Part shown: piece after piece, positions 1 to 64,000 of the stretch | Numbering within the stretch: the stretch's first letter is position 1 | Layout: every line of letters begins with the position of its first letter | NCBI GenBank assembly: GCA_965213705.1 | Contig: OZ243913.1 | Coordinates: 800,001-864,000 of the forward strand | Direction: 5' to 3' | DNA: 64,000 nt | DNA from: Trueperaceae bacterium | GTDB taxonomy: Bacteria > Deinococcota > Deinococci > Deinococcales > Trueperaceae | The notes under the pieces: generated by a model | What the model was told of the DNA's origin: nothing | Databases searched by the model: none | What the model saw: the letters and a program-made list of their open reading frames with translations, nothing else | Program-made: the position numbers and the translations under genes

Positions 1-562
1 CCACCCGCGTCGCCCAGGTTAACTCACTGCTGCTCATCTCGCCCGTCCTGAACTCCTCGACGAACTTTGCGCTGACGGCCTGGTAGAGTTGGTAAAGACC
101 GCCCAACCCGACGCCGACACCCACCGCGCCGACCAGCCAGCGCCCGAAGGGCACCTGCAGCAGCGTGGCCGTCCAGTCTTGCGCGCCGCCCCCACCGCCC
201 CCGCCGCCCAAAATAATCTGCACCGCTGCGACGGTGAGGCCCGCGTACGCCACGCCGCTGCCCACGTAGCCGATGCGTTTGCCGATGCCTGCGGCGTCGT
301 CGCCCTCGTTGCCCGAGTCGGCGAAGCCCTGCACAAAGCGCCACAGCGCGTAAGCCGCCAGGCCGAGCGCGACGACGGCGAGCAAAACCTGTCCAAAAGG
401 CTGCTGGGCTATTCTGCTCAGCGCGCCCTGCGACCCGGCTTGCGCCGCCCCCTGCGCCGCCAGACCGCCGACGATGAGGTAGACGACCCCCTTGGCCGCG
501 TAGCCGACGCGGGCCAAAACGGGTAAGGCGTTCGACGCTTGACGGCTTGCTTTCGTACTCAC
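1..562 (-). CDS. DUF1206 domain membrane protein (3' end outside window)
   Basis: Manual translation from GTG at 562: LARVGYAAKGVVYLIVG...QQPFGQVLLAVVALGLAAYALWRFVQ...LLQVPFGRWLVG; repeated helical units typical of DUF1206. G-rich RBS upstream. Confidence 0.85.
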   Translation of the reverse strand, partial: MSTKASRQASNALPVLARVGYAAKGVVYLIVGGLAAQGAAQAGSQGALSRIAQQPFGQVLLAVVALGLAAYALWRFVQGFADSGNEGDDAAGIGKRIGYVGSGVAYAGLTVAAVQIILGGGGGGGGAQDWTATLLQVPFGRWLVGAVGVGVGLGGLYQLYQAVSAKFVEEFRTGEMSSSELTWATRV

Positions 563-647
563 CTGTACCCCCTCGTTTAAAAAATCTCAGCTCGAGCCGA
601 GTGCGCCAAAACCGGCGAGCGAATGGGTTTTCAAAACCTGACGCTCG

Positions 648-935
648 TCAAAGACTAACATAGTGCTCGACCGTCGGAAACGGGTCGTAAAAGGGGTGCA
701 GCAACGTTCGCCATTCTTGGTAAGCCGCCGATCCCCTAAAGCCGACGGTGTGGTCTTCCAGGGTTTGCCACTGCACCAAAAGGAGGTAGCGGTGGTCGTC
801 CTCTATACAGCGTTTCAACTCGTGCGACAGGTATCCCGGCATTGACGCGATGATGGGTTCGGCCTGTTTGAACGCGGCCTCGAACCCTTGCGTCTCGCCT
901 TGTTTGACGTTCAAAACGGCGACTTCCAAAACCAT
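648..935 (-). CDS. Antibiotic biosynthesis monooxygenase (ABM) family protein
   Basis: 95 aa MVLEVAVLNVKQG...PGYLSHEL...YLLLVQWQTLEDHTVGFRGS; GGAG RBS before ATG 935. Confidence 0.88.
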   Translation of the reverse strand: MVLEVAVLNVKQGETQGFEAAFKQAEPIIASMPGYLSHELKRCIEDDHRYLLLVQWQTLEDHTVGFRGSAAYQEWRTLLHPFYDPFPTVEHYVSL

Positions 936-974
936 AACGACTCCAAACTCGAAACAGCCCTGAGTATAGCCTTT

Positions 975-1086
975 GCTCGGGAAACCCCGTGAGCGGCTCG
1001 AGCGGCCTGGTGAAGCCTTGCAAGGTTGGGCGCAGCGTAGGCCGGGGCGAAGTCCGACGACGCGAAAGAAAGTAGTCTGAGCACCA
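975..1086 (+). ncRNA. Candidate ~112 nt structured RNA or structured 5' leader (unclassified)
   Basis: GCTCGGG (975-981) pairs with TCTGAGC (1076-1082), followed by ACCA; internal CGGCCT/AGGCCG and CCT-TGCA-AGG hairpin. No family recognised. Confidence 0.25.
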
Positions 1087-1580
1087 TGAGACAAACACGT
1101 GTACAACCGCAAGCAGGCCAAGAATCCGTCTGGGACTACCCGCGCCCGCCGCGGGTCGAACCCGTGACGCTGCGGGTGCGAGTCCTGGTCGGCGACGTGA
1201 CAATTGCCGACAGCGTGGACGCCCGACGCGTGCTCGAGACCAGCCACCCGCCCGTTTACTACCTGCCGCAAAACGACGTTTTGACGAGCTACCTCACCCC
1301 GACCGAGCGCACCACCTTTTGCGAGTTCAAGGAGCGGGCACGTTACTGGACCCTGCGCGTCGGCGACCGCGAAGTTCCCAACGTCGCCTGGAGCTACCCG
1401 GCACCCGCGCGAGGTTTCGAAGCTATCCGCGACCACCTCGCCTTTTACCCGGGCAAGGTAGACGCCTGCTACGTGGGCGACGAACGCGTGCAAGCCCAAG
1501 CGGGCGACTTTTACGGCGGCTGGATAACCGCCGACATCGTTGGGCCGTTCAAGGGCGGGCCGGGGACGACGGGCTGGTAG
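1086..1580 (+). CDS. DUF427 domain protein
   Basis: ESVWDYPRPP, VLETSHPPVYY, TFCEFK, AWSYP and FYGGWIT motifs. Confidence 0.9.
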   Translation: MRQTRVQPQAGQESVWDYPRPPRVEPVTLRVRVLVGDVTIADSVDARRVLETSHPPVYYLPQNDVLTSYLTPTERTTFCEFKERARYWTLRVGDREVPNVAWSYPAPARGFEAIRDHLAFYPGKVDACYVGDERVQAQAGDFYGGWITADIVGPFKGGPGTTGW

Positions 1581-1596
1581 CGAGAAGTAAACTATT

Positions 1597-1772
1597 CAAC
1601 AGCTCCGCACACCCTCAAAAGGATAGGCTGTCGGCGGTGTCTTACCGGTCGGCGGCCTCCAGACCTGCAATCGGAATTTCCACGCATTGGGCGTACAGGC
1701 GGAGGCTGATTCCCCCAACCCACAAGACGCTGTTTCAACCCGTCACAGCGCTTGAGTTCCTGTCAGGCGTTG
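1597..1772 (+). ncRNA. Candidate ~175 nt rod-shaped ncRNA
   Basis: About seven nested helices with G-U pairs valid only on the + strand; TAAACT -10 box at 1588-1593. Confidence 0.45.
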
Positions 1773-1847
1773 TGGCGGCATTGCCTTAACACTATTTACC
1801 TTCACACAATTGCCTTCACAGAGACGCAAAAGCGTAAACTGGTACGC

Positions 1848-2495
1848 ATGAAACTTCTCTCGGTCAACCGCAGCCTGCCCAAACCCATCACCGTCGGCAC
1901 ACGCGCCGACCGAACAGGCATTTTCAAGACGCCCGCCCGTGAGCCCGTACGGGTCGGCGAACTCGGGCTGGAAGACGACGTGCAAGTCTCCACAAAGCAC
2001 CACGGCGGCCCCGACCAAGCCGTTTACCTTTACAGCGCTGAAGACTACGCCTGGTTTTCGAACGCGCTGGGCCGCGAACTGGGGCCGGGAACGTTTGGGG
2101 AAAACCTGACGCTGTCGGATTTCGGTGGGCACACGCTTTACGTCGGCGACCGTTTGCAGCTGGGCGAGGTTGTGCTGGAACTCACCGCGCCGCGCATACC
2201 CTGCGCGACCCTCGCCGCACGCGTGGGCGAGCCCGACTTTGTCAAACGCTTCAAACAAGCCGAGCGGCCCGGCGTCTACGCCCGCGTCCTTACAGGAGGC
2301 ACCTTGAACCGGGGCGACGAGGCCGTCTACACGCGCGGCGCCAGCAGCGTGACGACCCTGGAACTTTTTCGCGACCACTACGACAACACCGACACGCCTG
2401 CAGGCCTGGAGCGTCTTTTGAGCGCGCCCGTCGCCGAGCGGAGCCGCCGGGACCTGCAGGAGCGGCTGGAAAAAGCGCTAGCTCAGTCCGCTTAG
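1848..2495 (+). CDS. MOSC domain protein (YiiM-like)
   Basis: TGIFK, HHGGPDQAV, FGENLT, PRIPC and RPGVYARVL; probable leaderless start (TAAACT 7 nt upstream). Confidence 0.9.
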   Translation: MKLLSVNRSLPKPITVGTRADRTGIFKTPAREPVRVGELGLEDDVQVSTKHHGGPDQAVYLYSAEDYAWFSNALGRELGPGTFGENLTLSDFGGHTLYVGDRLQLGEVVLELTAPRIPCATLAARVGEPDFVKRFKQAERPGVYARVLTGGTLNRGDEAVYTRGASSVTTLELFRDHYDNTDTPAGLERLLSAPVAERSRRDLQERLEKALAQSA

Positions 2496-3593
2496 GTTTT
2501 TCATTAGTTCGCCAAAGGCGCGGTAGCCGGTCAGGAGCGAGCCCGGCTCGAGCCACTCGCTCAAACGGTGCGCGTCGCCGCCGGTATACACCCCGAACGA
2601 AATCGCCGGCAAACCCGCCGCCATCGCCGCGTTGGCGTCGGTGCTGCTCGCGGCTTCGCGCGGCGCGACGCCGACGGTTTGCAACGCGGCCCGCGCGGCC
2701 TTTACAAGCACTTCGTTGTCGCTTTTGGCGGCGGGCCGGTCGCCGACCTGCTCGACCCCGGCGGTGACACCGTGCTGCCGCGCCACGCGTTTGACCGCCC
2801 GGAGGGCGTCGCGCTCCAAATGCGCCAACACGTCGGCGTCCAAGCTGCGCAGGTCCAGGTTAAAGCGGGCTTCCTGGGCAATCGCGTTCACGCTCGTGCC
2901 GCCCCGAACCTGGCCCACGTTGAGGCTGCTGCGCGGCTCGCGTGGCACGTCCAAGCGGGTAAGCGCGTGAACCATGTCACCGAGGGCGTGGACCGCGCTC
3001 GGGCTCGGGTAGTCGCCCCAGGAATGCCCGCCCGCCGCTTGCAGCGTTACCTCGAAGCGCTTCGAGCCGACCGCCCGGTCGACGATGGTGCCTAAGTGGC
3101 CGTCGAGCGCCACGACCAGGTCGTAGTCGGCAGCGCGCTTCATCAGCTCGCGAATCCCGCGCAGGTCGCCCAGACCTTCTTCGCCGACCGTGGCGGCCAG
3201 GGTCAACCGGGGCCGCGCGCCCCCGGGGGAAACCTCGGCCAAAGTTCGGGCGTAGGCCAGCATGACGGTCAAACTCGCGCTGTTGTCGCCGATGCCGGGC
3301 GCGGCGAGGTTGCTGTCCACCTTTTTTACGCTCACGTCGGTCTCTGAAGGAAATACCGTGTCCAGGTGTGCGGCGACGAGCACGCGAGGGCCAAAGCCGC
3401 CGGGCACTTGCGCGGTCACGTTACCGACGCCGTCGGTGCGGGGCTCGAGCCCGGCTTCTCGCAGCAGGGCGGCGACGAGGTCGGCTCGAGCTTCTTCGGC
3501 AAAGGTCGGCGCGGGCGTTTCGCAGACGCGGCGCAGCAGCGCCAAAAGCGAATCCAGGTCGGCTGAGGTGTCCGGTCGAACGGGCGGCGTCAT
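2478..3593 (-). CDS. M20/M25/M40 metallopeptidase
   Basis: AHLDTV, GIGDN, VGEEG, GGHSW and DAH metal-binding motifs. Confidence 0.88.
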   Translation of the reverse strand: MTPPVRPDTSADLDSLLALLRRVCETPAPTFAEEARADLVAALLREAGLEPRTDGVGNVTAQVPGGFGPRVLVAAHLDTVFPSETDVSVKKVDSNLAAPGIGDNSASLTVMLAYARTLAEVSPGGARPRLTLAATVGEEGLGDLRGIRELMKRAADYDLVVALDGHLGTIVDRAVGSKRFEVTLQAAGGHSWGDYPSPSAVHALGDMVHALTRLDVPREPRSSLNVGQVRGGTSVNAIAQEARFNLDLRSLDADVLAHLERDALRAVKRVARQHGVTAGVEQVGDRPAAKSDNEVLVKAARAALQTVGVAPREAASSTDANAAMAAGLPAISFGVYTGGDAHRLSEWLEPGSLLTGYRAFGELMKNLSGLS

Positions 3594-3623
3594 GGTTTTG
3601 AGGATACCCCAAGCCAGGCGGTC

Positions 3624-4289
3624 TTACGAGCTTTCCGCCAGTGAGGCGATGCCCTCGCGCAGCGCGTACAGGGCGGCCTGGGTGCGGTTGTTGAGCCGCA
3701 GTTTGGAAAAGATTTCCGACAAACGGTTGCGCACGGTTTTCTCGCTGACGTTCAAAGCCTCGGCGATTTGCATGTTCGAGGCGCCCTGGGCGAGCAGCCG
3801 CAAAATATCGACCTCGCGCTCGGTGAGTTCGCTCAGGCGGTGCTCCGGGTGTTCGGGCACGGCCTCTTTCACCTTTTTGAACTCGCTCAAGATAGAGGCG
3901 GCCATTTCGGCGTTGAGCAGCGTCTCGCCCTCGGCGACGCGGTGAATGGCGTCGATAAGGTCGTTGGCGTCGGCGTCTTTGAGCAGGTAACCGCGAGCGC
4001 CCACCTTGATGGCCTCGAACACGTAAGTGTCTTGGCGGTACATCGTCAGGATGATAACTTTGGTCCCCGGTTGCTCGGCGAGAATCGCCTTGGTCGCGGC
4101 GACGCCGTCCAAGTCCGGCATCTGGATGTCCATGAGCACCACGTCGGGCCGCGTTTGCAGGGCGTAGCGCACCGCTTCGCGCCCGGTCGCCGCCTCGCCG
4201 ATAATCCTGAACGCCTCTTCGGTTTCCAGGATGCTCTTTAAGCCTTGGCGAAACAGCGCGTGGTCGTCACAGAGCAGAATGCGCGTCAT
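3624..4289 (-). CDS. NarL/LuxR-family response regulator
   Basis: Receiver domain (DDH, LMDIQMP, GYLLK) plus LuxR HTH (LTERE...SEKTV). Confidence 0.93.
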
Positions 4290-4376
4290 GGTTTTATGCT
4301 AGCCCGCGGGCGGGCGTGTTACCGTAGGCAGGAACTATAGCCTGCTCAGGCTAAGGAACGGCAAACGAGGAGCAGT

Positions 4377-4853
4377 GTGGCCCATCCCAAGAACGAACTC
4401 ATCGAGCGCGCCCAGCGCGCCCAGCTCGGCAAACCTAAGTACAAAACCAAAAACGTCGGCCCCGAGCACGACGCCCTGTTCGTGTCCGAAGTGTTTTTAG
4501 ACGGCGAACTTGTCGGCCGCGGCGAGGGCAAGCAAAAACGTGACGCCGAGCGCCAGGCGGCCCAGGCAGGTTTGGCGTACCTGAACAACCAAGGCGAGCA
4601 GGACGTGCCGGAGGTTTCGGCAGACGAGCCGACGAACGAGCCGGCACTTGCCGACACCGCCGAGCTGCCCTTCGACGGTCCCTGGCCGCTGTTTCCCGAA
4701 CTTCTCGCCACAAGTTTGCAGATAGCCAACAGCCGCGTGAACAGCCGCGCGGCAGGTCACAGCGCCGTCGAAGAGGTGCGCAACCTGGCCCTGGAGCTTT
4801 ACAAGGGCGTGCTCGAGTCCTTGGGCGAAGTCGTCGAGGTGGACGAGGACTAG
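4377..4853 (+). CDS. Stand-alone dsRNA-binding motif (DSRM) protein
   Basis: HPKNELIE...PKY...GPEHDALF...GRGEGKQKRDAERQAA fits the dsRBD consensus; C-terminal domain unknown. Confidence 0.75.
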   Translation: MAHPKNELIERAQRAQLGKPKYKTKNVGPEHDALFVSEVFLDGELVGRGEGKQKRDAERQAAQAGLAYLNNQGEQDVPEVSADEPTNEPALADTAELPFDGPWPLFPELLATSLQIANSRVNSRAAGHSAVEEVRNLALELYKGVLESLGEVVEVDED

Positions 4854-4856
4854 CTC

Positions 4857-5405
4857 ATGTTCGCCGTGGAGCCCCGCACCTACACCCTGAAAAACGGCGC
4901 GTCGCTCGTCGTCCGCGAAGCTGAACCCACGGACGCAAAAAAGTTACTGGACTTCATCAACCGTGTTGCCGGTGAAACGGACTACCTGGGCTTCGGCGCG
5001 GGTGAGTTTGAACTCACGGAAGCTGAAGAAGCCGAGTTTTTAGAAAGTTGCCAAGCTGCCGACAATCAAATCTACCTGGTGGCTCTGGTTGAGGACGAGC
5101 TTGTTGGTACGCTGCACTTCGCAGGCGGCGGGCGTCCGAGGGTGCGGCACGTCGGCGAGTTTGGGATGTCGGTGAGCAAAGCGTACTGGGGGCAAGGCGT
5201 CGGCTCGCTGCTCCTGGACACGCTGCTCGAGTGGGCGCGGCAAACCGACATCGTAAAAAAAATCAACTTGCGCGTTCGGAGCGACAACGGGCGTGCCGTG
5301 GCGCTTTACGAGCGCAAAGGCTTTGTTGTGGAGGGCAGACTTACCAAAGAAATGTTTGTCGACGGGCGCTACCACGACCTTTTGGCGATGGGGCGCGGCG
5401 TTTAG
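4857..5405 (+). CDS. GNAT N-acetyltransferase
   Basis: YWGQGVGS acetyl-CoA motif; NGRAVALYERKGF. Confidence 0.9.
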   Translation: MFAVEPRTYTLKNGASLVVREAEPTDAKKLLDFINRVAGETDYLGFGAGEFELTEAEEAEFLESCQAADNQIYLVALVEDELVGTLHFAGGGRPRVRHVGEFGMSVSKAYWGQGVGSLLLDTLLEWARQTDIVKKINLRVRSDNGRAVALYERKGFVVEGRLTKEMFVDGRYHDLLAMGRGV

Positions 5406-5410
5406 GGCGC

Positions 5411-6187
5411 TCAAGGTGTGCCGGACTCGAGCACGTCCCCACTCTCGATGTCTACCAGGGCGGTGAACAAACTCCGGCCCTCACCGGCGAACTCGACCGT
5501 CCAGCGCCCACCTTCTTGGGGTTCGGCGTAGGCACGCCAGTCGTCGACGCCGTCCAGGGCCGCGCCGATGCCCTCGGCTTGCCAGGCAATCTCGACGGCG
5601 CGGTCGCGCTCGACGCGGCGCGCTTCTTCCTCGTCGAAGGCGTTCGGGTCGTAGATGTCCTCGACGTAAAACCGCTCGCCGTCCCGGCTCAGGACGACCG
5701 TGTAGTCGTCTATTTCGCGCCAGAACTCGACCCACCAGCTCTGGTCGTAAGCGTCGTAACGCACTTCAAAGTCCCACCAGTCGGGGTCGACGAGGAGGGC
5801 CTGCAGTTCGGCGTCGTTAAAGACGAGTGTTTCTATTTTTTCGCGCAACCTCTTGAACGCTGCCTCGGACAGCTCGACGGGAAAGCGGGTGTCGAAGACC
5901 TCCAACGTGTCGACGTTGATGTGCGCGTAGGCCAACCACTCGTCGCCCCGGTAAAAGTCCACGTGCCAGTCGGTCGCGCTGTCGGCGTAGGCCTCGGCGC
6001 GCCAGTCGGGATGCTCCTCCAAAAAGGCGGCGACCTCGTCGTTTTGAACGATGAGTTGTACGGCGTTTCGCGCCCCCGGCTCGAGCGCGCGAAACGCGTC
6101 CGAGTCTAAAAACGTCTGCGCGAAGCTCAGGGTACCTACCAAAAGCAGCAGGGCGGACAAGCAAACTTTCAGCGTGACGGGTCTCAT
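5411..6187 (-). CDS. Exported acidic hypothetical protein with three internal repeats
   Basis: Signal peptide ending SFA-Q; repeats DWRAEAY/DWWDFEV/DWRAYAE...WxVxF; starts 1 nt after the DUF1501 stop. Confidence 0.7.
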   Translation of the reverse strand: MRPVTLKVCLSALLLLVGTLSFAQTFLDSDAFRALEPGARNAVQLIVQNDEVAAFLEEHPDWRAEAYADSATDWHVDFYRGDEWLAYAHINVDTLEVFDTRFPVELSEAAFKRLREKIETLVFNDAELQALLVDPDWWDFEVRYDAYDQSWWVEFWREIDDYTVVLSRDGERFYVEDIYDPNAFDEEEARRVERDRAVEIAWQAEGIGAALDGVDDWRAYAEPQEGGRWTVEFAGEGRSLFTALVDIESGDVLESGTP

Positions 6188-6188
6188 C

Positions 6189-7493
6189 TCAACCGTTTCT
6201 TTGGGCGGCGAAGTCTCGAGCCGCGAAGTCTCGAGCCCGCACCAAGCCCAGCGGCGTGACCGTGTGGCCGGGGAAAACGTCGGCCAGGGCCGGGTTGCCG
6301 AGCCGGCCCGCGACGACCTCGGCGAGCACGTCGCGGTAGTCGGTGGTGATTCTCAAATCGCCGTCGACCAAACTTTCCGGCGTCAAGCCGGGCCAGTCGC
6401 CGAACACTTGCCCGCCCAGCGTGCCGCCGCCGAGCAGAAACATCACGTTGCCGTGTCCGTGGTCGGTGCCCGCCGAGGCGTTTTCCTGCACCCGGCGGCC
6501 GAACTCGCTCATGGTCACGACGGTGACGTTGTTCATGCGCTCGCCCAAATCGGTGTAAAACGCGTGAAGGCCTTGTGCGAGTTCCGTAAGCAGCGCGTTG
6601 AGGGTGCCGTCCAGCGTGCCCTGGCCTTCGTGCGTGTCCCAGCCGCCCAAGTCCACGCAGGCGACCTCGAGCCCGACCTCGGCCTTGACGAGTTGCGCGA
6701 CCTGTTTGAGGCCCAGCCCGAACTCGCCCTCGGGGTAATGCGTACCCGCGGCGGGCTGATAACGTTCCGCGTCCAGGTCCTGCAACATCTCAACGGTTTC
6801 GAACACCAGCCCCGCCTGCGTGTCGAGCAGGGTTTGGGGCGCGTCCAAGCTGTAGAGCGATGAGAGCGAGGCCTGCAACCTTTGCAACTCACTTTCGCGG
6901 CCACGAAAGTGAAAGTCCGCAATGGACTTTATCGCCAGCGGCGTCACCGGGCCGCGCAACGACTCGGCGACCATCGCCCCCATGCCGACCGCGCGGAAGG
7001 GCGAGTCGTTGTGCCAGGCGGCGCTGTGCAGGTGTCGTCCCAACCAGCCGCTGCCTGCGCCTTTGTCGCCGGGACGGCCCGTTTCCATAAAGCGCATCGC
7101 GTCGAAGTGGCTGCGCGTGCTGTCCGTCAAGCCGGTCGCGTGGACAATCCCGAAGGTGCCGTCGTCGTACAGCTCTTTTAAGGGGGCCAGCGCCGGGTGC
7201 AGCGCGAAGCGGCCGTCTAAGTCGAGGCCGCCCCGCCCCGGCTCGGGCGTCGCCAGGGTGGGCCGGGCGTCGAAAAAGTGTGCGCCCTCGGCGTAGGGCG
7301 CGACCGCGCTCAGGCCGTCCATGCCGCCGCGCAAAAACACGTTGACGAGCACGTCGCCGGGGGCTTTCTGGGCGCTGGAGGCGAACGCCAACTGCGGCAT
7401 CCAACTCGGAAACAGGGCGCGGCTCGCCCCCACCACCCCGAGGGCGGCGGCGGACTTTACTGCGGACTTCAAAAAGGTGCGGCGGTCAAACAC
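6189..7493 (-). CDS. DUF1501 domain protein (Tat substrate)
   Basis: DRRTFLK twin-arginine motif; FLRGGMDGL, RSHF, GGWDTH, SEFGR, GTDHG. Confidence 0.92.
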   Translation of the reverse strand: MFDRRTFLKSAVKSAAALGVVGASRALFPSWMPQLAFASSAQKAPGDVLVNVFLRGGMDGLSAVAPYAEGAHFFDARPTLATPEPGRGGLDLDGRFALHPALAPLKELYDDGTFGIVHATGLTDSTRSHFDAMRFMETGRPGDKGAGSGWLGRHLHSAAWHNDSPFRAVGMGAMVAESLRGPVTPLAIKSIADFHFRGRESELQRLQASLSSLYSLDAPQTLLDTQAGLVFETVEMLQDLDAERYQPAAGTHYPEGEFGLGLKQVAQLVKAEVGLEVACVDLGGWDTHEGQGTLDGTLNALLTELAQGLHAFYTDLGERMNNVTVVTMSEFGRRVQENASAGTDHGHGNVMFLLGGGTLGGQVFGDWPGLTPESLVDGDLRITTDYRDVLAEVVAGRLGNPALADVFPGHTVTPLGLVRARDFAARDFAAQRNG

Positions 7494-7630
7494 GCGGGTT
7501 CTCCTTCCTTTTCTAAAACTGAGACCGTCAAACCGGTACCACCGAGTTCAGGCCGTTTGAGTCGACGCTGCTAAGACTGACGGCACCGAACCGACATCTT
7601 TCAGCGGCGCTGAAATTAGCGCTACCGAAA

Positions 7631-9106
7631 CTAGCGCCACTGAAACTGCGGCGAGGCCAGCATGAGTCCGTACAAGCTGCCGAGCTTGCGGCCCAACAGC
7701 TGCGGCGTCACCGGCTCGGCAGCGCCCGCCCCGTCCGAGGCGTAGTGGACGAAGGGCTCGAGCGCCTCCTCCGGCAGCCTAGCGCCGAACACCTGGTGGC
7801 TCACCGCCGCCACCAACGCACCGACCGTTTCGACCTCGGGCGTGCGTTCCGTCAGCCGGGTGCTCAGCCCGTAGCCCTGGTCTGCGTCGCTCAGCGCCCC
7901 GTGCGTGAGGCGCATGGCGGTGTTCCAGCGGGTCAACAGGCCGTTCGCCGACAGCCAAGCTCTAGCCACGTCGGGGTAACCGTCGGGCGGGTGCCAGCCG
8001 TAGGGCGTCTGGCCGAGCGCCTCCAGCAACTCTTCCAGCAGCCACCAATCGCGCACCCGCGTGCCCGAAGCGCGCAACGCGCCCACAAAAAAGTCGAGCG
8101 GGCGGCGCAACTTCTGACCCGCCGAGGCTTTGAACTCTTCCGACAAAAAGAGCGCGCGCAAAACCGGCTTTATCTCGCCCCCGGTCGCCGCCCAAACGTC
8201 GGCGAGTCTGTCGACCAACGACGCGGGCGGCGTGTCGCTGACAAAGCGGACGCACAGCTTGCCGCACACGAAGCGCGCCGTGGCCCTATGGTCGGCGAGG
8301 ATGCCCAGCACGTGCAGGCCGTCTTCTAAGCCCCGCCCGGCTGGCAAATCGTGGCCGAGCACCTTTTTGGCGTCGGTGTCGTGCTCGGAATCGTCGAAGT
8401 AAAAACCCGTCTCGGTGCGGTCGTGTATCGTCCAGCCGGTGAAAGCCCGCGCCGTCGCCTTGACGTCTTGCTCGCTGTAGCCGCCGTCCACGCCCAGGGT
8501 GTGCAGCTCGAGCAGTTCGCGCGCGTAGTTCTCGTTGGGCCGCTCTTTGACGTTGACGTAGTTGTCGAGGTAATAGAGCATCGCTGGGCTTTTGGCGGTC
8601 GCGGCCAGCAGGTCGCGAAACCGCCCCAGCGCGTGACGGCGCACGCCTTGCTGAAAACCCACTAAGTTGAGGGTGTTGTCGAAGTCGCTCGGCACGTTGA
8701 AGTGGTCCGACCAGAACTCCACCATGCGTTCCAGCAGTTGCCGCTCGCTGTAGACGGCCCGCTCGAGCATCCCCCGCACCAAGGCCCGGCGGGCGCGCCC
8801 CTGCGCGTTTTGCAAACTGTAAAGGGTGCGCCGGTTCATGCCGAGGATGGGGAACTCGGCGAGACGCGCGTCCATGTCGCGGTCGTCGAGGCGTTCAAAG
8901 TGCAGTTGTTCGTCCAAAAACGCTTCGGCACCGAGGTCGCGCAGGCGTTTTAGTTCGCCGGGCCGGGGTCCCCAGGTAAGGCGGTTGAGCAGGTGCAACT
9001 CGGCGTCTAGGGGTACGGTCGGGGGTATGGCCTCGGTCTGGGCAAAGCTCGCGCCCACGCCGAGCAGCGCGGCGGCCCCGCCTAAAAATTCGCGTCTCGA
9101 GGTCAT
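7631..9106 (-). CDS. DUF1800 domain protein (Tat substrate)
   Basis: SRREFL; HLLNRLTWG, FWSDHF, AMLYYLD, NENYARELLELHTLG. Confidence 0.92.
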   Translation of the reverse strand: MTSRREFLGGAAALLGVGASFAQTEAIPPTVPLDAELHLLNRLTWGPRPGELKRLRDLGAEAFLDEQLHFERLDDRDMDARLAEFPILGMNRRTLYSLQNAQGRARRALVRGMLERAVYSERQLLERMVEFWSDHFNVPSDFDNTLNLVGFQQGVRRHALGRFRDLLAATAKSPAMLYYLDNYVNVKERPNENYARELLELHTLGVDGGYSEQDVKATARAFTGWTIHDRTETGFYFDDSEHDTDAKKVLGHDLPAGRGLEDGLHVLGILADHRATARFVCGKLCVRFVSDTPPASLVDRLADVWAATGGEIKPVLRALFLSEEFKASAGQKLRRPLDFFVGALRASGTRVRDWWLLEELLEALGQTPYGWHPPDGYPDVARAWLSANGLLTRWNTAMRLTHGALSDADQGYGLSTRLTERTPEVETVGALVAAVSHQVFGARLPEEALEPFVHYASDGAGAAEPVTPQLLGRKLGSLYGLMLASPQFQWR

Positions 9107-9119
9107 GTTTTACGCGCCG

Positions 9120-9162
9120 CAGCCTCACACATCACAGCCTCACACATCACAGCCTCATACAT
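9120..9162. repeat. 15-bp tandem repeat (CAGCCTCACACATCA x ~3)
   Basis: Read directly from the sequence, just upstream of the DUF1800 start. Confidence 0.85.
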
Positions 9163-9480
9163 CGCGGTCTCACGCTCTTTGCTGTCGTGCGTCACGGGGT
9201 CGCGTCGCTCCTCTCCCAGACGTCTTGCTGCACCTTTTGTTATACCTTGGTCGCTCGAGCCCCAGTTTAGGGCCTGGCAACTTGCCGGCGGGTAAGAGAA
9301 GCGTGAGTGAGCAAAAACGCACCGGAGACCGGAGCTGTAAAAATCCGCGGTGTTTCGTGGCGGTTGTCTCTTAATAAGTTAACAAAAACTTAGCCGAAGG
9401 TTTGGGAGACACCGGCGACGCTTAGTTGAACCGTCCGGGCGTCCACAACGCTTTTAGGAGCCGAGACACCATGAACTTCT

Positions 9481-10902
9481 TTATCCTTTCAAGCCGCTGA
9501 ACGACGCCCCTTCGACAAAGTAGCGCTGAAACACGACAAACAGAACAAGTATGGGAACCATCGACAAAAACGCGCCCGCCAAGATAAGCCCCCAGTCGCC
9601 CGCCGCGCCGTAAGCCTCGCGGAAGGTGAGCAGGCCGATGGGCAACGTGTACGAGCCCCGGCTGGTCATGGTGACGAGCGGCCAGAAAAAGTCGTTCCAG
9701 TTCGCTTGAAACGTCAAAATGGTCAGTGCGCCCAGCGCGGGCGTTGCCAGCGGAAAAACGATGCGAAAAAAGATTTGCCAGGGGTTGGCCCCGTCGATGC
9801 GGGCCGCTTCTTCGACAGAGGGCGGGACGGACTCGAAAAACTGCTTCATGATAAACACCGAGCTGGCCGCGACGAGCGCCGTCGCTCCGGCCCCGCCGAT
9901 GATGAGCCCGGGCAAGGTGTTGAGCAAGGTGCTCATCCCGAACAGCTTGCCGAGCCCGAAAATACCGTCCCGCAAGACGAGGTAGTTCGAAATGAAGGTG
10001 ACTTGCGCGGGCACCATCTGGCTGAACAGCACCAGCAAAAAAAGGGCGGCGCGACCCGGAAACTGCAGCCGGGCGAGCGCGTAACCCGCCAGCGAAGCGA
10101 AAACGACCGCCGCGACGACCCGTGCGCCCGCGTAGACGAACGAGTTGACAGTCCAACGCCAAAAAAGACTGCCGCCCTGCCGGTCCGTCGTGTTGCGAAA
10201 CACGCGCACGTAGTTCTTAAAGGCGTAACCCACGAAACCGGGGCTGAGGTTGTCCCACGAGGCTACGCGCCCACGCCGTTCGATGCGGTCGGGCGGCAGT
10301 GTTGAACGCAACACGCGCGCGCCTGAGCGCCAAGCGTCGCCGCTCAGGGTCAGGTCGAGCGGCACCTCTTGCACCCGCGGGCCTGCGCCGTCGTGTTGCA
10401 ACGTAAACGTGTAAGTCACGGCCTCACCCGGTTCACCCGCAAGCTCGAGCGGTTCGCGCCCCGTTTCCCGAACGACCACGCTCGTGTAGCTAGCGGCGAG
10501 GGGCCGCGGCGGGGGCGACACCAGCCGGGCGCTGGCCCGGCGCGCGGGTACGCTCACCTCGGGCGGCTCTACGCCGACGCCCTGGGGAACGAAGTAAACG
10601 ACCTCGAACGCGAGGCTCGAGCCCGTGCCGAACCCGCCCAGCCAAGGGTTGCCGCCGCCCTGGACCCCCAGCCGCGCCGCCGTGAGCCAGTTGCCGGGGC
10701 TGAGTTGCGGCGGCCTAAAGCTGAACGGCCACTCGAGCGGGTTGTTCTTGACGCTCGCGGCAAAGGCGACGTAAAACAGACCCAGCACGAAAGTGCCCAA
10801 CACGAGCAAAACGCCGTAGGCCCAGGCTACCCGCGCCCAGCGCCGCCGCGCGAGCCAACGCTTGTCCGCCGCCTCTTCGGGGGGTGAGGCCCGGACCGTC
10901 AC
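9481..10902 (-). CDS. Carbohydrate ABC permease (MalG-like) with large extracytoplasmic insert
   Basis: EEAARIDGA motif; GTG 10902 overlaps the upstream TGA. Confidence 0.9.
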   Translation of the reverse strand: MTVRASPPEEAADKRWLARRRWARVAWAYGVLLVLGTFVLGLFYVAFAASVKNNPLEWPFSFRPPQLSPGNWLTAARLGVQGGGNPWLGGFGTGSSLAFEVVYFVPQGVGVEPPEVSVPARRASARLVSPPPRPLAASYTSVVVRETGREPLELAGEPGEAVTYTFTLQHDGAGPRVQEVPLDLTLSGDAWRSGARVLRSTLPPDRIERRGRVASWDNLSPGFVGYAFKNYVRVFRNTTDRQGGSLFWRWTVNSFVYAGARVVAAVVFASLAGYALARLQFPGRAALFLLVLFSQMVPAQVTFISNYLVLRDGIFGLGKLFGMSTLLNTLPGLIIGGAGATALVAASSVFIMKQFFESVPPSVEEAARIDGANPWQIFFRIVFPLATPALGALTILTFQANWNDFFWPLVTMTSRGSYTLPIGLLTFREAYGAAGDWGLILAGAFLSMVPILVLFVVFQRYFVEGASFSGLKG

Positions 10903-11993
10903 GCGTGTCCCCGGTCGCTTATCCCGAAACGCCGCTGCAGCAGTACGATAAAAAGCGTCAGCGCCGCCAACACGAGGGCGGCGGCCGAACTCAGGCCGAT
11001 GCGGCTCTGTCCGCCTTCGGGAAACGCGCTCAAAAAAACGTAGTAAGCGAGGGAGATGCGCGACTCGAGCGGCGCGGCGCTGCCGAACAGGGCGACCTGG
11101 TCGAACAGTTGCAGCGTGCCGATAAGGGAGAGCGTGACGACCAAAAAAGTAATCGGTCTGAGCAGCGGCACCGTCACCCGAAAAAACTGCTGCAACGGCG
11201 TCGCGCCGTCGATGGCGGCCGCTTCGTAGAGCGTGTCGGGCACATCTTGCAAACCCGCCAAAAAAAGCAGCATAAAGGTGGGAATGGTCGTAAAAATGTT
11301 TTGCATGATGATGGCCCACAGCGGCACCGGCAAACCCAAAAAGGTCTGCGAGGTGTTGAGCCAGACCTGTTCGAAAACAACTTCTCGGGGGCTCAGCACG
11401 CCCAAAAAGCCGAGCGCGAAGGTCAGCGCGCCTGCACCCAAAACGGCCAAACTGAGCAGCGCCGGGTCGAGTGCCGCGGCGGGCAAGCCGCGCCGCCGCT
11501 CGAGCACCACCTGCGCCGCTTGTAACAACAAAACGAGCGCCACAAAGCTGAGCAGGTAAGGGCTGTAACGAAGGGTCCAGGTAACGGCGAAGTTGACAAA
11601 ACCGGCTCGCTGGTAAAGCCACAAAAATACGAGGGTGACGGCTGCGGAAGACAAAACGCTCGGCACATAAAACAGAGTCCTGAAAACGGTGATGCCGCGC
11701 AACCGCTGGTTGAGCAGGGTCGCCAAGACAAGTGCCAAAAAGGTCTGTACCGAGGTGACGATAAACGCGTAAGCGACGGTGTTTTTGAGCGCGACCAAAA
11801 ACAAGGGCTCGGTCACCAGCGCGACGTAGTTGCGGAGCCCCACCCAGCGCGGCGCGGTGAACAAGTCGTAGTCGGTAAAGCTGAAGTAAACGGTCCTGAA
11901 CAGCGCGTAGGCAAAAAAAACGCCGATGGAAAACAAAAACACGGCCAAAAACCCCAGCGCGTAACCCCCTTCGGCCCGACGTAGCTTGTTCAT
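10899..11993 (-). CDS. Carbohydrate ABC permease (MalF-like)
   Basis: LYEAAAIDGA motif; transmembrane segments. Confidence 0.92.
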   Translation of the reverse strand: MNKLRRAEGGYALGFLAVFLFSIGVFFAYALFRTVYFSFTDYDLFTAPRWVGLRNYVALVTEPLFLVALKNTVAYAFIVTSVQTFLALVLATLLNQRLRGITVFRTLFYVPSVLSSAAVTLVFLWLYQRAGFVNFAVTWTLRYSPYLLSFVALVLLLQAAQVVLERRRGLPAAALDPALLSLAVLGAGALTFALGFLGVLSPREVVFEQVWLNTSQTFLGLPVPLWAIIMQNIFTTIPTFMLLFLAGLQDVPDTLYEAAAIDGATPLQQFFRVTVPLLRPITFLVVTLSLIGTLQLFDQVALFGSAAPLESRISLAYYVFLSAFPEGGQSRIGLSSAAALVLAALTLFIVLLQRRFGISDRGHA

Positions 11994-12008
11994 GCGCCTC
12001 TCCTACTT

Positions 12009-12039
12009 GGGGGCTCGAGAGCTTAGCTCTCGAGCCCCC
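12009..12039 (-). terminator. Perfect 14-bp stem-loop after the SBP gene (attenuator or mRNA stabiliser)
   Basis: GGGGGCTCGAGAGC-TTA-GCTCTCGAGCCCCC; no U-tract. Confidence 0.65.
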
Positions 12040-12045
12040 GCACCC

Positions 12046-13281
12046 TTACTGCGAGTGTCCCGTCAAAGCGTCGAACTTGGTTTGCGCCTCGGCCAGCGCC
12101 TCGTCGACGGTTTGTTCGCCCAACAACACTTTGTTGATGGCGCTGTCGACGATTTCTTGCCAGCGCGGCCCGTAAGTGCCGAACTTGTAAGGCAAAACGT
12201 TCTCCATCTGCGCGGCTTCCAGCGACGTCCTAGCGAGTTCCGCGGCAGGGGTGTCGGCTTGAAAGTAAGGGTCGTCCTGCAACGCCTTGCGGCTCGGCAG
12301 GCTCGTACCGGCCGACAAGTTGATGCGCTGCGCCTCGGGGCTGAGCAGCGCCTCCATCACTTTTATAGCCGCTTCTTGGTCTGCGGTAGATTTGTTCAGG
12401 GCCCAGGCGTTGGTGAAGATGTAGTTGCCGCGCTCGCCCGTCACGGGGTCTTTGGGCAGCAGGGTCGTGCCGTAAACCAAGTTGGGCGCCTGGTCGTTCA
12501 AAAAGCCGGCAATCCACAATCCTTCGATGGCGACGGCGACCTGGTCGTTCGCGAAACAGCCGCCAGTCCAACCCGGACTGCCGACGACGTCTTGGGTGAT
12601 GCCCGCACCGTTCTCGACCAGACCTGTGTAAAACTCGAAGGCGCGGCGAAAATTATCGTCCAGTACGGTGCGTCCCTCGTCGTCGAAGGGCCGCCAACCG
12701 GTCGAGAAAGCGAACGCCCCGAGCCGGGCGAAGTCCGGCACGACGCACAGCCCGTAGGTGTCGTCGAGAGCGGACTGAACGGCGGCGAGCTTCTCCTGAA
12801 AAGTCTCCCAAGTGTCGTCCGCGTTCGGGTAGTCGACGCCCGCCTGGTCGAAAATGTCTTTGTTGTACTCCACGACCAGGTTGTTAAAGTCTTTAGGCAG
12901 CCCGTACAGTTCTCCGCCGACCAGGTAAGCGTCTTTGATGGTGTCGATAAAGGCGTCTTCGTATCCTGCGGGCAGCTTGTCGCCGACAGGGTCGATAGCG
13001 CCCGTGTCGATGACGCCGTTCGACCAGTAGATGTCGATGTAAAACAGGTCGGGCGCGGTGCCCGCCGAAAGCGCGTTGGTGATGTACTGGTTGAAGTCGC
13101 CGGGAATGGGCTCGTAAACGATGTCGATGTTTTCGCCCTCGAGCATGGGGCGAACCGCCTCGTCCAACACCTGGTTGACCTGCGAAGCGTCGCCGTCGAA
13201 ACCGGCGATGCGGATTTGGGTTTGCGCCTGAGCAAAACCCAACAAGGCGCTGAACGTAAGAAGCAGGGCGAGTTTTTTCAA
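12046..13281 (-). CDS. Sugar ABC transporter substrate-binding protein
   Basis: Signal peptide; APDLFY, YGLPKDFN, YNKDIFDQAGV. Confidence 0.92.
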   Translation of the reverse strand: MKKLALLLTFSALLGFAQAQTQIRIAGFDGDASQVNQVLDEAVRPMLEGENIDIVYEPIPGDFNQYITNALSAGTAPDLFYIDIYWSNGVIDTGAIDPVGDKLPAGYEDAFIDTIKDAYLVGGELYGLPKDFNNLVVEYNKDIFDQAGVDYPNADDTWETFQEKLAAVQSALDDTYGLCVVPDFARLGAFAFSTGWRPFDDEGRTVLDDNFRRAFEFYTGLVENGAGITQDVVGSPGWTGGCFANDQVAVAIEGLWIAGFLNDQAPNLVYGTTLLPKDPVTGERGNYIFTNAWALNKSTADQEAAIKVMEALLSPEAQRINLSAGTSLPSRKALQDDPYFQADTPAAELARTSLEAAQMENVLPYKFGTYGPRWQEIVDSAINKVLLGEQTVDEALAEAQTKFDALTGHSQ

Positions 13282-13441
13282 GGTGTCCTCCAGGTTGAAA
13301 TAGACGAGGTGAAACAGACAGGGCGAAAAGGGTGGGGTGAATTGGACGCGGTGAGTTGGACGCGGTAAATTGAACGGGGTGAAAAAGGACCAGAAAACGA
13401 GCGGGTACAGCTTGGGCTACCCCTGATTCGGGTTGCCGTCC

Positions 13442-14452
13442 TCACCTCCTTCTGGCGGTCGTGCCGCGCACGACGAGTTGGACGGGCAGCTTGACGTGGC
13501 GGGGCGGTTTGCGCTCGAGGGCTTCTTTGATGAGGTCGACGGTCGTGGTGACGAAGGTCGCGATGTCTTGCCGAACGGTCGTAAACGTTTCGCCGATTTC
13601 GGGCAGGTCGTCGTAGCCGACCACCGAAACGTCGTCGGGCACCCTCAAACCCGCCTCTTCCACCGCGGCGATGGCGCCCTCGGCCATTTCGTCCGACAGG
13701 GCGAACACGGCGCTGAAGGCGGGGCCGTGTGCGAGCGCCCGGCTCACGCCTATAAACGCTCCCAAGGTCGTAAACTCGCCTTGCACCACCCGCTCGGACC
13801 CGTACGGAACGCCCGCCGCGGCGAGCGCGTCCGCAAAGCCTCGCTCGCGCTCGAACGCGGCTTGCCCGAGCGTCGTGAAGTGGGCCGTGCGCGCCCGCCC
13901 CGAGCCGCCCGTGACGACCAAGACCTCTTTGTGGTTCAGCCTGAGCAGGTGTTCAGCCGCCTGACGCCCCCCGTCGTAGTCGTCCGACGCGACGCTGTGG
14001 CTGTTGCCCACGTCGCCCAAAACGACGAAGGGAACGCCTCGCCCGAGCAGGTGAGCCACCCGCGGGTCGTCGTCGAGCAACCCCGTCAAAACCATCACGT
14101 CGGGGGTTTCTGCGGGCATCCCGTCGGCTCCGGTCGGAATGTCCGCGAAACGAAGACCCTGCTGGTAGAGTTCGCCGAAAAGCTGTTCGCGAAACACGGT
14201 GGCGAACGGCGTCAGGCGACGGTTGCCCTGGGAGGTGTTCAGTCCGACGTGCGTCACTTGCCGAAGCCCCAGTTCGCGCGCGGTCAGGTTCGGGATGTAG
14301 TTGAGCTTCTGGATGGTCTCGAGCACCGCCGCCTTGGTCCGCGTCTTGACGCCGGGACGGTTGTTGAGCACCCGGCTCACCGTCGACGCGGAAACACCCG
14401 CCGCCGCCGCGACCGCGTGGATGGTTTGTTTGTTTGCCGGCGCTTCAGCCAT
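13442..14452 (-). CDS. LacI-family regulator
   Basis: TIHAVAAAAGVSASTVSRVLN HTH; VPDDVSVVGYDD. Confidence 0.92.
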   Translation of the reverse strand: MAEAPANKQTIHAVAAAAGVSASTVSRVLNNRPGVKTRTKAAVLETIQKLNYIPNLTARELGLRQVTHVGLNTSQGNRRLTPFATVFREQLFGELYQQGLRFADIPTGADGMPAETPDVMVLTGLLDDDPRVAHLLGRGVPFVVLGDVGNSHSVASDDYDGGRQAAEHLLRLNHKEVLVVTGGSGRARTAHFTTLGQAAFERERGFADALAAAGVPYGSERVVQGEFTTLGAFIGVSRALAHGPAFSAVFALSDEMAEGAIAAVEEAGLRVPDDVSVVGYDDLPEIGETFTTVRQDIATFVTTTVDLIKEALERKPPRHVKLPVQLVVRGTTARRR

Positions 14453-14493
14453 CACGGCGTCCCTTCTGGAAAGTGCGGCTGGTCTCAACTTAC

Positions 14494-14555
14494 TTTGAAA
14501 CCGCTTTCAAAATGTTGGTAAGCAAAATATAAGCCAAGGCCTCGGGCCTTGTCAA
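14494..14555 (-). promoter_or_regulatory. Sigma70 promoter (TTGACA-18-TATATT) and LacI-type operator TTTGAAACCGCTTTCAAA
   Basis: Palindrome at 14494-14511 lies downstream of the -10 box of the lacI gene. Confidence 0.7.
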
Positions 14556-14671
14556 TAGCGGTCAGGTCTGGAGGGATATGGTCCTCTACGTGATGATGTG
14601 CCAGGGTACTGGACAATGTTATCTTGGTGTGTGGAAGAGGGTAGGGTGGACACTCCCACCGATAAGCAACT

Positions 14672-14686
14672 TTTGAAACCGCTTTC
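14672..14686 (+). promoter_or_regulatory. Second LacI-type operator (TTTGAAACCGCTTTC)
   Basis: 15-bp match to the 14494 site, just upstream of the hydrolase RBS. Confidence 0.7.
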
Positions 14687-14717
14687 TATATTCGAATTCA
14701 CTTCGACGGAGGCTCAA

Positions 14718-16490
14718 ATGACTTTTAGAACTGACCGCGTTCCTTTCAGCCTGTTTGGGTCTTATTTGTCGCTTTCCGCGCTCAAACAAGGCTCTGTCCC
14801 GCCGACCGACCCCGCAGCTCTCTACTTGCGGACGCACCGGGGCGGCGGCCGCTCGGTGCTGCAGCTGGAAGTCATGCAGGGCACCAACCCCGTCAAGCTC
14901 GAGCCGCGAGCGAGTCCAAACCTGTTGCGTTTGGAAAACGAGCAAGGCTTTGTGGAGGTTTGCTTTGCGGGCGTGAGTACCCTGAGGTTGCGCGGCCGGG
15001 GCCTGGGTTTACGATTTGTTCCCCTGTTTCCCACGGTTCTCTACAGCGCCGCGGCAGACACCTTTACCCTGAATATTTTGGCGGCCAGGGAGCAGTACCG
15101 CGTGGCCGCCCTTAGCGGTGAACTGAGCGCTCGAGGTTTTTACGGCGAAAAAGGTGACAAAAACATAGCAGTCGGCAGCGCTGGAGACGACAAAAACACG
15201 GGCGACGTGCAAAGGGGCGACGCCGAAGGGAATGGCGTGGAAACTGTTAGCGAACACGCGGTCAGCGTGACCATTGCCGGCGTGAGCGTTGCAGAGGCGT
15301 GGGAGGTGTCGCTGCAAGGTTTCGGCAGTACGCCCGGCCCCGAACCGCAGCAGTCTTTTGAAAGCTGTTTGGAGGGTCGGCGCTCGGCTTTTCAGACGTG
15401 GCTGGGCGGGTTGCCGGCGGTGCCGGAAAGGTTTGCAGAGGCTCGTGAGCTGGCGGGTTACGTGCTGTACTCGAGCGCCGTCGCACCTTCTGGTTTGTTC
15501 AAGCGCCCGGCGCTGCTCATGTCTAAAAATTGGATGGACTACGTGTGGAGTTGGGACCACTGTTTCAACGCGCTCGCGCTCGCGCCCGGTCACCCTGGCC
15601 TCGCCTGGGACCAGTTGCTGCTCATGGCCGACCAACAAGACGAGCACGGCGCTTACCCCGACGCCTACAACAGCGACCACGCCGTCTACAACTTCGCCAA
15701 ACCTCCCGTTCACGGCTGGGCCACGCTGGAACTGTTGAAACGAAGTCCCGCGCCCGTCCCAGACGAGACGCTTCGGGCGATTTACACGTCGTTGGCCCGC
15801 TGGACGGCCTGGTGGCTGGACCACCGCGTTTTGCCCGGCGAGCAGCTTCCCTTTTACCTGCACGGCAACGACAGCGGCTGGGACAACAGCACCGTGTTCG
15901 ACCGCGGCGTGCCGCTCATGACGCCGGACTTGAGCGCTTACCTCGTTTTGCAACTCGAAGCGCTCGGCCGTTTGGCGCGCGTCTTAAACGACCCCGCCGA
16001 GGCCGACTGGGTTTTCAGGGCGAATCATCTTATGGAGCGTCTGCTCGCCGAGCTGTGGCAAGAAGACCGCTTTGTCGCGAAACACGCGGGCGGTGAGCGG
16101 GTCGGTTCGCAGAGCCTACTCCTGAACATGCCCGTCGTTTTGGGACGGCGCTTGCCCGAGAGCGTTCGCGCCGCGCTGAAAGACAACATCATGCGTTTCG
16201 AGACGGCGCACGGCCTGGCGACCGAAGTGCCGCAGAGTGGCGAGTACCGGCCCGACGGGTACTGGCGCGGCCCCATGTGGGCACCCGCGACCTACCTCGT
16301 TTGTAAGGGCCTCGAGCAGGGCGGTTTTGCAGAACCGGCAAACCGTATCGCTGAAAAGTTTTGCGCCACTTGCGCCGCGAGCGGTTTCGCCGAGAACTTC
16401 GACGCCCTGTCCGGCGCGGGTCTGCGCGACCGCGCCTACACCTGGACGGCGAGCGTGTTTTTGCTGCTGGGGTCGGGTTTGACCGACTAG
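14718..16490 (+). CDS. GH63/MGH1-like (alpha/alpha)6 glycoside hydrolase
   Basis: VWSWDHCF, KPPVHGW, NDSGWDNS, YWRGPMW, FAENFD...YTWTAS; GGAGG RBS before ATG 14718. Confidence 0.82.
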   Translation: MTFRTDRVPFSLFGSYLSLSALKQGSVPPTDPAALYLRTHRGGGRSVLQLEVMQGTNPVKLEPRASPNLLRLENEQGFVEVCFAGVSTLRLRGRGLGLRFVPLFPTVLYSAAADTFTLNILAAREQYRVAALSGELSARGFYGEKGDKNIAVGSAGDDKNTGDVQRGDAEGNGVETVSEHAVSVTIAGVSVAEAWEVSLQGFGSTPGPEPQQSFESCLEGRRSAFQTWLGGLPAVPERFAEARELAGYVLYSSAVAPSGLFKRPALLMSKNWMDYVWSWDHCFNALALAPGHPGLAWDQLLLMADQQDEHGAYPDAYNSDHAVYNFAKPPVHGWATLELLKRSPAPVPDETLRAIYTSLARWTAWWLDHRVLPGEQLPFYLHGNDSGWDNSTVFDRGVPLMTPDLSAYLVLQLEALGRLARVLNDPAEADWVFRANHLMERLLAELWQEDRFVAKHAGGERVGSQSLLLNMPVVLGRRLPESVRAALKDNIMRFETAHGLATEVPQSGEYRPDGYWRGPMWAPATYLVCKGLEQGGFAEPANRIAEKFCATCAASGFAENFDALSGAGLRDRAYTWTASVFLLLGSGLTD

Positions 16491-16524
16491 GGTTCGTCCG
16501 AATAGGCGCGCTCGCAAAAAGCGC

Positions 16525-17772
16525 TTACTTGTGTACCCGCACAACCCTCTCCTCGAGCCGCGCCGTCTCGGCCGCGAACGCCATAAGGTGAGACTCGAGG
16601 CTTTCGGCGGGACCTGACAAAAGCGTGTTGCCGTTGCCCGTCCTGACGGCCTCGACAAACGCGTCGACGAGCCCTTCGTCCCCGCCGCCGTGGCCCTCGA
16701 CGATGCTGAGGGGGTCGACGTGCGCGTGGGTGTCGACGAACACCGTCTGCTCGCTCAAAAAGTCCGTCACCGCGAGGGTTCGACCGTCACCGTAAATTTC
16801 TCCCCTGGTGCCGAACAGGTGTGTCGACCGGGGACGGGGCACGTTGAAAGCGGTCATCGTCAGGGCCGCCGTCTTGCCGCTGGCAAAGACCATGTTGACG
16901 ACTTGGTGGTCGACGACGTTGTTGTCGCACTCGTAAACGCAGCGACCGTAGGGGCCGGCGAGCGCGCGGCGCACGCCGGCCTCGGTCAAGTCGAGCGTGA
17001 CGGCGCTGAGCGGCATTCCGGTTTTGCCCGCTCGCAAAAGCCCCGAGTAAAAGCGCTCGGCGGAATAGGGACAGTCGGGCTCGTAGGCGCACTCCGTGCA
17101 GCGTACGGCCTCGCCTGCGGCCGTGGGTTTGTGCTCTTTTTTGAAGTGGTAGAGGTTTCCGAACGAGGACACCTTGCTGCAGGGCTCGGCCATGACGTAG
17201 CGAATCCAGTCGAGGTCGTGGCAGGCTTTAGCCAACAGCATAAACGAAGACGTTTCGGCGTTTCGCCAGTTCCCGCGCACGTAAGAGTGAGCCTGGTGCC
17301 AGTAGCCTACCGGCTCGAGCCGCTGCAGGGACACCAGCTCACCGACCGCCCCTTCTGCGAGCAACTTTTTTAGGGTTGCCGTGTAAGGCGTGTAACGCAG
17401 AACGTGGCCCACGGCCATCAGCACTCCCGCTCGCTCTACGGCGCCGACGATGTCACGGCATTCCTGCTCGGTCGGGGCCATCGGTTTCTCGAGCAACAGG
17501 TGGTAGCCCTTGTCGACCAAGTTGATAGCTGGCTGGGCGTGCTCGGCGTCCGGCAGGGCAACCGCAACTGCGTCGGCCAGGCGTTCCCGACTTGCCAACT
17601 TGCGCCAGCTGGTAAACGTTTCGGCTTCGGGATGGTGTTTGGCAAGCCTTGCCAGGGCGTCCGGTCTGGGTTCGGCTATCGCGACGACTTTCAACTTGTC
17701 GGGATGACGAAGCGCGTAGTCGGCGTAGACGGTTCCCCGGTTGCCCGCTCCGAGAATTGCTAGGGTTACCAT
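16525..17772 (-). CDS. Gfo/Idh/MocA oxidoreductase
   Basis: GAGNRG, LLEKP and CHDLD motifs. Confidence 0.9.
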   Translation of the reverse strand: MVTLAILGAGNRGTVYADYALRHPDKLKVVAIAEPRPDALARLAKHHPEAETFTSWRKLASRERLADAVAVALPDAEHAQPAINLVDKGYHLLLEKPMAPTEQECRDIVGAVERAGVLMAVGHVLRYTPYTATLKKLLAEGAVGELVSLQRLEPVGYWHQAHSYVRGNWRNAETSSFMLLAKACHDLDWIRYVMAEPCSKVSSFGNLYHFKKEHKPTAAGEAVRCTECAYEPDCPYSAERFYSGLLRAGKTGMPLSAVTLDLTEAGVRRALAGPYGRCVYECDNNVVDHQVVNMVFASGKTAALTMTAFNVPRPRSTHLFGTRGEIYGDGRTLAVTDFLSEQTVFVDTHAHVDPLSIVEGHGGGDEGLVDAFVEAVRTGNGNTLLSGPAESLESHLMAFAAETARLEERVVRVHK

Positions 17773-17828
17773 TTTTTCCTCTCTAAATAACCTTTTCTCA
17801 TTTGTTTCTTATTATTTATAGCTAGCTA

Positions 17829-17882
17829 TTGACAGGCACTATAAAGGTAGTTTATGGTTTGTGCAAGTTACAAAAACGTTTT
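17829..17882 (+). promoter_or_regulatory. Sigma70 promoter (TTGACA-18-TATGGT) and LacI-type operator AAAACGTTTT
   Basis: AT-rich divergent region; palindrome at 17873-17882. Confidence 0.6.
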
Positions 17883-18048
17883 CGCTTTTTGGTTGTCTGC
17901 CGGTGAACACTCAAGCGTGACCACGACGAGAGTTTTTGAGAGGTGGTGAACTTTTCACAAGTCGGCTGCTAAACCGCCGGTTTCAACCGGCGAACACGCC
18001 ACGCAACTTGGCATCACGCAACTTGGCATCACGCAACCTGGAGGAACG

Positions 18049-19266
18049 ATGAAAAAGTCGGGTTTGGTTTTAAGTTTAACGCTTGCAGCGCTTTTCAGCT
18101 TCGTCTCGGCGCAGACGACGGTGCGCTTGGCCGGATTCGACGGGGACGCCAACAGCATGGCCGCCCTGCTCGACGCCGTCGTCAACCCCGCCCTGGCCGA
18201 CGACGGCGTCGTCGCCGTGTTCGAGCCGTTGCCGGACTTTCAGCAACAACTCACCAACAGCCTGTCGGCGGGCACGGCCGCCGACCTGTTTTTTGTGGAC
18301 ATTTTGTGGTCCGAAGCCATTTTCGGCACGGGTGCGGTGGCACCTTTGGAAAGCGTGGACACGTCCGCCTACTTGCCCAACTTGGTCGAAGCGTTTACGT
18401 TCGAAGGCACGACGTTCGGGATTCCCAAAGACTTCAACACCTTGGGCGTCGAGTACAACAAAGACATCTTCGACGACGCAGGCGTCGAGTACCCGGACGC
18501 CGACGACACTTGGGACGACTTCAAACAAAAACTCGTCGCCGTTCAGTCGGCACTCGACGACACTTACGGCGTGTGCGTCATTCCCGAAATGGCGCGTTTT
18601 GGGACTTTCGCGTTCGCGACGGGCTGGGAACCTTTCAACGCGGACGGCCACACCGACCTCGACGCCGACTTTAGACGAGCTTTCGAATTCTACACCGGGC
18701 TCGTCGCCGACGGGGCCGGCGTCACCCAAGACGTCGTCGGCAGCCCGGGTTGGGGCGGCGGCTGTTTTGCGACCGACCAGGTTGCGGTGACCGTTGAGGG
18801 CAGTTGGCTGGCCGGCTTTTTGCGCGACCAAGCCCCCAACTTAGTGTACGGCACGACCCTTATACCCAAAGACCCCGTCACGGGCGAGCGCGGCAACTTT
18901 ATTTACACCGTGTCTTGGAGCGTCAACAAAAATGCAGACCAAGAGGCGGCCCTCAAGGTGCTGAAGGCGCTTACCAGTGAAGAGGCGCAGCAGTACGTGC
19001 TCGAGCAGGGCTTAGCCATCCCGAGCATTGCGGCCTTGGGCGACAACCCCTACTTTGCGGCCGACGACAAAGAGGCCGAAATCAAACGGGTCATTTTTGA
19101 GGGTGCCAGCGACGGCAACGTGTTGCCTTACAAGTTTGGAAGCTATGGCGGTGACTGGGAAGCAATCGTCAACGACGCCCTCAGCGCGGTGTTGCTCGGT
19201 GAGCGCTCGGTCGACGAGGCGTTGGCGGAGGCGCAAGTAAGGCTGGACAGCCTGACCGGCAGGTAA
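18049..19266 (+). CDS. Sugar ABC substrate-binding protein (paralog of 12046-13281)
   Basis: Shared blocks YNKDIFD.AGV.YP, TQDVVGSPGW.GGCFA, PKDPVTGERGN. Confidence 0.92.
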   Translation: MKKSGLVLSLTLAALFSFVSAQTTVRLAGFDGDANSMAALLDAVVNPALADDGVVAVFEPLPDFQQQLTNSLSAGTAADLFFVDILWSEAIFGTGAVAPLESVDTSAYLPNLVEAFTFEGTTFGIPKDFNTLGVEYNKDIFDDAGVEYPDADDTWDDFKQKLVAVQSALDDTYGVCVIPEMARFGTFAFATGWEPFNADGHTDLDADFRRAFEFYTGLVADGAGVTQDVVGSPGWGGGCFATDQVAVTVEGSWLAGFLRDQAPNLVYGTTLIPKDPVTGERGNFIYTVSWSVNKNADQEAALKVLKALTSEEAQQYVLEQGLAIPSIAALGDNPYFAADDKEAEIKRVIFEGASDGNVLPYKFGSYGGDWEAIVNDALSAVLLGERSVDEALAEAQVRLDSLTGR

Positions 19267-19271
19267 GTTGG

Positions 19272-19308
19272 GTCGGGGCGGTTGGCCCGGGGTCGACCGC
19301 CCCCCGAC
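19272..19308 (+). terminator. GC-rich stem-loop after the SBP gene
   Basis: GTCGGGGCGGTTGGCCC pairs with GGGTCGACCGCCCCCGAC. Confidence 0.55.
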
Positions 19309-19317
19309 GGAGGTCTG

Positions 19318-20412
19318 ATGAAACGCAGTTGGCGCGACGCCTACCACGCTTTTTTGTTTCTCGCCCCCTTTTTATTTTCTTTCACGGTCTTTTTTCTTTA
19401 CGCTTTTTTCAACGCGTTTCGTTACTCGTTTACCAGTTACAACCTGTTCAACACGCCCGCTTGGGTAGCTTTTGCAAACTACGGGCGGGTGCTGGGCGAC
19501 CCGCTTTTTTTGAAAGCCCTCGTTAACACCCTGTCGTACTCGCTCATCGTGACCGCCCTCCAGGTCTTTTTGGCGTTGCTGCTGGCGACTTTGCTCAACC
19601 AACGGTTGCGCGGGATTGCTTTTTTCCGCACGCTTTACTACCTGCCGAGCGTGCTCTCGAGCGCCGCCGTGACCCTCATCTTTTTGTGGCTGTGGCAGCG
19701 CAACGGCTTTATCAACGCCAGCTTGTCCTGGCTCAACCGGCATCTCTGGTTTATCGCGGCCTTTTTGCTGTTGCTGGGTTTGTGTCAAGTCACGCTCGTC
19801 ACAGTCGAGCGGCGCAGGTCCCGGCCGGCGGATTTCGGCGACCCGGCCTTGGGAACCATCGCGCTGCTGTTCGCGGCGGTCGCCGTCGGCGTTTTGACGG
19901 TGACGGGGTTTTTAGAGCTTCGCCCCGTGGCCGCCGTCGACCGCGTTTGGTTGAATACAAGAGAAACTTTTTTGGGCCTGCCCGTGCCGCTCTGGGCTAT
20001 CATGATTCAAAACATCTACACCACCATTCCCGGTTTTATGCTTTTGTTTTTGGCCGGATTGCAAGACGTACCCCGAAGTCTGTTGGAGGCGGCGGCCATA
20101 GACGGAGCCACGCGGGCCCAGAGGTTTTGGCGCGTCACCGTGCCCTTGCTGCGCCCCGTCACCTTTTTGGTGGTGACCTTGTCGCTCATCGGGACGCTGC
20201 AACTTTTCGACCAAGTCGCTATTTACGGGGCCAACATCCCGCTCGAGTCGCGGGTTACGCTCGCTTATTACGTGTACGACGCGGCTTTTCCGTCCGCCTC
20301 GGCGAGCCGCATCGGGGAGGCGTCGGCCGCCGCCATTTTGTTGGGTTTGCTGACCCTGGCCGTCGTTTTTCTGCAGCGCTTTGTGGGTATTCGCGCCGAA
20401 AGTAGGGCGTGA
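19318..20412 (+). CDS. Carbohydrate ABC permease (MalF-like)
   Basis: EAAAIDGA motif; GGAGG RBS. Confidence 0.92.
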   Translation: MKRSWRDAYHAFLFLAPFLFSFTVFFLYAFFNAFRYSFTSYNLFNTPAWVAFANYGRVLGDPLFLKALVNTLSYSLIVTALQVFLALLLATLLNQRLRGIAFFRTLYYLPSVLSSAAVTLIFLWLWQRNGFINASLSWLNRHLWFIAAFLLLLGLCQVTLVTVERRRSRPADFGDPALGTIALLFAAVAVGVLTVTGFLELRPVAAVDRVWLNTRETFLGLPVPLWAIMIQNIYTTIPGFMLLFLAGLQDVPRSLLEAAAIDGATRAQRFWRVTVPLLRPVTFLVVTLSLIGTLQLFDQVAIYGANIPLESRVTLAYYVYDAAFPSASASRIGEASAAAILLGLLTLAVVFLQRFVGIRAESRA

Positions 20413-21818
20413 ACGCGCTTAGCGGACGCGCCCCCCGCGAACTCGCCCGCCGGCGCTGGGCGGCGGCTTGGCTTTACGGCCTGCTGCTGGCGCTCGGCGT
20501 CGCTTTTGTGGGTGTTATTTACGTGGGCTTCGTGGCGAGTCTCAAGACCGACCCGCTCGAGCAGCCGTTCAGCCTGAGCACGCCTCAACTGAACCCGACA
20601 AACTGGCTTGTCGCGGCGCGTTTGGGGCGCGCGGGTGCCGGCAACCGCTGGTTGGGCGGGTTCGGGCCTGCCGGCGACGTCACCTTTAGGGTCCAGTACT
20701 TTGTGCCCGCAGGAGCGTCCGAGCCGCTGCGAGTGAGCGTGCCCAAGCGAAATCCTGGGTCCCGCATCGTGACGTTGCGGCCCCCCGTCTTCGCCGCCGA
20801 CTTTGCGGAAACTACCGTCACCGAAGTGGTTGGCGAAAACCTCGGGCGTCCCGACCCGGAGACCGCCGCGCGCCTGGGGCCGGGCGTGCTGACTAACTAC
20901 GACGTCCGGGTGCGGGCGACCGGGTCGGCTCGCTACGCGCAGCGTTTGCCTTTGGACATCGAGACGCCGCGCGGTTACGTGTTGACGCAGTCCACGCTCC
21001 CGCCCGACCGGATAGAAAGGCGGGGGCGCGTCGCGTCGTGGGACACGCTGACGCCGGGGGTGACCGGCTACGTCCTCAAAAACTACGTGCGCGCTTTCAG
21101 GGAAAGCTACGACGACGCGACCTCTCAAAGTCTGCTCTGGCGCTGGACTCTCAACACGTTCGTGTTCGCCGCGGCGCGCGTGTTGGCGGCATTGCTGTTC
21201 GCTTCGATGGCGGGTTACGCCCTGGCCCGGCTGAGGTTTCCGGGTAGGCGTGGGCTGTTCGTCCTGGTTTTGTTCAGCATGACCATCCCCGTTCAGGTCA
21301 CGTTTATTTCCAACTACCTCGTCTTGCGCGACGGCATTTTCGGGCTGAGCCGCTTGTTCGGCGCGGACACGCTGCTGAACAGCTTGGCCGGTCTCGTTGT
21401 CGGCGGCTCCGGCTCGACCGCGCTGGTGGGGGCCAGCGCGGTGTTCATCATGAAGCAGTTCTTCGAGTCCGTCCCGAGGGAATTAGAAGAGGCCGCAGAA
21501 CTCGACGGGGCGGGCGTCTTCACGACGTTTTTCAGGATTATCCTGCCCGTGGCGACGCCCGCGCTGGGCGCGCTCACCATCTTGACTTTTCAAGGTGCCT
21601 GGAACGACTTTTTTTGGCCGCTGGTCGTGATGACCTCGCGCGACAACATCACCCTGCCGGTCGGCCTGCTCACCTTCAGCAAGGCTTACGGCCCCGCCGG
21701 AGACTGGGGGCTTGTGCTGGCGAGCGCGTTCTTCTCGGTGTTGCCGGTTGTGGTACTCTTCGCTGTCTTTCAGAGGTATTTTATAGAAGGCGTGTCGTTC
21801 TCAGGCCTCAAAGGATGA
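20409..21818 (+). CDS. Carbohydrate ABC permease (MalG-like) with large insert
   Basis: EEAAELDGA motif; shares STLPPDRIERRGRVASWD with 9481-10902. Confidence 0.92.
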   Translation: MNALSGRAPRELARRRWAAAWLYGLLLALGVAFVGVIYVGFVASLKTDPLEQPFSLSTPQLNPTNWLVAARLGRAGAGNRWLGGFGPAGDVTFRVQYFVPAGASEPLRVSVPKRNPGSRIVTLRPPVFAADFAETTVTEVVGENLGRPDPETAARLGPGVLTNYDVRVRATGSARYAQRLPLDIETPRGYVLTQSTLPPDRIERRGRVASWDTLTPGVTGYVLKNYVRAFRESYDDATSQSLLWRWTLNTFVFAAARVLAALLFASMAGYALARLRFPGRRGLFVLVLFSMTIPVQVTFISNYLVLRDGIFGLSRLFGADTLLNSLAGLVVGGSGSTALVGASAVFIMKQFFESVPRELEEAAELDGAGVFTTFFRIILPVATPALGALTILTFQGAWNDFFWPLVVMTSRDNITLPVGLLTFSKAYGPAGDWGLVLASAFFSVLPVVVLFAVFQRYFIEGVSFSGLKG

Positions 21819-21840
21819 CGCAAACCGAGGGGAAACGGCG

Positions 21841-22866
21841 TTGGCGACGAAACGTTCCGACAAAACCGTCACGATTCAAAACGTTGCCGACCGGGCGGGC
21901 GTCTCTATCAGCACGGTGAGCCGCGTCTTAAACGACCGCGCCGGTGTGGGCGAACGCACGCGGCGCGCAGTGCAAAAAACCATCGAAGAGCTGAACTTTC
22001 AGCCGGACTTGGCCGCGCGCGAACTGGTCAGCCGCAGAGCCGTCACGGTGGGCTGGAGTGACGCCCGCGACGCTCGCCGCCTCCACTTTTTCGCCACCCT
22101 GATGCGCGAACACCTGTTCGCCAAGCTCTACCGCGAGGGTTACCGGGTAGAGGACGTGCCCACGGGCGACGACGGCTTGCCGAGCTACTTGACCGACGTG
22201 ATGATTCTCGTGACCCCGCATCCCGCCGACCCCCGCTTTACCTACCTGAGTCAAAAAAATGTTCCTTTCGTGGTGTCGGGCGTCACCCCGCAGCAGCGCT
22301 CGGCGGGTCCCGACGACTACGACGGCGGCAAACAGGTCGCGCAACACCTCTTGCAACTAGGGCACCAAAACATTTCGGTTTTGGCCGGCAAACGTTCGGC
22401 GAACGAAAACTTCCTAACCCCCTCTATGGTCAGCGGCTACATGAACAAGCGCGTGCGCGGTTTTTTGGACACGCTGGAGCGAGCGGGTGTCAAGACCGGG
22501 GAGGTGCAAGTGCTGCACTGCGACTACTCGAGCCTGGGCGCCTTTTTGACCCTCAGGCACGCCCTCGAAGCGGGCCTGAGGGTCACCGCCGTGTTCGCGC
22601 TTTCGGACGAGATGGCGCTGGGCGCCGTCGCCGCCCTCAACGACAAAGGCTTGAGCGTCCCCGAAGACGTGTCCGTGGTGGGTTTCGACGACATGCCCGA
22701 GATAGGCTCGAACCTGACGACGGTCAGACAGGACATCCCGCTGTTCGCCGCTACCTTGGCGGACCTAGCCGGAGAAGCCGTCGCGCTCGAGCGCCCGAGG
22801 CAAGTCACCTTGCCCGTGCAACTCGTCGTCAGGGGAACGACTGAACTGGCTAAACACGCGCGGTAG
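21841..22866 (+). CDS. LacI-family regulator
   Basis: TIQNVADRAGVSISTVSRVLN; VPEDVSVVGFDD. Confidence 0.92.
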   Translation: MATKRSDKTVTIQNVADRAGVSISTVSRVLNDRAGVGERTRRAVQKTIEELNFQPDLAARELVSRRAVTVGWSDARDARRLHFFATLMREHLFAKLYREGYRVEDVPTGDDGLPSYLTDVMILVTPHPADPRFTYLSQKNVPFVVSGVTPQQRSAGPDDYDGGKQVAQHLLQLGHQNISVLAGKRSANENFLTPSMVSGYMNKRVRGFLDTLERAGVKTGEVQVLHCDYSSLGAFLTLRHALEAGLRVTAVFALSDEMALGAVAALNDKGLSVPEDVSVVGFDDMPEIGSNLTTVRQDIPLFAATLADLAGEAVALERPRQVTLPVQLVVRGTTELAKHAR

Positions 22867-22973
22867 CCTGAGCCGGCCTTACAGGTTTTCAGGGTTTGTC
22901 CAGCCGTCAAAAGAATTTCAACCCTGCACGCTGACGTCGACAAACACTTGTGTGGCGGTGTCACCGCACGACC

Positions 22974-23092
22974 TCATACGGATACCGATACTACAGCTCC
23001 CCTTGGAAGAGTTGTTCGCTTTGTCGCTGGTCCGTAGTTCTTCTCACGCTGCTCGCACTTAATTCCGAGGGAATTGAATAGAAAGGGTATCA
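22974..23092. repeat. Short non-coding dispersed repeat (SNR/MITE-like), copy A
   Basis: Ends TCATACGG...GGGTATCA; 34 bp identical (inverted) to 52948-52981 and ~45 bp similar to 52873-52916. Confidence 0.7.
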
Positions 23093-23352
23093 ACTATACA
23101 CCTGGCAAACCCGGCGAAGGTTTCGGCACACCCGAGCGAACGTGTGCGCAGGGCGTCGGGGTGTGTCGACAGTACCAAAAGCGGTGCAGACGGGTGTTCC
23201 AGGCTGTGCCCGGCCTCGTCACCGGCGCGGCGAACGCCGGCCTCGAGCGGGTTTTTCACGTTTGCCGCTGGTAGACTCGTCCCTGGCCGACCCGCTCAGC
23301 AACGGCAAAAGCGTCCGCTACGCCGGAACTGTCGGCTTAACTTCCCCCAACC

Positions 23353-24183
23353 CTAGTTCCGGCTCAGCGGGTCGAGTGCGTCGCGCACGCCGTCGCCGAT
23401 AAAGTTGAAAGCCAGCGTGGTCAAAAAAATCGCTGCCGCCGGGGCCAGCGCGATGTGTGGCGCGCTGAAGATGTACTGCCGCCCTTCGGAAAGCATCGCG
23501 CCCCACTCGGGCACCGACGGAGGCACGCCCAGACCCAAAAAGCCCAGCGCCGCCGCCGGAATGGTCGCCGCGATGGTCAGCGTGCCCTGCACCGCAATCG
23601 GCCCGACGATGTTGGGCAGCACGTGCCGACCCATGATGTGCACGTCCCCCGGCCCGAGCGCCCTCGAGGCCTCGACGAACGCTTGTTCGCGCAGGTTCAA
23701 CACCACGCCGCGCACGAGTCGGATAAAGACAGGCGCAGTGCTCACGCCAATCGCGACCACCACGTTGCGAAAACCCACGCCCAAAATGGCTGCCAGCAAA
23801 ATAGCGAGCAGGATGCCCGGCACCGCCAGCATGATGTCCACCACGCGCTGCACGACCAGGTCGACCGTGCCGCTGTAGTAACCCGACAGCAAACCCAGCG
23901 GCACGCCGATGAGCATACTGACGCCCGTCGCCGCCAGCGCCACGAGCAGCGACAGCCGTGCGCCGAACAGCAGCCTCGAGAACACGTCCCGCCCTAAGTG
24001 GTCGGTGCCGAAAGGGTGCGCCGCGCTCGGCGTCTGGAGGGTACGGCTCAGGTCGAAACCGTTGGGCGGGTAGTCGCTGATAAAGGGTGCAAACACCGCC
24101 GCCGCCGTGAACAGCAGCAGCATCAGCACACCTAAAAAGGTCGGGGGTTGACGGCGCAACCGCGCCCAGACCCGGCTAGCCAT
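23353..24183 (-). CDS. Peptide/nickel ABC permease (DppC-like)
   Basis: HPFGTDHLGRDVFSR, FVEASRALG, PEWGAML. Confidence 0.9.
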   Translation of the reverse strand: MASRVWARLRRQPPTFLGVLMLLLFTAAAVFAPFISDYPPNGFDLSRTLQTPSAAHPFGTDHLGRDVFSRLLFGARLSLLVALAATGVSMLIGVPLGLLSGYYSGTVDLVVQRVVDIMLAVPGILLAILLAAILGVGFRNVVVAIGVSTAPVFIRLVRGVVLNLREQAFVEASRALGPGDVHIMGRHVLPNIVGPIAVQGTLTIAATIPAAALGFLGLGVPPSVPEWGAMLSEGRQYIFSAPHIALAPAAAIFLTTLAFNFIGDGVRDALDPLSRN

Positions 24184-24223
24184 TGTTAGCCACGTTGTTC
24201 AGTCATGTTTTTCAACCCTGCGT

Positions 24224-25147
24224 TCAGCCATAGCGCACTCGGGGGTCCGCCACGGCGTAGCCGAGGTCGACAACGATGTTCAGGCTTACGAACAAGAAAG
24301 CGTTGAAAAGGACGAGCGCCTGCACGGTGGGATAGTCGCGCGCGAAAATGGCGTCGCTCATCAACAGGCCGATGCCGGGCCAGCCGAACACGGTCTCGGT
24401 CAGGATGGCCGCTCCGCTCAGCAGCGCGCCGAGCTGTAGCCCGATGACAGTCAACACCGGGATGAGCGCGTTTTTCAGCGCGTGGCGAAAGACGATGCGC
24501 CGCCCCGAAGCTCCCTTGGCCCGCGCCACCCGGATATAGTCCTGCGATAAAACTTCGACCAGGCTGACCCGGGTCATCCTCGAGAGCAGCGCGATGAAAA
24601 TAAGGGTCAGCGTGGTTGCGGGCAAGATGATGGCCTGCCAACTGTCCGCCCCCGCCGCCGGGAGCAGGCGCAGCTTGACCGCGAACACGTAAATCAAAAA
24701 CAGTCCCAGCGCGTAGGACGGCAGCGAAATCCCCAGCAGCGTCGCAAAAGAGATGAACCGGTCCAAAAAACGATTCTGGTAGAGCGCCGCGACGATGCCC
24801 AAGCCCACCCCCAACACGGCCGTAAACGCCATCGTGACGACAGCGAGTTGCGCCGTCGCCGGGAACCGCGCCAGAATTTCCTCGAGCACCGGTTCACGGC
24901 TGATCATCGAGCGGCCCAGGTCGCCGCGCACCAGGTCGGCGGCGAAGACGCGGTACTGCACCCACAGCGGCTCGTCCAAACCCATCCGCGTGCGCACCGC
25001 CGCCACCTCGCTCGGCGCGGCGGTCAACCCGGCGACCAGCCGCGCCGGGTCGCCGGGCAACAACCTCACCAGCAAAAACACCAGCAGCGACACGCCGACG
25101 AGGGTGAACACCCCGCCGACGATGCGTTTTAAGAGGTAGTCGGTCAT
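24224..25147 (-). CDS. Peptide/nickel ABC permease (DppB-like)
   Basis: LPGDP, GDLGRS, DYIRVARAKG, ETVFGWPGIG. Confidence 0.92.
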   Translation of the reverse strand: MTDYLLKRIVGGVFTLVGVSLLVFLLVRLLPGDPARLVAGLTAAPSEVAAVRTRMGLDEPLWVQYRVFAADLVRGDLGRSMISREPVLEEILARFPATAQLAVVTMAFTAVLGVGLGIVAALYQNRFLDRFISFATLLGISLPSYALGLFLIYVFAVKLRLLPAAGADSWQAIILPATTLTLIFIALLSRMTRVSLVEVLSQDYIRVARAKGASGRRIVFRHALKNALIPVLTVIGLQLGALLSGAAILTETVFGWPGIGLLMSDAIFARDYPTVQALVLFNAFLFVSLNIVVDLGYAVADPRVRYG

Positions 25148-25153
25148 AGAGGC

Positions 25154-25233
25154 AGTACCGAGTGCCTAGTACCGAGTTCGGTATGCGCTGCCCCTTCTCG
25201 GTACTCAGGACTAGGTACTCAGGACTCGGTACT
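25154..25233. repeat. Heptamer inverted-repeat hairpin element (AGTACCG units)
   Basis: Terminal AGTACCGAG/CTCGGTACT with arrays of 7-bp units. Confidence 0.85.
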
Positions 25234-26135
25234 TTACTCCGCCGGTCTCGCGTAGACCGTGTAGAACTTTTCGCCCGGCAAGTAACTCACGCCCGTCAGC
25301 CCCGCCCGGTGCGCCAGGACGAAGTCGAGTTCGTGCAAGAAGATGACCGGGGCCGCCGCCCAAATGCGGGTTTGGATGTCGCAGAGCAGCGTCTCGCGCG
25401 TGGCGGGGTCGGTCTCGCGCAGGGCGGCGTCGAGCAGCTCGGAAACCTCGTCGTCTACGAAGTAACCCGTGTTGAGTCCGGCGGGCGCGGCCTGCGACGC
25501 GTGAAAGCGAAAGTAGAGGTCTAAACTCGCGTCGGGCACGGGCGGCGCGTAGCCCAAAAAGTGCATGTCGAGGGTTTGCGCTTCGGCGGGGACGAACAGT
25601 TGGCTGATGTAGGTGCCGTAGTCGCTCGTCGTCGGGGTCGCGGTGACGCCGACCTGCTGCAAGTAGAGCCCGACCGCCTGCGCCACGTCGAAGTCGTTGA
25701 TAAAGCGCCCGGTGGGGGCCGCAAAGTTGAGCTGCAAATTCTCCGCACCGGCCTCGGCCAACAGTTCGCGCGCCCGGTCGGGGTCGTAGCCGTAAGCGGG
25801 TTGCTCGCAGTAGCCGACGTTGTTTTTGTCGGTCACGGAGGTCATGGGTTGCCCGATGCCCGCCAGCAAACTGTCGGCAATCGCTTGGGTGTCCACCGCG
25901 TAGTTGAGCGCTTGGCGCACGCGTACGTCGGTCACGCGCGGCGCGGTAAAGGCGATGTAGGTGACGCGCTCGCTCGGCGCGACGACCACCTCGACCTCGG
26001 GGTTGGCCTCGAGACTCGGAATGTCGGAGACCGGCGGCGACAAGATTAAGTCCGCCTGGCCCGCCAACAGCAGACTCTCGCGCGTCGCCGCCTCGGGCAC
26101 GAACACGAACTCGACACCGTCGTGCTGCGTTTTCC
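25234..26135 (-). pseudogene. 5'-truncated family-5 ABC substrate-binding protein
   Basis: Only the C-terminal ~300 aa remain (VEFVFVPEAATR...DVRVRQALNYAVD...YDPDRARELL); no signal peptide or N-terminal lobe. Confidence 0.75.
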
Positions 26136-26198
26136 GGTGACGAACCCAAGGGCTCACCGTCAACGTCTCAAAACGAAAAGCGTGAATATCGTCACCGA

Positions 26199-26303
26199 AT
26201 CGTCACCGAGCCGACCCCGTTCACCCTCGAGCCCCACGGCGCGGTGCAAATCATGGCCGCTCGCACGCCGAACGGGGCGCGGCTCAAGTTTTTCGAGGCG
26301 TAG
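26199..26303 (+). pseudogene. C-terminal remnant of a VOC/glyoxalase-like gene
   Basis: IVTEPTPFTLEPHGAVQIMAARTPNGARLKFFEA* resembles a VOC terminal beta-hairpin; no start codon. Confidence 0.5.
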
Positions 26304-26410
26304 TAGGTGTAGCTTGAACGTTGCCGGCCGGCCCGTCTGCAGAACCGAACAGCTAAAGAGGTATCCGACAAGCTTACAATAGTTCAGTGGAGGCAAAGAA
26401 CGTGAAGACC

Positions 26411-26644
26411 ATGAAACCCGTAACCGAGGAACAGATTTTAGCCAAGCTTCACGAACTTGAGCCTGCCGCTTGGCCCAAAGTTTTAGCTTATTTGAATACG
26501 ATTTCGGCTGGTGAGGGAACGCCGAGCCCAATCACCGCGCAAGACCTGCTCGAGTCCGGCTTGGTCGGCCTATGGAAAGACAAAGACATGGGCGACAGTC
26601 TTGCTTACGCTCGCAGCTTGAGGAAGCAAGCCAGCCGCCGTTAG
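26411..26644 (+). CDS. Small DUF2281-like antitoxin-type protein (no toxin adjacent)
   Basis: 77 aa; LVGLWKDK.MGDS..YARSLR motif resembles small PIN-associated antitoxins. Confidence 0.5.
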   Translation: MKPVTEEQILAKLHELEPAAWPKVLAYLNTISAGEGTPSPITAQDLLESGLVGLWKDKDMGDSLAYARSLRKQASRR

Positions 26645-26661
26645 GCAACCGCGAGACGAAG

Positions 26662-27690
26662 ATGACTGACGCGCCCGTCTACCAAGCCCTCGCCCTGCAA
26701 GTCCGTTGCCACGCGGTCAACGGCCTGACGCCCGAAGAGGCTCGAGCGCGCATGATGGCGAGCGTGAAGCGCGTCGGCACGCAGGTGCGGGGTTCGAAAA
26801 ATTTTATCGGGCAAGACCTGCGCTTGGTGGTGTTGCCCGAGTATTTTTTGAGCGGCTTTCCCATGCGCGAGGGCGTGGACGAGTGGAAAGCGGCGGCGTG
26901 TTTGGACATAGGCGGCCCCGAGTACGACGCCCTTTCGGAAATCGCCCAGGCCAACGACGTGTACCTGGCGGGCAACGTCTACGAACTCGACGCGTACTTT
27001 CCCGAGTTGTATTTTCAAACCTGCTTTGTTCTTTCGCCCAGCGGTGACACCGTGCTGCGCTACCACCGCCTTATCAGCATGTTCGCGCCCACGCCCCACG
27101 ACGTGTGGGACGAGTACCTGGACGTTTACGGCCTTGAAAAGGTGTTTCCCGTCGCCCACACCGAGTTGGGGCGGCTCGCGGCCATCGCCTCCGAAGAGAT
27201 TTTGTACCCCGAGGTGGCCCGCTGCCTGGCGATGCGCGGGGCGGAGGTGTTTTTGCACTCGAGCAGCGAAGCCTCGAGCCCCCGCCCCATGCCCAAAGAG
27301 GTCGCCAAGGTGGCGCGGGCGGTCGAAAACATGGCCTACGTCGTCTCGGCGAACTCGGCGGGCATCGACGGCACCCCCATCCCCGCCGACTCGACCAACG
27401 GCAACTCGCAAATCGTCGACCCGTACGGGCACGTCCTCGCCGCAGCCGCGCAGGGCGAGAGCATGGTGGCCTACGCCGAACTCGACTTGGGCGCGCTGCG
27501 CCGCTTCCGCCGCCGTCCGGCGATGGGCAACCTGCTCGCGCGGCAGCGCTTCGAACTGTTCGCGGCAAGTTACGCGAACCACAGCTTTTACCCGCCGAAC
27601 ACGCTTGCCGGCGGCCTTCAAGACCGCAAACAGCTCGTGCAGACACAGCTCGAGACGATTCGAAAACTGAGCGACGAAACGATCATTTAG
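26662..27690 (+). CDS. Carbon-nitrogen hydrolase (nitrilase) homolog with non-canonical triad
   Basis: VLPEYF, GNSQIVDPYG, RAVENMAYVVSAN; YHR in place of YRK and IASEE in place of ICxD. Confidence 0.85.
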   Translation: MTDAPVYQALALQVRCHAVNGLTPEEARARMMASVKRVGTQVRGSKNFIGQDLRLVVLPEYFLSGFPMREGVDEWKAAACLDIGGPEYDALSEIAQANDVYLAGNVYELDAYFPELYFQTCFVLSPSGDTVLRYHRLISMFAPTPHDVWDEYLDVYGLEKVFPVAHTELGRLAAIASEEILYPEVARCLAMRGAEVFLHSSSEASSPRPMPKEVAKVARAVENMAYVVSANSAGIDGTPIPADSTNGNSQIVDPYGHVLAAAAQGESMVAYAELDLGALRRFRRRPAMGNLLARQRFELFAASYANHSFYPPNTLAGGLQDRKQLVQTQLETIRKLSDETII

Positions 27691-27700
27691 GAGGTGAGAC

Positions 27701-29137
27701 GTGGCGCTTACTGCTGAAGCCATACCCGTCCGCAACCCGCTTACCGGCGAGACGGACACCCACATCACGCCGCCGAGCGTCGCCGAGGTTCAAGCGGAAT
27801 GTCGGCGGCTCAGGGCGGGGCAGGTCGCCTGGCAGGAGGGCGGGCTCGAAGCTAGGATTGACGTTCTGCAGAAGTGGAAAACCCAGCTAACCACCCACAA
27901 GGACGCCCTCGTCGCGGCCGTCACCCACGACACCGGGCGCAGCCGCGAGTCGGCGGTCGAGGTTTACGGACTTATAGGGACTCTGGAGCGCTGGTGTGCC
28001 CAAGCACCCGACCTGTTGAAAGATGCGGCACCCTACGCCACCTCCGCGCCCATGCTGAGCGTTCAACAACAACTTGTTCCTTATGGGCTCGTCGGCGTCA
28101 TCAGTCCCTGGAACTTTCCGCTGCTGCTGTCGCTCATCGACGCCGTACCGGCCCTGCTCGCGGGCAGCGCCGTCGTTGTCAAGCCGAGCGAAATTACGCC
28201 GCGCTTCGTCGAACCGCTGCTGGAAACCGTCCGGGCGACGCCCGCGCTGCGGGACGTGCTCACCTACCTGGTCGGCGCGGGCGCGACCGGGGCGGCGCTC
28301 GTCGACGAGGTGGACGTGGTCTGTTTTACCGGCGGCGTGGCGACGGGGCGTGTCGTTGCCGAGGCGGCGGCGCGCAACTTCATCCCGGCGTTTTTGGAAC
28401 TCGGCGGCAAAGACCCGGCCGTCGTCTTGGCGAGCGCCGACGTGGACTACGCGACGTCGGCGGTGCTGTGGGGCGCGACCTCGAACGCGGGCCAGTCGTG
28501 CCAGTCTATCGAGCGGGTGTACGTCGCGGCGGAAATTTACGAGGCCTTTGTCGAAAAGATTGCCCAAAAAGCGAACGCTTTGAAGTTCGCCTTCGAGGGC
28601 GGCCCGGTTGCGCCGGTGATTTCAGGCCAGCAAATCGCCGTCCTCGAGGCCCACCTGCAAGACGCTTTCGACCGGGGGGCCACGGCCGTGACGGGCGGCA
28701 AACTCGTTCGGCACGGGGGCGGTACCTGGTGCCCGCCGACGGTGTTGGTCGACGTCACCCACGACATGAAGGTGATGCGGGAGGAAACTTTCGGGGCGAT
28801 TATCCCCGTCATGAAGTTTTCGGATACCGACGAGGCGGTGAGCCTGGCGAACGACACGACCTTCGGCTTGAGCGCGGCGGTCATCGCGGGCAGCGAGGCG
28901 GAAGCGCTGGCCGTGGGGCGCAGGCTCTGTTCGGGCGCGGTCAGCATCAACGACGCGGCGCTCACCGCGGCGACGCAAGAGGCCGAAAAGCAGTCGTTCA
29001 AACTCTCCGGCCTGGGCGGCTCACGCATGGGTCCCGCCTCCATCCGGCGCTTTTTGCGGCAAAAGGCGCTCATCGTCAAGTCCGGGTACGCGCCGAGCCC
29101 GTGGTGGTTTGAGGAGTTGAAGGTGATTCATGAGTAA
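27701..29137 (+). CDS. Aldehyde dehydrogenase
   Basis: ISPWNFP, KPSE, FTGG, LELGGKDP, NAGQSC, EETFG. Confidence 0.93.
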   Translation: MALTAEAIPVRNPLTGETDTHITPPSVAEVQAECRRLRAGQVAWQEGGLEARIDVLQKWKTQLTTHKDALVAAVTHDTGRSRESAVEVYGLIGTLERWCAQAPDLLKDAAPYATSAPMLSVQQQLVPYGLVGVISPWNFPLLLSLIDAVPALLAGSAVVVKPSEITPRFVEPLLETVRATPALRDVLTYLVGAGATGAALVDEVDVVCFTGGVATGRVVAEAAARNFIPAFLELGGKDPAVVLASADVDYATSAVLWGATSNAGQSCQSIERVYVAAEIYEAFVEKIAQKANALKFAFEGGPVAPVISGQQIAVLEAHLQDAFDRGATAVTGGKLVRHGGGTWCPPTVLVDVTHDMKVMREETFGAIIPVMKFSDTDEAVSLANDTTFGLSAAVIAGSEAEALAVGRRLCSGAVSINDAALTAATQEAEKQSFKLSGLGGSRMGPASIRRFLRQKALIVKSGYAPSPWWFEELKVIHE

Positions 29138-29170
29138 AAGGCCCGTGTTTACGACGATTGAGGAGGTTCT

Positions 29171-29656
29171 ATGACGACCAAGCGAGCGTTCAGCAAGTCC
29201 CTGGTTCCCTGGCTGGCTCGGCACGAGGGCGACTGGTACGGCACCTACGTCCACGTCGACGCCGACGGACGAGAGGTCGACAGACACGTGTCCCACCTCA
29301 TTTCGGTGTTTCCCGAGGACGGTCCCGACTACCACCAGACCAACCGCTACGTTTGGGCGGACGGGCGGGTCGAGGAACACCTGTTTCCCGGCACCTTCGA
29401 CCCGGCGAGCGGGCGCGTCGTCTTCGACACCGAGCGCATCGACGGCTGGGCTCGAGGGTTGGACGACCGCCACGTGCAACTGCAGTTCACCTACAAGGGC
29501 GGCTCCGAGCACTACGTGTACGAGTTCATCCACCTCTCCGACAGCGAGCGCTACCGCACCCGCACCTGGCACTGGTACGACGGCGACGGGCGGCTTTACA
29601 AACGCACCCTCATCGCTGAAACCCGCGACGCCGGCCCCGAGCATGACGGCATCTAA
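29171..29656 (+). CDS. Calycin-like beta-barrel protein (DUF3598-like)
   Basis: EGDWYGTYVHVDADG (GxW motif), beta-rich; GGAGG RBS. Confidence 0.65.
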   Translation: MTTKRAFSKSLVPWLARHEGDWYGTYVHVDADGREVDRHVSHLISVFPEDGPDYHQTNRYVWADGRVEEHLFPGTFDPASGRVVFDTERIDGWARGLDDRHVQLQFTYKGGSEHYVYEFIHLSDSERYRTRTWHWYDGDGRLYKRTLIAETRDAGPEHDGI

Positions 29657-30119
29657 CGCAACAAAATCGCTGGTCGAAACCCTGCCGCTGCTGGCACGCA
29701 ACGGGGGCGACTGGTACGGCACCTACCTCCATTTGGACGAGGCCGGCCACGTGCTCGACCGCCACGCCTCGCACCTCAACCCGGTTACGACTGAAGGCTC
29801 CAACAGCTACGCGCAGACCAACCGCTACACCTGGGCCGACGGTCGCGAGGTGAGTTATACGTTTACCGGCACCCTCAAAGGCGACCGCGTCGTCTACGAC
29901 ACCGAACGCATCTACGGCGAAGCTTGGGAAGCCGACGCCGACACCCTCATTTTGAAGTTCCGCTACAAAGACGAGCCCCGCAAGTACATCTACGAGTACA
30001 TCCACCTCTCCGCCGACGACCGGCACCGCACCCGCGTGTGGCACTGGTTCGACGAGCGCGGCGAGGTCTACAAGCGCACGCTAATTAAGGAAACTAGAGC
30101 AGTACCGAGTGCCGAGTAG
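29643..30119 (+). CDS. Calycin-like beta-barrel protein, tandem paralog
   Basis: GGDWYGTYLHLDEAG; shares QTNRY.WADGR, DTERI.G.A and YE.IHLS...R.RTR.WHW with the previous gene. Confidence 0.65.
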   Translation: MTASNATKSLVETLPLLARNGGDWYGTYLHLDEAGHVLDRHASHLNPVTTEGSNSYAQTNRYTWADGREVSYTFTGTLKGDRVVYDTERIYGEAWEADADTLILKFRYKDEPRKYIYEYIHLSADDRHRTRVWHWFDERGEVYKRTLIKETRAVPSAE

Positions 30120-30174
30120 CGAGAAAAGGCGGGTTCGTACCAAACTCGGTACTCGGTACTCAGCACTCGGTACT
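30101..30174. repeat. Heptamer inverted-repeat hairpin element
   Basis: AGTACCGAGTGCCGAG...CTCGGTACTCAGCACTCGGTACT; supplies the stop codon of 29643-30119. Confidence 0.85.
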
Positions 30175-30195
30175 CAAAAAACTTGGAGACATTTT

Positions 30196-30810
30196 ATGGA
30201 AACTGTAACCGCCTACTACGACTACCTCTGTCCCTTCGCACAGCGCGGCATGAAGCTTGCCGAGCAGGTCGCCGAGCCGCTGCAACTCACCTTCGACTGG
30301 CGGCACTTCAGCCTGTACCAGGGAAACTACAAGGGTGAGGACGGCTGGAAGGTGTGGGAGGACGCGCTGCAGACCGGCGACAAGGACGGCGGCAAGGGAC
30401 TGTTGCCGTTTTTAGCGTCGCACGCCGCGCGGGACTTAGGCGACGCTGCGGCGTTCCGGCTCGAGCTGGCGAAAGCCCACCACGAAACGGGCCGACCCTA
30501 TACCCTGGAAACCGTCCGGTCGGTCGCCGAGGGGGTGGGGCTGGACGCCGACGCGCTCGAGGCCAGGCTCCGCGACCCCGCAACCCGCGCCGCGCTCGCC
30601 GCCGAACACGCCGATTCCGCCGCCAACCACGTCACGGGCACGCCGACTTTCCGTTTTGCAACAGGCGACCAGGCTTACTTCCGCGCGGCGGACCTGCCCG
30701 CCACCCAGGACGGCGCGGTCAAACTCTTCTCGACCTACCGCACCCTGCTGACCGAGTTCCCGTTCGTGCAAAACGTCAAGCGCTACTACGAAGTGCGCAG
30801 GCCGAGTTAG
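30196..30810 (+). CDS. DsbA/HCCA-isomerase-like thioredoxin-fold protein (single Cys, CPFA)
   Basis: YYDYLCPFA...VTGTPTF; GGAG RBS. Confidence 0.78.
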   Translation: METVTAYYDYLCPFAQRGMKLAEQVAEPLQLTFDWRHFSLYQGNYKGEDGWKVWEDALQTGDKDGGKGLLPFLASHAARDLGDAAAFRLELAKAHHETGRPYTLETVRSVAEGVGLDADALEARLRDPATRAALAAEHADSAANHVTGTPTFRFATGDQAYFRAADLPATQDGAVKLFSTYRTLLTEFPFVQNVKRYYEVRRPS

Positions 30811-30821
30811 AGGAGTTTTAA

Positions 30822-31436
30822 GTGGAAGCGTACCGGTTCGAAGGGTTCGGCGACGCGTCGGGTATGGGGAAACGTCCGGCGGTCGTCGTGGTGGACTTTA
30901 TCAAGGGCTTTACCGACCCGGCGTGTCCGCTGGGGTCGAACCTGGACAAGGAAGTCGGGGCGACAAAGGCTTTGCTCGAGGCCGCCAGGGCGCAAGAGCT
31001 GCCCGTCTACTTCACCACGGTCGTTTACGGCGAAGCGGACAAGCGCGCGGGGTATTTTCTCCAGAAAGTTCCCGCCCTGGGCGTGCTTGCTCCGGACAGC
31101 CCGTGGGTCGAGGTGGACGAACGCTTGGCGCGCCGGGCGAGCGAGCCTCTATTTATCAAACGTTTTGCCAGCGCCTTTTTCGGGACCGACCTGAACGCCT
31201 ACCTCGCTTTCGAGCGGGTGGACACGGTCATCGTCACGGGCTGCACCACCTCGGGCTGCGTCCGCGCGACGGCGGTGGACGCGCTACAACACGGCTACCG
31301 CCTGGTCGTCCCGGAAGACTGCGTGGGTGACCGCTCGCAAGAAGCGCACGTGGCGAACCTGCGCGACATTCAGACCAAGTACGGAGACGTTTTGCCTTTG
31401 GACGAGGTGCTGCAAAGGTTGGAAAAAACAGCGTGA
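30822..31436 (+). CDS. Isochorismatase-family amidohydrolase (maleamate amidase NicF / N-carbamoylsarcosine amidase-like)
   Basis: Asp-Lys-Cys triad: VVVDF, IKRFASAFF, TGCTTSGCVRATAVDA. Confidence 0.85.
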   Translation: MEAYRFEGFGDASGMGKRPAVVVVDFIKGFTDPACPLGSNLDKEVGATKALLEAARAQELPVYFTTVVYGEADKRAGYFLQKVPALGVLAPDSPWVEVDERLARRASEPLFIKRFASAFFGTDLNAYLAFERVDTVIVTGCTTSGCVRATAVDALQHGYRLVVPEDCVGDRSQEAHVANLRDIQTKYGDVLPLDEVLQRLEKTA

Positions 31437-31514
31437 GTTCGGAGTGGTTTCGGCTGTGGACGGCGCGGGTAAGTGAGAGTTTCGATTTTGTTCAGCGTAG
31501 CGTCGCCATTCGTG

Positions 31515-31964
31515 TCAAACCGGCGGCAAGTCCAGAAGCTGTAACCCCGTCCCCGCGTCCGTCGCCCGCGACAAACTTCCCTCGTAACTCAGCATCGTAA
31601 ACTCGACGGCGAACGCTTTCGCGCTCACGACGTGCCCGCCCCAAAGCTTGACGTCGTCACCCGTCCTCGAGCTTAAACTCAGGTGCAAGTGAACATGCGG
31701 GTTATCGTCCAGGGTGCTTATCAGCCCGTGTCCCCCGACGATTTCAAAAGCGCCCGTGAGGGTGAGGGGTTCTAAACGTTCCCCTTTTTTGAAGTCGTAG
31801 GCGCTCAAGACGACCTCGCTCAGGCCGCCGAGCATAAAAACGTTCGCCGCACGGACGCCGTGAATCCCGGCCACCTGCACGAAGCTTTCGTGCAGGTCGG
31901 CGTCGCCGGTCAGGGTGCCCGCATAAACTATTGTCTTTTCGGAGATTTTTTGGAGTCGGAGCAT
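31515..31964 (-). CDS. PPC/DUF296 domain protein
   Basis: FEIVGGHG...PHVHLH...GGHV...VEF pattern. Confidence 0.8.
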   Translation of the reverse strand: MLRLQKISEKTIVYAGTLTGDADLHESFVQVAGIHGVRAANVFMLGGLSEVVLSAYDFKKGERLEPLTLTGAFEIVGGHGLISTLDDNPHVHLHLSLSSRTGDDVKLWGGHVVSAKAFAVEFTMLSYEGSLSRATDAGTGLQLLDLPPV

Positions 31965-31991
31965 AGGTGACGAGGGCGAGTTCGTTACTCG

Positions 31992-33188
31992 CTAGATGAC
32001 CCCTTTCGTTCGCAAGTCTGTGAGTTCGCCGTCGGAAAGGCCGAGCAACGACCCCAACACTTCATCGGTGTGCTGTCCCAAAAGCGGCGGCGGCGCGTAA
32101 CCGTCGTCGTTCGTGGCGGACAGCTTGATGGGGTTGCCGGGCATCTTGACGCTGCCCCCCTCGGGGTGTTCGACCTCGACGACCATGTTGCGCGCGACGA
32201 CTTGCGGGTCGCTCAAGGCCTGCTCGAGGGTGTTCACGGGCGCGCAGGGAATCCGCGCCTTGCGCAGTTTGCTCAGCCAGTGAGCTTGTGTAAGAGTGCG
32301 GAAAACCTCGCCCAACTTTTCGTTAATGAGGTCCTGGTTGTGCCAGCGTCCGGGCTGCTCCCGGTTTTCTTCGGTGTCTAAGTCGGGAAGCTCGAGCACG
32401 TCCATCAGGTTCGCCCAAAAGTTGTCGGTGATGACCGCGACGATGATGTAGCCGTCGCTGCACGCGAACGTGTTGTAGGGCACGTGGACGAAGTGGGCGT
32501 TGCCGAGCTTGTCGGGCACGTTGCCGGACAGGTGGTACATCGTCGCCATGTAGTTCAAGAGGCTGATTTGCGCGTCCAGCATAGAAATATCGACGTGTTG
32601 CCCCTGCCCCGTCGTTTCCCTGGCTAAAAGCGCCGCGAGGACGCCGACGACCCCCATCAGTCCGCCGCCCAGGTCGCCTATCGGGATGCCCGAGCGGGTC
32701 GGCGGGCCGCCCGGCTGCCCGGTGATGCTCATGCCGCCGCCCACCGCCTGCGTGACCATGTCGAAGGCGGGCTGACGCGTGTCGGGGCCGGTCTCGCCAA
32801 AACCCGTAATCGTGTAGGTGACGATGCGCGGGTTGACCTCGGACAGGTGGGCGTGGTCGATGTTGAGGCGCTTCGTGACGCCCGCGCTGAAGTTGTCCAG
32901 GACGACGTCCGCGTGTTTGACAAGGTCGTAAAACAGCGCCAGGCCGCGCTCGTCTTTGAGGTTGAGGGTCACGCTTTTTTTGTTGCGGTTCAGCGTCAAA
33001 AAGTACGCGCCCATGCCGTGCAGGCTGTTGTCGGGGTCGTCCGCTAACAGGCGGCGGGTGCCCTCGCCCGTGCCGGGCGGCTCAATCTTGAGGGTTTCCG
33101 TGCCTAAGTCGGCGAGCATCATCCCGGCGTAGGGGCCGGAGAGCATGTGGGTCAGGTCGAGCAGGACGGTCCCGGCGAGTGGTTTCAA
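31992..33188 (-). CDS. CaiB/BaiF class III CoA-transferase
   Basis: LDLTHMLSGP, NRNKKS, DVVLDNF, GFGETGP, AFD; probable TTG start after GGGAG. Confidence 0.9.
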   Translation of the reverse strand: MKPLAGTVLLDLTHMLSGPYAGMMLADLGTETLKIEPPGTGEGTRRLLADDPDNSLHGMGAYFLTLNRNKKSVTLNLKDERGLALFYDLVKHADVVLDNFSAGVTKRLNIDHAHLSEVNPRIVTYTITGFGETGPDTRQPAFDMVTQAVGGGMSITGQPGGPPTRSGIPIGDLGGGLMGVVGVLAALLARETTGQGQHVDISMLDAQISLLNYMATMYHLSGNVPDKLGNAHFVHVPYNTFACSDGYIIVAVITDNFWANLMDVLELPDLDTEENREQPGRWHNQDLINEKLGEVFRTLTQAHWLSKLRKARIPCAPVNTLEQALSDPQVVARNMVVEVEHPEGGSVKMPGNPIKLSATNDDGYAPPPLLGQHTDEVLGSLLGLSDGELTDLRTKGVI

Positions 33189-33221
33189 ACGGTGACTCCC
33201 TAGTGATGGCTCCTTGAATGA

Positions 33222-33237
33222 TATAATGTTATAACAT
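33222..33237 (+). promoter_or_regulatory. TATAAT -10 box overlapping palindrome ATGTTATAACAT (putative GntR/HutC-type operator)
   Basis: Perfect 12-bp palindrome between the divergent caiB and gntR genes. Confidence 0.7.
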
Positions 33238-33275
33238 CTAGGCGGATAGTTATACGCGCTCAGCCAAAGGACGCC

Positions 33276-33998
33276 ATGACCCAGATTGACCGCAGTTCTC
33301 CGTTGCCCCTCTACTCGCAGCTCAAGGCAATTTTGCTCGAGCGGCTCAGGCAGGAGTGGCAGCCGGGGCAGCTGATACCGGGCGAGAGTGCGCTCGAGAG
33401 CGCCTACGGCCTCAGCCGGATTACCGTGCGGCAGGCGCTCGCCGAACTGGTCAACGACGGCTACTTGTACCGCCAGCGCGGCCGCGGTACCTTTGTCAGG
33501 CATCAAAAATTCACCCACGACCCGGCGCGGCGCTTGGCGCTGACCGACACTATGCGGCAACAGGGCGTCACGCCGGGCTGGCGCGTGCTGGGCAGCGGTC
33601 CCTGCGAGGCGACGGACGGGTTGGCGCACATGCTCGGCATAGGGACGGGCTCGAGCATCTTTATCCTGAAACGCTTGCGCCTGGTCAACGAGGAAGTTAT
33701 CGGCTACCACGTCGCTTATGTGCCGGGGGCGCAAGCCGAGCACATCGACCCGGAGGCGTTAGACCGGGAAGGGTCGCTGCACTACCTGCGCCACGTGCCC
33801 GGCATGGCGGGCAGTAGAGCGCACCGGACCCTGGAGGCGCAGGGCGCGAGCGAAGTTGTCGCCAGACACTTAGGTATTCAAGCAGACGACCCCGTGTTGC
33901 ACATCGAGCGCGTCACCGTAGCGGCGGACGGCAGCCCTATCGAACTTTTGAGCGCCGCTTACCGGGGTGACCGCTTCAGGTACACCCTCTCTATTTAG
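33276..33998 (+). CDS. GntR (HutC/UTRA) regulator
   Basis: PLYSQL...SRITVRQAL...RGRGTFV HTH followed by a UTRA domain ending YRGDRF. Confidence 0.93.
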   Translation: MTQIDRSSPLPLYSQLKAILLERLRQEWQPGQLIPGESALESAYGLSRITVRQALAELVNDGYLYRQRGRGTFVRHQKFTHDPARRLALTDTMRQQGVTPGWRVLGSGPCEATDGLAHMLGIGTGSSIFILKRLRLVNEEVIGYHVAYVPGAQAEHIDPEALDREGSLHYLRHVPGMAGSRAHRTLEAQGASEVVARHLGIQADDPVLHIERVTVAADGSPIELLSAAYRGDRFRYTLSI

Positions 33999-34009
33999 TG
34001 AAAGGAGGT

Positions 34010-34090
34010 AGTACCGAGTACCGAGTAAAAAGTACCGCGAAAAGGCGCGAAAGTGCCGCCCTCGTTGTTTGTTACTCGAGCCTCGTTACT
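34010..34090. repeat. Heptamer inverted-repeat hairpin element (degenerate)
   Basis: AGTACCGAGTACCGAGTAA ... TTACTCGAGCCTCGTTACT. Confidence 0.75.
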
Positions 34091-34098
34091 CACTCTCA

Positions 34099-34587
34099 AT
34101 GGTAGATGAAAAAATGACGACGCCCTACGGCATGGACTTGAAAGTCGACTACGGCGAAGCGCGCCACCGCCCCTACCAGTGTTTTATGGGCCGCTGGGAA
34201 GGTTTGTGCAAAACGTTCACGGCGCGCGGCGAGTTTTTGGAGTCCACCGCCGTCCACATGAACGTGTTTTGGAAGGACGCAAATACCTGGCATTTACACG
34301 AACACTTCGAAAACCTGTTTGAAGTGGGCGAGACGGTGTTTCACAGCGACATCCACGTCGAGGGCAAATATTGCCACTCCAAAAACGACATGGTGACGAT
34401 TACCGGCAGCGAACTCACCCCCTACAACTACGTGTTCACCATCGACTCTCAAGTGACCAAAACCCTCGTCTACAACAACCACTACTTTTTAGACCCCGAC
34501 ACGCGGCGCATCATCACCCACAAAACGCGCGGCGGCGAGACGCATATTTACCAGATTCAGGACTTCGCCCGCGTGGTGCGGCCCTAA
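34099..34587 (+). CDS. Calycin-like beta-barrel hypothetical protein
   Basis: FMGRWEGLCKTFTARG (GxW motif), beta-rich and His-rich; start may be 34114. Confidence 0.55.
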   Translation: MVDEKMTTPYGMDLKVDYGEARHRPYQCFMGRWEGLCKTFTARGEFLESTAVHMNVFWKDANTWHLHEHFENLFEVGETVFHSDIHVEGKYCHSKNDMVTITGSELTPYNYVFTIDSQVTKTLVYNNHYFLDPDTRRIITHKTRGGETHIYQIQDFARVVRP

Positions 34588-34620
34588 CGGCCTTTTTCGG
34601 GAGACAAGTGTGAGAGACCC

Positions 34621-35439
34621 GTGATTGTTCAAACCGCGCCCGAGGGCGAAGCTCATTTTGTAGTTCTGCAAGCCGACCACGCTCGAGCTTCGGGGCAGTT
34701 GGCGCTGGCCTTCGGGAACGCGGATTTCGGCGAACTCTATCCGAAAGACCTCATGGAGTTCGTCGTCGCGCACCACGACGAGGGTTGGACGCCGGTTGAC
34801 GCGGAGGTCAACCGGGACGAACGTACCGGCCTGCCCTACCACCTGACGCAGACGCCGCTGCCGGACTTGGTCCGCACGGGCAACCTCACGCCCGACTTCA
34901 ACGAGGCGCGACATCCGTTTTGCGGCGTTATCTCGAGTATGCACTTTTACGGCCTTTACCACGGGCGCTACGGCTTGTCGGACAAACTCTTCATCGACAC
35001 CCTGACCGACGAGCACAAACCGCTGGTCGACGACCTGTTGAGCGGCGAACTGGCGCGGCAGCAACGCCTCAAAAAACAGCTTAGGGCCGACGGTCACGGG
35101 GACTGGGCGCAGGACGACTTTTTGTTTCACAATTACAAGTTGTTACAATTTTTCGACACGCTCTCGCTCTACTTTCACATGGTTCACGCAAAGGCTCGAG
35201 CCGAGGCGACGTTCCAAAACCTGCCGAGGGGTTTGGGCGACGACGTAACGGTGACGGTCAGGCCGGTGAGCAAAAACGCCTACGGGATAAGCCCCTGGCC
35301 GTTTGGGGAAGAGGCGCTCGAGTTCACCACCGCCGGCCGTTACCTCAAACCGCAACCCGCGTCGGTCGACCTCGCCGACGTGTTTCACGCAAAGCGGCTC
35401 GAGACCCAGACCGTCACGCTCCTACCGGGGCGCGGATGA
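34621..35439 (+). CDS. DUF3891 family (HD-like) protein
   Basis: QADHARASG.LA, HHDEGW, SMH, FDTLSL. Confidence 0.75.
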   Translation: MIVQTAPEGEAHFVVLQADHARASGQLALAFGNADFGELYPKDLMEFVVAHHDEGWTPVDAEVNRDERTGLPYHLTQTPLPDLVRTGNLTPDFNEARHPFCGVISSMHFYGLYHGRYGLSDKLFIDTLTDEHKPLVDDLLSGELARQQRLKKQLRADGHGDWAQDDFLFHNYKLLQFFDTLSLYFHMVHAKARAEATFQNLPRGLGDDVTVTVRPVSKNAYGISPWPFGEEALEFTTAGRYLKPQPASVDLADVFHAKRLETQTVTLLPGRG

Positions 35440-35463
35440 CCGGCCCCCGATGACTGGACCCCG

Positions 35464-36387
35464 ATGAGCACCGACAAAAGCTTCAGCCAGGGTGTCGGGC
35501 AGTGGCTCGGCACCGCGGAGGTGTTTGACGGCGCGGGCGCTTTTTTAGGCAACGCGACGGACAAGCGGCACGTGCAGCGGCAAACGGACGAGCAGCGCGT
35601 CCGCATCGACCTCTCCTTTGTCGGCCCGTTCAAGTTCGCGGGGCACTATACAATAGCCGACCACGGGTCGCACCGGCTCTACGAAGGCCCCGCCAACGTC
35701 GGCTACGCCGAAACGCTGAGCGACGGGCTCATCGACGCGAACGCCTACTGGCCCGTCACGGGGCTGACGCAACGCTTTTTCCTGATGGTTCTACCCGGCG
35801 GCGACAAACAGGTGTCCCTGGCGCTGATGTCGCGCGGCGAGCAGCTTTTATATGTCGTGGTGGGCGAATACAACCGCGTGACCGAAGAAATCGGTCCGGT
35901 GCCGCCGGGCTTTGTCAACGGCACCTCGTTCGACCTTGCGGGCGACCCCACGGCGGGGCGGGGTACGGTGCTGCTGCACCGTCCGGGGACGTGGCGGGGA
36001 ACGCTGACGAGCCTGGACGAAAAGCTCGAGGCCGCCGGAGAGAGTTCTTACAGTGAGACCGTCAGCAGGAGAGAAGGAAAGCTGAGGGTTAGCGTCGAGG
36101 GCTCAACGCTCGACCCGGAACCCCGTGAGTTTGAGTTGAAGACCGAGGGCGCGCTCGCTTGGGTGCCTGCCAAAGACGAAGGCCTAGAGATTGCGGGTTC
36201 CTACAGCGTGAGCGGCGGGCGGGCGCTCTCAGGGCAGTTCCACCACCTGGCGAAAGCGCTGCGCGTGTGGCGGCGTGAAGTGGTGAGTCACGACGGGACG
36301 CTCAAGGCCGTGCTCCACACTTGGTACCGGGGCGGCGTGCGCGTGGGCGTGGGGTTCGGCGTGTTGGCGTTCGAGGCCGCCCCGTGA
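35464..36387 (+). CDS. Hypothetical protein with two calycin-like beta-barrel domains
   Basis: GQWLGTAEVFDGAG and PGTWRGTLTSLDE repeats. Confidence 0.55.
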   Translation: MSTDKSFSQGVGQWLGTAEVFDGAGAFLGNATDKRHVQRQTDEQRVRIDLSFVGPFKFAGHYTIADHGSHRLYEGPANVGYAETLSDGLIDANAYWPVTGLTQRFFLMVLPGGDKQVSLALMSRGEQLLYVVVGEYNRVTEEIGPVPPGFVNGTSFDLAGDPTAGRGTVLLHRPGTWRGTLTSLDEKLEAAGESSYSETVSRREGKLRVSVEGSTLDPEPREFELKTEGALAWVPAKDEGLEIAGSYSVSGGRALSGQFHHLAKALRVWRREVVSHDGTLKAVLHTWYRGGVRVGVGFGVLAFEAAP

Positions 36388-37229
36388 GCAAAGACGGCTT
36401 CATGGGCGCTTGGCGGGTGAGCGAGTACGTCCACGACCCGGACGGCTGTTTCGTCGGCGTGGTGCGGCAGCGGCGGGAGTTGGAGCGGCTCGAGAACGGC
36501 TACCTCCGCGTGACGCAGCGCTGCGCGCCGGACGCGGCGCTGGCCCGGCATCCTATGGGGCGCTTTGCCGGCACGTGGGTCTTCGACCTCAGCGTGGACG
36601 GACCCGCACGGCTCTACCACGGGCCGGACGTGGTGGGCTCGGGCTTCGCTTGGGGCGAAGGCGCGCTGACGGGGCGCGGGCTGTGGCCCCGTTTTGGACA
36701 CAACTTCACCTCTTTCGCCGTCCTCGTCACGCCCGAGCGGCAGCTCACGGGCGGGCAGTTCTTCGACGCCTCGCAGATGGTCGCCAACGTCGTCGGCGTC
36801 GCGGTGCCGGAGGTATGCGGGCAGTGGCCCGAACTGACCGGGGTAACTCGAGCCGGTGACGTCGCCGCTCGTTGGGTCGGCACCAAGCGCAGGGTCGACC
36901 CGGCGGGCACCGTTCTCTTTGAGGACAAAGTCGAGCGGCGCTATGACGGACAAACTTTTCAGGAAGGGGATTTTCGCCTCTATCTGACCCCCGCCCGAAC
37001 CAAGCTCGAGTGCCGGGGTACCCTGGCCGACGCGAACACACAAGGTCTCGCCAAGCAAACAGGGCCGCTGCTCGAGGGCGAACTCGTCCTGGACGCCCGC
37101 CGGCTGCTCACGTTCAAAGAAGTCCTCGACGCCGAAGCAGGCCACCTCGTCAGCCTGCGCCGCCTGTACAAAGACCAGCAACTCGACCATGTCGAAGTCT
37201 TCCGCCTGAGACCGAAGGGAAAAGCATGA
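36384..37229 (+). CDS. Hypothetical protein with two calycin-like beta-barrel domains
   Basis: GAWRVSEYVHDPDG and ARWVGTKRRVDPAG; LYHGP resembles LYEGP of the previous gene; GTGA coupling. Confidence 0.55.
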   Translation: MSKDGFMGAWRVSEYVHDPDGCFVGVVRQRRELERLENGYLRVTQRCAPDAALARHPMGRFAGTWVFDLSVDGPARLYHGPDVVGSGFAWGEGALTGRGLWPRFGHNFTSFAVLVTPERQLTGGQFFDASQMVANVVGVAVPEVCGQWPELTGVTRAGDVAARWVGTKRRVDPAGTVLFEDKVERRYDGQTFQEGDFRLYLTPARTKLECRGTLADANTQGLAKQTGPLLEGELVLDARRLLTFKEVLDAEAGHLVSLRRLYKDQQLDHVEVFRLRPKGKA

Positions 37230-38149
37230 TGACGTCGGAACCCGTCCCGAGCCTGCCCCAAACCGCCGAGATTGTCGAAGTGGGTTTGCGCGACGGGTTT
37301 CAGACGCTGCAGAAACCGGTCCCGCTCGAGTTGAAGCTCGAGCTTATCCATATCCTGATTGACGCGGGCGTGAAGCACATCCAAGTCACTTCCTTCGTTC
37401 ACCCCAAGCGCGTGCCGCAGATGGCGGACGCCGAAGAATTATGCGCGGCCTTACCCAACGCGCCGGGGGTCGAGTACAGCGGCTTGGTCTTGAACCTAAA
37501 AGGCGTCGAGCGGGCGCTCGCGGCGGGGCTCAAAGCCCTCGACATGGGCGTGGCGGCGACCGAGAGCTTAAGCCGGCGCAACGCCAACACCTCGGTCGCC
37601 GAGGGCATGGCGCAGATGGGCGACATGGCGCGGACGGCCAAAACCGCGGGCGTCCGGGTTCGCGCCGGGATTCAGACCGCCTTTGGCTGCGCCTACGAGG
37701 GCGAAGTGCCTCAGGAGAGAGTTGTGGACTTGGTGACGCAAACCTTGGACATGGACGTCGACGAACTCGCCCTGTCCGATTCGACCGGCATGGCGAACCC
37801 GTTGCAGGTTGAACGGATGCTCACCGCGCTGCGCCCCCTGGCGGGCGACGTCGAAATCGTCTTGCACCTTCACGACACGCGCGGCCTGGGGCTCGCCAAC
37901 GTTTACGCGGCGCTCCGCCACGGCGTGACCAAGTTCGACACGGCCTTCGGCGGTCTGGGCGGCTGTCCCTTCATCGTCGGGGCGAAAGGCAACATCGCCA
38001 CCGAAGACACGCTCAACCTGATGGCGGAGCTGGGGGTGGCGACGGGGGTGGACATCGGCAAAATCGCGGGACTGTCGAGGCGGCTCGAGGCCTTCCTCGA
38101 CACCCCGCTGCCCGCCAAGCTCCATCACCTTTTGAAAGGCAGCGCGTAA
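37226..38149 (+). CDS. HMG-CoA lyase family (citramalyl-CoA lyase-like)
   Basis: EVGLRDGFQ, HLHDTRG, GGLGGCPF, GNIATED. Confidence 0.9.
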   Translation: MMTSEPVPSLPQTAEIVEVGLRDGFQTLQKPVPLELKLELIHILIDAGVKHIQVTSFVHPKRVPQMADAEELCAALPNAPGVEYSGLVLNLKGVERALAAGLKALDMGVAATESLSRRNANTSVAEGMAQMGDMARTAKTAGVRVRAGIQTAFGCAYEGEVPQERVVDLVTQTLDMDVDELALSDSTGMANPLQVERMLTALRPLAGDVEIVLHLHDTRGLGLANVYAALRHGVTKFDTAFGGLGGCPFIVGAKGNIATEDTLNLMAELGVATGVDIGKIAGLSRRLEAFLDTPLPAKLHHLLKGSA

Positions 38150-38152
38150 GCC

Positions 38153-39547
38153 GTGCCTGCTGAAGCTACCCTCGAGCCCACCGACGTCGCCACAGATATT
38201 GTCGTCGTCGGCGGTGGCGGTTGCGGTTTGACAGCGGCTTTGGCGGCGGCGCAACTCGGGGCGCGGGTGACGGTGTTGGAAAAGTTGGCCGAAACCCACG
38301 GCAACACCGGGCGCTCGGGCGGCATGGTTCCGGCGGCGGGCACGCGTTTTCAGCGGGCGGCGGGCGTCGAAGAGGACGCTGCGGCCTTTGCCGAAGACGT
38401 GTTGCGCAAAAACGGCCACACCTCCGACCTCGAGACCACCTTGCACCTGTGCCGGGTTTCGAAAGTCCTGGTCGAGTGGCTGGTGGACGAGGTCGGAATA
38501 GACCTCGTTTTTATCGACGACTTCAAGTATCCGGGGCACACCCAGTTTCGGATGCACGCACCGCCGAGCCGCACCGGGGCGGCGCTCGTCCAAGACTTGC
38601 GCCGCGCCGCCGACGCCGCGCCGAACGTCACCCTGTTGACCGGGTCGCCCGCGCTGGGACTCGTCGAAGACAAGTCGGGTGGGGTGCGCGGGGTTCGGCT
38701 TGCCCGGGGTACGCTCGCCGCGCAAAAAGTCATCTTGGCGAACAACGGCTTCGCAGGCAACCCGGAGATGGTGCGGCGTTACTGCCCCGACATAGAAAAC
38801 GCTCTTTACTTCGGCGGCGCGGGCAACACGGGCGAAGGCATCGCGTGGGGGCAGGCCCTGGGGGCGGAACTCGCCTTTATGGACGCTTACCAGGCGCACG
38901 CTTCGGTGGCGACGCCGGGCAACGTCCTCATCACTTACTCGCTCATTATGGAGGGTGGTGTCCAGGTCAACAGGGCGGGCGAGCGCTTCGGCAACGAGGC
39001 CGCGGGCTACTCCGAACACGCGCTGGCGGTGTTGGGACAAGAGGGCGGCGAGGTTTGGGACGTTTACGGCGAGACGCAGCACCGCTTGGGGCTGAAGTTC
39101 GCGGACTACCGGGCGGCGCTGGCGCTCGGCGTCGTCCTTCGGGCTGACACCCTGCGGGACTTGGCGGGGCAGATGGCGGTGAGTACGGAGGCGCTCGAGA
39201 CCACCCTCGCCGACTACCACGCCGCTGCCGACGGCGAGGTAGAAGACAAGTTCGGACGCCGGGAATGTCAGCGGCTCGCCGCACCCTTTTACGCCGTCAA
39301 GGTCACCGGGGCGCTCTTTCACACGCAGGGCGGTTTGAGGGTTGACAAAGTGGCGAGGGTTGTGCGCTTCGACGGCACGCCCATTCCCAACCTCTACGCC
39401 GGGGGCGGCGTTGCCGCCGGCATCAGCGGACACGGCCCCGGCGGGTACTTGTCGGGCAACGGCCTGCTCACCGCGCTCGGCTACGGGCTGCTCGCCGGGC
39501 GGCACGCGGCGAGCACGTTGGCCCCGGAAATGCGGGGGCCGGGATGA
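38153..39547 (+). CDS. FAD-dependent oxidoreductase (fumarate reductase flavoprotein / ketosteroid dehydrogenase-like)
   Basis: VVGGGGCG, VNRAGERF, HTQGGL, IPNLYAGG, YLSGNGL. Confidence 0.85.
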   Translation: MPAEATLEPTDVATDIVVVGGGGCGLTAALAAAQLGARVTVLEKLAETHGNTGRSGGMVPAAGTRFQRAAGVEEDAAAFAEDVLRKNGHTSDLETTLHLCRVSKVLVEWLVDEVGIDLVFIDDFKYPGHTQFRMHAPPSRTGAALVQDLRRAADAAPNVTLLTGSPALGLVEDKSGGVRGVRLARGTLAAQKVILANNGFAGNPEMVRRYCPDIENALYFGGAGNTGEGIAWGQALGAELAFMDAYQAHASVATPGNVLITYSLIMEGGVQVNRAGERFGNEAAGYSEHALAVLGQEGGEVWDVYGETQHRLGLKFADYRAALALGVVLRADTLRDLAGQMAVSTEALETTLADYHAAADGEVEDKFGRRECQRLAAPFYAVKVTGALFHTQGGLRVDKVARVVRFDGTPIPNLYAGGGVAAGISGHGPGGYLSGNGLLTALGYGLLAGRHAASTLAPEMRGPG

Positions 39548-39605
39548 CTAGCTTGTTTTGCGGAAGATCCGTGTCATAGTAAACAAAACCCACTAGGAGG
39601 ACGTG

Positions 39606-40781
39606 ATGAAAAAACTGGTTTTACTCGTTTTGCTGCTCACCCCCGCTTTCGCCCAGGTGCAAGTCGGCGGCATCCACCCGCTCACGGGCGGGCTCGCCGC
39701 CGACGGCGTGCAGATGGACAACGCTATTCGGATGGCGATTGAAGAGGTCAACGCCGCCGGGGGCGCAGGCGGGTTGACGTTCGAGTACCTCGCCGCCGAC
39801 TCGACCGGCTCACCCGAGGTCGGCCAGACCGAGGCCGAACGCCTCATCAACGAGGGCGCGGACGTGCTCATCGGTACGTTTCAGTCGTCGGTGACCGCCA
39901 ACGTCGCCGCCATCGCCGAGCGTTCAAAAGTTCCGTTGGTCGTCGACGTGGCCGTGGCCGACGCGATTCTCGACCAAGGGTACACCTACACCTTTCGCAT
40001 CCAGCCCAACGCCACCTCGATGGGGGTGAATGGTGCCCGCTTTTTGAAAGCCTTGGCCGAGGCGAGCGGCGAAGAGGTCGGCAGCGTCGTCTACTTGTTC
40101 GAAAGCGCCACGGGTTACGGGAGCAGCGTGAAAGACGCCTTCGTCGCCGAGGCGGCGAGTTTAGGCATCGAAGTCCTGGGCGAAGTCGGCTACGAACCTT
40201 TCAGCCTCACCGACCTCACCACCGAAATGACCCGCATCAACGCCCTGCAGCCCGACGTGCTGGCGGCGACGGGTTACTACAACGACGGTCTCATCGCCGC
40301 GCAAAACGCCGAAGACGTGCTCTTGAACGTCAAGGGTATTTACGGCGTGGCGCAGGGCACCTACGACGTGCCGCAGTTCGTCACCGACTTCGGCGACTCG
40401 GCGCAGTGTTTTATGGACAGCAACTACCACTGGGACGCTTCAAACCCCGAGGCGGTGGCGGTGCGCGAGAAGTTCGAAGCGACCTACGGCGAAGCCATGC
40501 GCACCTCGGCGATTATGGCTTACCAGGCCGTGTACGTCGTCGCCGACGCGGTCGAGCGCGCGGGCGAGGCCGACCCCGTCACGATTCGGGACGCGCTCGC
40601 GGCGACCGACTACGCCGGGCACATCCTGCCCTACGCCGGACCCATTCAGTTCGACGAAACGGGCGAAAACGTCAACGCGGTGCCCGTGGTGATGCAGGTG
40701 CAAGACGGCGCGATTTACCAGGTCTACCCGCCGGAGGTGGCGGAGCGGGAGCCGATTTTCCCCTGTGTGGCGTGGGAGTAG
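39606..40781 (+). CDS. Branched-chain amino acid-type ABC substrate-binding protein
   Basis: Signal peptide; IHPLTG, EEVNAAGG, FRIQP. Confidence 0.9.
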   Translation: MKKLVLLVLLLTPAFAQVQVGGIHPLTGGLAADGVQMDNAIRMAIEEVNAAGGAGGLTFEYLAADSTGSPEVGQTEAERLINEGADVLIGTFQSSVTANVAAIAERSKVPLVVDVAVADAILDQGYTYTFRIQPNATSMGVNGARFLKALAEASGEEVGSVVYLFESATGYGSSVKDAFVAEAASLGIEVLGEVGYEPFSLTDLTTEMTRINALQPDVLAATGYYNDGLIAAQNAEDVLLNVKGIYGVAQGTYDVPQFVTDFGDSAQCFMDSNYHWDASNPEAVAVREKFEATYGEAMRTSAIMAYQAVYVVADAVERAGEADPVTIRDALAATDYAGHILPYAGPIQFDETGENVNAVPVVMQVQDGAIYQVYPPEVAEREPIFPCVAWE

Positions 40782-40789
40782 TGGCGAGG

Positions 40790-40842
40790 CGGACCCCTCC
40801 GGTCCGAAGGACCTACCTCCCCTGAAAAAGGGAGGTAAGGTC
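40790..40842 (+). terminator. Double stem-loop after the SBP gene
   Basis: CGGACC/GGTCCG and GACCTACCTCCC/GGGAGGTAAGGTC. Confidence 0.55.
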
Positions 40843-40971
40843 AAAAGCCCTTCCTGGTTGAGTTGTTCGGAAAAGCGTTTTGTAAGAGTTGAATTTCTAT
40901 AAGGCGCTTAAAGAAACCCTTACGGTCGAAGTTCAACCAGGCCCGAAATCAAGTAAAGCTCGAGAGGACCC

Positions 40972-41997
40972 ATGCAAACGCACGCCGCCCGCCCCAACCA
41001 AACGCGCCGCACCTGGCTCATCGCGGGCGGCCTCGTCGTCGTTGTCGCCGTCCTGCTCATCCTGGGTTGGGACGGTGTGCAGGGGTGGTTTGCGCGCAAC
41101 GGGGTGGTGTTGCGGCAGGCGGCGGTGACGGGCGTGCTCATCGGCGGGGTTTACGGCCTGGTGGCGCTCGGGCTCACGCTGATTTTCGGCGTGCTGAACA
41201 TTATCAACTTTGCCCACGGGGCACTCATGACGGTGGGAATGTACCTGACGTTTTTGCTGTTCAGCACTTACGGCGTGGACCCTTACGTGTCGATTCTGAT
41301 AACCGCGCCCGCGCTCTTTCTGGTTGGTTTGGTAGTCGAACGCTTTATCATCTTCCCGGCTCGAGACGCGCCCGAACACAACCAACTCTTGCTCACCTTA
41401 GGGTTGTCGCTCTTCATCCAAAACCTGCTGCTCCTCACTTTTACCGCCACCCCGCGCTCGATTCGTCTGGGCTACGCGCGGGGCGAGGTGGGTTTGGGTC
41501 CCGTGACGCTCGACTTCCCCCTACGGGTGTGGGGCACCACCGTGACGCTGCCGAAACTCGCCGCGTTCGTGTTCGCGGTGGCGCTGTCGCTGCTTCTGTA
41601 CTGGCTGCTGCAACGTTCCGACTTAGGCAAGGCGATTCGCGCGGTGGCGCAGGAGCGCGACGGCGCGGCGCTCGTGGGCGTCAACGTCGAGCGGGTCAAC
41701 CGGCTCACCTTTGGATTAGGCACGGCCTGCGTGGGCGCGGCCGCCGCGCTCGTGTTGCCGTTCTTTTTCGTCGACCCGGTGGCGGGCGAGAGTTTCAACA
41801 TCATCGCCTTCGTCACGGTCGTGTTGGGCGGCATGGGCAGCGTGCCGGGGGCGCTGCTGGGCGGCATTCTCATCGGGCTCACCCAGGAACTCGGCGTGGT
41901 GTTCTTGCCAGGCGCGGCGAAGATGTTGGGCGTGTTCGTCGTGTTCGTCCTGGTACTGCTGTTCCGGCCGCAGGGGCTGTTCGGGCGGCTCGAGTGA
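40972..41997 (+). CDS. BCAA-type ABC permease (LivH-like)
   Basis: YGLVALGLTLIFG...INFAHG; VLGGMGS; RPQGLFG. Confidence 0.92.
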   Translation: MQTHAARPNQTRRTWLIAGGLVVVVAVLLILGWDGVQGWFARNGVVLRQAAVTGVLIGGVYGLVALGLTLIFGVLNIINFAHGALMTVGMYLTFLLFSTYGVDPYVSILITAPALFLVGLVVERFIIFPARDAPEHNQLLLTLGLSLFIQNLLLLTFTATPRSIRLGYARGEVGLGPVTLDFPLRVWGTTVTLPKLAAFVFAVALSLLLYWLLQRSDLGKAIRAVAQERDGAALVGVNVERVNRLTFGLGTACVGAAAALVLPFFFVDPVAGESFNIIAFVTVVLGGMGSVPGALLGGILIGLTQELGVVFLPGAAKMLGVFVVFVLVLLFRPQGLFGRLE

Positions 41998-43001
41998 GCG
42001 CGCGACTCACGACGAACCGCGACTACCTCATTCTGGGCGGGCTGACCCTGGGGCTGCTCGTGTTGCCTTTTTTTACAAACTCGTTTCAGCTCAGTCTCGC
42101 CGTCCTCGTGCTCCACTTCGCGCTGCTCGGGGCGGCCTGGAACGTCATGGGCGGCTACGCGGGGCAGTTCTCGTTCGGGCACGCGGCGTTTTACGGCATC
42201 GGCGCGTACACCTCGACCATCCTGTTGACCAAGCTCGGTGTCAGTCCTTGGCTGGGGATGCTGGCGGGGGCGGCCTTGGCGGCGCTCTTTGGCGCGGGGA
42301 TGGGCTACTTGACGTTTCGCTACGGCCTCAAAGGGCCTTATTTTGCGCTGGCGACGTTCGCGTTCGCCGAGATGCTGCGGCTCATCGCCAACGAGTGGGG
42401 CTTTATCGAGGGCTCGGTCGGCGTCCACCTGCCGCTCGTCGGCGGCGACTCGTGGGCGCGGCTCCAGTTCGAGGCGACGCCGCGCAACTACTACTTCGCG
42501 GTGCTCGTTTTATTTGTGTTCGTTTACCTCGTCCAGATTGCCGTGGTCCACAGCAAGTTCGGCTACTACCTGCAAGCCGTCCGCGAGGACGAGGTCGCCG
42601 CCGCCGCGCTGGGTGTCAACCTGATGCGTTACAAGGTCGGGGCGGTGGCGCTGAGCGGGGCGTTGACGGCGCTGGGCGGCTCGTTTTTCGCGCACTACTT
42701 TTTGTTCATCAGCCCAGAAATCGTCTTCGGCGCGGCCATTTCCATCGACATTTTGCTGGCCCCCATCGTCGGCGGGGCGGGGACGGTGTGGGGTCCCTTT
42801 ATCGGCGCGCTGTTCCTGACGCCGCTGGGCGAGGTCTCGAGACGCCTCATCCGCACGCCGCCGGAGTTTTTAAGCTTTATCCAGGGGCGCTCAGGCTTGG
42901 ACGTGATGCTCTTCGGGGCCATCCTTATCGTCGTCATCATCTACCTGCCGAACGGCGTCGCCGGGTTGGGACGGCGCTGGTGGCGCAGGCGGCGACCGTG
43001 A
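41994..43001 (+). CDS. BCAA-type ABC permease (LivM-like)
   Basis: GYAGQFSFGHAAFYGIGAY; AVREDE; GGAGTVWGP. Confidence 0.92.
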   Translation: MSARLTTNRDYLILGGLTLGLLVLPFFTNSFQLSLAVLVLHFALLGAAWNVMGGYAGQFSFGHAAFYGIGAYTSTILLTKLGVSPWLGMLAGAALAALFGAGMGYLTFRYGLKGPYFALATFAFAEMLRLIANEWGFIEGSVGVHLPLVGGDSWARLQFEATPRNYYFAVLVLFVFVYLVQIAVVHSKFGYYLQAVREDEVAAAALGVNLMRYKVGAVALSGALTALGGSFFAHYFLFISPEIVFGAAISIDILLAPIVGGAGTVWGPFIGALFLTPLGEVSRRLIRTPPEFLSFIQGRSGLDVMLFGAILIVVIIYLPNGVAGLGRRWWRRRRP

Positions 43002-43735
43002 CGGCGTTTTTGCAAGTGTCTAGCGTCAGCAAACGCTTCGGCGGCTTGACCGCGGTGAGGGACGTGAGTTTTGAACTGCGGCAGGGTGAAATCCTGGGGC
43101 TCATCGGGCCGAACGGGGCGGGCAAGTCGACCTTGTTCAGCATTGTCGGCGGAAGTTTGCAGCCGAGCGAGGGAACGGTCAGCTTCGAGGGCGCAACCCT
43201 CACGGGGCGGCCCCCCCACGACGTCTGTCGGCGGGGCGTGGCCCGCACCTTTCAAATCGTCAAGCCGTTCGCGGGGTTGCGGGTGGTGGACAACGTGATG
43301 GTGGGCGCGTTCAACCGGACGACGCGCGTCGCGGACAGCGAACGCAAAGCCCGCCGGATTTTAGAGTTCGTCGGGCTGGCCGACCGCGCCGAGCGGCCCG
43401 CTTTCTCGCTCACCACGGCGGGGCGCAAACGGCTCGAGCTGGCTCGCGCCCTCGCCACCGAGCCCAAACTGCTGCTGCTCGACGAGGTGATGGCGGGCCT
43501 CACCCCAACCGAGAGCCGCGGCATCGTCGAGTTGCTGCACCGGGTGCGCGACACGGGCGTGACGCTGCTGGTGACCGAACACGTCATGAAGGCCATCATG
43601 GCGCTGTCCGACCGGGTGGCGGTGTTGCATCACGGCGAACTCATCGCCCTGGGCACGCCCAAAGAGGTCACCGAAACCCCGGAAGTCGTCGAGGCTTATC
43701 TGGGCAAAAGGCGTGCGGACGGGGTGGGTGCGTAG
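42998..43735 (+). CDS. ABC ATPase (LivG-like)
   Basis: GPNGAGKS, ARTFQ, LLLDE. Confidence 0.92.
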   Translation: MTAFLQVSSVSKRFGGLTAVRDVSFELRQGEILGLIGPNGAGKSTLFSIVGGSLQPSEGTVSFEGATLTGRPPHDVCRRGVARTFQIVKPFAGLRVVDNVMVGAFNRTTRVADSERKARRILEFVGLADRAERPAFSLTTAGRKRLELARALATEPKLLLLDEVMAGLTPTESRGIVELLHRVRDTGVTLLVTEHVMKAIMALSDRVAVLHHGELIALGTPKEVTETPEVVEAYLGKRRADGVGA

Positions 43736-44440
43736 GTGTTGCGGCTCGAGGGACTTTATGGCGGCTACGCCGACGTGAACGTGTTGGAAGACGTGTCGCT
43801 CACGGTCGAAAGGGGTGAAATCGTGGCGCTGCTGGGCGCGAACGGCGCGGGCAAGACGACCACGCTGCGCACCGTTTCGGGGCTGCACCGGGCGCGACGG
43901 GGCACGGTGGTGTTCGAGGAAGAGGCCGTCCAGCACTGGCCCTCGCACCGCATCGTCGCCGCAGGTTTGGTCCAAGTCGCCGAGGGACGCAAGCTGTTCG
44001 CGCACATGACGGTAACCGAAAACCTGGAAATGGGCGCGTTCGGACGCCGCGTCAGGGTGGGTCGCAAGGAGACCATGGCGGAGGTGTTCGACCTGTTCCC
44101 GCGTTTAAGAGAGCGCCGCAAACAGTTCGCCGGGACGCTCTCGGGGGGCGAGCAGCAGATGTTGGCCGTGGGCCGCGCCCTCATGACGCGGCCCAAACTG
44201 CTCATGCTGGACGAGCCCTCGCTGGGCCTCGCGCCGAAAATCGTCGAGGACATTTTCGAGGTCGTGCGGCGCGTCAACGGCGCGGGCGTCAGCGTGTTAA
44301 TCGTCGAGCAGAACGCAGTGCAAACCCTGGAATTGGCCCACCGGGCTTACGTGCTCGAGAACGGCCACATCACCCTGAGCGGGTCCGGCGACGCCCTGCT
44401 GCAAGACCCGCGCATCCGCACGGCGTACTTGGGACTTTGA
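43736..44440 (+). CDS. ABC ATPase (LivF-like)
   Basis: GANGAGKT, LSGGEQQ, LDEPSLGLAP. Confidence 0.93.
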   Translation: MLRLEGLYGGYADVNVLEDVSLTVERGEIVALLGANGAGKTTTLRTVSGLHRARRGTVVFEEEAVQHWPSHRIVAAGLVQVAEGRKLFAHMTVTENLEMGAFGRRVRVGRKETMAEVFDLFPRLRERRKQFAGTLSGGEQQMLAVGRALMTRPKLLMLDEPSLGLAPKIVEDIFEVVRRVNGAGVSVLIVEQNAVQTLELAHRAYVLENGHITLSGSGDALLQDPRIRTAYLGL

Positions 44441-44491
44441 TTCGGGACCGTGAGAGAGGTTGGAGACCAACTTGTATCTTGAAAGGAGAAA

Positions 44492-44566
44492 AGTAACGAG
44501 GAACGAATTCCGAGTAGCAGGGCGCTTCGTGCCCCACTCGGTACTCGGTACTCAGCACTCGGTACT
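44492..44566. repeat. Heptamer inverted-repeat hairpin element
   Basis: AGTAACGAG...CTCGGTACTCGGTACTCAGCACTCGGTACT. Confidence 0.8.
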
Positions 44567-44572
44567 GCCCTT

Positions 44573-45823
44573 ATGACCCTAGCCGAAAAAATCATCTCGA
44601 CACACGCGGGCCGCGAGCTTTACGCGGGCGACATCGCCGTGGTGGCTGTAGACGGCGCGATGGCGACCGACACGACCGCGCCCTTAGCCATCCAAGCTTT
44701 TCGGGAGATGGGCGGAACAAAACTCTTCGACCCAGAAAAGTTCTTTTTGGTTCTCGACCACGCCGTCCCCGCCCCCAACGAGCGCATCGCCAACCTGCAC
44801 ACCATGATGCGGGCGTTCGCCCGCGACACGGGCTGCAAACTCTACGACGTGGGCGAGGGCATTTGCCACCAACTGATGGTGGACCATGACCACGTGCGGC
44901 CCGGCGACGTTTTCGTGGGCGCGGACTCGCATACGCCGACCTACGGGGCTTTGGGCGCGTTCGCCGTGGGCATGGGCTCGACCGACACGGCGGGCGTGAT
45001 GCTGACCGGGAAAACCTGGCTTAAAGTCCCGCAGACGATTCGCCTGGAACTCAACGGCACCGTCAAACCGGGCGTCAGCGCCAAGGACGTCATTCTGTAC
45101 CTCGTCGGGCGCTTGGGTATTGCAGGCGCGACCTACGACGCGGTCGAGTTTACGGGCGAGGTCGTCCACCCTATGACCTTAGCGAGCCGCATGACCCTTG
45201 CCAACATGGTCGCCGAAATGGGCGCGAAGGCGGGGTTGGTGGACACGTCCGAGTTGGAGACGCCCTACGACTTCGAACGCCTCGCCCCCGACGCCGACGC
45301 GACTTACAAAGCGCGTCACGTTCTGGACTTGAGCGACCTGCGCCCCCAAGTGGCGCTGCCCCACTCGCCCGAAAACGTGCGCGACATCGACGAGGTTATA
45401 GGCCGCAAAATCGACGCCGCCTTTATCGGCTCGTGTACCAACGCGCGGCTCGAGGACTTTCACGCCGCCGCGCAGGTGCTCAAAGGCCGCAAGCTCGCCC
45501 CCGGCGTGCGCCTCATCATCGCCCCGGCCTCGCGCAACGTGTTCGACGCGGCGCTGCGAGACGGCACGGTCGAGACCCTGTCCGCGGCGGGGGCGACCTT
45601 TATCACCTCGGGCTGCGGGCCGTGCGTGGGCACGCACCAGGGCGTGCCGGGCGACGGGGAGGCGGTCATCTCGAGCACCAACCGCAACTTCCGCGGGCGG
45701 CAGGGCAACCCGAACGCCGACGTTTACTTAGCCTCGCCCGCCGTGGTCGCGGCGGCGGCGGTGGCGGGCGAGATTGTCGACCCCGCCGACCTCTTGGCCC
45801 GTGACAGCGGGGTGCTGGCGTGA
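44573..45823 (+). CDS. LeuC/HacA/DmdA-type [4Fe-4S] hydratase large subunit
   Basis: LDH, GICH, GADSHT, IGSCTN, CGPC, STNRNF; short 416 aa type. Confidence 0.9.
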   Translation: MTLAEKIISTHAGRELYAGDIAVVAVDGAMATDTTAPLAIQAFREMGGTKLFDPEKFFLVLDHAVPAPNERIANLHTMMRAFARDTGCKLYDVGEGICHQLMVDHDHVRPGDVFVGADSHTPTYGALGAFAVGMGSTDTAGVMLTGKTWLKVPQTIRLELNGTVKPGVSAKDVILYLVGRLGIAGATYDAVEFTGEVVHPMTLASRMTLANMVAEMGAKAGLVDTSELETPYDFERLAPDADATYKARHVLDLSDLRPQVALPHSPENVRDIDEVIGRKIDAAFIGSCTNARLEDFHAAAQVLKGRKLAPGVRLIIAPASRNVFDAALRDGTVETLSAAGATFITSGCGPCVGTHQGVPGDGEAVISSTNRNFRGRQGNPNADVYLASPAVVAAAAVAGEIVDPADLLARDSGVLA

Positions 45824-46326
45824 AGCACCTGTTCGAGGGTACCGCGCACGTCTACGGCGACAACATAGACACCGACCGCATCATCCCCGGCAAGTACACC
45901 AAAACCCTCGACATGAGCCAGCTCGCCGCACACGTGTTGGAAGACCTGGACCCCCATTTTAGAACCAAGGTGAAAGCTGGCGACATGCTGGTCGCGGGCG
46001 ACAACTTCGGCTGCGGCTCGAGCCGCGAACAAGCGCCTATCGCCCTGCAGGCGGCGGGCGTGAGCGTCGTCGTCGCGCGCACTTTTGCGCGCATCTTTTA
46101 CCGGAACGCCATCAACATCGGGCTGCCGCTGGTCGAGGTGCCCGAGCACGACATAGAGGACGGCTCCGAGGTGCGGGTGGATTTGCTGGCGGGCGAGGTG
46201 CGCGACCTGGCGACCGGCCGCACCTACCGCGCGACCAGGATGCCCGAAGGAATGCTCGAGATTCTGAGCGCGGGCGGGCTCGTCTCGTATCTCAAAGAAC
46301 ACGGCGACTACGGAGGTGTCGCGTGA
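45820..46326 (+). CDS. LeuD/HacB/DmdB-type small subunit
   Basis: NIDTDRIIPGKY, NFGCGSSRE, FARIFYRNAINIG. Confidence 0.9.
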   Translation: MKHLFEGTAHVYGDNIDTDRIIPGKYTKTLDMSQLAAHVLEDLDPHFRTKVKAGDMLVAGDNFGCGSSREQAPIALQAAGVSVVVARTFARIFYRNAINIGLPLVEVPEHDIEDGSEVRVDLLAGEVRDLATGRTYRATRMPEGMLEILSAGGLVSYLKEHGDYGGVA

Positions 46327-47516
46327 GCTTGCCCCTGGACGGCGTGCGGGTGCTCGAATTCTCCCACGCCGTGCTCGGCCCCGCCGCGGGCATGATTTTG
46401 GCCGACCTGGGCGCGGACGTTGTCAAAATTGAGCCCACCCCCGACGGCGACCCGACGCGCAGGCTCAAGGGGTTCGGCCAAGGGTATTTCCCGTACTTTA
46501 ACCGCAACAAAAAAAGCATCGTCGTGAACCTCAAAACCGACGAGGGTCGTGAGGTTGTTCGTAAACTGCTCGAGGACAGTGACGTTTTGCTCGAGAACTA
46601 CGGCCCCGGCACGATTGAGCGCCTCGGTCTCGGTTACGAAGCGCTCAAGGACGAATTTCCCAGGCTTGTCTTCTGTTCGCTCAAAGGGTTTTTACCCGGC
46701 CCCTACGAAAACCGCACCGCGCTCGACGAGGTGGTGCAGATGATGTCGGGATTGGCCTACATGACCGGCCCGCCGGGACAGCCCATGCGCGCGGGCGCCT
46801 CGGTCATCGACGTGATGACCGGGATGTACGGCGCGATGGCGGTGATTTTGGCGCTCAAAGAGCGCGACGCCTCGGGCGCGGGGCAGCTCGTCAAGACGGC
46901 GCTTTTTGAAACCGCCGCCTTTTTGATGGGCCACCACATGTCCACGTTTGTCATGTCCGGCGAGCCGCTGCCGCCCATGTCGGCGCGGGTGAGCGCCTGG
47001 GCTATCTATCACCAGTTTGAAACGCAGGACGACCAACTCATCTTTATCGGCGTGACCAGCGACAAGCAGTGGCCGCGCTTTTGCGAGGCGTTCGGGCGTG
47101 AGGACCTGCTGGCGGACGACCGCCTGACGACCAACAACGACCGCGTGGCGGCGCAGGACTGGTTGCTGCCCGAGTTGCGCGCGATGGTTTCAGGCTTGAC
47201 GCTTGCCGAGGCGGTGGCGCGTTGCGAGGCGGCGCAACTTCCCTTTTCGCCCGTCGCCCGCCCGGAAGACCTGTTCGACGACCCTCAACTCAACGAGGGG
47301 GGAAGTTTGTTGGCGACCACGTTTCCCAACGGCTTCAAAACCAAGATGCCTAAACTGCCCCTCGCGCTGGGTGGGCGCGACTTGGGTCTGAGGCTCGAGC
47401 CGCCGCAGGTGGGCGAGCACACCACAGCCGTTTTGCGCTCCATCGGCTATTCGGCGGAAGACATCGACAGGCTTGGGGCTCGAGGGGTTGTCACGACAGG
47501 AGGTAAGGATGGCTGA
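46323..47516 (+). CDS. CaiB/BaiF class III CoA-transferase
   Basis: LADLGADVVKIE, NRNKKS, ENYGPG, ALD. Confidence 0.9.
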   Translation: MSLPLDGVRVLEFSHAVLGPAAGMILADLGADVVKIEPTPDGDPTRRLKGFGQGYFPYFNRNKKSIVVNLKTDEGREVVRKLLEDSDVLLENYGPGTIERLGLGYEALKDEFPRLVFCSLKGFLPGPYENRTALDEVVQMMSGLAYMTGPPGQPMRAGASVIDVMTGMYGAMAVILALKERDASGAGQLVKTALFETAAFLMGHHMSTFVMSGEPLPPMSARVSAWAIYHQFETQDDQLIFIGVTSDKQWPRFCEAFGREDLLADDRLTTNNDRVAAQDWLLPELRAMVSGLTLAEAVARCEAAQLPFSPVARPEDLFDDPQLNEGGSLLATTFPNGFKTKMPKLPLALGGRDLGLRLEPPQVGEHTTAVLRSIGYSAEDIDRLGARGVVTTGGKDG

Positions 47517-48975
47517 CTTGGACTTGCTCGTCAAAAACGTCCGCGTGGTGCGCCCGCACGGCAAGGGCGCGCAGAAGCTGGACCTGGGCGTCAAAGACGG
47601 CCGTTTCGTGCAGATAGGCGAAACGCTCACTGCGGGTGCAGCGGAGACCGTCGACGCGAACGGCTTGCTCGGTTTTCCCGGTGTGACCGACGCGCACACG
47701 CACATCGGTATTTACCAAGACGTCGGCAAAGACGCCGCCACCGAGTCGGCGGCGGCGGTCTCGGGCGGCGTGACGACGCTGCTGACCTACGTCCGCACCG
47801 GCAGTTTGTACCTAAACCGCCCCGGCCCCGTGCGCGAGTTTTTCCCCGAACTGCTCGCGGCCTCCGAAGGCAACTACCACTGCGACTACGGCTACCACAT
47901 TTCGCCTATCCAGGGCTCCCAAGTTGCCGAGATGGCTTACATGGCGACCGAGGCGGGCGCGCCCAACTTCGGCGAGATTTTCATGTTTTACGGCTCGCAC
48001 GGCCTTCACGGCGGCAGCGACGTGCAGCGGCAATGGCTGATGTTGGACGAGGGCGAGAGTTACGACCTGGCACACTTCGACCAGGTTTGCCGAGAAGCGG
48101 CGCGCTTGCAACGGGCGCACCCCGAACTCGAGCCCTACATCGCCGTAAGTTGGCACTGCGAACTGCCCGACCTGCTGCGCGAGTACGAAAAACGCGTTCA
48201 GGCAAGGGACGACCTCACCGGCCTCGCCGCCTACAGCGCCGCGCGCCCGCCCCACTGCGAAGCCCTGGGCGTCGCCACCGCCGGAGCGCTCGCGCATGAG
48301 GCCGGTTTGACGCGCATCAACATCCTCCACATCACCTCACGCGAGGCGATGGACGCGGCCCTGCGGCTGCGCGAAACGTATCCCGAGCTGGACGTGGGCT
48401 TGGAAGTCACCGCCGGGCACCTCTTGCTGGACACGACCTGCCACATGGGCGTGTTCGCCAAGGTCAACCCGCCCCTGCGCCCGCCCGAGCACCGCGAGTA
48501 CCTGTGGGAGCGCGTCAAGGACGGCACCTTGCAGTGGGCCATGACCGACCACGCCAACTGTCCCGAAAACCTGAAAGTCGCCGCCGACGACCCCGACAAC
48601 ATCTGGAAGGCCAAGGCGGGTTTCGGCGGCACCGACTACTTGTTGCCGGGGCTCTACAGCGAGGGGGCGAAGCGCGGCGTGAGTCCCAACCGCGTCGCCG
48701 AACTGGTCTGCTACAACCCCGCGCGGCGCTTCGGGCTGAACAACAAGGGCGACATCGACGTCGGGCTGGACGCCGACCTCGTGCTTTTAGACCCGGACGA
48801 GACCTGGACGATTCGCGGGGCGGACTCGCTCTCGGCGCAGGGTTACACGCCGTTCGAGGGGTTGGAGGTGACGGGCAGGGTCAAGAAAACGTTTTTGCGC
48901 GGTCAGCTTGTGTTTGACAACGGCAAGGTGCAAGGGACACCGAGCGGGCGGTATCAGAAGCGCCCGACGGGTTGA
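47509..48975 (+). CDS. Cyclic amidohydrolase (dihydroorotase/allantoinase/hydantoinase superfamily)
   Basis: DAHTH, GGVTT, WHCE, LHITS, KVNPPLR, TDHA, DADLV. Confidence 0.88.
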   Translation: MADLDLLVKNVRVVRPHGKGAQKLDLGVKDGRFVQIGETLTAGAAETVDANGLLGFPGVTDAHTHIGIYQDVGKDAATESAAAVSGGVTTLLTYVRTGSLYLNRPGPVREFFPELLAASEGNYHCDYGYHISPIQGSQVAEMAYMATEAGAPNFGEIFMFYGSHGLHGGSDVQRQWLMLDEGESYDLAHFDQVCREAARLQRAHPELEPYIAVSWHCELPDLLREYEKRVQARDDLTGLAAYSAARPPHCEALGVATAGALAHEAGLTRINILHITSREAMDAALRLRETYPELDVGLEVTAGHLLLDTTCHMGVFAKVNPPLRPPEHREYLWERVKDGTLQWAMTDHANCPENLKVAADDPDNIWKAKAGFGGTDYLLPGLYSEGAKRGVSPNRVAELVCYNPARRFGLNNKGDIDVGLDADLVLLDPDETWTIRGADSLSAQGYTPFEGLEVTGRVKKTFLRGQLVFDNGKVQGTPSGRYQKRPTG

Positions 48976-49034
48976 TTTTGCCTCGAGCAGCTTGGTGATT
49001 TCGCTTATCGTCTACGAAACGTATACTGTAAGCA

Positions 49035-49508
49035 GTGAATCAAGATTTGAGGATCTTTTACGACCTTACCAAGCGCACAAGAGCCAAAGTGTTGGACTGG
49101 CTCGAGGCTTTGCCACCGGGCGTTTTTACCCAGCACAACGACGCGTTTGCTTACGGTAGCTTGAGCGCTATCCAAGCTCACGTAGCAGAAACCTATTTGT
49201 GGTGGGTTGGGACGGTTGGACTTGGCGCTAAAGAGGCCGAGGTTGGAGCGAGCGATGTACAAACTTTGCGTAGGGCATTTGACGATGTAGACACGGTTGT
49301 CTTAGAAGCGCTAGACACCTTTGATGATGTAGATGCCCCCTTCGTCTGGACGTCTCCTTCGGGTCAAAAGATTACGCTGTCTAAGCGCTGGTTGATCCTG
49401 CATCCTGTAACACATGAGTTTCATCACAAAGGTCAGGCTTTGGCATTGGCCCGCGCGTTGGGGCATCCTCATCCTGGGAATCCTGATACGGATTTGGCAG
49501 ACCCGTGA
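49035..49508 (+). CDS. DinB/YfiT-like four-helix protein
   Basis: AH...E..W and HPVTHEFHHKGQ; TATACT 7 nt upstream; lower GC than neighbours. Confidence 0.85.
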   Translation: MNQDLRIFYDLTKRTRAKVLDWLEALPPGVFTQHNDAFAYGSLSAIQAHVAETYLWWVGTVGLGAKEAEVGASDVQTLRRAFDDVDTVVLEALDTFDDVDAPFVWTSPSGQKITLSKRWLILHPVTHEFHHKGQALALARALGHPHPGNPDTDLADP

Positions 49509-49535
49509 GGTGTAAAGGGCTGAAAGAGCGCTGAT

Positions 49536-50543
49536 GTGTTTGCCACTCTGAGCTACAACGAGCAGGTGAAGCGGCTCACCCGACTGGCTCGAGCCGCACT
49601 CGCTCACTACGCCCTAAAAAACGCCAGCCTAAAAGACGCCGAACTCTCCCTCATCGCCCACTGGCAAAACACGACCTTTTGGGTGGACACGCCGGACAAG
49701 CGCTACGCCCTGCGCGTCAACCGGCCCGCGTCGCAAAGCCTCGCCTCCATCCGCTCGGAGCTGCTGTGGCTCGAGGCCCTGACCCGAGACACCGACCTCT
49801 GCGTCCCGACGCCCTACCGAAACGACGTAGGTGAACTGTTGACGATTGTCGCAGGTGAAACAGGCACGCGGCACTGCGTTTTGTTCAGTTGGCTGGATGG
49901 CGACTTTTTGGACGAAAAACTGACGCCCGCCCACCTCGAAACCGTGGGCGCGTTCACCGCCAAGCTGCACCGGCATTCCGAAACCTTTGTGCCGCCCCCC
50001 GGCTTCGAACGGCGGCGGCTCGAGTGGGACGGGCAGATGAGCAACTTTTTCACGCAGCCGAACACGCGGGCGAACCCCGTCGTCACGCCCGACCTGTGGA
50101 CACTGTTCGACGAGGTGCGCAGCCGAACCGAACCCGTCATGACCGCTCTAGGACGCAGCCCAGACGTTTACGGCCTCGTCCACAACGACGTCTACCAAGA
50201 AAACATGTTGTTTGCGGAGGGTGCGGTGCAAGTCTTCGACTTCGACAACTGCGGTTACGCACATTACCTGCTCGACGCGGCCGTGACCCTGGCGCAGGTG
50301 CGGAAACACGCGGACTATGCACAAAAGCGAGCGGCTTATTTGAAGGGCTACGCGCGGCACCGGGCGTTGTCGCAGGGAGAGTTGGACGGGCTCGAGGCCT
50401 TCCTCGCTGCCAGGGTGTTACTGCTCGCCCTCTACTACGCCAGCCAGACGGACAACCCGAAGATGAAGGCGGCGGCTCCGGCATACATCACGGGAGCGGC
50501 GGCGGACTTGCGGGGGTGGTTGGCAACGGGGCGCGTTCTTTAA
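49536..50543 (+). CDS. APH/type II homoserine kinase-like phosphotransferase
   Basis: YALRV, ELLWL, VHND..N, FDFD. Confidence 0.85.
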   Translation: MFATLSYNEQVKRLTRLARAALAHYALKNASLKDAELSLIAHWQNTTFWVDTPDKRYALRVNRPASQSLASIRSELLWLEALTRDTDLCVPTPYRNDVGELLTIVAGETGTRHCVLFSWLDGDFLDEKLTPAHLETVGAFTAKLHRHSETFVPPPGFERRRLEWDGQMSNFFTQPNTRANPVVTPDLWTLFDEVRSRTEPVMTALGRSPDVYGLVHNDVYQENMLFAEGAVQVFDFDNCGYAHYLLDAAVTLAQVRKHADYAQKRAAYLKGYARHRALSQGELDGLEAFLAARVLLLALYYASQTDNPKMKAAAPAYITGAAADLRGWLATGRVL

Positions 50544-50925
50544 GTCAAACCCATCAAACACGCCGCCACCACCTCCGGCTGCGTCATCATGCCGTTGCGG
50601 TGGACGGGCAGGTCCAGCCAGTCCCAGTCGGGGTTGTTCAGTGCGGGTCCGGGCATTTCGTCGGACGAGGGGTGGTAGGCTTGGCCCGTGCAGCGGATGT
50701 AGGTTTTGGACAGCCCGTCGTAGCCGCCGCTTCTCAGCACGAGTTCGTCGGTCCACTGCTTTGCCGGGTGCGGGGTCAGGCGGCGCTTCAGCCACGCTTT
50801 ATTTTCTTCGTCGGCGGCAGGTACGAGCAGCTCGAGCGCGTACTCTTCAAAAAAGTCCATCTTGTAGCCGTTCACAAACTTTTTTGTCGCTCTTTGAACC
50901 ACTTGGGCAGCTCGCCCGTGTCGGG
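50540..50925 (-). pseudogene. C-terminal remnant of an alpha/beta hydrolase (methylesterase-like)
   Basis: RRLTPHP, KTYIRCT, W.WL...MMTQPE; apparent frameshift in the T-run near 50880; nucleophile region missing. Confidence 0.55.
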
Positions 50926-51062
50926 CTAAGCAGCGCGAAGCGAGCCTGCAACCTGCCAAAGCCAACGACCTCGCCCTACTCATGAACGTGTACCATCGCG
51001 GCTTGGTCCGCAAAGCGCAGGCGCTCAACGTCGCCGCCGAACGCGGGCTTGTCTCCCTTTGA
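50925..51062 (+). pseudogene. C-terminal remnant of a small antitoxin-like gene preceding the HNH fragment
   Basis: AKQREASLQPAKANDLALLMNVYHRGLVRKAQALNVAAERGL*; stop abuts the HNH ATG. Confidence 0.4.
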
Positions 51063-51131
51063 ATGCGTGGTTATATCTCCGCAGCGCTCAAGGAGCGCGT
51101 CCGCAACACCGCCAAGGGTCGCTGCGGCTAC
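51063..51131 (+). pseudogene. N-terminal remnant of an HNH endonuclease
   Basis: MRGYISAALKERVRNTAKGRCGY, cut off within the first CxxC. Confidence 0.55.
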
Positions 51132-51285
51132 TGGATGCTGTTGCCGAACCACTCCCCCAAAAAGCCGACCGGCCCGCTGAAAGGGGAGACGAAACCGATT
51201 TTGACCGGCTTTTGCGCCGAGCCGACGCTCAGCAAAAGCGTTCCAACAAAGTAAGACCAACGCGGTGAACAAATCGTACTTGCAT
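51128..51285 (-). pseudogene. N-terminal remnant of a BCAA-type SBP
   Basis: AAGGAGG RBS and ATG 51285; frameshifted signal peptide, then SAQKPVKIGFVSPFSGPVGFLGE...*. Confidence 0.65.
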
Positions 51286-51329
51286 AGTGCCCCTCCTTTG
51301 GAGAACGCCGGGTCGGAGCCTCGGATTGA

Positions 51330-51346
51330 AATGTTATAACATTGTA
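51330..51346 (-). promoter_or_regulatory. Second copy of the putative GntR operator (AATGTTATAACATT) with TACAAT -10 box
   Basis: Perfect 14-bp palindrome; same -10/operator arrangement as at 33222. Confidence 0.7.
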
Positions 51347-51556
51347 CTAAATTTAATGCGAACAAAGGCGATGCGGTAGACTCAAAGAGACAGTAACTGT
51401 TCGTAACGGTGGATAAAAGTCCAGACAGCCCCGACGTGGTTGTCGAGCTGTTTAGACAAATAGGGTTTTCTGCACCAGCTGAGAGCGACGTTGTCTTGGA
51501 CAAAGGGGCACCTTCCGGGCCTGTCCGCTGCCGCAGGGTGTTGAAGCTCTCAATCT

Positions 51557-52384
51557 TTAACTCAGCTCGGCGAAGCGCGCTTCCCAAACGCGCAGCGCCC
51601 CAGGGTCGAGCGTGAAGATTCCGTCCCGCCACGACCCCACCTTTGTAAGAATGCGCCTCAGGTTGTCGGGCTCGAGCAGCGCCGGGCCGCTCAGGACGCG
51701 CAGACCACGCAACACCTTCCGCGCCGCCTCGGGCGAGTAGCTGGGCTCGGAGTAAGCGGCGAGGAAGCTCAAGAACATCGGGCTGCGCGTCCTGTCCCTG
51801 TCTTGCAACGCCCCGTAGACTTGCAGCAGGTCGTCACGGGTGGGCGTAGGTGGTGTGGGTGCAACTTGCGTGGGTGCAACTTGCGTGGGTGCAACTTGCG
51901 TGGGCGCGGCCCGGTCGGGTAGAGGTCCCGCCTCGGGCCGGTCGGTGTTGTCGGGAGGGTCGGCGTCGTAGGCCTGGTCGGGCGGATAAGTCCGGTCTCG
52001 GACATCGACCCGTTTGAGTTTGCCTTCGCTGGCGTGGTCTATCTTGCGACTTTCTTTGGTCTTAAAGTCGTACTCGTCCCAGGGAAACTTGTCCAGGTTT
52101 TCGCGGTAGTAAAAACCCCCGCCGTTGCTGGCCTTGTACTGTCCCAGCGTGGAGCTGTGCCGTTTGGGGTAACCCGTACACTGCACGTCGACGTACTCGA
52201 AGTCTTCGCCTTCGCGCTCGCCTTTCTTGGTGGTGACCGAGCGGTAGCGAATCTCGGTGGGCAGCCCGCAGACCAAGCAGCGCTTGGGCACGTCGAGCCA
52301 GCGCTGCGCGTCTCGCAGGGTCTCGAGCTCGCCCCCGGCCTCGACGAGGAGGGTCAGGTTGTGAAAAGAAATTTCGACTCTCAC
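51557..52384 (-). CDS. Hypothetical protein with putative Zn-binding N-domain and PTQVA x3 linker
   Basis: CLVC...C...H; LGQYK...GGGFYY; 15-bp tandem repeat at 51856-51905; TAAACT upstream. Confidence 0.6.
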   Translation of the reverse strand: MRVEISFHNLTLLVEAGGELETLRDAQRWLDVPKRCLVCGLPTEIRYRSVTTKKGEREGEDFEYVDVQCTGYPKRHSSTLGQYKASNGGGFYYRENLDKFPWDEYDFKTKESRKIDHASEGKLKRVDVRDRTYPPDQAYDADPPDNTDRPEAGPLPDRAAPTQVAPTQVAPTQVAPTPPTPTRDDLLQVYGALQDRDRTRSPMFLSFLAAYSEPSYSPEAARKVLRGLRVLSGPALLEPDNLRRILTKVGSWRDGIFTLDPGALRVWEARFAELS

Positions 52385-52518
52385 AGTAACACCAGTTTAC
52401 ACCCGAACCCGGGAGAGGAGCGGAACGGGCCGCAACAACCGTGTGCGCGTCGTCAGGGCTTGTGAAGCGTCAAACAACGGTTCCAAGAAGGGTTGACGTT
52501 TTCGACAAGACGTAAAGC

Positions 52519-52860
52519 TTGAAAACGCCCTACCGTCGGCGAACGTACCGCGAATTTTGGTCTTGTTTGGAGACGCTGACGGTAGAAGTTGGACAATTAC
52601 GAAGTCACCTCCGGCAAATCCGACGACGGTGCTCAGCCCCGTTTTGGCGGCCAGAGACAGTTCCCCACCGGCTCGGACGCCAGACGCTGCCTTACGCCGT
52701 CCGCCGGGCCGAAGCGCTGGGCCGAGAAGCGGAACAGCTGTTGCGCACCGTGACCCTTGAGCGCGGCGTGCGCTTGTTGGGCGTCGGCGCCACCGGGCTT
52801 ACGAGGGCGGCGGGGGGTCCGGCACAACCTTTTTTGTTTCCAGCCCACAAAATGCGCTAG
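52519..52860 (+). pseudogene. DNA polymerase IV (Y-family) little-finger remnant
   Basis: RQTLPYAV...AEQLL...GVRLLGVGATGL; no catalytic domain. Confidence 0.55.
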
Positions 52861-52996
52861 TTTCTTCTTGCTCTGCTCGCATTTGAGTCCGAGAGAATTA
52901 AACGGAAGGGGTATCAGGTGCTTGCACTCGTTGCGGATTTCGATAAGAAAGCGAACAACTCTTCCAAGGGGAGCTGTAGTACCGAAATCCGTATGA
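52859..52996. repeat. Two half-copies of the SNR-like repeat in opposite orientation
   Basis: 52859-52916 matches 23036-23092 (direct); 52948-52996 matches 22974-23022 (inverted). Confidence 0.7.
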
Positions 52997-53264
52997 GCAA
53001 GGGTCGGACTAGGAGGTCCGGCGGGATGAGGAGGCGAACCGCTCAAAAGGTGAGTTTGGCAAGCGACCCCGCTCACACGCCAACCGTCTTTTGTGACTGG
53101 GATTGTCACGAAGTCCGCTGGCCTGTTCGCACGTGTGACGTCACCGTCGGCAGCCGGTCATAGCTGAGCGGGACACCGCCACCTGCGACGAGGGCGAAGT
53201 GGGGTTTTGCGATGAGCTATACGGCACAGTTGACCGGCCTGGATACGGCTTTGTGAAGCGGGGG

Positions 53265-54956
53265 TTACGCGCCGTCTCCACCGTGTTTCGTGTCCTCGCC
53301 CCCCTGTTGTAAACGCACAAAAAGCGCCCCCAGCGCGGCGGCGGCACCCGCGCCGACCGCCCCGCCCACAAGCCACTTGCGCACGCTCCCTTTCAGCAAG
53401 TTTTGCGCCGCCAAGTACCCCGACCCGGCGTTCGTGCCGCCGCCGGGCCAGGTCGCCGCGCCGACCATAAACAGGTTTTCCACGGGCATCCGGTAGGTCG
53501 ACCAGCCGGGAAAGGGACGGAACAAAAAGTTTTGCTTGAGGTGGTGGCTGCCCCCCACGCTGTCCCCACCGCGCAGGTTTGGGTTGTGCCTTTCTAAGTC
53601 GGCGGGCGAGAAAACCGTGCGCGCCAGAACTAAATCCTTGACGCCGGGGGCGTAGGGCTCGAGCTTGTCCATGACCCGGTTGGCGTAGGGCTCTTTGAGG
53701 TCGTCCCAGGTGCCGGGGGCGAGCGTGCCCGCCGCGTCCCCCTTGACGTCGTAAGGCAGGGTGCGCACCTGTATCCAGAGGATGTGCTCGTCGCCCGGCG
53801 TGCGCGACGGGTCGAAGGTGGTCGGCTGCCCGACGATGAGCAGCGGGCTCGCGGGCAGATAACCATTGAGCGAGTCCGTGTAGGTGCGGGCTAGGTCGTC
53901 GACGTAGGGCGGGATGTGAACGTAGGCGAAGTCGCCGATTTCCTCGCCCGCCGCCCAGCGCGGTTTGCCCTTGAGGGCCAGGTGGACCATCATGGTGCCG
54001 GGGCCGTAGGCGTAGCGCGCAACTTTGCGGCGGAACGCGTCCGGCAGCGGTTCGGGCAACAAGCGCTCGAACAGCACCGTCGGGGTGAGGTTGGCGATGA
54101 CGGCGCGGCTCGCGAACACCTGTTCGCCGTTCGCCAGCTCCACGCCGACGGCTTTGCCCTCGTCGGTGAGGACGCGCGTCACCTCGGTTCCCGTCGCCAC
54201 CTCGCCGCCGTGCTCGCGGATAATGCCCACCAGGGCGTCGGGTAGCGCCGACGCGCCGCCCTTGGCTATCGCCATGCCCTCTTCCATGTCGCTGAACACC
54301 TCGAGCAGCGGAAACTGCGCCCCACCCGACACGTCCGGGCCGAAGTCCAGGTGCATCCCCCAGGTGGCGACGAGCGCGCGCATCTCTTCGGTCTCAAAGT
54401 AAGCTTCGCCCAGTTCGCGCGTCGAACTCAGGACCAGGTGGCCGAGTTCGAGTATCTCCTCCACCCCCACCTTGCGCACCGCGTCGGTGAGCGCGCCGCC
54501 CGCCGCGAGCGAGGGCAGTTCGGTGTAGTAGAGCGGCAGCAGGGCCTTTTGAAACGCCTTGAAGTGCGCGTACAACCGCTCGAAGCCCTCGGCGTCCCCG
54601 GCGCTGTGTTCACGCAGGTGCGCGAGCGTCTTGTCGTAGTTCCTGTAAACACGCAGGCTCGAGCCGTCCGGGAAGACGTTGCAGTAAGGCTTGTCCGACA
54701 CGCAGTAGCTCAGGCCGTGCCGCTCCAGGTCCTCTTTCAATTCCTTGTAGACGGGTGAGCCGCGGAACAGGTTCTGGTTCATCGAGTACAGGTCGTGAAC
54801 AAAGCCGGGCAGCGTGATTTCGCCGCTCTGCACCGCGCCGCCCACGCGCGCGTTGCGCTCTAAAACGAGCACGCGCCACTTGGCTCGGGCGAGGTACGCG
54901 GCGGCCGTGAGACCGTTGTGGCCCGCGCCGACAACGATGGCGTCGTAAGGTGTCAT
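53265..54956 (-). CDS. Phytoene desaturase-family FAD oxidoreductase
   Basis: VGAGHNGL, LER..VGG, MPVENLFMVGAATWPGGG..GSG; GGAGG RBS. Confidence 0.85.
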   Translation of the reverse strand: MTPYDAIVVGAGHNGLTAAAYLARAKWRVLVLERNARVGGAVQSGEITLPGFVHDLYSMNQNLFRGSPVYKELKEDLERHGLSYCVSDKPYCNVFPDGSSLRVYRNYDKTLAHLREHSAGDAEGFERLYAHFKAFQKALLPLYYTELPSLAAGGALTDAVRKVGVEEILELGHLVLSSTRELGEAYFETEEMRALVATWGMHLDFGPDVSGGAQFPLLEVFSDMEEGMAIAKGGASALPDALVGIIREHGGEVATGTEVTRVLTDEGKAVGVELANGEQVFASRAVIANLTPTVLFERLLPEPLPDAFRRKVARYAYGPGTMMVHLALKGKPRWAAGEEIGDFAYVHIPPYVDDLARTYTDSLNGYLPASPLLIVGQPTTFDPSRTPGDEHILWIQVRTLPYDVKGDAAGTLAPGTWDDLKEPYANRVMDKLEPYAPGVKDLVLARTVFSPADLERHNPNLRGGDSVGGSHHLKQNFLFRPFPGWSTYRMPVENLFMVGAATWPGGGTNAGSGYLAAQNLLKGSVRKWLVGGAVGAGAAAALGALFVRLQQGGEDTKHGGDGA

Positions 54957-55720
54957 AGTTACCTCCACTTGAGGAAATTTGCGCCTGACGGGGCTTAAGT
55001 GGGCAAGGATGTAGATTGGAAACTAAAACTTGCGCCGGCGCAACGCTCAAGAAGCATTCATGGTACAAAGCCTGCGGTCGTCTCACCCCCCCGAGGTTCT
55101 CGAGAGCCGGCGGTTGCTGGTTCTTACAAGCATAGCCCCACCTGAACGTGTTGATTAGGATTCAAACCAACATCCTGGGGCTTACGCGAGAGTTGGGCCG
55201 TCAATATACAAGTCGATACGCAAAAGGCCAAAGAAGTGTCTGGGCGTCATCCAAAGAACACCTCACCCCCCGGACCTCCTCGACGACTGCGCCCAGCGGT
55301 CAACCGGTATCGACCATCGCAGCGTGAGCCCGCGCACGTCACCGTGGTCGATAGTCGATATGCCAGGTTTGTCGCCTTTCGCGCCGAACACGGGTTGACC
55401 TGCAACCAGCTCGCTTCTACTCTCTGTATAAGCGGGCCATAGAAGGTCGGGAGGCGCGCCGGCGCTAACCCTCTGGGTTTGGCTGTTGCTGCACGTCGTT
55501 ATGCGCCATCCTGAAATCGGGCCTGTCCTGGTGCCGGAGGGTCTGTGCGGCCTCTGCGATGAAGCGCGGGGCGGGGTTGGAACTACGCGTGGTTCCAGGT
55601 TCAAACTGGAGCAAGTCGGGAGCCTGCTCGAGAGCCTGGGGGTATCGCTTGACAAAGGGCACACGGCACAAACGACCACTCCCCTGAATTAGTTGGCACA
55701 CAAGCGGCACACAGAGACGT

Positions 55721-55754
55721 AAAAAGTGCGATAGGTTTTTGGTCTATCGCACTT
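55721..55754 (-). terminator. Rho-independent terminator downstream of tRNA-Asn
   Basis: 11-bp stem AAGTGCGATAG/CTATCGCACTT with a U-run on the minus strand. Confidence 0.7.
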
Positions 55755-55783
55755 AGTTTTGCTGTCCCTGACAGCCTTTCTTT

Positions 55784-55858
55784 TGGCTCCGCGGGTAGGA
55801 TTCGAACCTACGACCAATCGATTAACAGTCGATCGCTCTGCCACTGAGCTACCGCGGA
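55784..55858 (-). tRNA. tRNA-Asn (GTT)
   Basis: TCCGCGG acceptor, ATCGA-CTGTTAA-TCGAT anticodon arm, GTAGG-TTCGAAT-CCTAC T-arm, encoded CCA; 75 nt. Confidence 0.97.
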
Positions 55859-55945
55859 TTACAGTCTCGAGCGAGCTGCCTCGGCGCCGGGCAAAAGGCA
55901 GTCTAGCAAAGCCGACAAGGCTTTGGCAAGCCTTGTCGAACGCTG

Positions 55946-57856
<1,911 letters not shown>

Positions 57857-58331
57857 CGGGGTCGCTCCTTAAAACCTGGTCTGAACGGGTAAAACACCCG
57901 TTAAAGCGGTTTAAGATAGCACGTCGCGTCTTGCAGAACTGTTAACTAAAAGAAAAATCGGCTTACGCCGCCGCGCGTGCAAGACCGGCGAAGTTGGGCA
58001 GGATTTCGTCCCGTTCACACCGTTTTTGACTGCGAGTTTTCGCCAGGCGTTTACCCAGCGAGAACCGTGCGTCACACCGTTTTACACCGCCTCGAGACGC
58101 GAATACGCGCCCTGAAAGTTTCGGCAACAGCCTATGTCCCCGACGACCTTTTTACTGGGCCTGTGCTCTTGTAAACGGCGTTGCCGACACCGCCCGCCCT
58201 GACTGACGCCCACCGCCCCACTAGGTCAGCCGACTGGGTCAGCCGAGGACATTTTTATTGGGTGAACGAACGGCGTCGTGAAACCCTCTCGTTTTACGCC
58301 CTTTCTCATGCGCGGGTGTCACACTGTAAAG

Positions 58332-58904
58332 ATGAAACAGCTTCTTTTGAGCGGACTTTTGTTGCTGGGGGCGTTCGGTTTGGCAGGCGAACTTCAAGAG
58401 CTTCACCAACAGCAACCGCAGGTTCAAACCGCGCCGCCGCTCGGTACGTCCGAGCAAGTCACGACGCCCGGCGTGAAACCTTTTCCGCCGACCGCGAACC
58501 TTCGACCCGACGCCACTCACGACATCACCGCCGTCGGCCTCGAGCGCCTCCGCTGCTACGCGCAGTGTCCGGCTTACACCGTCATCATTCAAGCCGACGG
58601 GTCGTTTCGGTACGTGGGCGAGTACGGCGTGGAACGTTTGGGCGAGTACACGGGCCAGGTGAGCCAGGGTCGCCTGAACCAGGTGCTGGCTTTCGTCGCC
58701 GAGACCGACTTTGCGGAGATGGACACGAGCTACACTTCCCCTTTTCTGGACGGGCCGACCGTCTACACGATGGTTGCAGAAAACGGCGACCCCAAAGTCA
58801 TAGAGAACTACGCCAACAGCGGCCCGGCGACGCTGTGGGCCATCGAGCAACTTATAGACGACCTGCTCGAGACCGCCGAGTGGGAAGCGGCCGACACGCG
58901 CTGA
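58332..58904 (+). CDS. Exported DUF6438-like protein
   Basis: Signal peptide; LER..C...CP.Y.V.I..DG...Y.G pattern. Confidence 0.6.
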   Translation: MKQLLLSGLLLLGAFGLAGELQELHQQQPQVQTAPPLGTSEQVTTPGVKPFPPTANLRPDATHDITAVGLERLRCYAQCPAYTVIIQADGSFRYVGEYGVERLGEYTGQVSQGRLNQVLAFVAETDFAEMDTSYTSPFLDGPTVYTMVAENGDPKVIENYANSGPATLWAIEQLIDDLLETAEWEAADTR

Positions 58905-59037
58905 CCCGACCCCGGAAGTCCGAGGTTGTCCTGTTTGCCTCAGCCTGTTGGTCCCAGCCTGTTTCAGCTCTTTAGTCTCGGCCGCAGGCGTGTTCGAGAG
59001 CGACCCTTTCACAGTCCCTGTGCTAACGTAACCAGCT

Positions 59038-60888
59038 ATGCAAAACCTCAAAACGAGCCTCCAACACGCCCTGAACACCGCGCTGAGCAAGCTGGGGGTC
59101 GAAAACGTCGACGCGCCCATCCAAGAAGTGCCCGCCGACAAACCCGGCGACTACGGCAGCCCGGTCGCGTTCGCGCTCGCTAAAAGCTTGCGCAAAAACC
59201 CGGCGCTCATCGCGGCCGAACTGGTCGAAAATTTGGACCTGCCAATGGGCATCGCCAGGGCCGAAGCGGTCGGACCGTACCTCAACTTTTTTGTGGATGC
59301 GGGAAGCTTTGTTCGAGGCGTGGTCGGGGACGCGCTCGTTTTACCCAAGCAGGACAAAAAGATGATCGTCGAACACACCTCGGTCAACCCTAACAAAGAG
59401 GCGCACGTCGGACACCTACGCAACATCGTTTTGGGCGACGCCTGCGCGCGCATTTTAAGGGCGGCGGGTTACGAGGTCGAGGTGCAAAACTACATCGACG
59501 ACACCGGGCGGCAGGCGGCCGAGTCGATCTTCGCGGCGCGCTATTTTAAGGCCGAGTACGACCCGAAGAGTGCCGAAGGCCACGGCTCCAAAAAGTACGA
59601 CCACTGGCTCGGCGAGCTGTACGTGCGGCTTACCCAGGCCAAAGAGAGCGACGGCGAAGCGATTGAACAAGGCGTCTCGGACGTGATGCACCGGCTCGAG
59701 CGCGGCGAACTGCGCACCAACATTGAAGACATCCTGCGCGCGCAACTCCAGACTTACTACCGCCTGGGGGCCGAGTACGACGTGTTCGTGTGGGAGTCCG
59801 ACATCGTCCGGAGCGGGTTGCTGGAGCAAGCCCTGGCCGTCCTGAACAACAGCGACCACGTTTTTCAAGCCACCGAAGGCAAGTACGCGGGCGCGCTCGT
59901 CATGGACGTGTCCGAGTTTTTGCCCGGTTTAGAGGAACCGCTCGTGGTGCTCGTGAGAAGCGACGGCAACGCGATGTACGTGATGAAGGACATCCCCTAC
60001 CAATATTGGAAAGTCGGGCTGTTCGAGGGCCTGGTGTTCGAAGCGTTCGACACCCAACCCTCGGGCAAAACGCTCTACACCAGCGCCCCGCAGGGCGAGG
60101 CGCACCCCGACGGGCGAGTGTTCGCCCACGCGGACGAAATCGTCAACGTCATCGACGCGCGGCAGTCACATCCGCAAACCATCGTCAAGACGGCGCTGAA
60201 ACTCTCCGGCACCGCCAAGGGTTACGACCAGTCGCACCACCTGGCTTACGAAGTGGTGACGCTCGAGGGTGCGGCGATGAGCGGGCGTAAAGGGATTACC
60301 CTGTCCATCGACGCGGTGATGGAGGAGGCTGTCAAACGTGCCCGGAGCGTCGTCGAGGAGAAAAACGCCGGTTTGACGACCATCGACGAGGTCGCCGAAC
60401 AGGTCGGCATCGGCGCGCTGCGTTTCGGGATGCTGAAAAGTGAGGCGAAACGAATAATCGACTTCCGCTGGGAACAGGCGCTGTCGTTGCAGGGCGACTC
60501 GGCCCCGTACGTGCAGTACGCACACGCGCGGGCCTGCAGCATCTTACGCGCAGCGAAGGCGGAGGGTTTGAGTCCTAAGGGTGCGGATTTTTCGAAGTTG
60601 GGCGACTTAGAGGTCAAACTCGCCCAGACGCTTGCCAGACTGCCCGAAACGGTGAGCCAAGCCGCTCGAGACTTCGCGCCGCACGTCGTCGCGCAGTACT
60701 GCCTCGACTTAGCGACCGCCTGGAACGGTTACTACAACCACAAAGACGCGTCCGGCAAACCCGACACGCGCGTGCTCCAGTCGGAGCCAGGTTTGCGCGA
60801 GGCGCGGTTAGCCTTGGTTGAAAAAGTCAGGGAGACGCTTTTTAAGGGGCTCGAGCTGCTGGGCATCGGCGCGCCGGAAGAGATGTGA
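59038..60888 (+). CDS. argS: Arginine--tRNA ligase
   Basis: GDY, EHTSVNP..AHVGHLRN, MSGRKG, YVQYAHAR. Confidence 0.95.
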   Translation: MQNLKTSLQHALNTALSKLGVENVDAPIQEVPADKPGDYGSPVAFALAKSLRKNPALIAAELVENLDLPMGIARAEAVGPYLNFFVDAGSFVRGVVGDALVLPKQDKKMIVEHTSVNPNKEAHVGHLRNIVLGDACARILRAAGYEVEVQNYIDDTGRQAAESIFAARYFKAEYDPKSAEGHGSKKYDHWLGELYVRLTQAKESDGEAIEQGVSDVMHRLERGELRTNIEDILRAQLQTYYRLGAEYDVFVWESDIVRSGLLEQALAVLNNSDHVFQATEGKYAGALVMDVSEFLPGLEEPLVVLVRSDGNAMYVMKDIPYQYWKVGLFEGLVFEAFDTQPSGKTLYTSAPQGEAHPDGRVFAHADEIVNVIDARQSHPQTIVKTALKLSGTAKGYDQSHHLAYEVVTLEGAAMSGRKGITLSIDAVMEEAVKRARSVVEEKNAGLTTIDEVAEQVGIGALRFGMLKSEAKRIIDFRWEQALSLQGDSAPYVQYAHARACSILRAAKAEGLSPKGADFSKLGDLEVKLAQTLARLPETVSQAARDFAPHVVAQYCLDLATAWNGYYNHKDASGKPDTRVLQSEPGLREARLALVEKVRETLFKGLELLGIGAPEEM

Positions 60889-61322
60889 TGACAGCCTGCG
60901 TGTTCTGCGACATCGTTCAAGGTAAAGCGCCCGCAAGCAAAGTGCTCGAGGACGAGCACACCGTGGCGTTTATGGATTTGCGGCAATTTCACCCCGGTCA
61001 CGTCCTGGTGATTCCAAAGCCTCACCTGCCGGACGTTCGCTATCTGGACGAAACCCTGGGTGCGGCGCTGATGAGCACGGTCGTCAAGGTGACCAGGGCG
61101 GTCAGCGCGGCTTTTCCGAGTGACGGGATGAACCTGTGGCACTCGGTCGGTGCAGCGGGTGGGCAAGAGGTTTTTCACCTGCACATTCACGTGCTGCCGC
61201 GTTTTGAGGGTGACGGTCTGTTACAGGTTTACCCTGAAACGCCCGGTTATCCCGAGCGGGCTACCCTGGACGAGTGGGCTAAGCGAATCAATTATCAGCT
61301 TCAACCTGAAAAACTACTTTGA
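60885..61322 (+). CDS. HIT family hydrolase
   Basis: CVFC, GHVLVIPK, GQEVFHLHIHVLPR. Confidence 0.92.
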   Translation: MMTACVFCDIVQGKAPASKVLEDEHTVAFMDLRQFHPGHVLVIPKPHLPDVRYLDETLGAALMSTVVKVTRAVSAAFPSDGMNLWHSVGAAGGQEVFHLHIHVLPRFEGDGLLQVYPETPGYPERATLDEWAKRINYQLQPEKLL

Positions 61323-61501
61323 TATAGGTGCCGGAGGCTACTCGTACTCTTGCCCGTCACGGTCGGCTACCACGGCCTCTCCAGCACCTCCACTGGCGAC
61401 GACCTTGCTGCCCAGCGGTTTGCCTTGGCCTTCAGCGCTGTGAAGAGCGGCAGCTTCTAAAAGCGTGAAAAGTTCAACATCGAGACCCAGATGAATTTCG
61501 C

Positions 61502-62140
61502 TCACAACCCCGGTATCAAGGCGATAAGCCTGAACAAAAGAGTCCGAAAGAAACTCGTAATACCACCGATAATCCCGGTGTAGCTGAGGAGCAGAAAAAC
61601 GACGATGAAGCCGATAAACCCGTACGACGCGATTTGCTGAACGACGCGGCGCACGTCCGCGTTGCCCCAGGCGAGGGCGGCTTTGGCACCGTCCAAGGGG
61701 TAGACCGGAAACAGGTTGATGACGGCGTGTAAAAGGGCTATATCGCCGGTGATGCGAAAAGCAACGGCCAAGTCCTGGCGTTGGACCTGAAAAAACACCG
61801 CCGCGACCAAGTAACCGACAAAGCCGACGATGAGGTAAGCCAACGGGCCGCTGTACCAGACGAACGCCTCTTGCCGGCCCCGCCCGCGGTAGTTGCGTGA
61901 ACTCACCGGAATCGCCTTGGGCCAGCCGAAGCCGAGCAGAAACAAAAAAAGTACGCCCGTCGGCTCGAGCTGCTGTTGCGGGTCGAAGCTCATGTAGCCC
62001 GAAAAGCGCGGGCCGTTGTCGCCGTAGCGCGAGGCGACCCAGCTCTGAAAAACGTTGTGGAAAATAAGCGCAATGACCATCACGACGGCGCTGATGACAA
62101 GCGTGTTGAGGTCTTGAGTTTGGAGGAAAGTCAATAACAT
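61502..62140 (-). CDS. Site-2 protease (M50) homolog lacking HExxH
   Basis: GFGWPK, GP, NLFPVYPLDG present; HNVFQ at the HExxH position. Confidence 0.8.
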   Translation of the reverse strand: MLLTFLQTQDLNTLVISAVVMVIALIFHNVFQSWVASRYGDNGPRFSGYMSFDPQQQLEPTGVLFLFLLGFGWPKAIPVSSRNYRGRGRQEAFVWYSGPLAYLIVGFVGYLVAAVFFQVQRQDLAVAFRITGDIALLHAVINLFPVYPLDGAKAALAWGNADVRRVVQQIASYGFIGFIVVFLLLSYTGIIGGITSFFRTLLFRLIALIPGL

Positions 62141-62145
62141 GAAGG

Positions 62146-64000
62146 TTACTCCTGGGTTTCGAGGTGGGCCCCGACGAGGCGGCGGGCGAGCGCCAGTTCT
62201 TCGTCAAAGGTGCCGACCTCGCGGCGGTGCCGCGCTTGCGCGACTTGTTTTAGGATTGCTCCCACCTCGGGGCCGGGCGGCAGCCCCAAGTCTAACACGT
62301 CTTGTCCGCGTAACTTTCGTTCGCCGGCGGTCGCTTCATGCTCGAGCACACGAGCTTCCAAACTTTGACTGAACACCTTTATCAGCACTTTTTCGGCCGT
62401 GCCGGACGCCTCCAACTGTTCGCGGGTCACGTCGTCACGCAGCTTGACGGCCCGCAACCGCTCGATGACGCCGAGGTAGCGCCGCGGCCAGTGAAAGCGC
62501 TCGAGCTGCGCAGCCACAGCCTCTTCCGGAACCCCGAGGAGGAGCGCGAATAGGTAACTCTCGTCAGGTACGTCCTCGGTTCGGCGCAAGGTGTCGAGGC
62601 GTTCGGTCGTGCTCGTGTCGAGGTTGAGGCCGAACATCGCCGACAGCGCGCCGACCGTGTCGAGGACTGCAAGTGCGGGCGTCACGGCGTTTTCGTTCAA
62701 GGTCAGCTCGAGTTCGGCGCGCAGCCTGTCGGCGCTGACCCGGCCGAGCACGGCGGGAGCCAGGGCGGCGGGAACCTGGGCGCGGGTGTCGTCTTCGAAG
62801 CGCAAACCCAGCCGCCCCGCGAGCCGCGCCCCGCGCAAGATGCGCGTCGGGTCTTCGACGAACGACAGCGGGTGCAGCGTGCGAAGTTCTTTTTGCTCGA
62901 GGTCCCTCAAACCGCCGTAAGGGTCGATGAGCCGGGGCGGCGGGCCGAGGCGGACGGCGAGCGCGTTCAGCGTATAGTCGCGCCGCGCCAAGTCGTGCGC
63001 GACGCCGCCGGGCGTGACGGTGGGCAGCGCGCCGGGGTGCGCGTAGGTTTCCCGGCGCGCCCCCGCGAGGTCCAAAACGAGGCCGCTCGGCAACTTCAGG
63101 GTGCAGGTGCCGAAGTCGAAGTGGCAGCTCAGCTCGCCGCCCAAGCGCCGCTGCAAACCAGCGCCCAGGGTTTCGGCGCTGCCCCCTTCGACGCTCAAGT
63201 CGAGGTCTTGCATCGCCACGCCCAGCACCGCGTCGCGCACCGTGCCGCCGACGAGGTAGAGCGCGGCGCCGGGCGCGAGCGCGTCTTGCGCCGCTTGAAG
63301 CGCGTCGCGCGCGGCGTGGGGCAGGCGTTCCAGCAGGGCCGCCGCGTCGTCCGGCGCGGCGTCGGTGTCGCGGTGCCGGGCGCTGAGCAGGTCGCTGCGG
63401 CTGACGATGCCGACTAAGTTGGTGAGGTTGGCTTCGCCGGCTTCTAAAACCAAAATCCGCCCGACGTTGCTTTTTTGGACCAACGCCTCTAACTCACTCA
63501 AGCTTGCCGTCGGCGCGGCCGTGACGAGCTTGCGGCGCATCAACCCCTTGACCTGCACGTCGCTCAACTCGTGCTGCGCGGCCTTGTCCAGGGTGCGGCG
63601 GTCGACGAGGCCGACGACGTCGCCCGCCGCCGTCACGACCGGCGCGCCGTGGTAACCGCGGCGCTCGAGCACACCCCGCGCCTCGCGAAGCGTCGCCGTC
63701 TCAGCTACCGTCGTGACCGGCCGACTCATGATGTCTCGCGCGGTGACGGGCGCGCGGCCGTGCCGGGCGAGGGCGGCCAGCAGTTTTTCTTCGGCCCCCT
63801 CCAACGACACTTCGGTCTTTGCAGAAGCCGCCCCCCGGTGTCCGCCACCGCCGAAGGCCTCTTTCAGGGCTGCGCCCACGTCGAAGCCGTCCGAGGCTCG
63901 AGCGATAACGTGCGTGGTGCCGCCCAGCCTCGCCAGGACGAAAGCGGCGTCGGCACTGTGACCCACGCTGTGATTCTCGCCGTGACCCTCGCTGTGACCC
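62146..64000 (-). CDS. CBS-domain tRNA nucleotidyltransferase (probably A-adding type), 5' end outside window
   Basis: GGGGH (DHHA1), CBS pair, VGGTVRD..DLD, RRDYTLNA, EDPTRILR. Confidence 0.88.
   Translation of the reverse strand, partial: GHSEGHGENHSVGHSADAAFVLARLGGTTHVIARASDGFDVGAALKEAFGGGGHRGAASAKTEVSLEGAEEKLLAALARHGRAPVTARDIMSRPVTTVAETATLREARGVLERRGYHGAPVVTAAGDVVGLVDRRTLDKAAQHELSDVQVKGLMRRKLVTAAPTASLSELEALVQKSNVGRILVLEAGEANLTNLVGIVSRSDLLSARHRDTDAAPDDAAALLERLPHAARDALQAAQDALAPGAALYLVGGTVRDAVLGVAMQDLDLSVEGGSAETLGAGLQRRLGGELSCHFDFGTCTLKLPSGLVLDLAGARRETYAHPGALPTVTPGGVAHDLARRDYTLNALAVRLGPPPRLIDPYGGLRDLEQKELRTLHPLSFVEDPTRILRGARLAGRLGLRFEDDTRAQVPAALAPAVLGRVSADRLRAELELTLNENAVTPALAVLDTVGALSAMFGLNLDTSTTERLDTLRRTEDVPDESYLFALLLGVPEEAVAAQLERFHWPRRYLGVIERLRAVKLRDDVTREQLEASGTAEKVLIKVFSQSLEARVLEHEATAGERKLRGQDVLDLGLPPGPEVGAILKQVAQARHRREVGTFDEELALARRLVGAHLETQE

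Follow-up and report, generated by a model that had tools for sequence, protein, structure and literature searches.

NicD, NicF/Ami and NicE act in the maleamate route of nicotinate and nicotine catabolism, which isomerises to fumarate. The dimethylmaleate branch of Eubacterium barkeri relies on DmdAB and Dml, and HbzIJ-type enzymes are likewise alkylmaleate hydratases. In Chloroflexus, a CaiB transferase activates (R)-citramalate, which is cleaved by a lyase of the HMG-CoA-lyase (HMGL) family. The plant PAO/phyllobilin pathway (PAO and red-chlorophyll-catabolite reductase, RCCR) ends at phyllobilins. To our knowledge, the known routes of heme and chlorophyll breakdown end at bilins or phyllobilins, and no onward microbial route to central metabolites is described. 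The literature searched, mostly without subscription papers and supplements, contained no description of the gene set presented here or of a bacterial maleimide or bilin catabolic route.

The window is a stretch of 64,000 nucleotides from a Trueperaceae bacterium (contig OZ243913.1, positions 800,001 to 864,000; the genome has the working label G000, and other G and L numbers denote compared genomes and loci). It carries an island representing one copy of a conserved set of genes, linked to GntR, which likely catabolises pyrrole fragments of bilins or chlorophyll catabolites. The set is conserved, consists of three separable modules, shares a palindrome, and in relatives is linked to RCCR-like genes. 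All frames named in an earlier note on this DNA are open at their positions, and their families are confirmed by Pfam and NCBIfam profiles. Three genes within 26662..48975, at 30196 (DSBA-like), 31515 (PCC/PPC) and 34621 (DUF3891), were absent from its list. The GC content of the island is 0.64, compared with 0.61 genome-wide. Its features, in window coordinates, are as follows.

23353..25147, minus strand: OppC/OppB-type ABC permeases (Pfam)
25234..26163, minus strand: OppA-type binding protein, N-terminal ~226 aa missing (tblastn and blastn against L108, L016 and L109)
26662..27690, plus strand: nitrilase-fold protein (CN_hydrolase) with a Glu60-Arg136-Ser177 site (Pfam, alignments, AlphaFold model)
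27701..29137, plus strand: aldehyde dehydrogenase (Aldedh; Pfam)
29171..29656, plus strand: single calycin barrel (DUF3598_N, 28.0 bits, cut-off 22)
29643..30119, plus strand: single calycin barrel (DUF3598_N, 28.7 bits, cut-off 22)
30196..30810, plus strand: DSBA-like thioredoxin-fold protein (Pfam)
30822..31436, plus strand: isochorismatase-family amidase, NicF/Ami/CSHase group (Pfam, PDB matches)
31515..31964, minus strand: PCC (PPC) domain protein (Pfam)
31992..33188, minus strand: CaiB1, family III CoA-transferase (CoA_transf_3) belonging to the accessory module, with its TTG start codon at 33188 (Pfam, tree)
33226..33237, no strand: 12-bp palindrome between caiB1 and gntR, predicted GntR operator
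33276..33998, plus strand: GntR/HutC-type (UTRA) regulator (Pfam, NCBIfam)
34069..34587, plus strand: single calycin-like barrel without a Pfam match, start possibly at ATG 34099 or nearby (Atlas)
34621..35439, plus strand: DUF3891 protein (Pfam)
35464..36387, plus strand: double calycin barrel, DUF3598/BFA1 type (structure model)
36384..37229, plus strand: second double calycin barrel (hhalign, 97.6% to the 35464 family)
37226..38149, plus strand: HMG-CoA-lyase-family C-C lyase (hmgl), core cassette (NF004283, 302.9 bits, cut-off 246)
38153..39547, plus strand: flavocytochrome-c-type flavoprotein (FAD_binding_2; NCBIfam, alignment)
39603..44440, plus strand: LIV-type ABC importer, five genes (Pfam, NCBIfam)
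44573..45823, plus strand: HacA/DmdA-family hydratase large subunit (leuC; TIGR01343, 527.9, cut-off 385.7)
45820..46326, plus strand: LeuD/DmdB small subunit (leuD; TIGR02087, 206.3, cut-off 109)
46323..47516, plus strand: CaiB2, family III CoA-transferase (CoA_transf_3) of the core cassette (Pfam, tree)
47509..48975, plus strand: cyclic amidohydrolase (amh), Amidohydro_1, uncharacterised subfamily (Pfam, NCBIfam, alignments)
50540..51040, minus strand: alpha/beta hydrolase, 3' remnant
51131..51250, minus strand: second LIV-type binding protein, 5' remnant, 77% to the L108 copy
51331..51342, no strand: second copy of the palindrome, the sole other exact copy in the genome

Sequence comparison indicates that deletions clip the island at its left and right ends in this genome, and remnants extend it past 26662..48975 at either side. 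The OppC/OppB-type permease genes hold the same cluster-adjacent position in relatives (maps of L016 and L108), and the left-hand deletion also took DUF1838, SnoaL and VOC-type genes found in relatives (against L108, L016 and L109). The right-hand deletion is marked by the remnant of the second LIV-type binding protein. The DSBA-like gene is found only in Trueperaceae copies of the cluster, and the DUF3891 gene has a fixed position between calycin genes across the loci compared. A promoter scan returned zero sigma-70 sites, and terminators were not in excess.

The predicted entry substrates of the core cassette are 2,3-dialkylmaleimides such as hematinic acid. By alignment, the amidohydrolase belongs to the cyclic amidohydrolase superfamily: it shares TIM-barrel metal ligands with allantoinase, hydantoinase and dihydroorotase, keeping His63, His65, His216, His274 and Asp347 (HxH, two further His, Asp). 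However, it scores below the NCBIfam cut-offs for allantoinase, dihydropyrimidinase and dihydroorotase (best 209 bits against 358, AllB) and, like 103 of 120 close homologs, has Glu at the position of the carbamylated Lys. It is a putative imidase predicted to open maleimides. The hydratase pair passes the HacAB/DmdAB/LeuCD family cut-offs and carries the GSSRE motif, and all three Fe-S Cys motifs are kept in the large subunit. The recognition loop of the small subunit is a conserved YTKT with a basic residue, as against YLRT in homoaconitase and YLVY in isopropylmalate isomerase. The hydratase thus resembles the E. barkeri and HbzIJ systems in family, and in G045 a methylisocitrate-lyase-like gene lies immediately 5' of leuCD; it differs from them in this loop and in being paired with a putative imide hydrolase, a CaiB and an HMGL lyase. 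The lyase exceeds its subfamily cut-off and has the RDG and HxH motifs and the active-site Cys loop. Both families of the Chloroflexus system occur in one cassette, but CaiB2 forms its own clade (in a quick tree with long branches flagged), below all named NCBIfam cut-offs, and the predicted substrate is a 3-substituted malate. The lower cassette by itself is a new variation on maleamate and dimethylmaleate chemistry; the claim of novelty is founded on the whole gene set together with the inferred substrate.

The order hmgl-leuC-leuD-caiB2-amh is found in 12 of the 16 other Trueperaceae loci, most of them adjoining a LIV importer, and the cassette recurs in Chloroflexota. It is also present in G043 (amh moved), G230, G238, G289, G436, L057 and L084, and the amidohydrolase occurs in 23 of 128 Trueperaceae genomes. 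Roseiflexus castenholzii has an amidohydrolase homolog at 66%. The co-occurrence check proposed earlier came out positive: cluster genes recur together in Deinococcota, Chloroflexota, one Spirochaetota genome, Rhodococcus and metagenome loci. A first genome scan with strict patterns gave five loci. Genome-level tests cover Chloroflexota and Trueperaceae only. In four genomes of RCCR type (G346, G359, G360, G441), amh-caiB2 is kept, together with hmgl in three of them, but the sole LeuC is a 43-45% one located elsewhere. The LeuCD-type hydratase listed in the earlier note is present in the island; its cluster type is missing from these four genomes. Where LeuCD or HMGL is missing or altered, the stand-ins are alkylmaleate-type enzymes: PrpD, a CitE-type lyase, or methylisocitrate-lyase-like and maleate-isomerase-like proteins. 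Rhodococcus gordoniae pDND3A carries a cluster of the PrpD type.

Outside the core cassette, the isochorismatase-family amidase keeps the fold and Asp25-Lys113-Cys146. Its best PDB matches are 26ST, 4L07 and 3OT4, and the last two, labelled merely 'isochorismatase' in the match list, we take to be maleamate amidases; with these nearest solved relatives, the protein falls in the NicF/Ami group. In relatives, maleate-isomerase-like and alpha/beta hydrolase genes adjoin the amidase, which recalls the nicotinate route. In contrast to that route, neither a pyridine oxygenase nor, in particular, 2,5-dihydroxypyridine dioxygenase is found among the recurrent neighbours, the entry enzyme is a metal-dependent cyclic amidohydrolase, and the predicted exit is hydration and CoA-dependent cleavage. 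The amidase is absent from all 16 other Trueperaceae loci, so the amidohydrolase/amidase pair of the earlier note is not a conserved unit. Likewise, the two CaiB proteins assigned to one pathway are both present but belong to separate clades and modules, and the PCC (PPC) gene co-travels with CaiB1 and GntR. The supposed nitrilase homolog does have the alpha-beta-beta-alpha fold (AlphaFold model pLDDT 87; Foldseek matches to amidases at E 1e-20), but it is without the Lys and the Cys nucleophile of the canonical Glu-Lys-Cys triad; its Glu-Arg-Ser residues are kept in 120/120, 119/120 and 120/120 homologs, respectively. Its usual partner is the aldehyde dehydrogenase (41 of 80 loci, at 40% identity or more). 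The flavoprotein, aligned with 1QO8 and 1D4C, keeps both His but has Tyr at both fumarate-reductase Arg positions and so lacks the active-site set of two His plus two Arg of soluble fumarate reductases; its orthologs occur in the G346 RCCR cluster (64%) and in Rhodococcus (39%).

The five barrels are DUF3598/BFA1-type calycins with one or two ten-stranded barrels; 35464 was modelled, and the other four were assigned by HMM, Atlas or hhalign. The count of five calycin-like proteins given earlier therefore stands. The proteins at 29171 and 29643 are 54% identical to each other, and a phmmer search of the PDB with 29171 gave no match. The Atlas neighbours of 34069 are DUF3598_N and CpeS clusters (0.94, 0.93, 0.90), an assignment that is a lead because its recognition, 2241, falls below the 2300 mark; hhalign aligns it to 35464 at only 22%. 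The 35464 model has two barrels, matching 2O62 and BFA1; its nearest folds are those of DUF3598/BFA1 (Z 20 and 19), followed by nitrobindin (Z 13.6), and CpeS and CpcT rank lower (Z 11.7, 9.1). The calycins are closer to the first two groups than to the CpcS/CpcT-type lyases named in the earlier note, and none of the proteins has a CpeS or CpeT Pfam match, CpeS being a lower Atlas and fold neighbour. The predicted fold is shared with DUF3598/BFA1, CpcS/CpeS and CpcT bilin lyases and nitrobindins, but identity is 8-14%, and here five copies stand in a putative catabolic operon.

The suggestion that the substrate derives from tetrapyrroles gains from the relatives. Eight of the 13 amh loci from Chloroflexota carry, among the genes of the cluster, RCCR-like genes plus a Rieske oxygenase; L004 encodes two RCCR-like proteins along with the oxygenase. 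The RCCR-like profile matches plant RCCR at E 1e-17 as well as bilin reductases. In 146 genomes of one order, amh occurs in seven, the double calycin in eight (including all seven with amh) and RCCR-like genes in six (five of them with amh); in 301 genomes, amh occurs in seven, RCCR in four and both in three, and the co-occurrence P values overstate because the compared genomes are kin. In six of the 80 metagenome loci, RCCR is the gene immediately 5' of the one for the nitrilase-fold protein; dereplication reduces these six to 1 of 29 clusters. The occurrence of bacterial RCCR homologs has been termed anomalous in one report (PMC2716323). On the other side, neither PF06405 nor A5 finds an RCCR-like match in G000. 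RCCR-like genes are found in 0/128 Trueperaceae genomes, 23 of which carry the amidohydrolase, so the cassette often stands without a tetrapyrrole marker. The pairing of a Rieske oxygenase with RCCR-family proteins recalls the plant pathway, but the relatives' Rieske protein matches VanA_C, with no PaO-specific match and no PaO domain among those listed, and the present set would be coupled to ring-cleaving lower enzymes. The island holds no Rieske oxygenase; the one similar gene in the genome (C1:3.055 Mb, 35%), which has an ABC importer of purine type as its neighbour, was discounted.

A single GntR-type palindrome occurs both in the cluster and at an RCCR operon far away from it, and is the predicted shared operator. 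In five genomes, 12 of 13 exact palindromes lie inside the cluster or head an RCCR operon 2.8 Mb distant in G289; the thirteenth (G041, C2:493995) has unrelated DNA around it and is taken as chance. In gntR upstream regions, the palindrome is absent from most compact Trueperaceae cassettes, and a looser pattern occurs in 12 of 26 overall.

These observations suggest that bilin-derived dialkylmaleimides, for example hematinic acid, are probably catabolised to a 2-oxo acid and an acyl-CoA. The ABC importers would bring in open bilins or their fragments, which would be bound by the calycin barrels. The trimming of formyl, amide and C=C groups would fall to the aldehyde dehydrogenase, the nitrilase-fold protein with its Glu-Arg-Ser site, and the flavoprotein. 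The Rieske oxygenase and two RCCR-like reductases would act first in relatives of the RCCR type; with no RCCR-like gene, G000 would therefore act downstream of ring opening by others. The amidohydrolase would then open the imide ring, and ammonia would be released via the isochorismatase or spontaneously. The resulting dialkylmaleate (methyl-cis-homoaconitate from hematinic acid) would be hydrated by LeuCD, converted to a CoA ester by CaiB2 and cleaved by the HMGL lyase to pyruvate and glutaryl-CoA; were water added to the other carbon, the products would be 2-oxoglutarate and propionyl-CoA.

It is less probable, yet a serious contender, that the core cassette serves an N-heterocycle other than a tetrapyrrole, such as an alkylpyridine, a pyrrolidone or a succinimide-type compound, as a general route for alkylmaleates or cyclic imides, and that the RCCR-like and calycin genes serve another upstream substrate or have changed function. 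The 12 Trueperaceae loci that have the cassette by itself, next to an importer of its own, the missing RCCR in that family, the nicotinate-like amidase, maleate-isomerase-like and alpha/beta hydrolase genes, and the hydantoinase A/B and cyclase genes close to some cluster copies all fit such a route. However, RCCR-like, calycin and amidohydrolase genes occur in nearly the same few genomes, in the same operons and with a common operator, all solved relatives of the RCCR-like profile act on linear tetrapyrroles, and no NicX-type or pyridine hydroxylase family was present among the recurrent neighbours scanned. Maleimides are thiol-reactive and open chlorins phototoxic, and the clusters repeatedly contain genes for thioredoxin-fold, peroxiredoxin and VOC-type proteins. 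The set might thus mainly detoxify tetrapyrrole fragments or recover nitrogen, some members being non-catalytic binders; the loss of the Cys nucleophile from every nitrilase-fold homolog compared and the carriage of this gene by cyanobacteria, which make their own pigments, agree with this. It is nevertheless improbable, as the flanking transporters are importers rather than exporters, and a CoA-transferase with a C-C lyase indicates cleavage of the carbon skeleton.

A chance mosaic, or a LeuCD that is a housekeeping leucine/lysine enzyme, is very improbable and largely refuted by the conservation data, even though the two deletions represent decay in this genome and LeuCD exceeds HacA/LeuD-type cut-offs. 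The same gene order and operator recur in different phyla, and the housekeeping role is rejected on account of the YTKT loop, a separate LeuCD (C1:2.41 Mb) and a LysA above cut-off, and the absence of any homocitrate synthase above cut-off in the genome.

Beyond the catabolism of dialkylmaleimides, the combined data allow a more tentative proposal, to which we give somewhat less than even weight: a widespread, modular bacterial pathway that would complete heme, phycobilin and chlorophyll breakdown. In it, RCCR-like reductases, the Rieske oxygenase and catalytic calycin barrels would cut linear tetrapyrroles into single rings, which the serine-based nitrilase-fold enzyme and the new imidase would open, and the carbon would be fed into metabolism in the form of pyruvate plus glutaryl- or butyryl-CoA; many bacteria would hold the last cassette only, cross-feeding on maleimides. 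The locus supplies a named gene set and a predicted operator for this proposed catabolism and suggests a role for bacterial RCCR homologs, DUF3598, DUF1838 and DUF3891. It also draws attention to a large nitrilase-fold family with a Glu-Arg-Ser site, which comprises 5438 homologs and has cyanobacteria among its carriers.

The island (approx. 26662 to 48975) encodes the gene families reported in the earlier note: every ORF named there is an open frame of the stated family in an ORF check and HMM scans, and the loci nearest to the window carry Trueperaceae titles. In HMM scans, none of the key enzymes exceeds a specific equivalog cut-off able to account for the island. In particular, amidohydrolase 47509 (genes are designated by start position) scores 209 against an allantoinase cut-off of 358, both CaiB proteins fall far under the cut-offs of all named transferases, and flavoprotein 38153 is under the flavocytochrome c cut-off. 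The source genome, G000, in which the window spans C1:800001-864000, encodes another LeuCD outside the island, plus LysA, and no homocitrate synthase over cut-off; thus, the island hydratase is a spare. Judged from sequence, the island probably catabolises bilin-derived dialkylmaleimide-type fragments, and no account of the gene set or pathway was found in a literature search based largely on listings. Positions 14598-22866, outside the island, carry sugar ABC genes together with a LacI regulator gene and, as predicted from sequence, a glycosidase and a Gfo/Idh/MocA-like oxidoreductase; 3' of the island, without visible connection, lies a phytoene-desaturase-like flavoprotein (53265-54968, minus strand, Amino_oxidase).

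Mapping of 80 metagenome loci, each centred on a nitrilase-fold gene, and of genome stretches around the amidohydrolase (amh), with ORFs clustered by script, resolves the gene set into three modules: a core cassette, a nitrilase module and an accessory module. The amidohydrolase occurs in 23 of 128 Trueperaceae genomes; loci from 16 of 20 further such genomes were mapped, and 12 of the 16 carry hmgl-leuC-leuD-caiB2-amh, all five in order. The regulator gene gntR and a LIV-type importer adjoin most of these 12 cassettes, which gave no calycin, nitrilase, isochorismatase or red-chlorophyll-catabolite reductase (RCCR) matches. CaiB2 forms its own clade, separate from CaiB1, in a quick tree. The nitrilase module consists of nit, aldh and a single barrel; DUF1838, SnoaL and VOC-type genes often accompany it. 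The 80 nitrilase-anchored loci include aldh in 41, the barrel in 24, amh in 11, leuC in 8 and DUF1838 in 8. The accessory module is isochorismatase-caiB1-PCC, adjoined in Chloroflexota by a maleate-isomerase-like gene, and two Chloroflexota genomes (G238 and G436) hold nearly the full set of the island within a single cluster. Three unannotated double-VOC-like families, related to one another (hhalign 60-96%), recur by the nitrilase-fold gene (L016:6191-7198, L065:11039-11941, L108:7030-7992). A separate operon, GntR-CaiB-HMGL-hydantoinase A/B-isochorismatase, is found in G436, where it adjoins the main cluster, and in G360 and G230 (L117, L150, L151); it may serve lactam ring opening. One mapped stretch (L155, G041:C2:488000-500000) holds low-complexity, eukaryote-like ORFs within a bacterial assembly and is possibly contamination.

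Nitrilase-fold protein 26662 retains its fold (structure model and fold search), and its site aligns as Glu-Arg-Ser versus Glu-Lys-Cys in solved amidases. Among the best 120 of 5438 homologs found, Ser is present in 120 and Arg in 119, a conservation that argues for a putative altered function rather than decay. Amidohydrolase 47509 retains the His and Asp metal ligands; at the carbamylated-Lys position, its close homologs have Glu (103/120) or Lys (17/120). In 29 of 32 rows, duplicates included, the LeuD loop is YTKT or closely similar; the other three rows come from a second leuCD pair. Homoaconitase has YLRT at this place, and isopropylmalate isomerase has YLVY. According to PMC7308503, this loop sets substrate preference. 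The basic residue in YTKT would suit a side-chain carboxylate, and hematinic acid, once ring-opened, would be methyl-cis-homoaconitate. Aligned active-site residues set flavoprotein 38153 apart from fumarate reductase; its gene adjoins amh again in G346 and Rhodococcus, and it may interconvert succinimide- and maleimide-type rings. The substitute enzymes of other clusters (PrpD, a CitE-type lyase and a methylisocitrate-lyase-like gene) suit methyl-substituted cis-butenedioates. Dialkylmaleamic acids shed ammonia readily, so a single-hydrolase cassette is plausible. As background, NicF acts on maleamate, DmdAB and HbzIJ act on alkylmaleates, and the Chloroflexus enzymes act on (R)-citramalate. 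As evidence against the proposed pathway, a genome search found no cluster-type LeuC in G346, G359, G360 or G441, which must therefore hydrate by another route. These four genomes carry NicF-like genes on contigs separate from the cluster, with a hydantoinase A/B operon in the two cases checked. The nearest solved relatives of isochorismatase-family protein 30822 (E 3e-61) are the PDB 26ST group, five recent entries named N-carbamoylsarcosine amidohydrolase.

The five island barrels are predicted calycins; several of their relatives bind heme or bilins. Barrels 29171 and 29643 are over the DUF3598_N cut-off, and 34069 is a candidate calycin from the Atlas. For double barrel 35464 (model pLDDT 83), Nostoc DUF3598 protein 2O62 and BFA1 rank first in both Foldseek and VIA (E 5e-11; Z 20.1, rmsd 4.1, 249 aligned; Z 19.0), followed by nitrobindins (Z 13.6), CpeS (11.7) and CpcT (9.1). 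The second double barrel, 36384, matches 35464 at 97.6% in hhalign.

The link to tetrapyrroles comes from relatives. At 8 of 13 Chloroflexota amidohydrolase loci, core genes (amh, caiB2, mostly also hmgl, gntR and double calycins) enclose a segment that encodes one or two RCCR-like proteins along with a Rieske oxygenase and an extra double calycin; in most cases an alpha/beta hydrolase gene is there as well. The first RCCR type is over PF06405 (E 2e-21), the second matches the first at 97.9%, and a joint profile finds Arabidopsis RCCR (E 1e-17) and next the bilin reductases. In one order (146 genomes), the amidohydrolase occurs in 7 genomes, all among the 8 with a double calycin, and RCCR-like genes in 6, covering 5 of those 7; in a phylum sample of 301 genomes, amh occurs in 7, RCCR in 4 and both in 3. 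The nominal P for amh/RCCR co-occurrence (approx. 1e-3 and 2e-4 with the centre genome left out) is overstated because the genomes compared are kin. RCCR also immediately precedes the nitrilase-fold gene in 6 of the 80 metagenome loci, all of a single lineage (1 of 29 clusters). RCCR is described as an outgroup of the bilin reductases that acts once an oxygen-dependent step has opened the ring (PMC10151467), and two adjacent RCCR genes are reported in Nostoc, an occurrence termed anomalous (PMC2716323). Several RCCR-type clusters (L102:14808-16202, L101, L120, L123) have an HMGL lyase with an N-terminal flavin-reductase domain, which perhaps feeds oxygenases. In RCCR-type genomes, a tandem two-domain nitrilase (L099:16476-18176) with a normal Cys in domain one takes the place of the Glu-Arg-Ser protein. 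An alpha/beta hydrolase adjoining a Rieske gene (L004:2471-3463) weakly matches PF12740 (E 0.003), a family formerly named Chlorophyllase2.

A 12-bp palindrome at 33226-33237 recurs without mismatch at one further place in the 4.25-Mb genome, 51331-51342; it fits the HutC-type GntR site consensus and is presumably an operator. Of 13 exact sites counted across five other genomes, 12 fall inside the cluster or head the nitrilase-RCCR-monooxygenase-ALDH operon of G289, 2.8 Mb off; the reversed palindrome, as a control, gives approx. one match per genome. In G436, the importer genes, nitrilase module and core cassette are preceded by such sites, two of them exact and two with one change. The modules appear to be tied together by a common predicted operator, and a chance mosaic is very improbable. 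The cassette is frequently present without any tetrapyrrole marker, which counts against a tetrapyrrole substrate and leaves some room for another, non-tetrapyrrole N-heterocycle as substrate; beside the enclosed RCCR blocks, this is rather unlikely. Detoxification of tetrapyrrole fragments is improbable. Catabolism of bilin-derived dialkylmaleimides is the most probable explanation, and the pathway proposed in the earlier note is partly sustained: its substrate class gains support from the RCCR-like and Rieske genes of relatives and from the common predicted operator. No PAO-like match was found for the relatives' Rieske oxygenase.

RCCR-like genes had no match in G000 in a profile search with G044 as positive control, nor in any of the 128 Trueperaceae genomes. 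The G000 core genes are intact. A left deletion cut away oppA's first half, along with the genes for DUF1838, SnoaL and VOC proteins known in relatives; a right deletion joined what is left of a second LIV binding protein to what is left of a hydrolase, behind the second operator. In the left scar, between truncated oppA and the nitrilase-fold gene, lies a short ORF (26387-26644, plus strand, 77-85 aa) without a Pfam match, which may resemble small antitoxin-like proteins.
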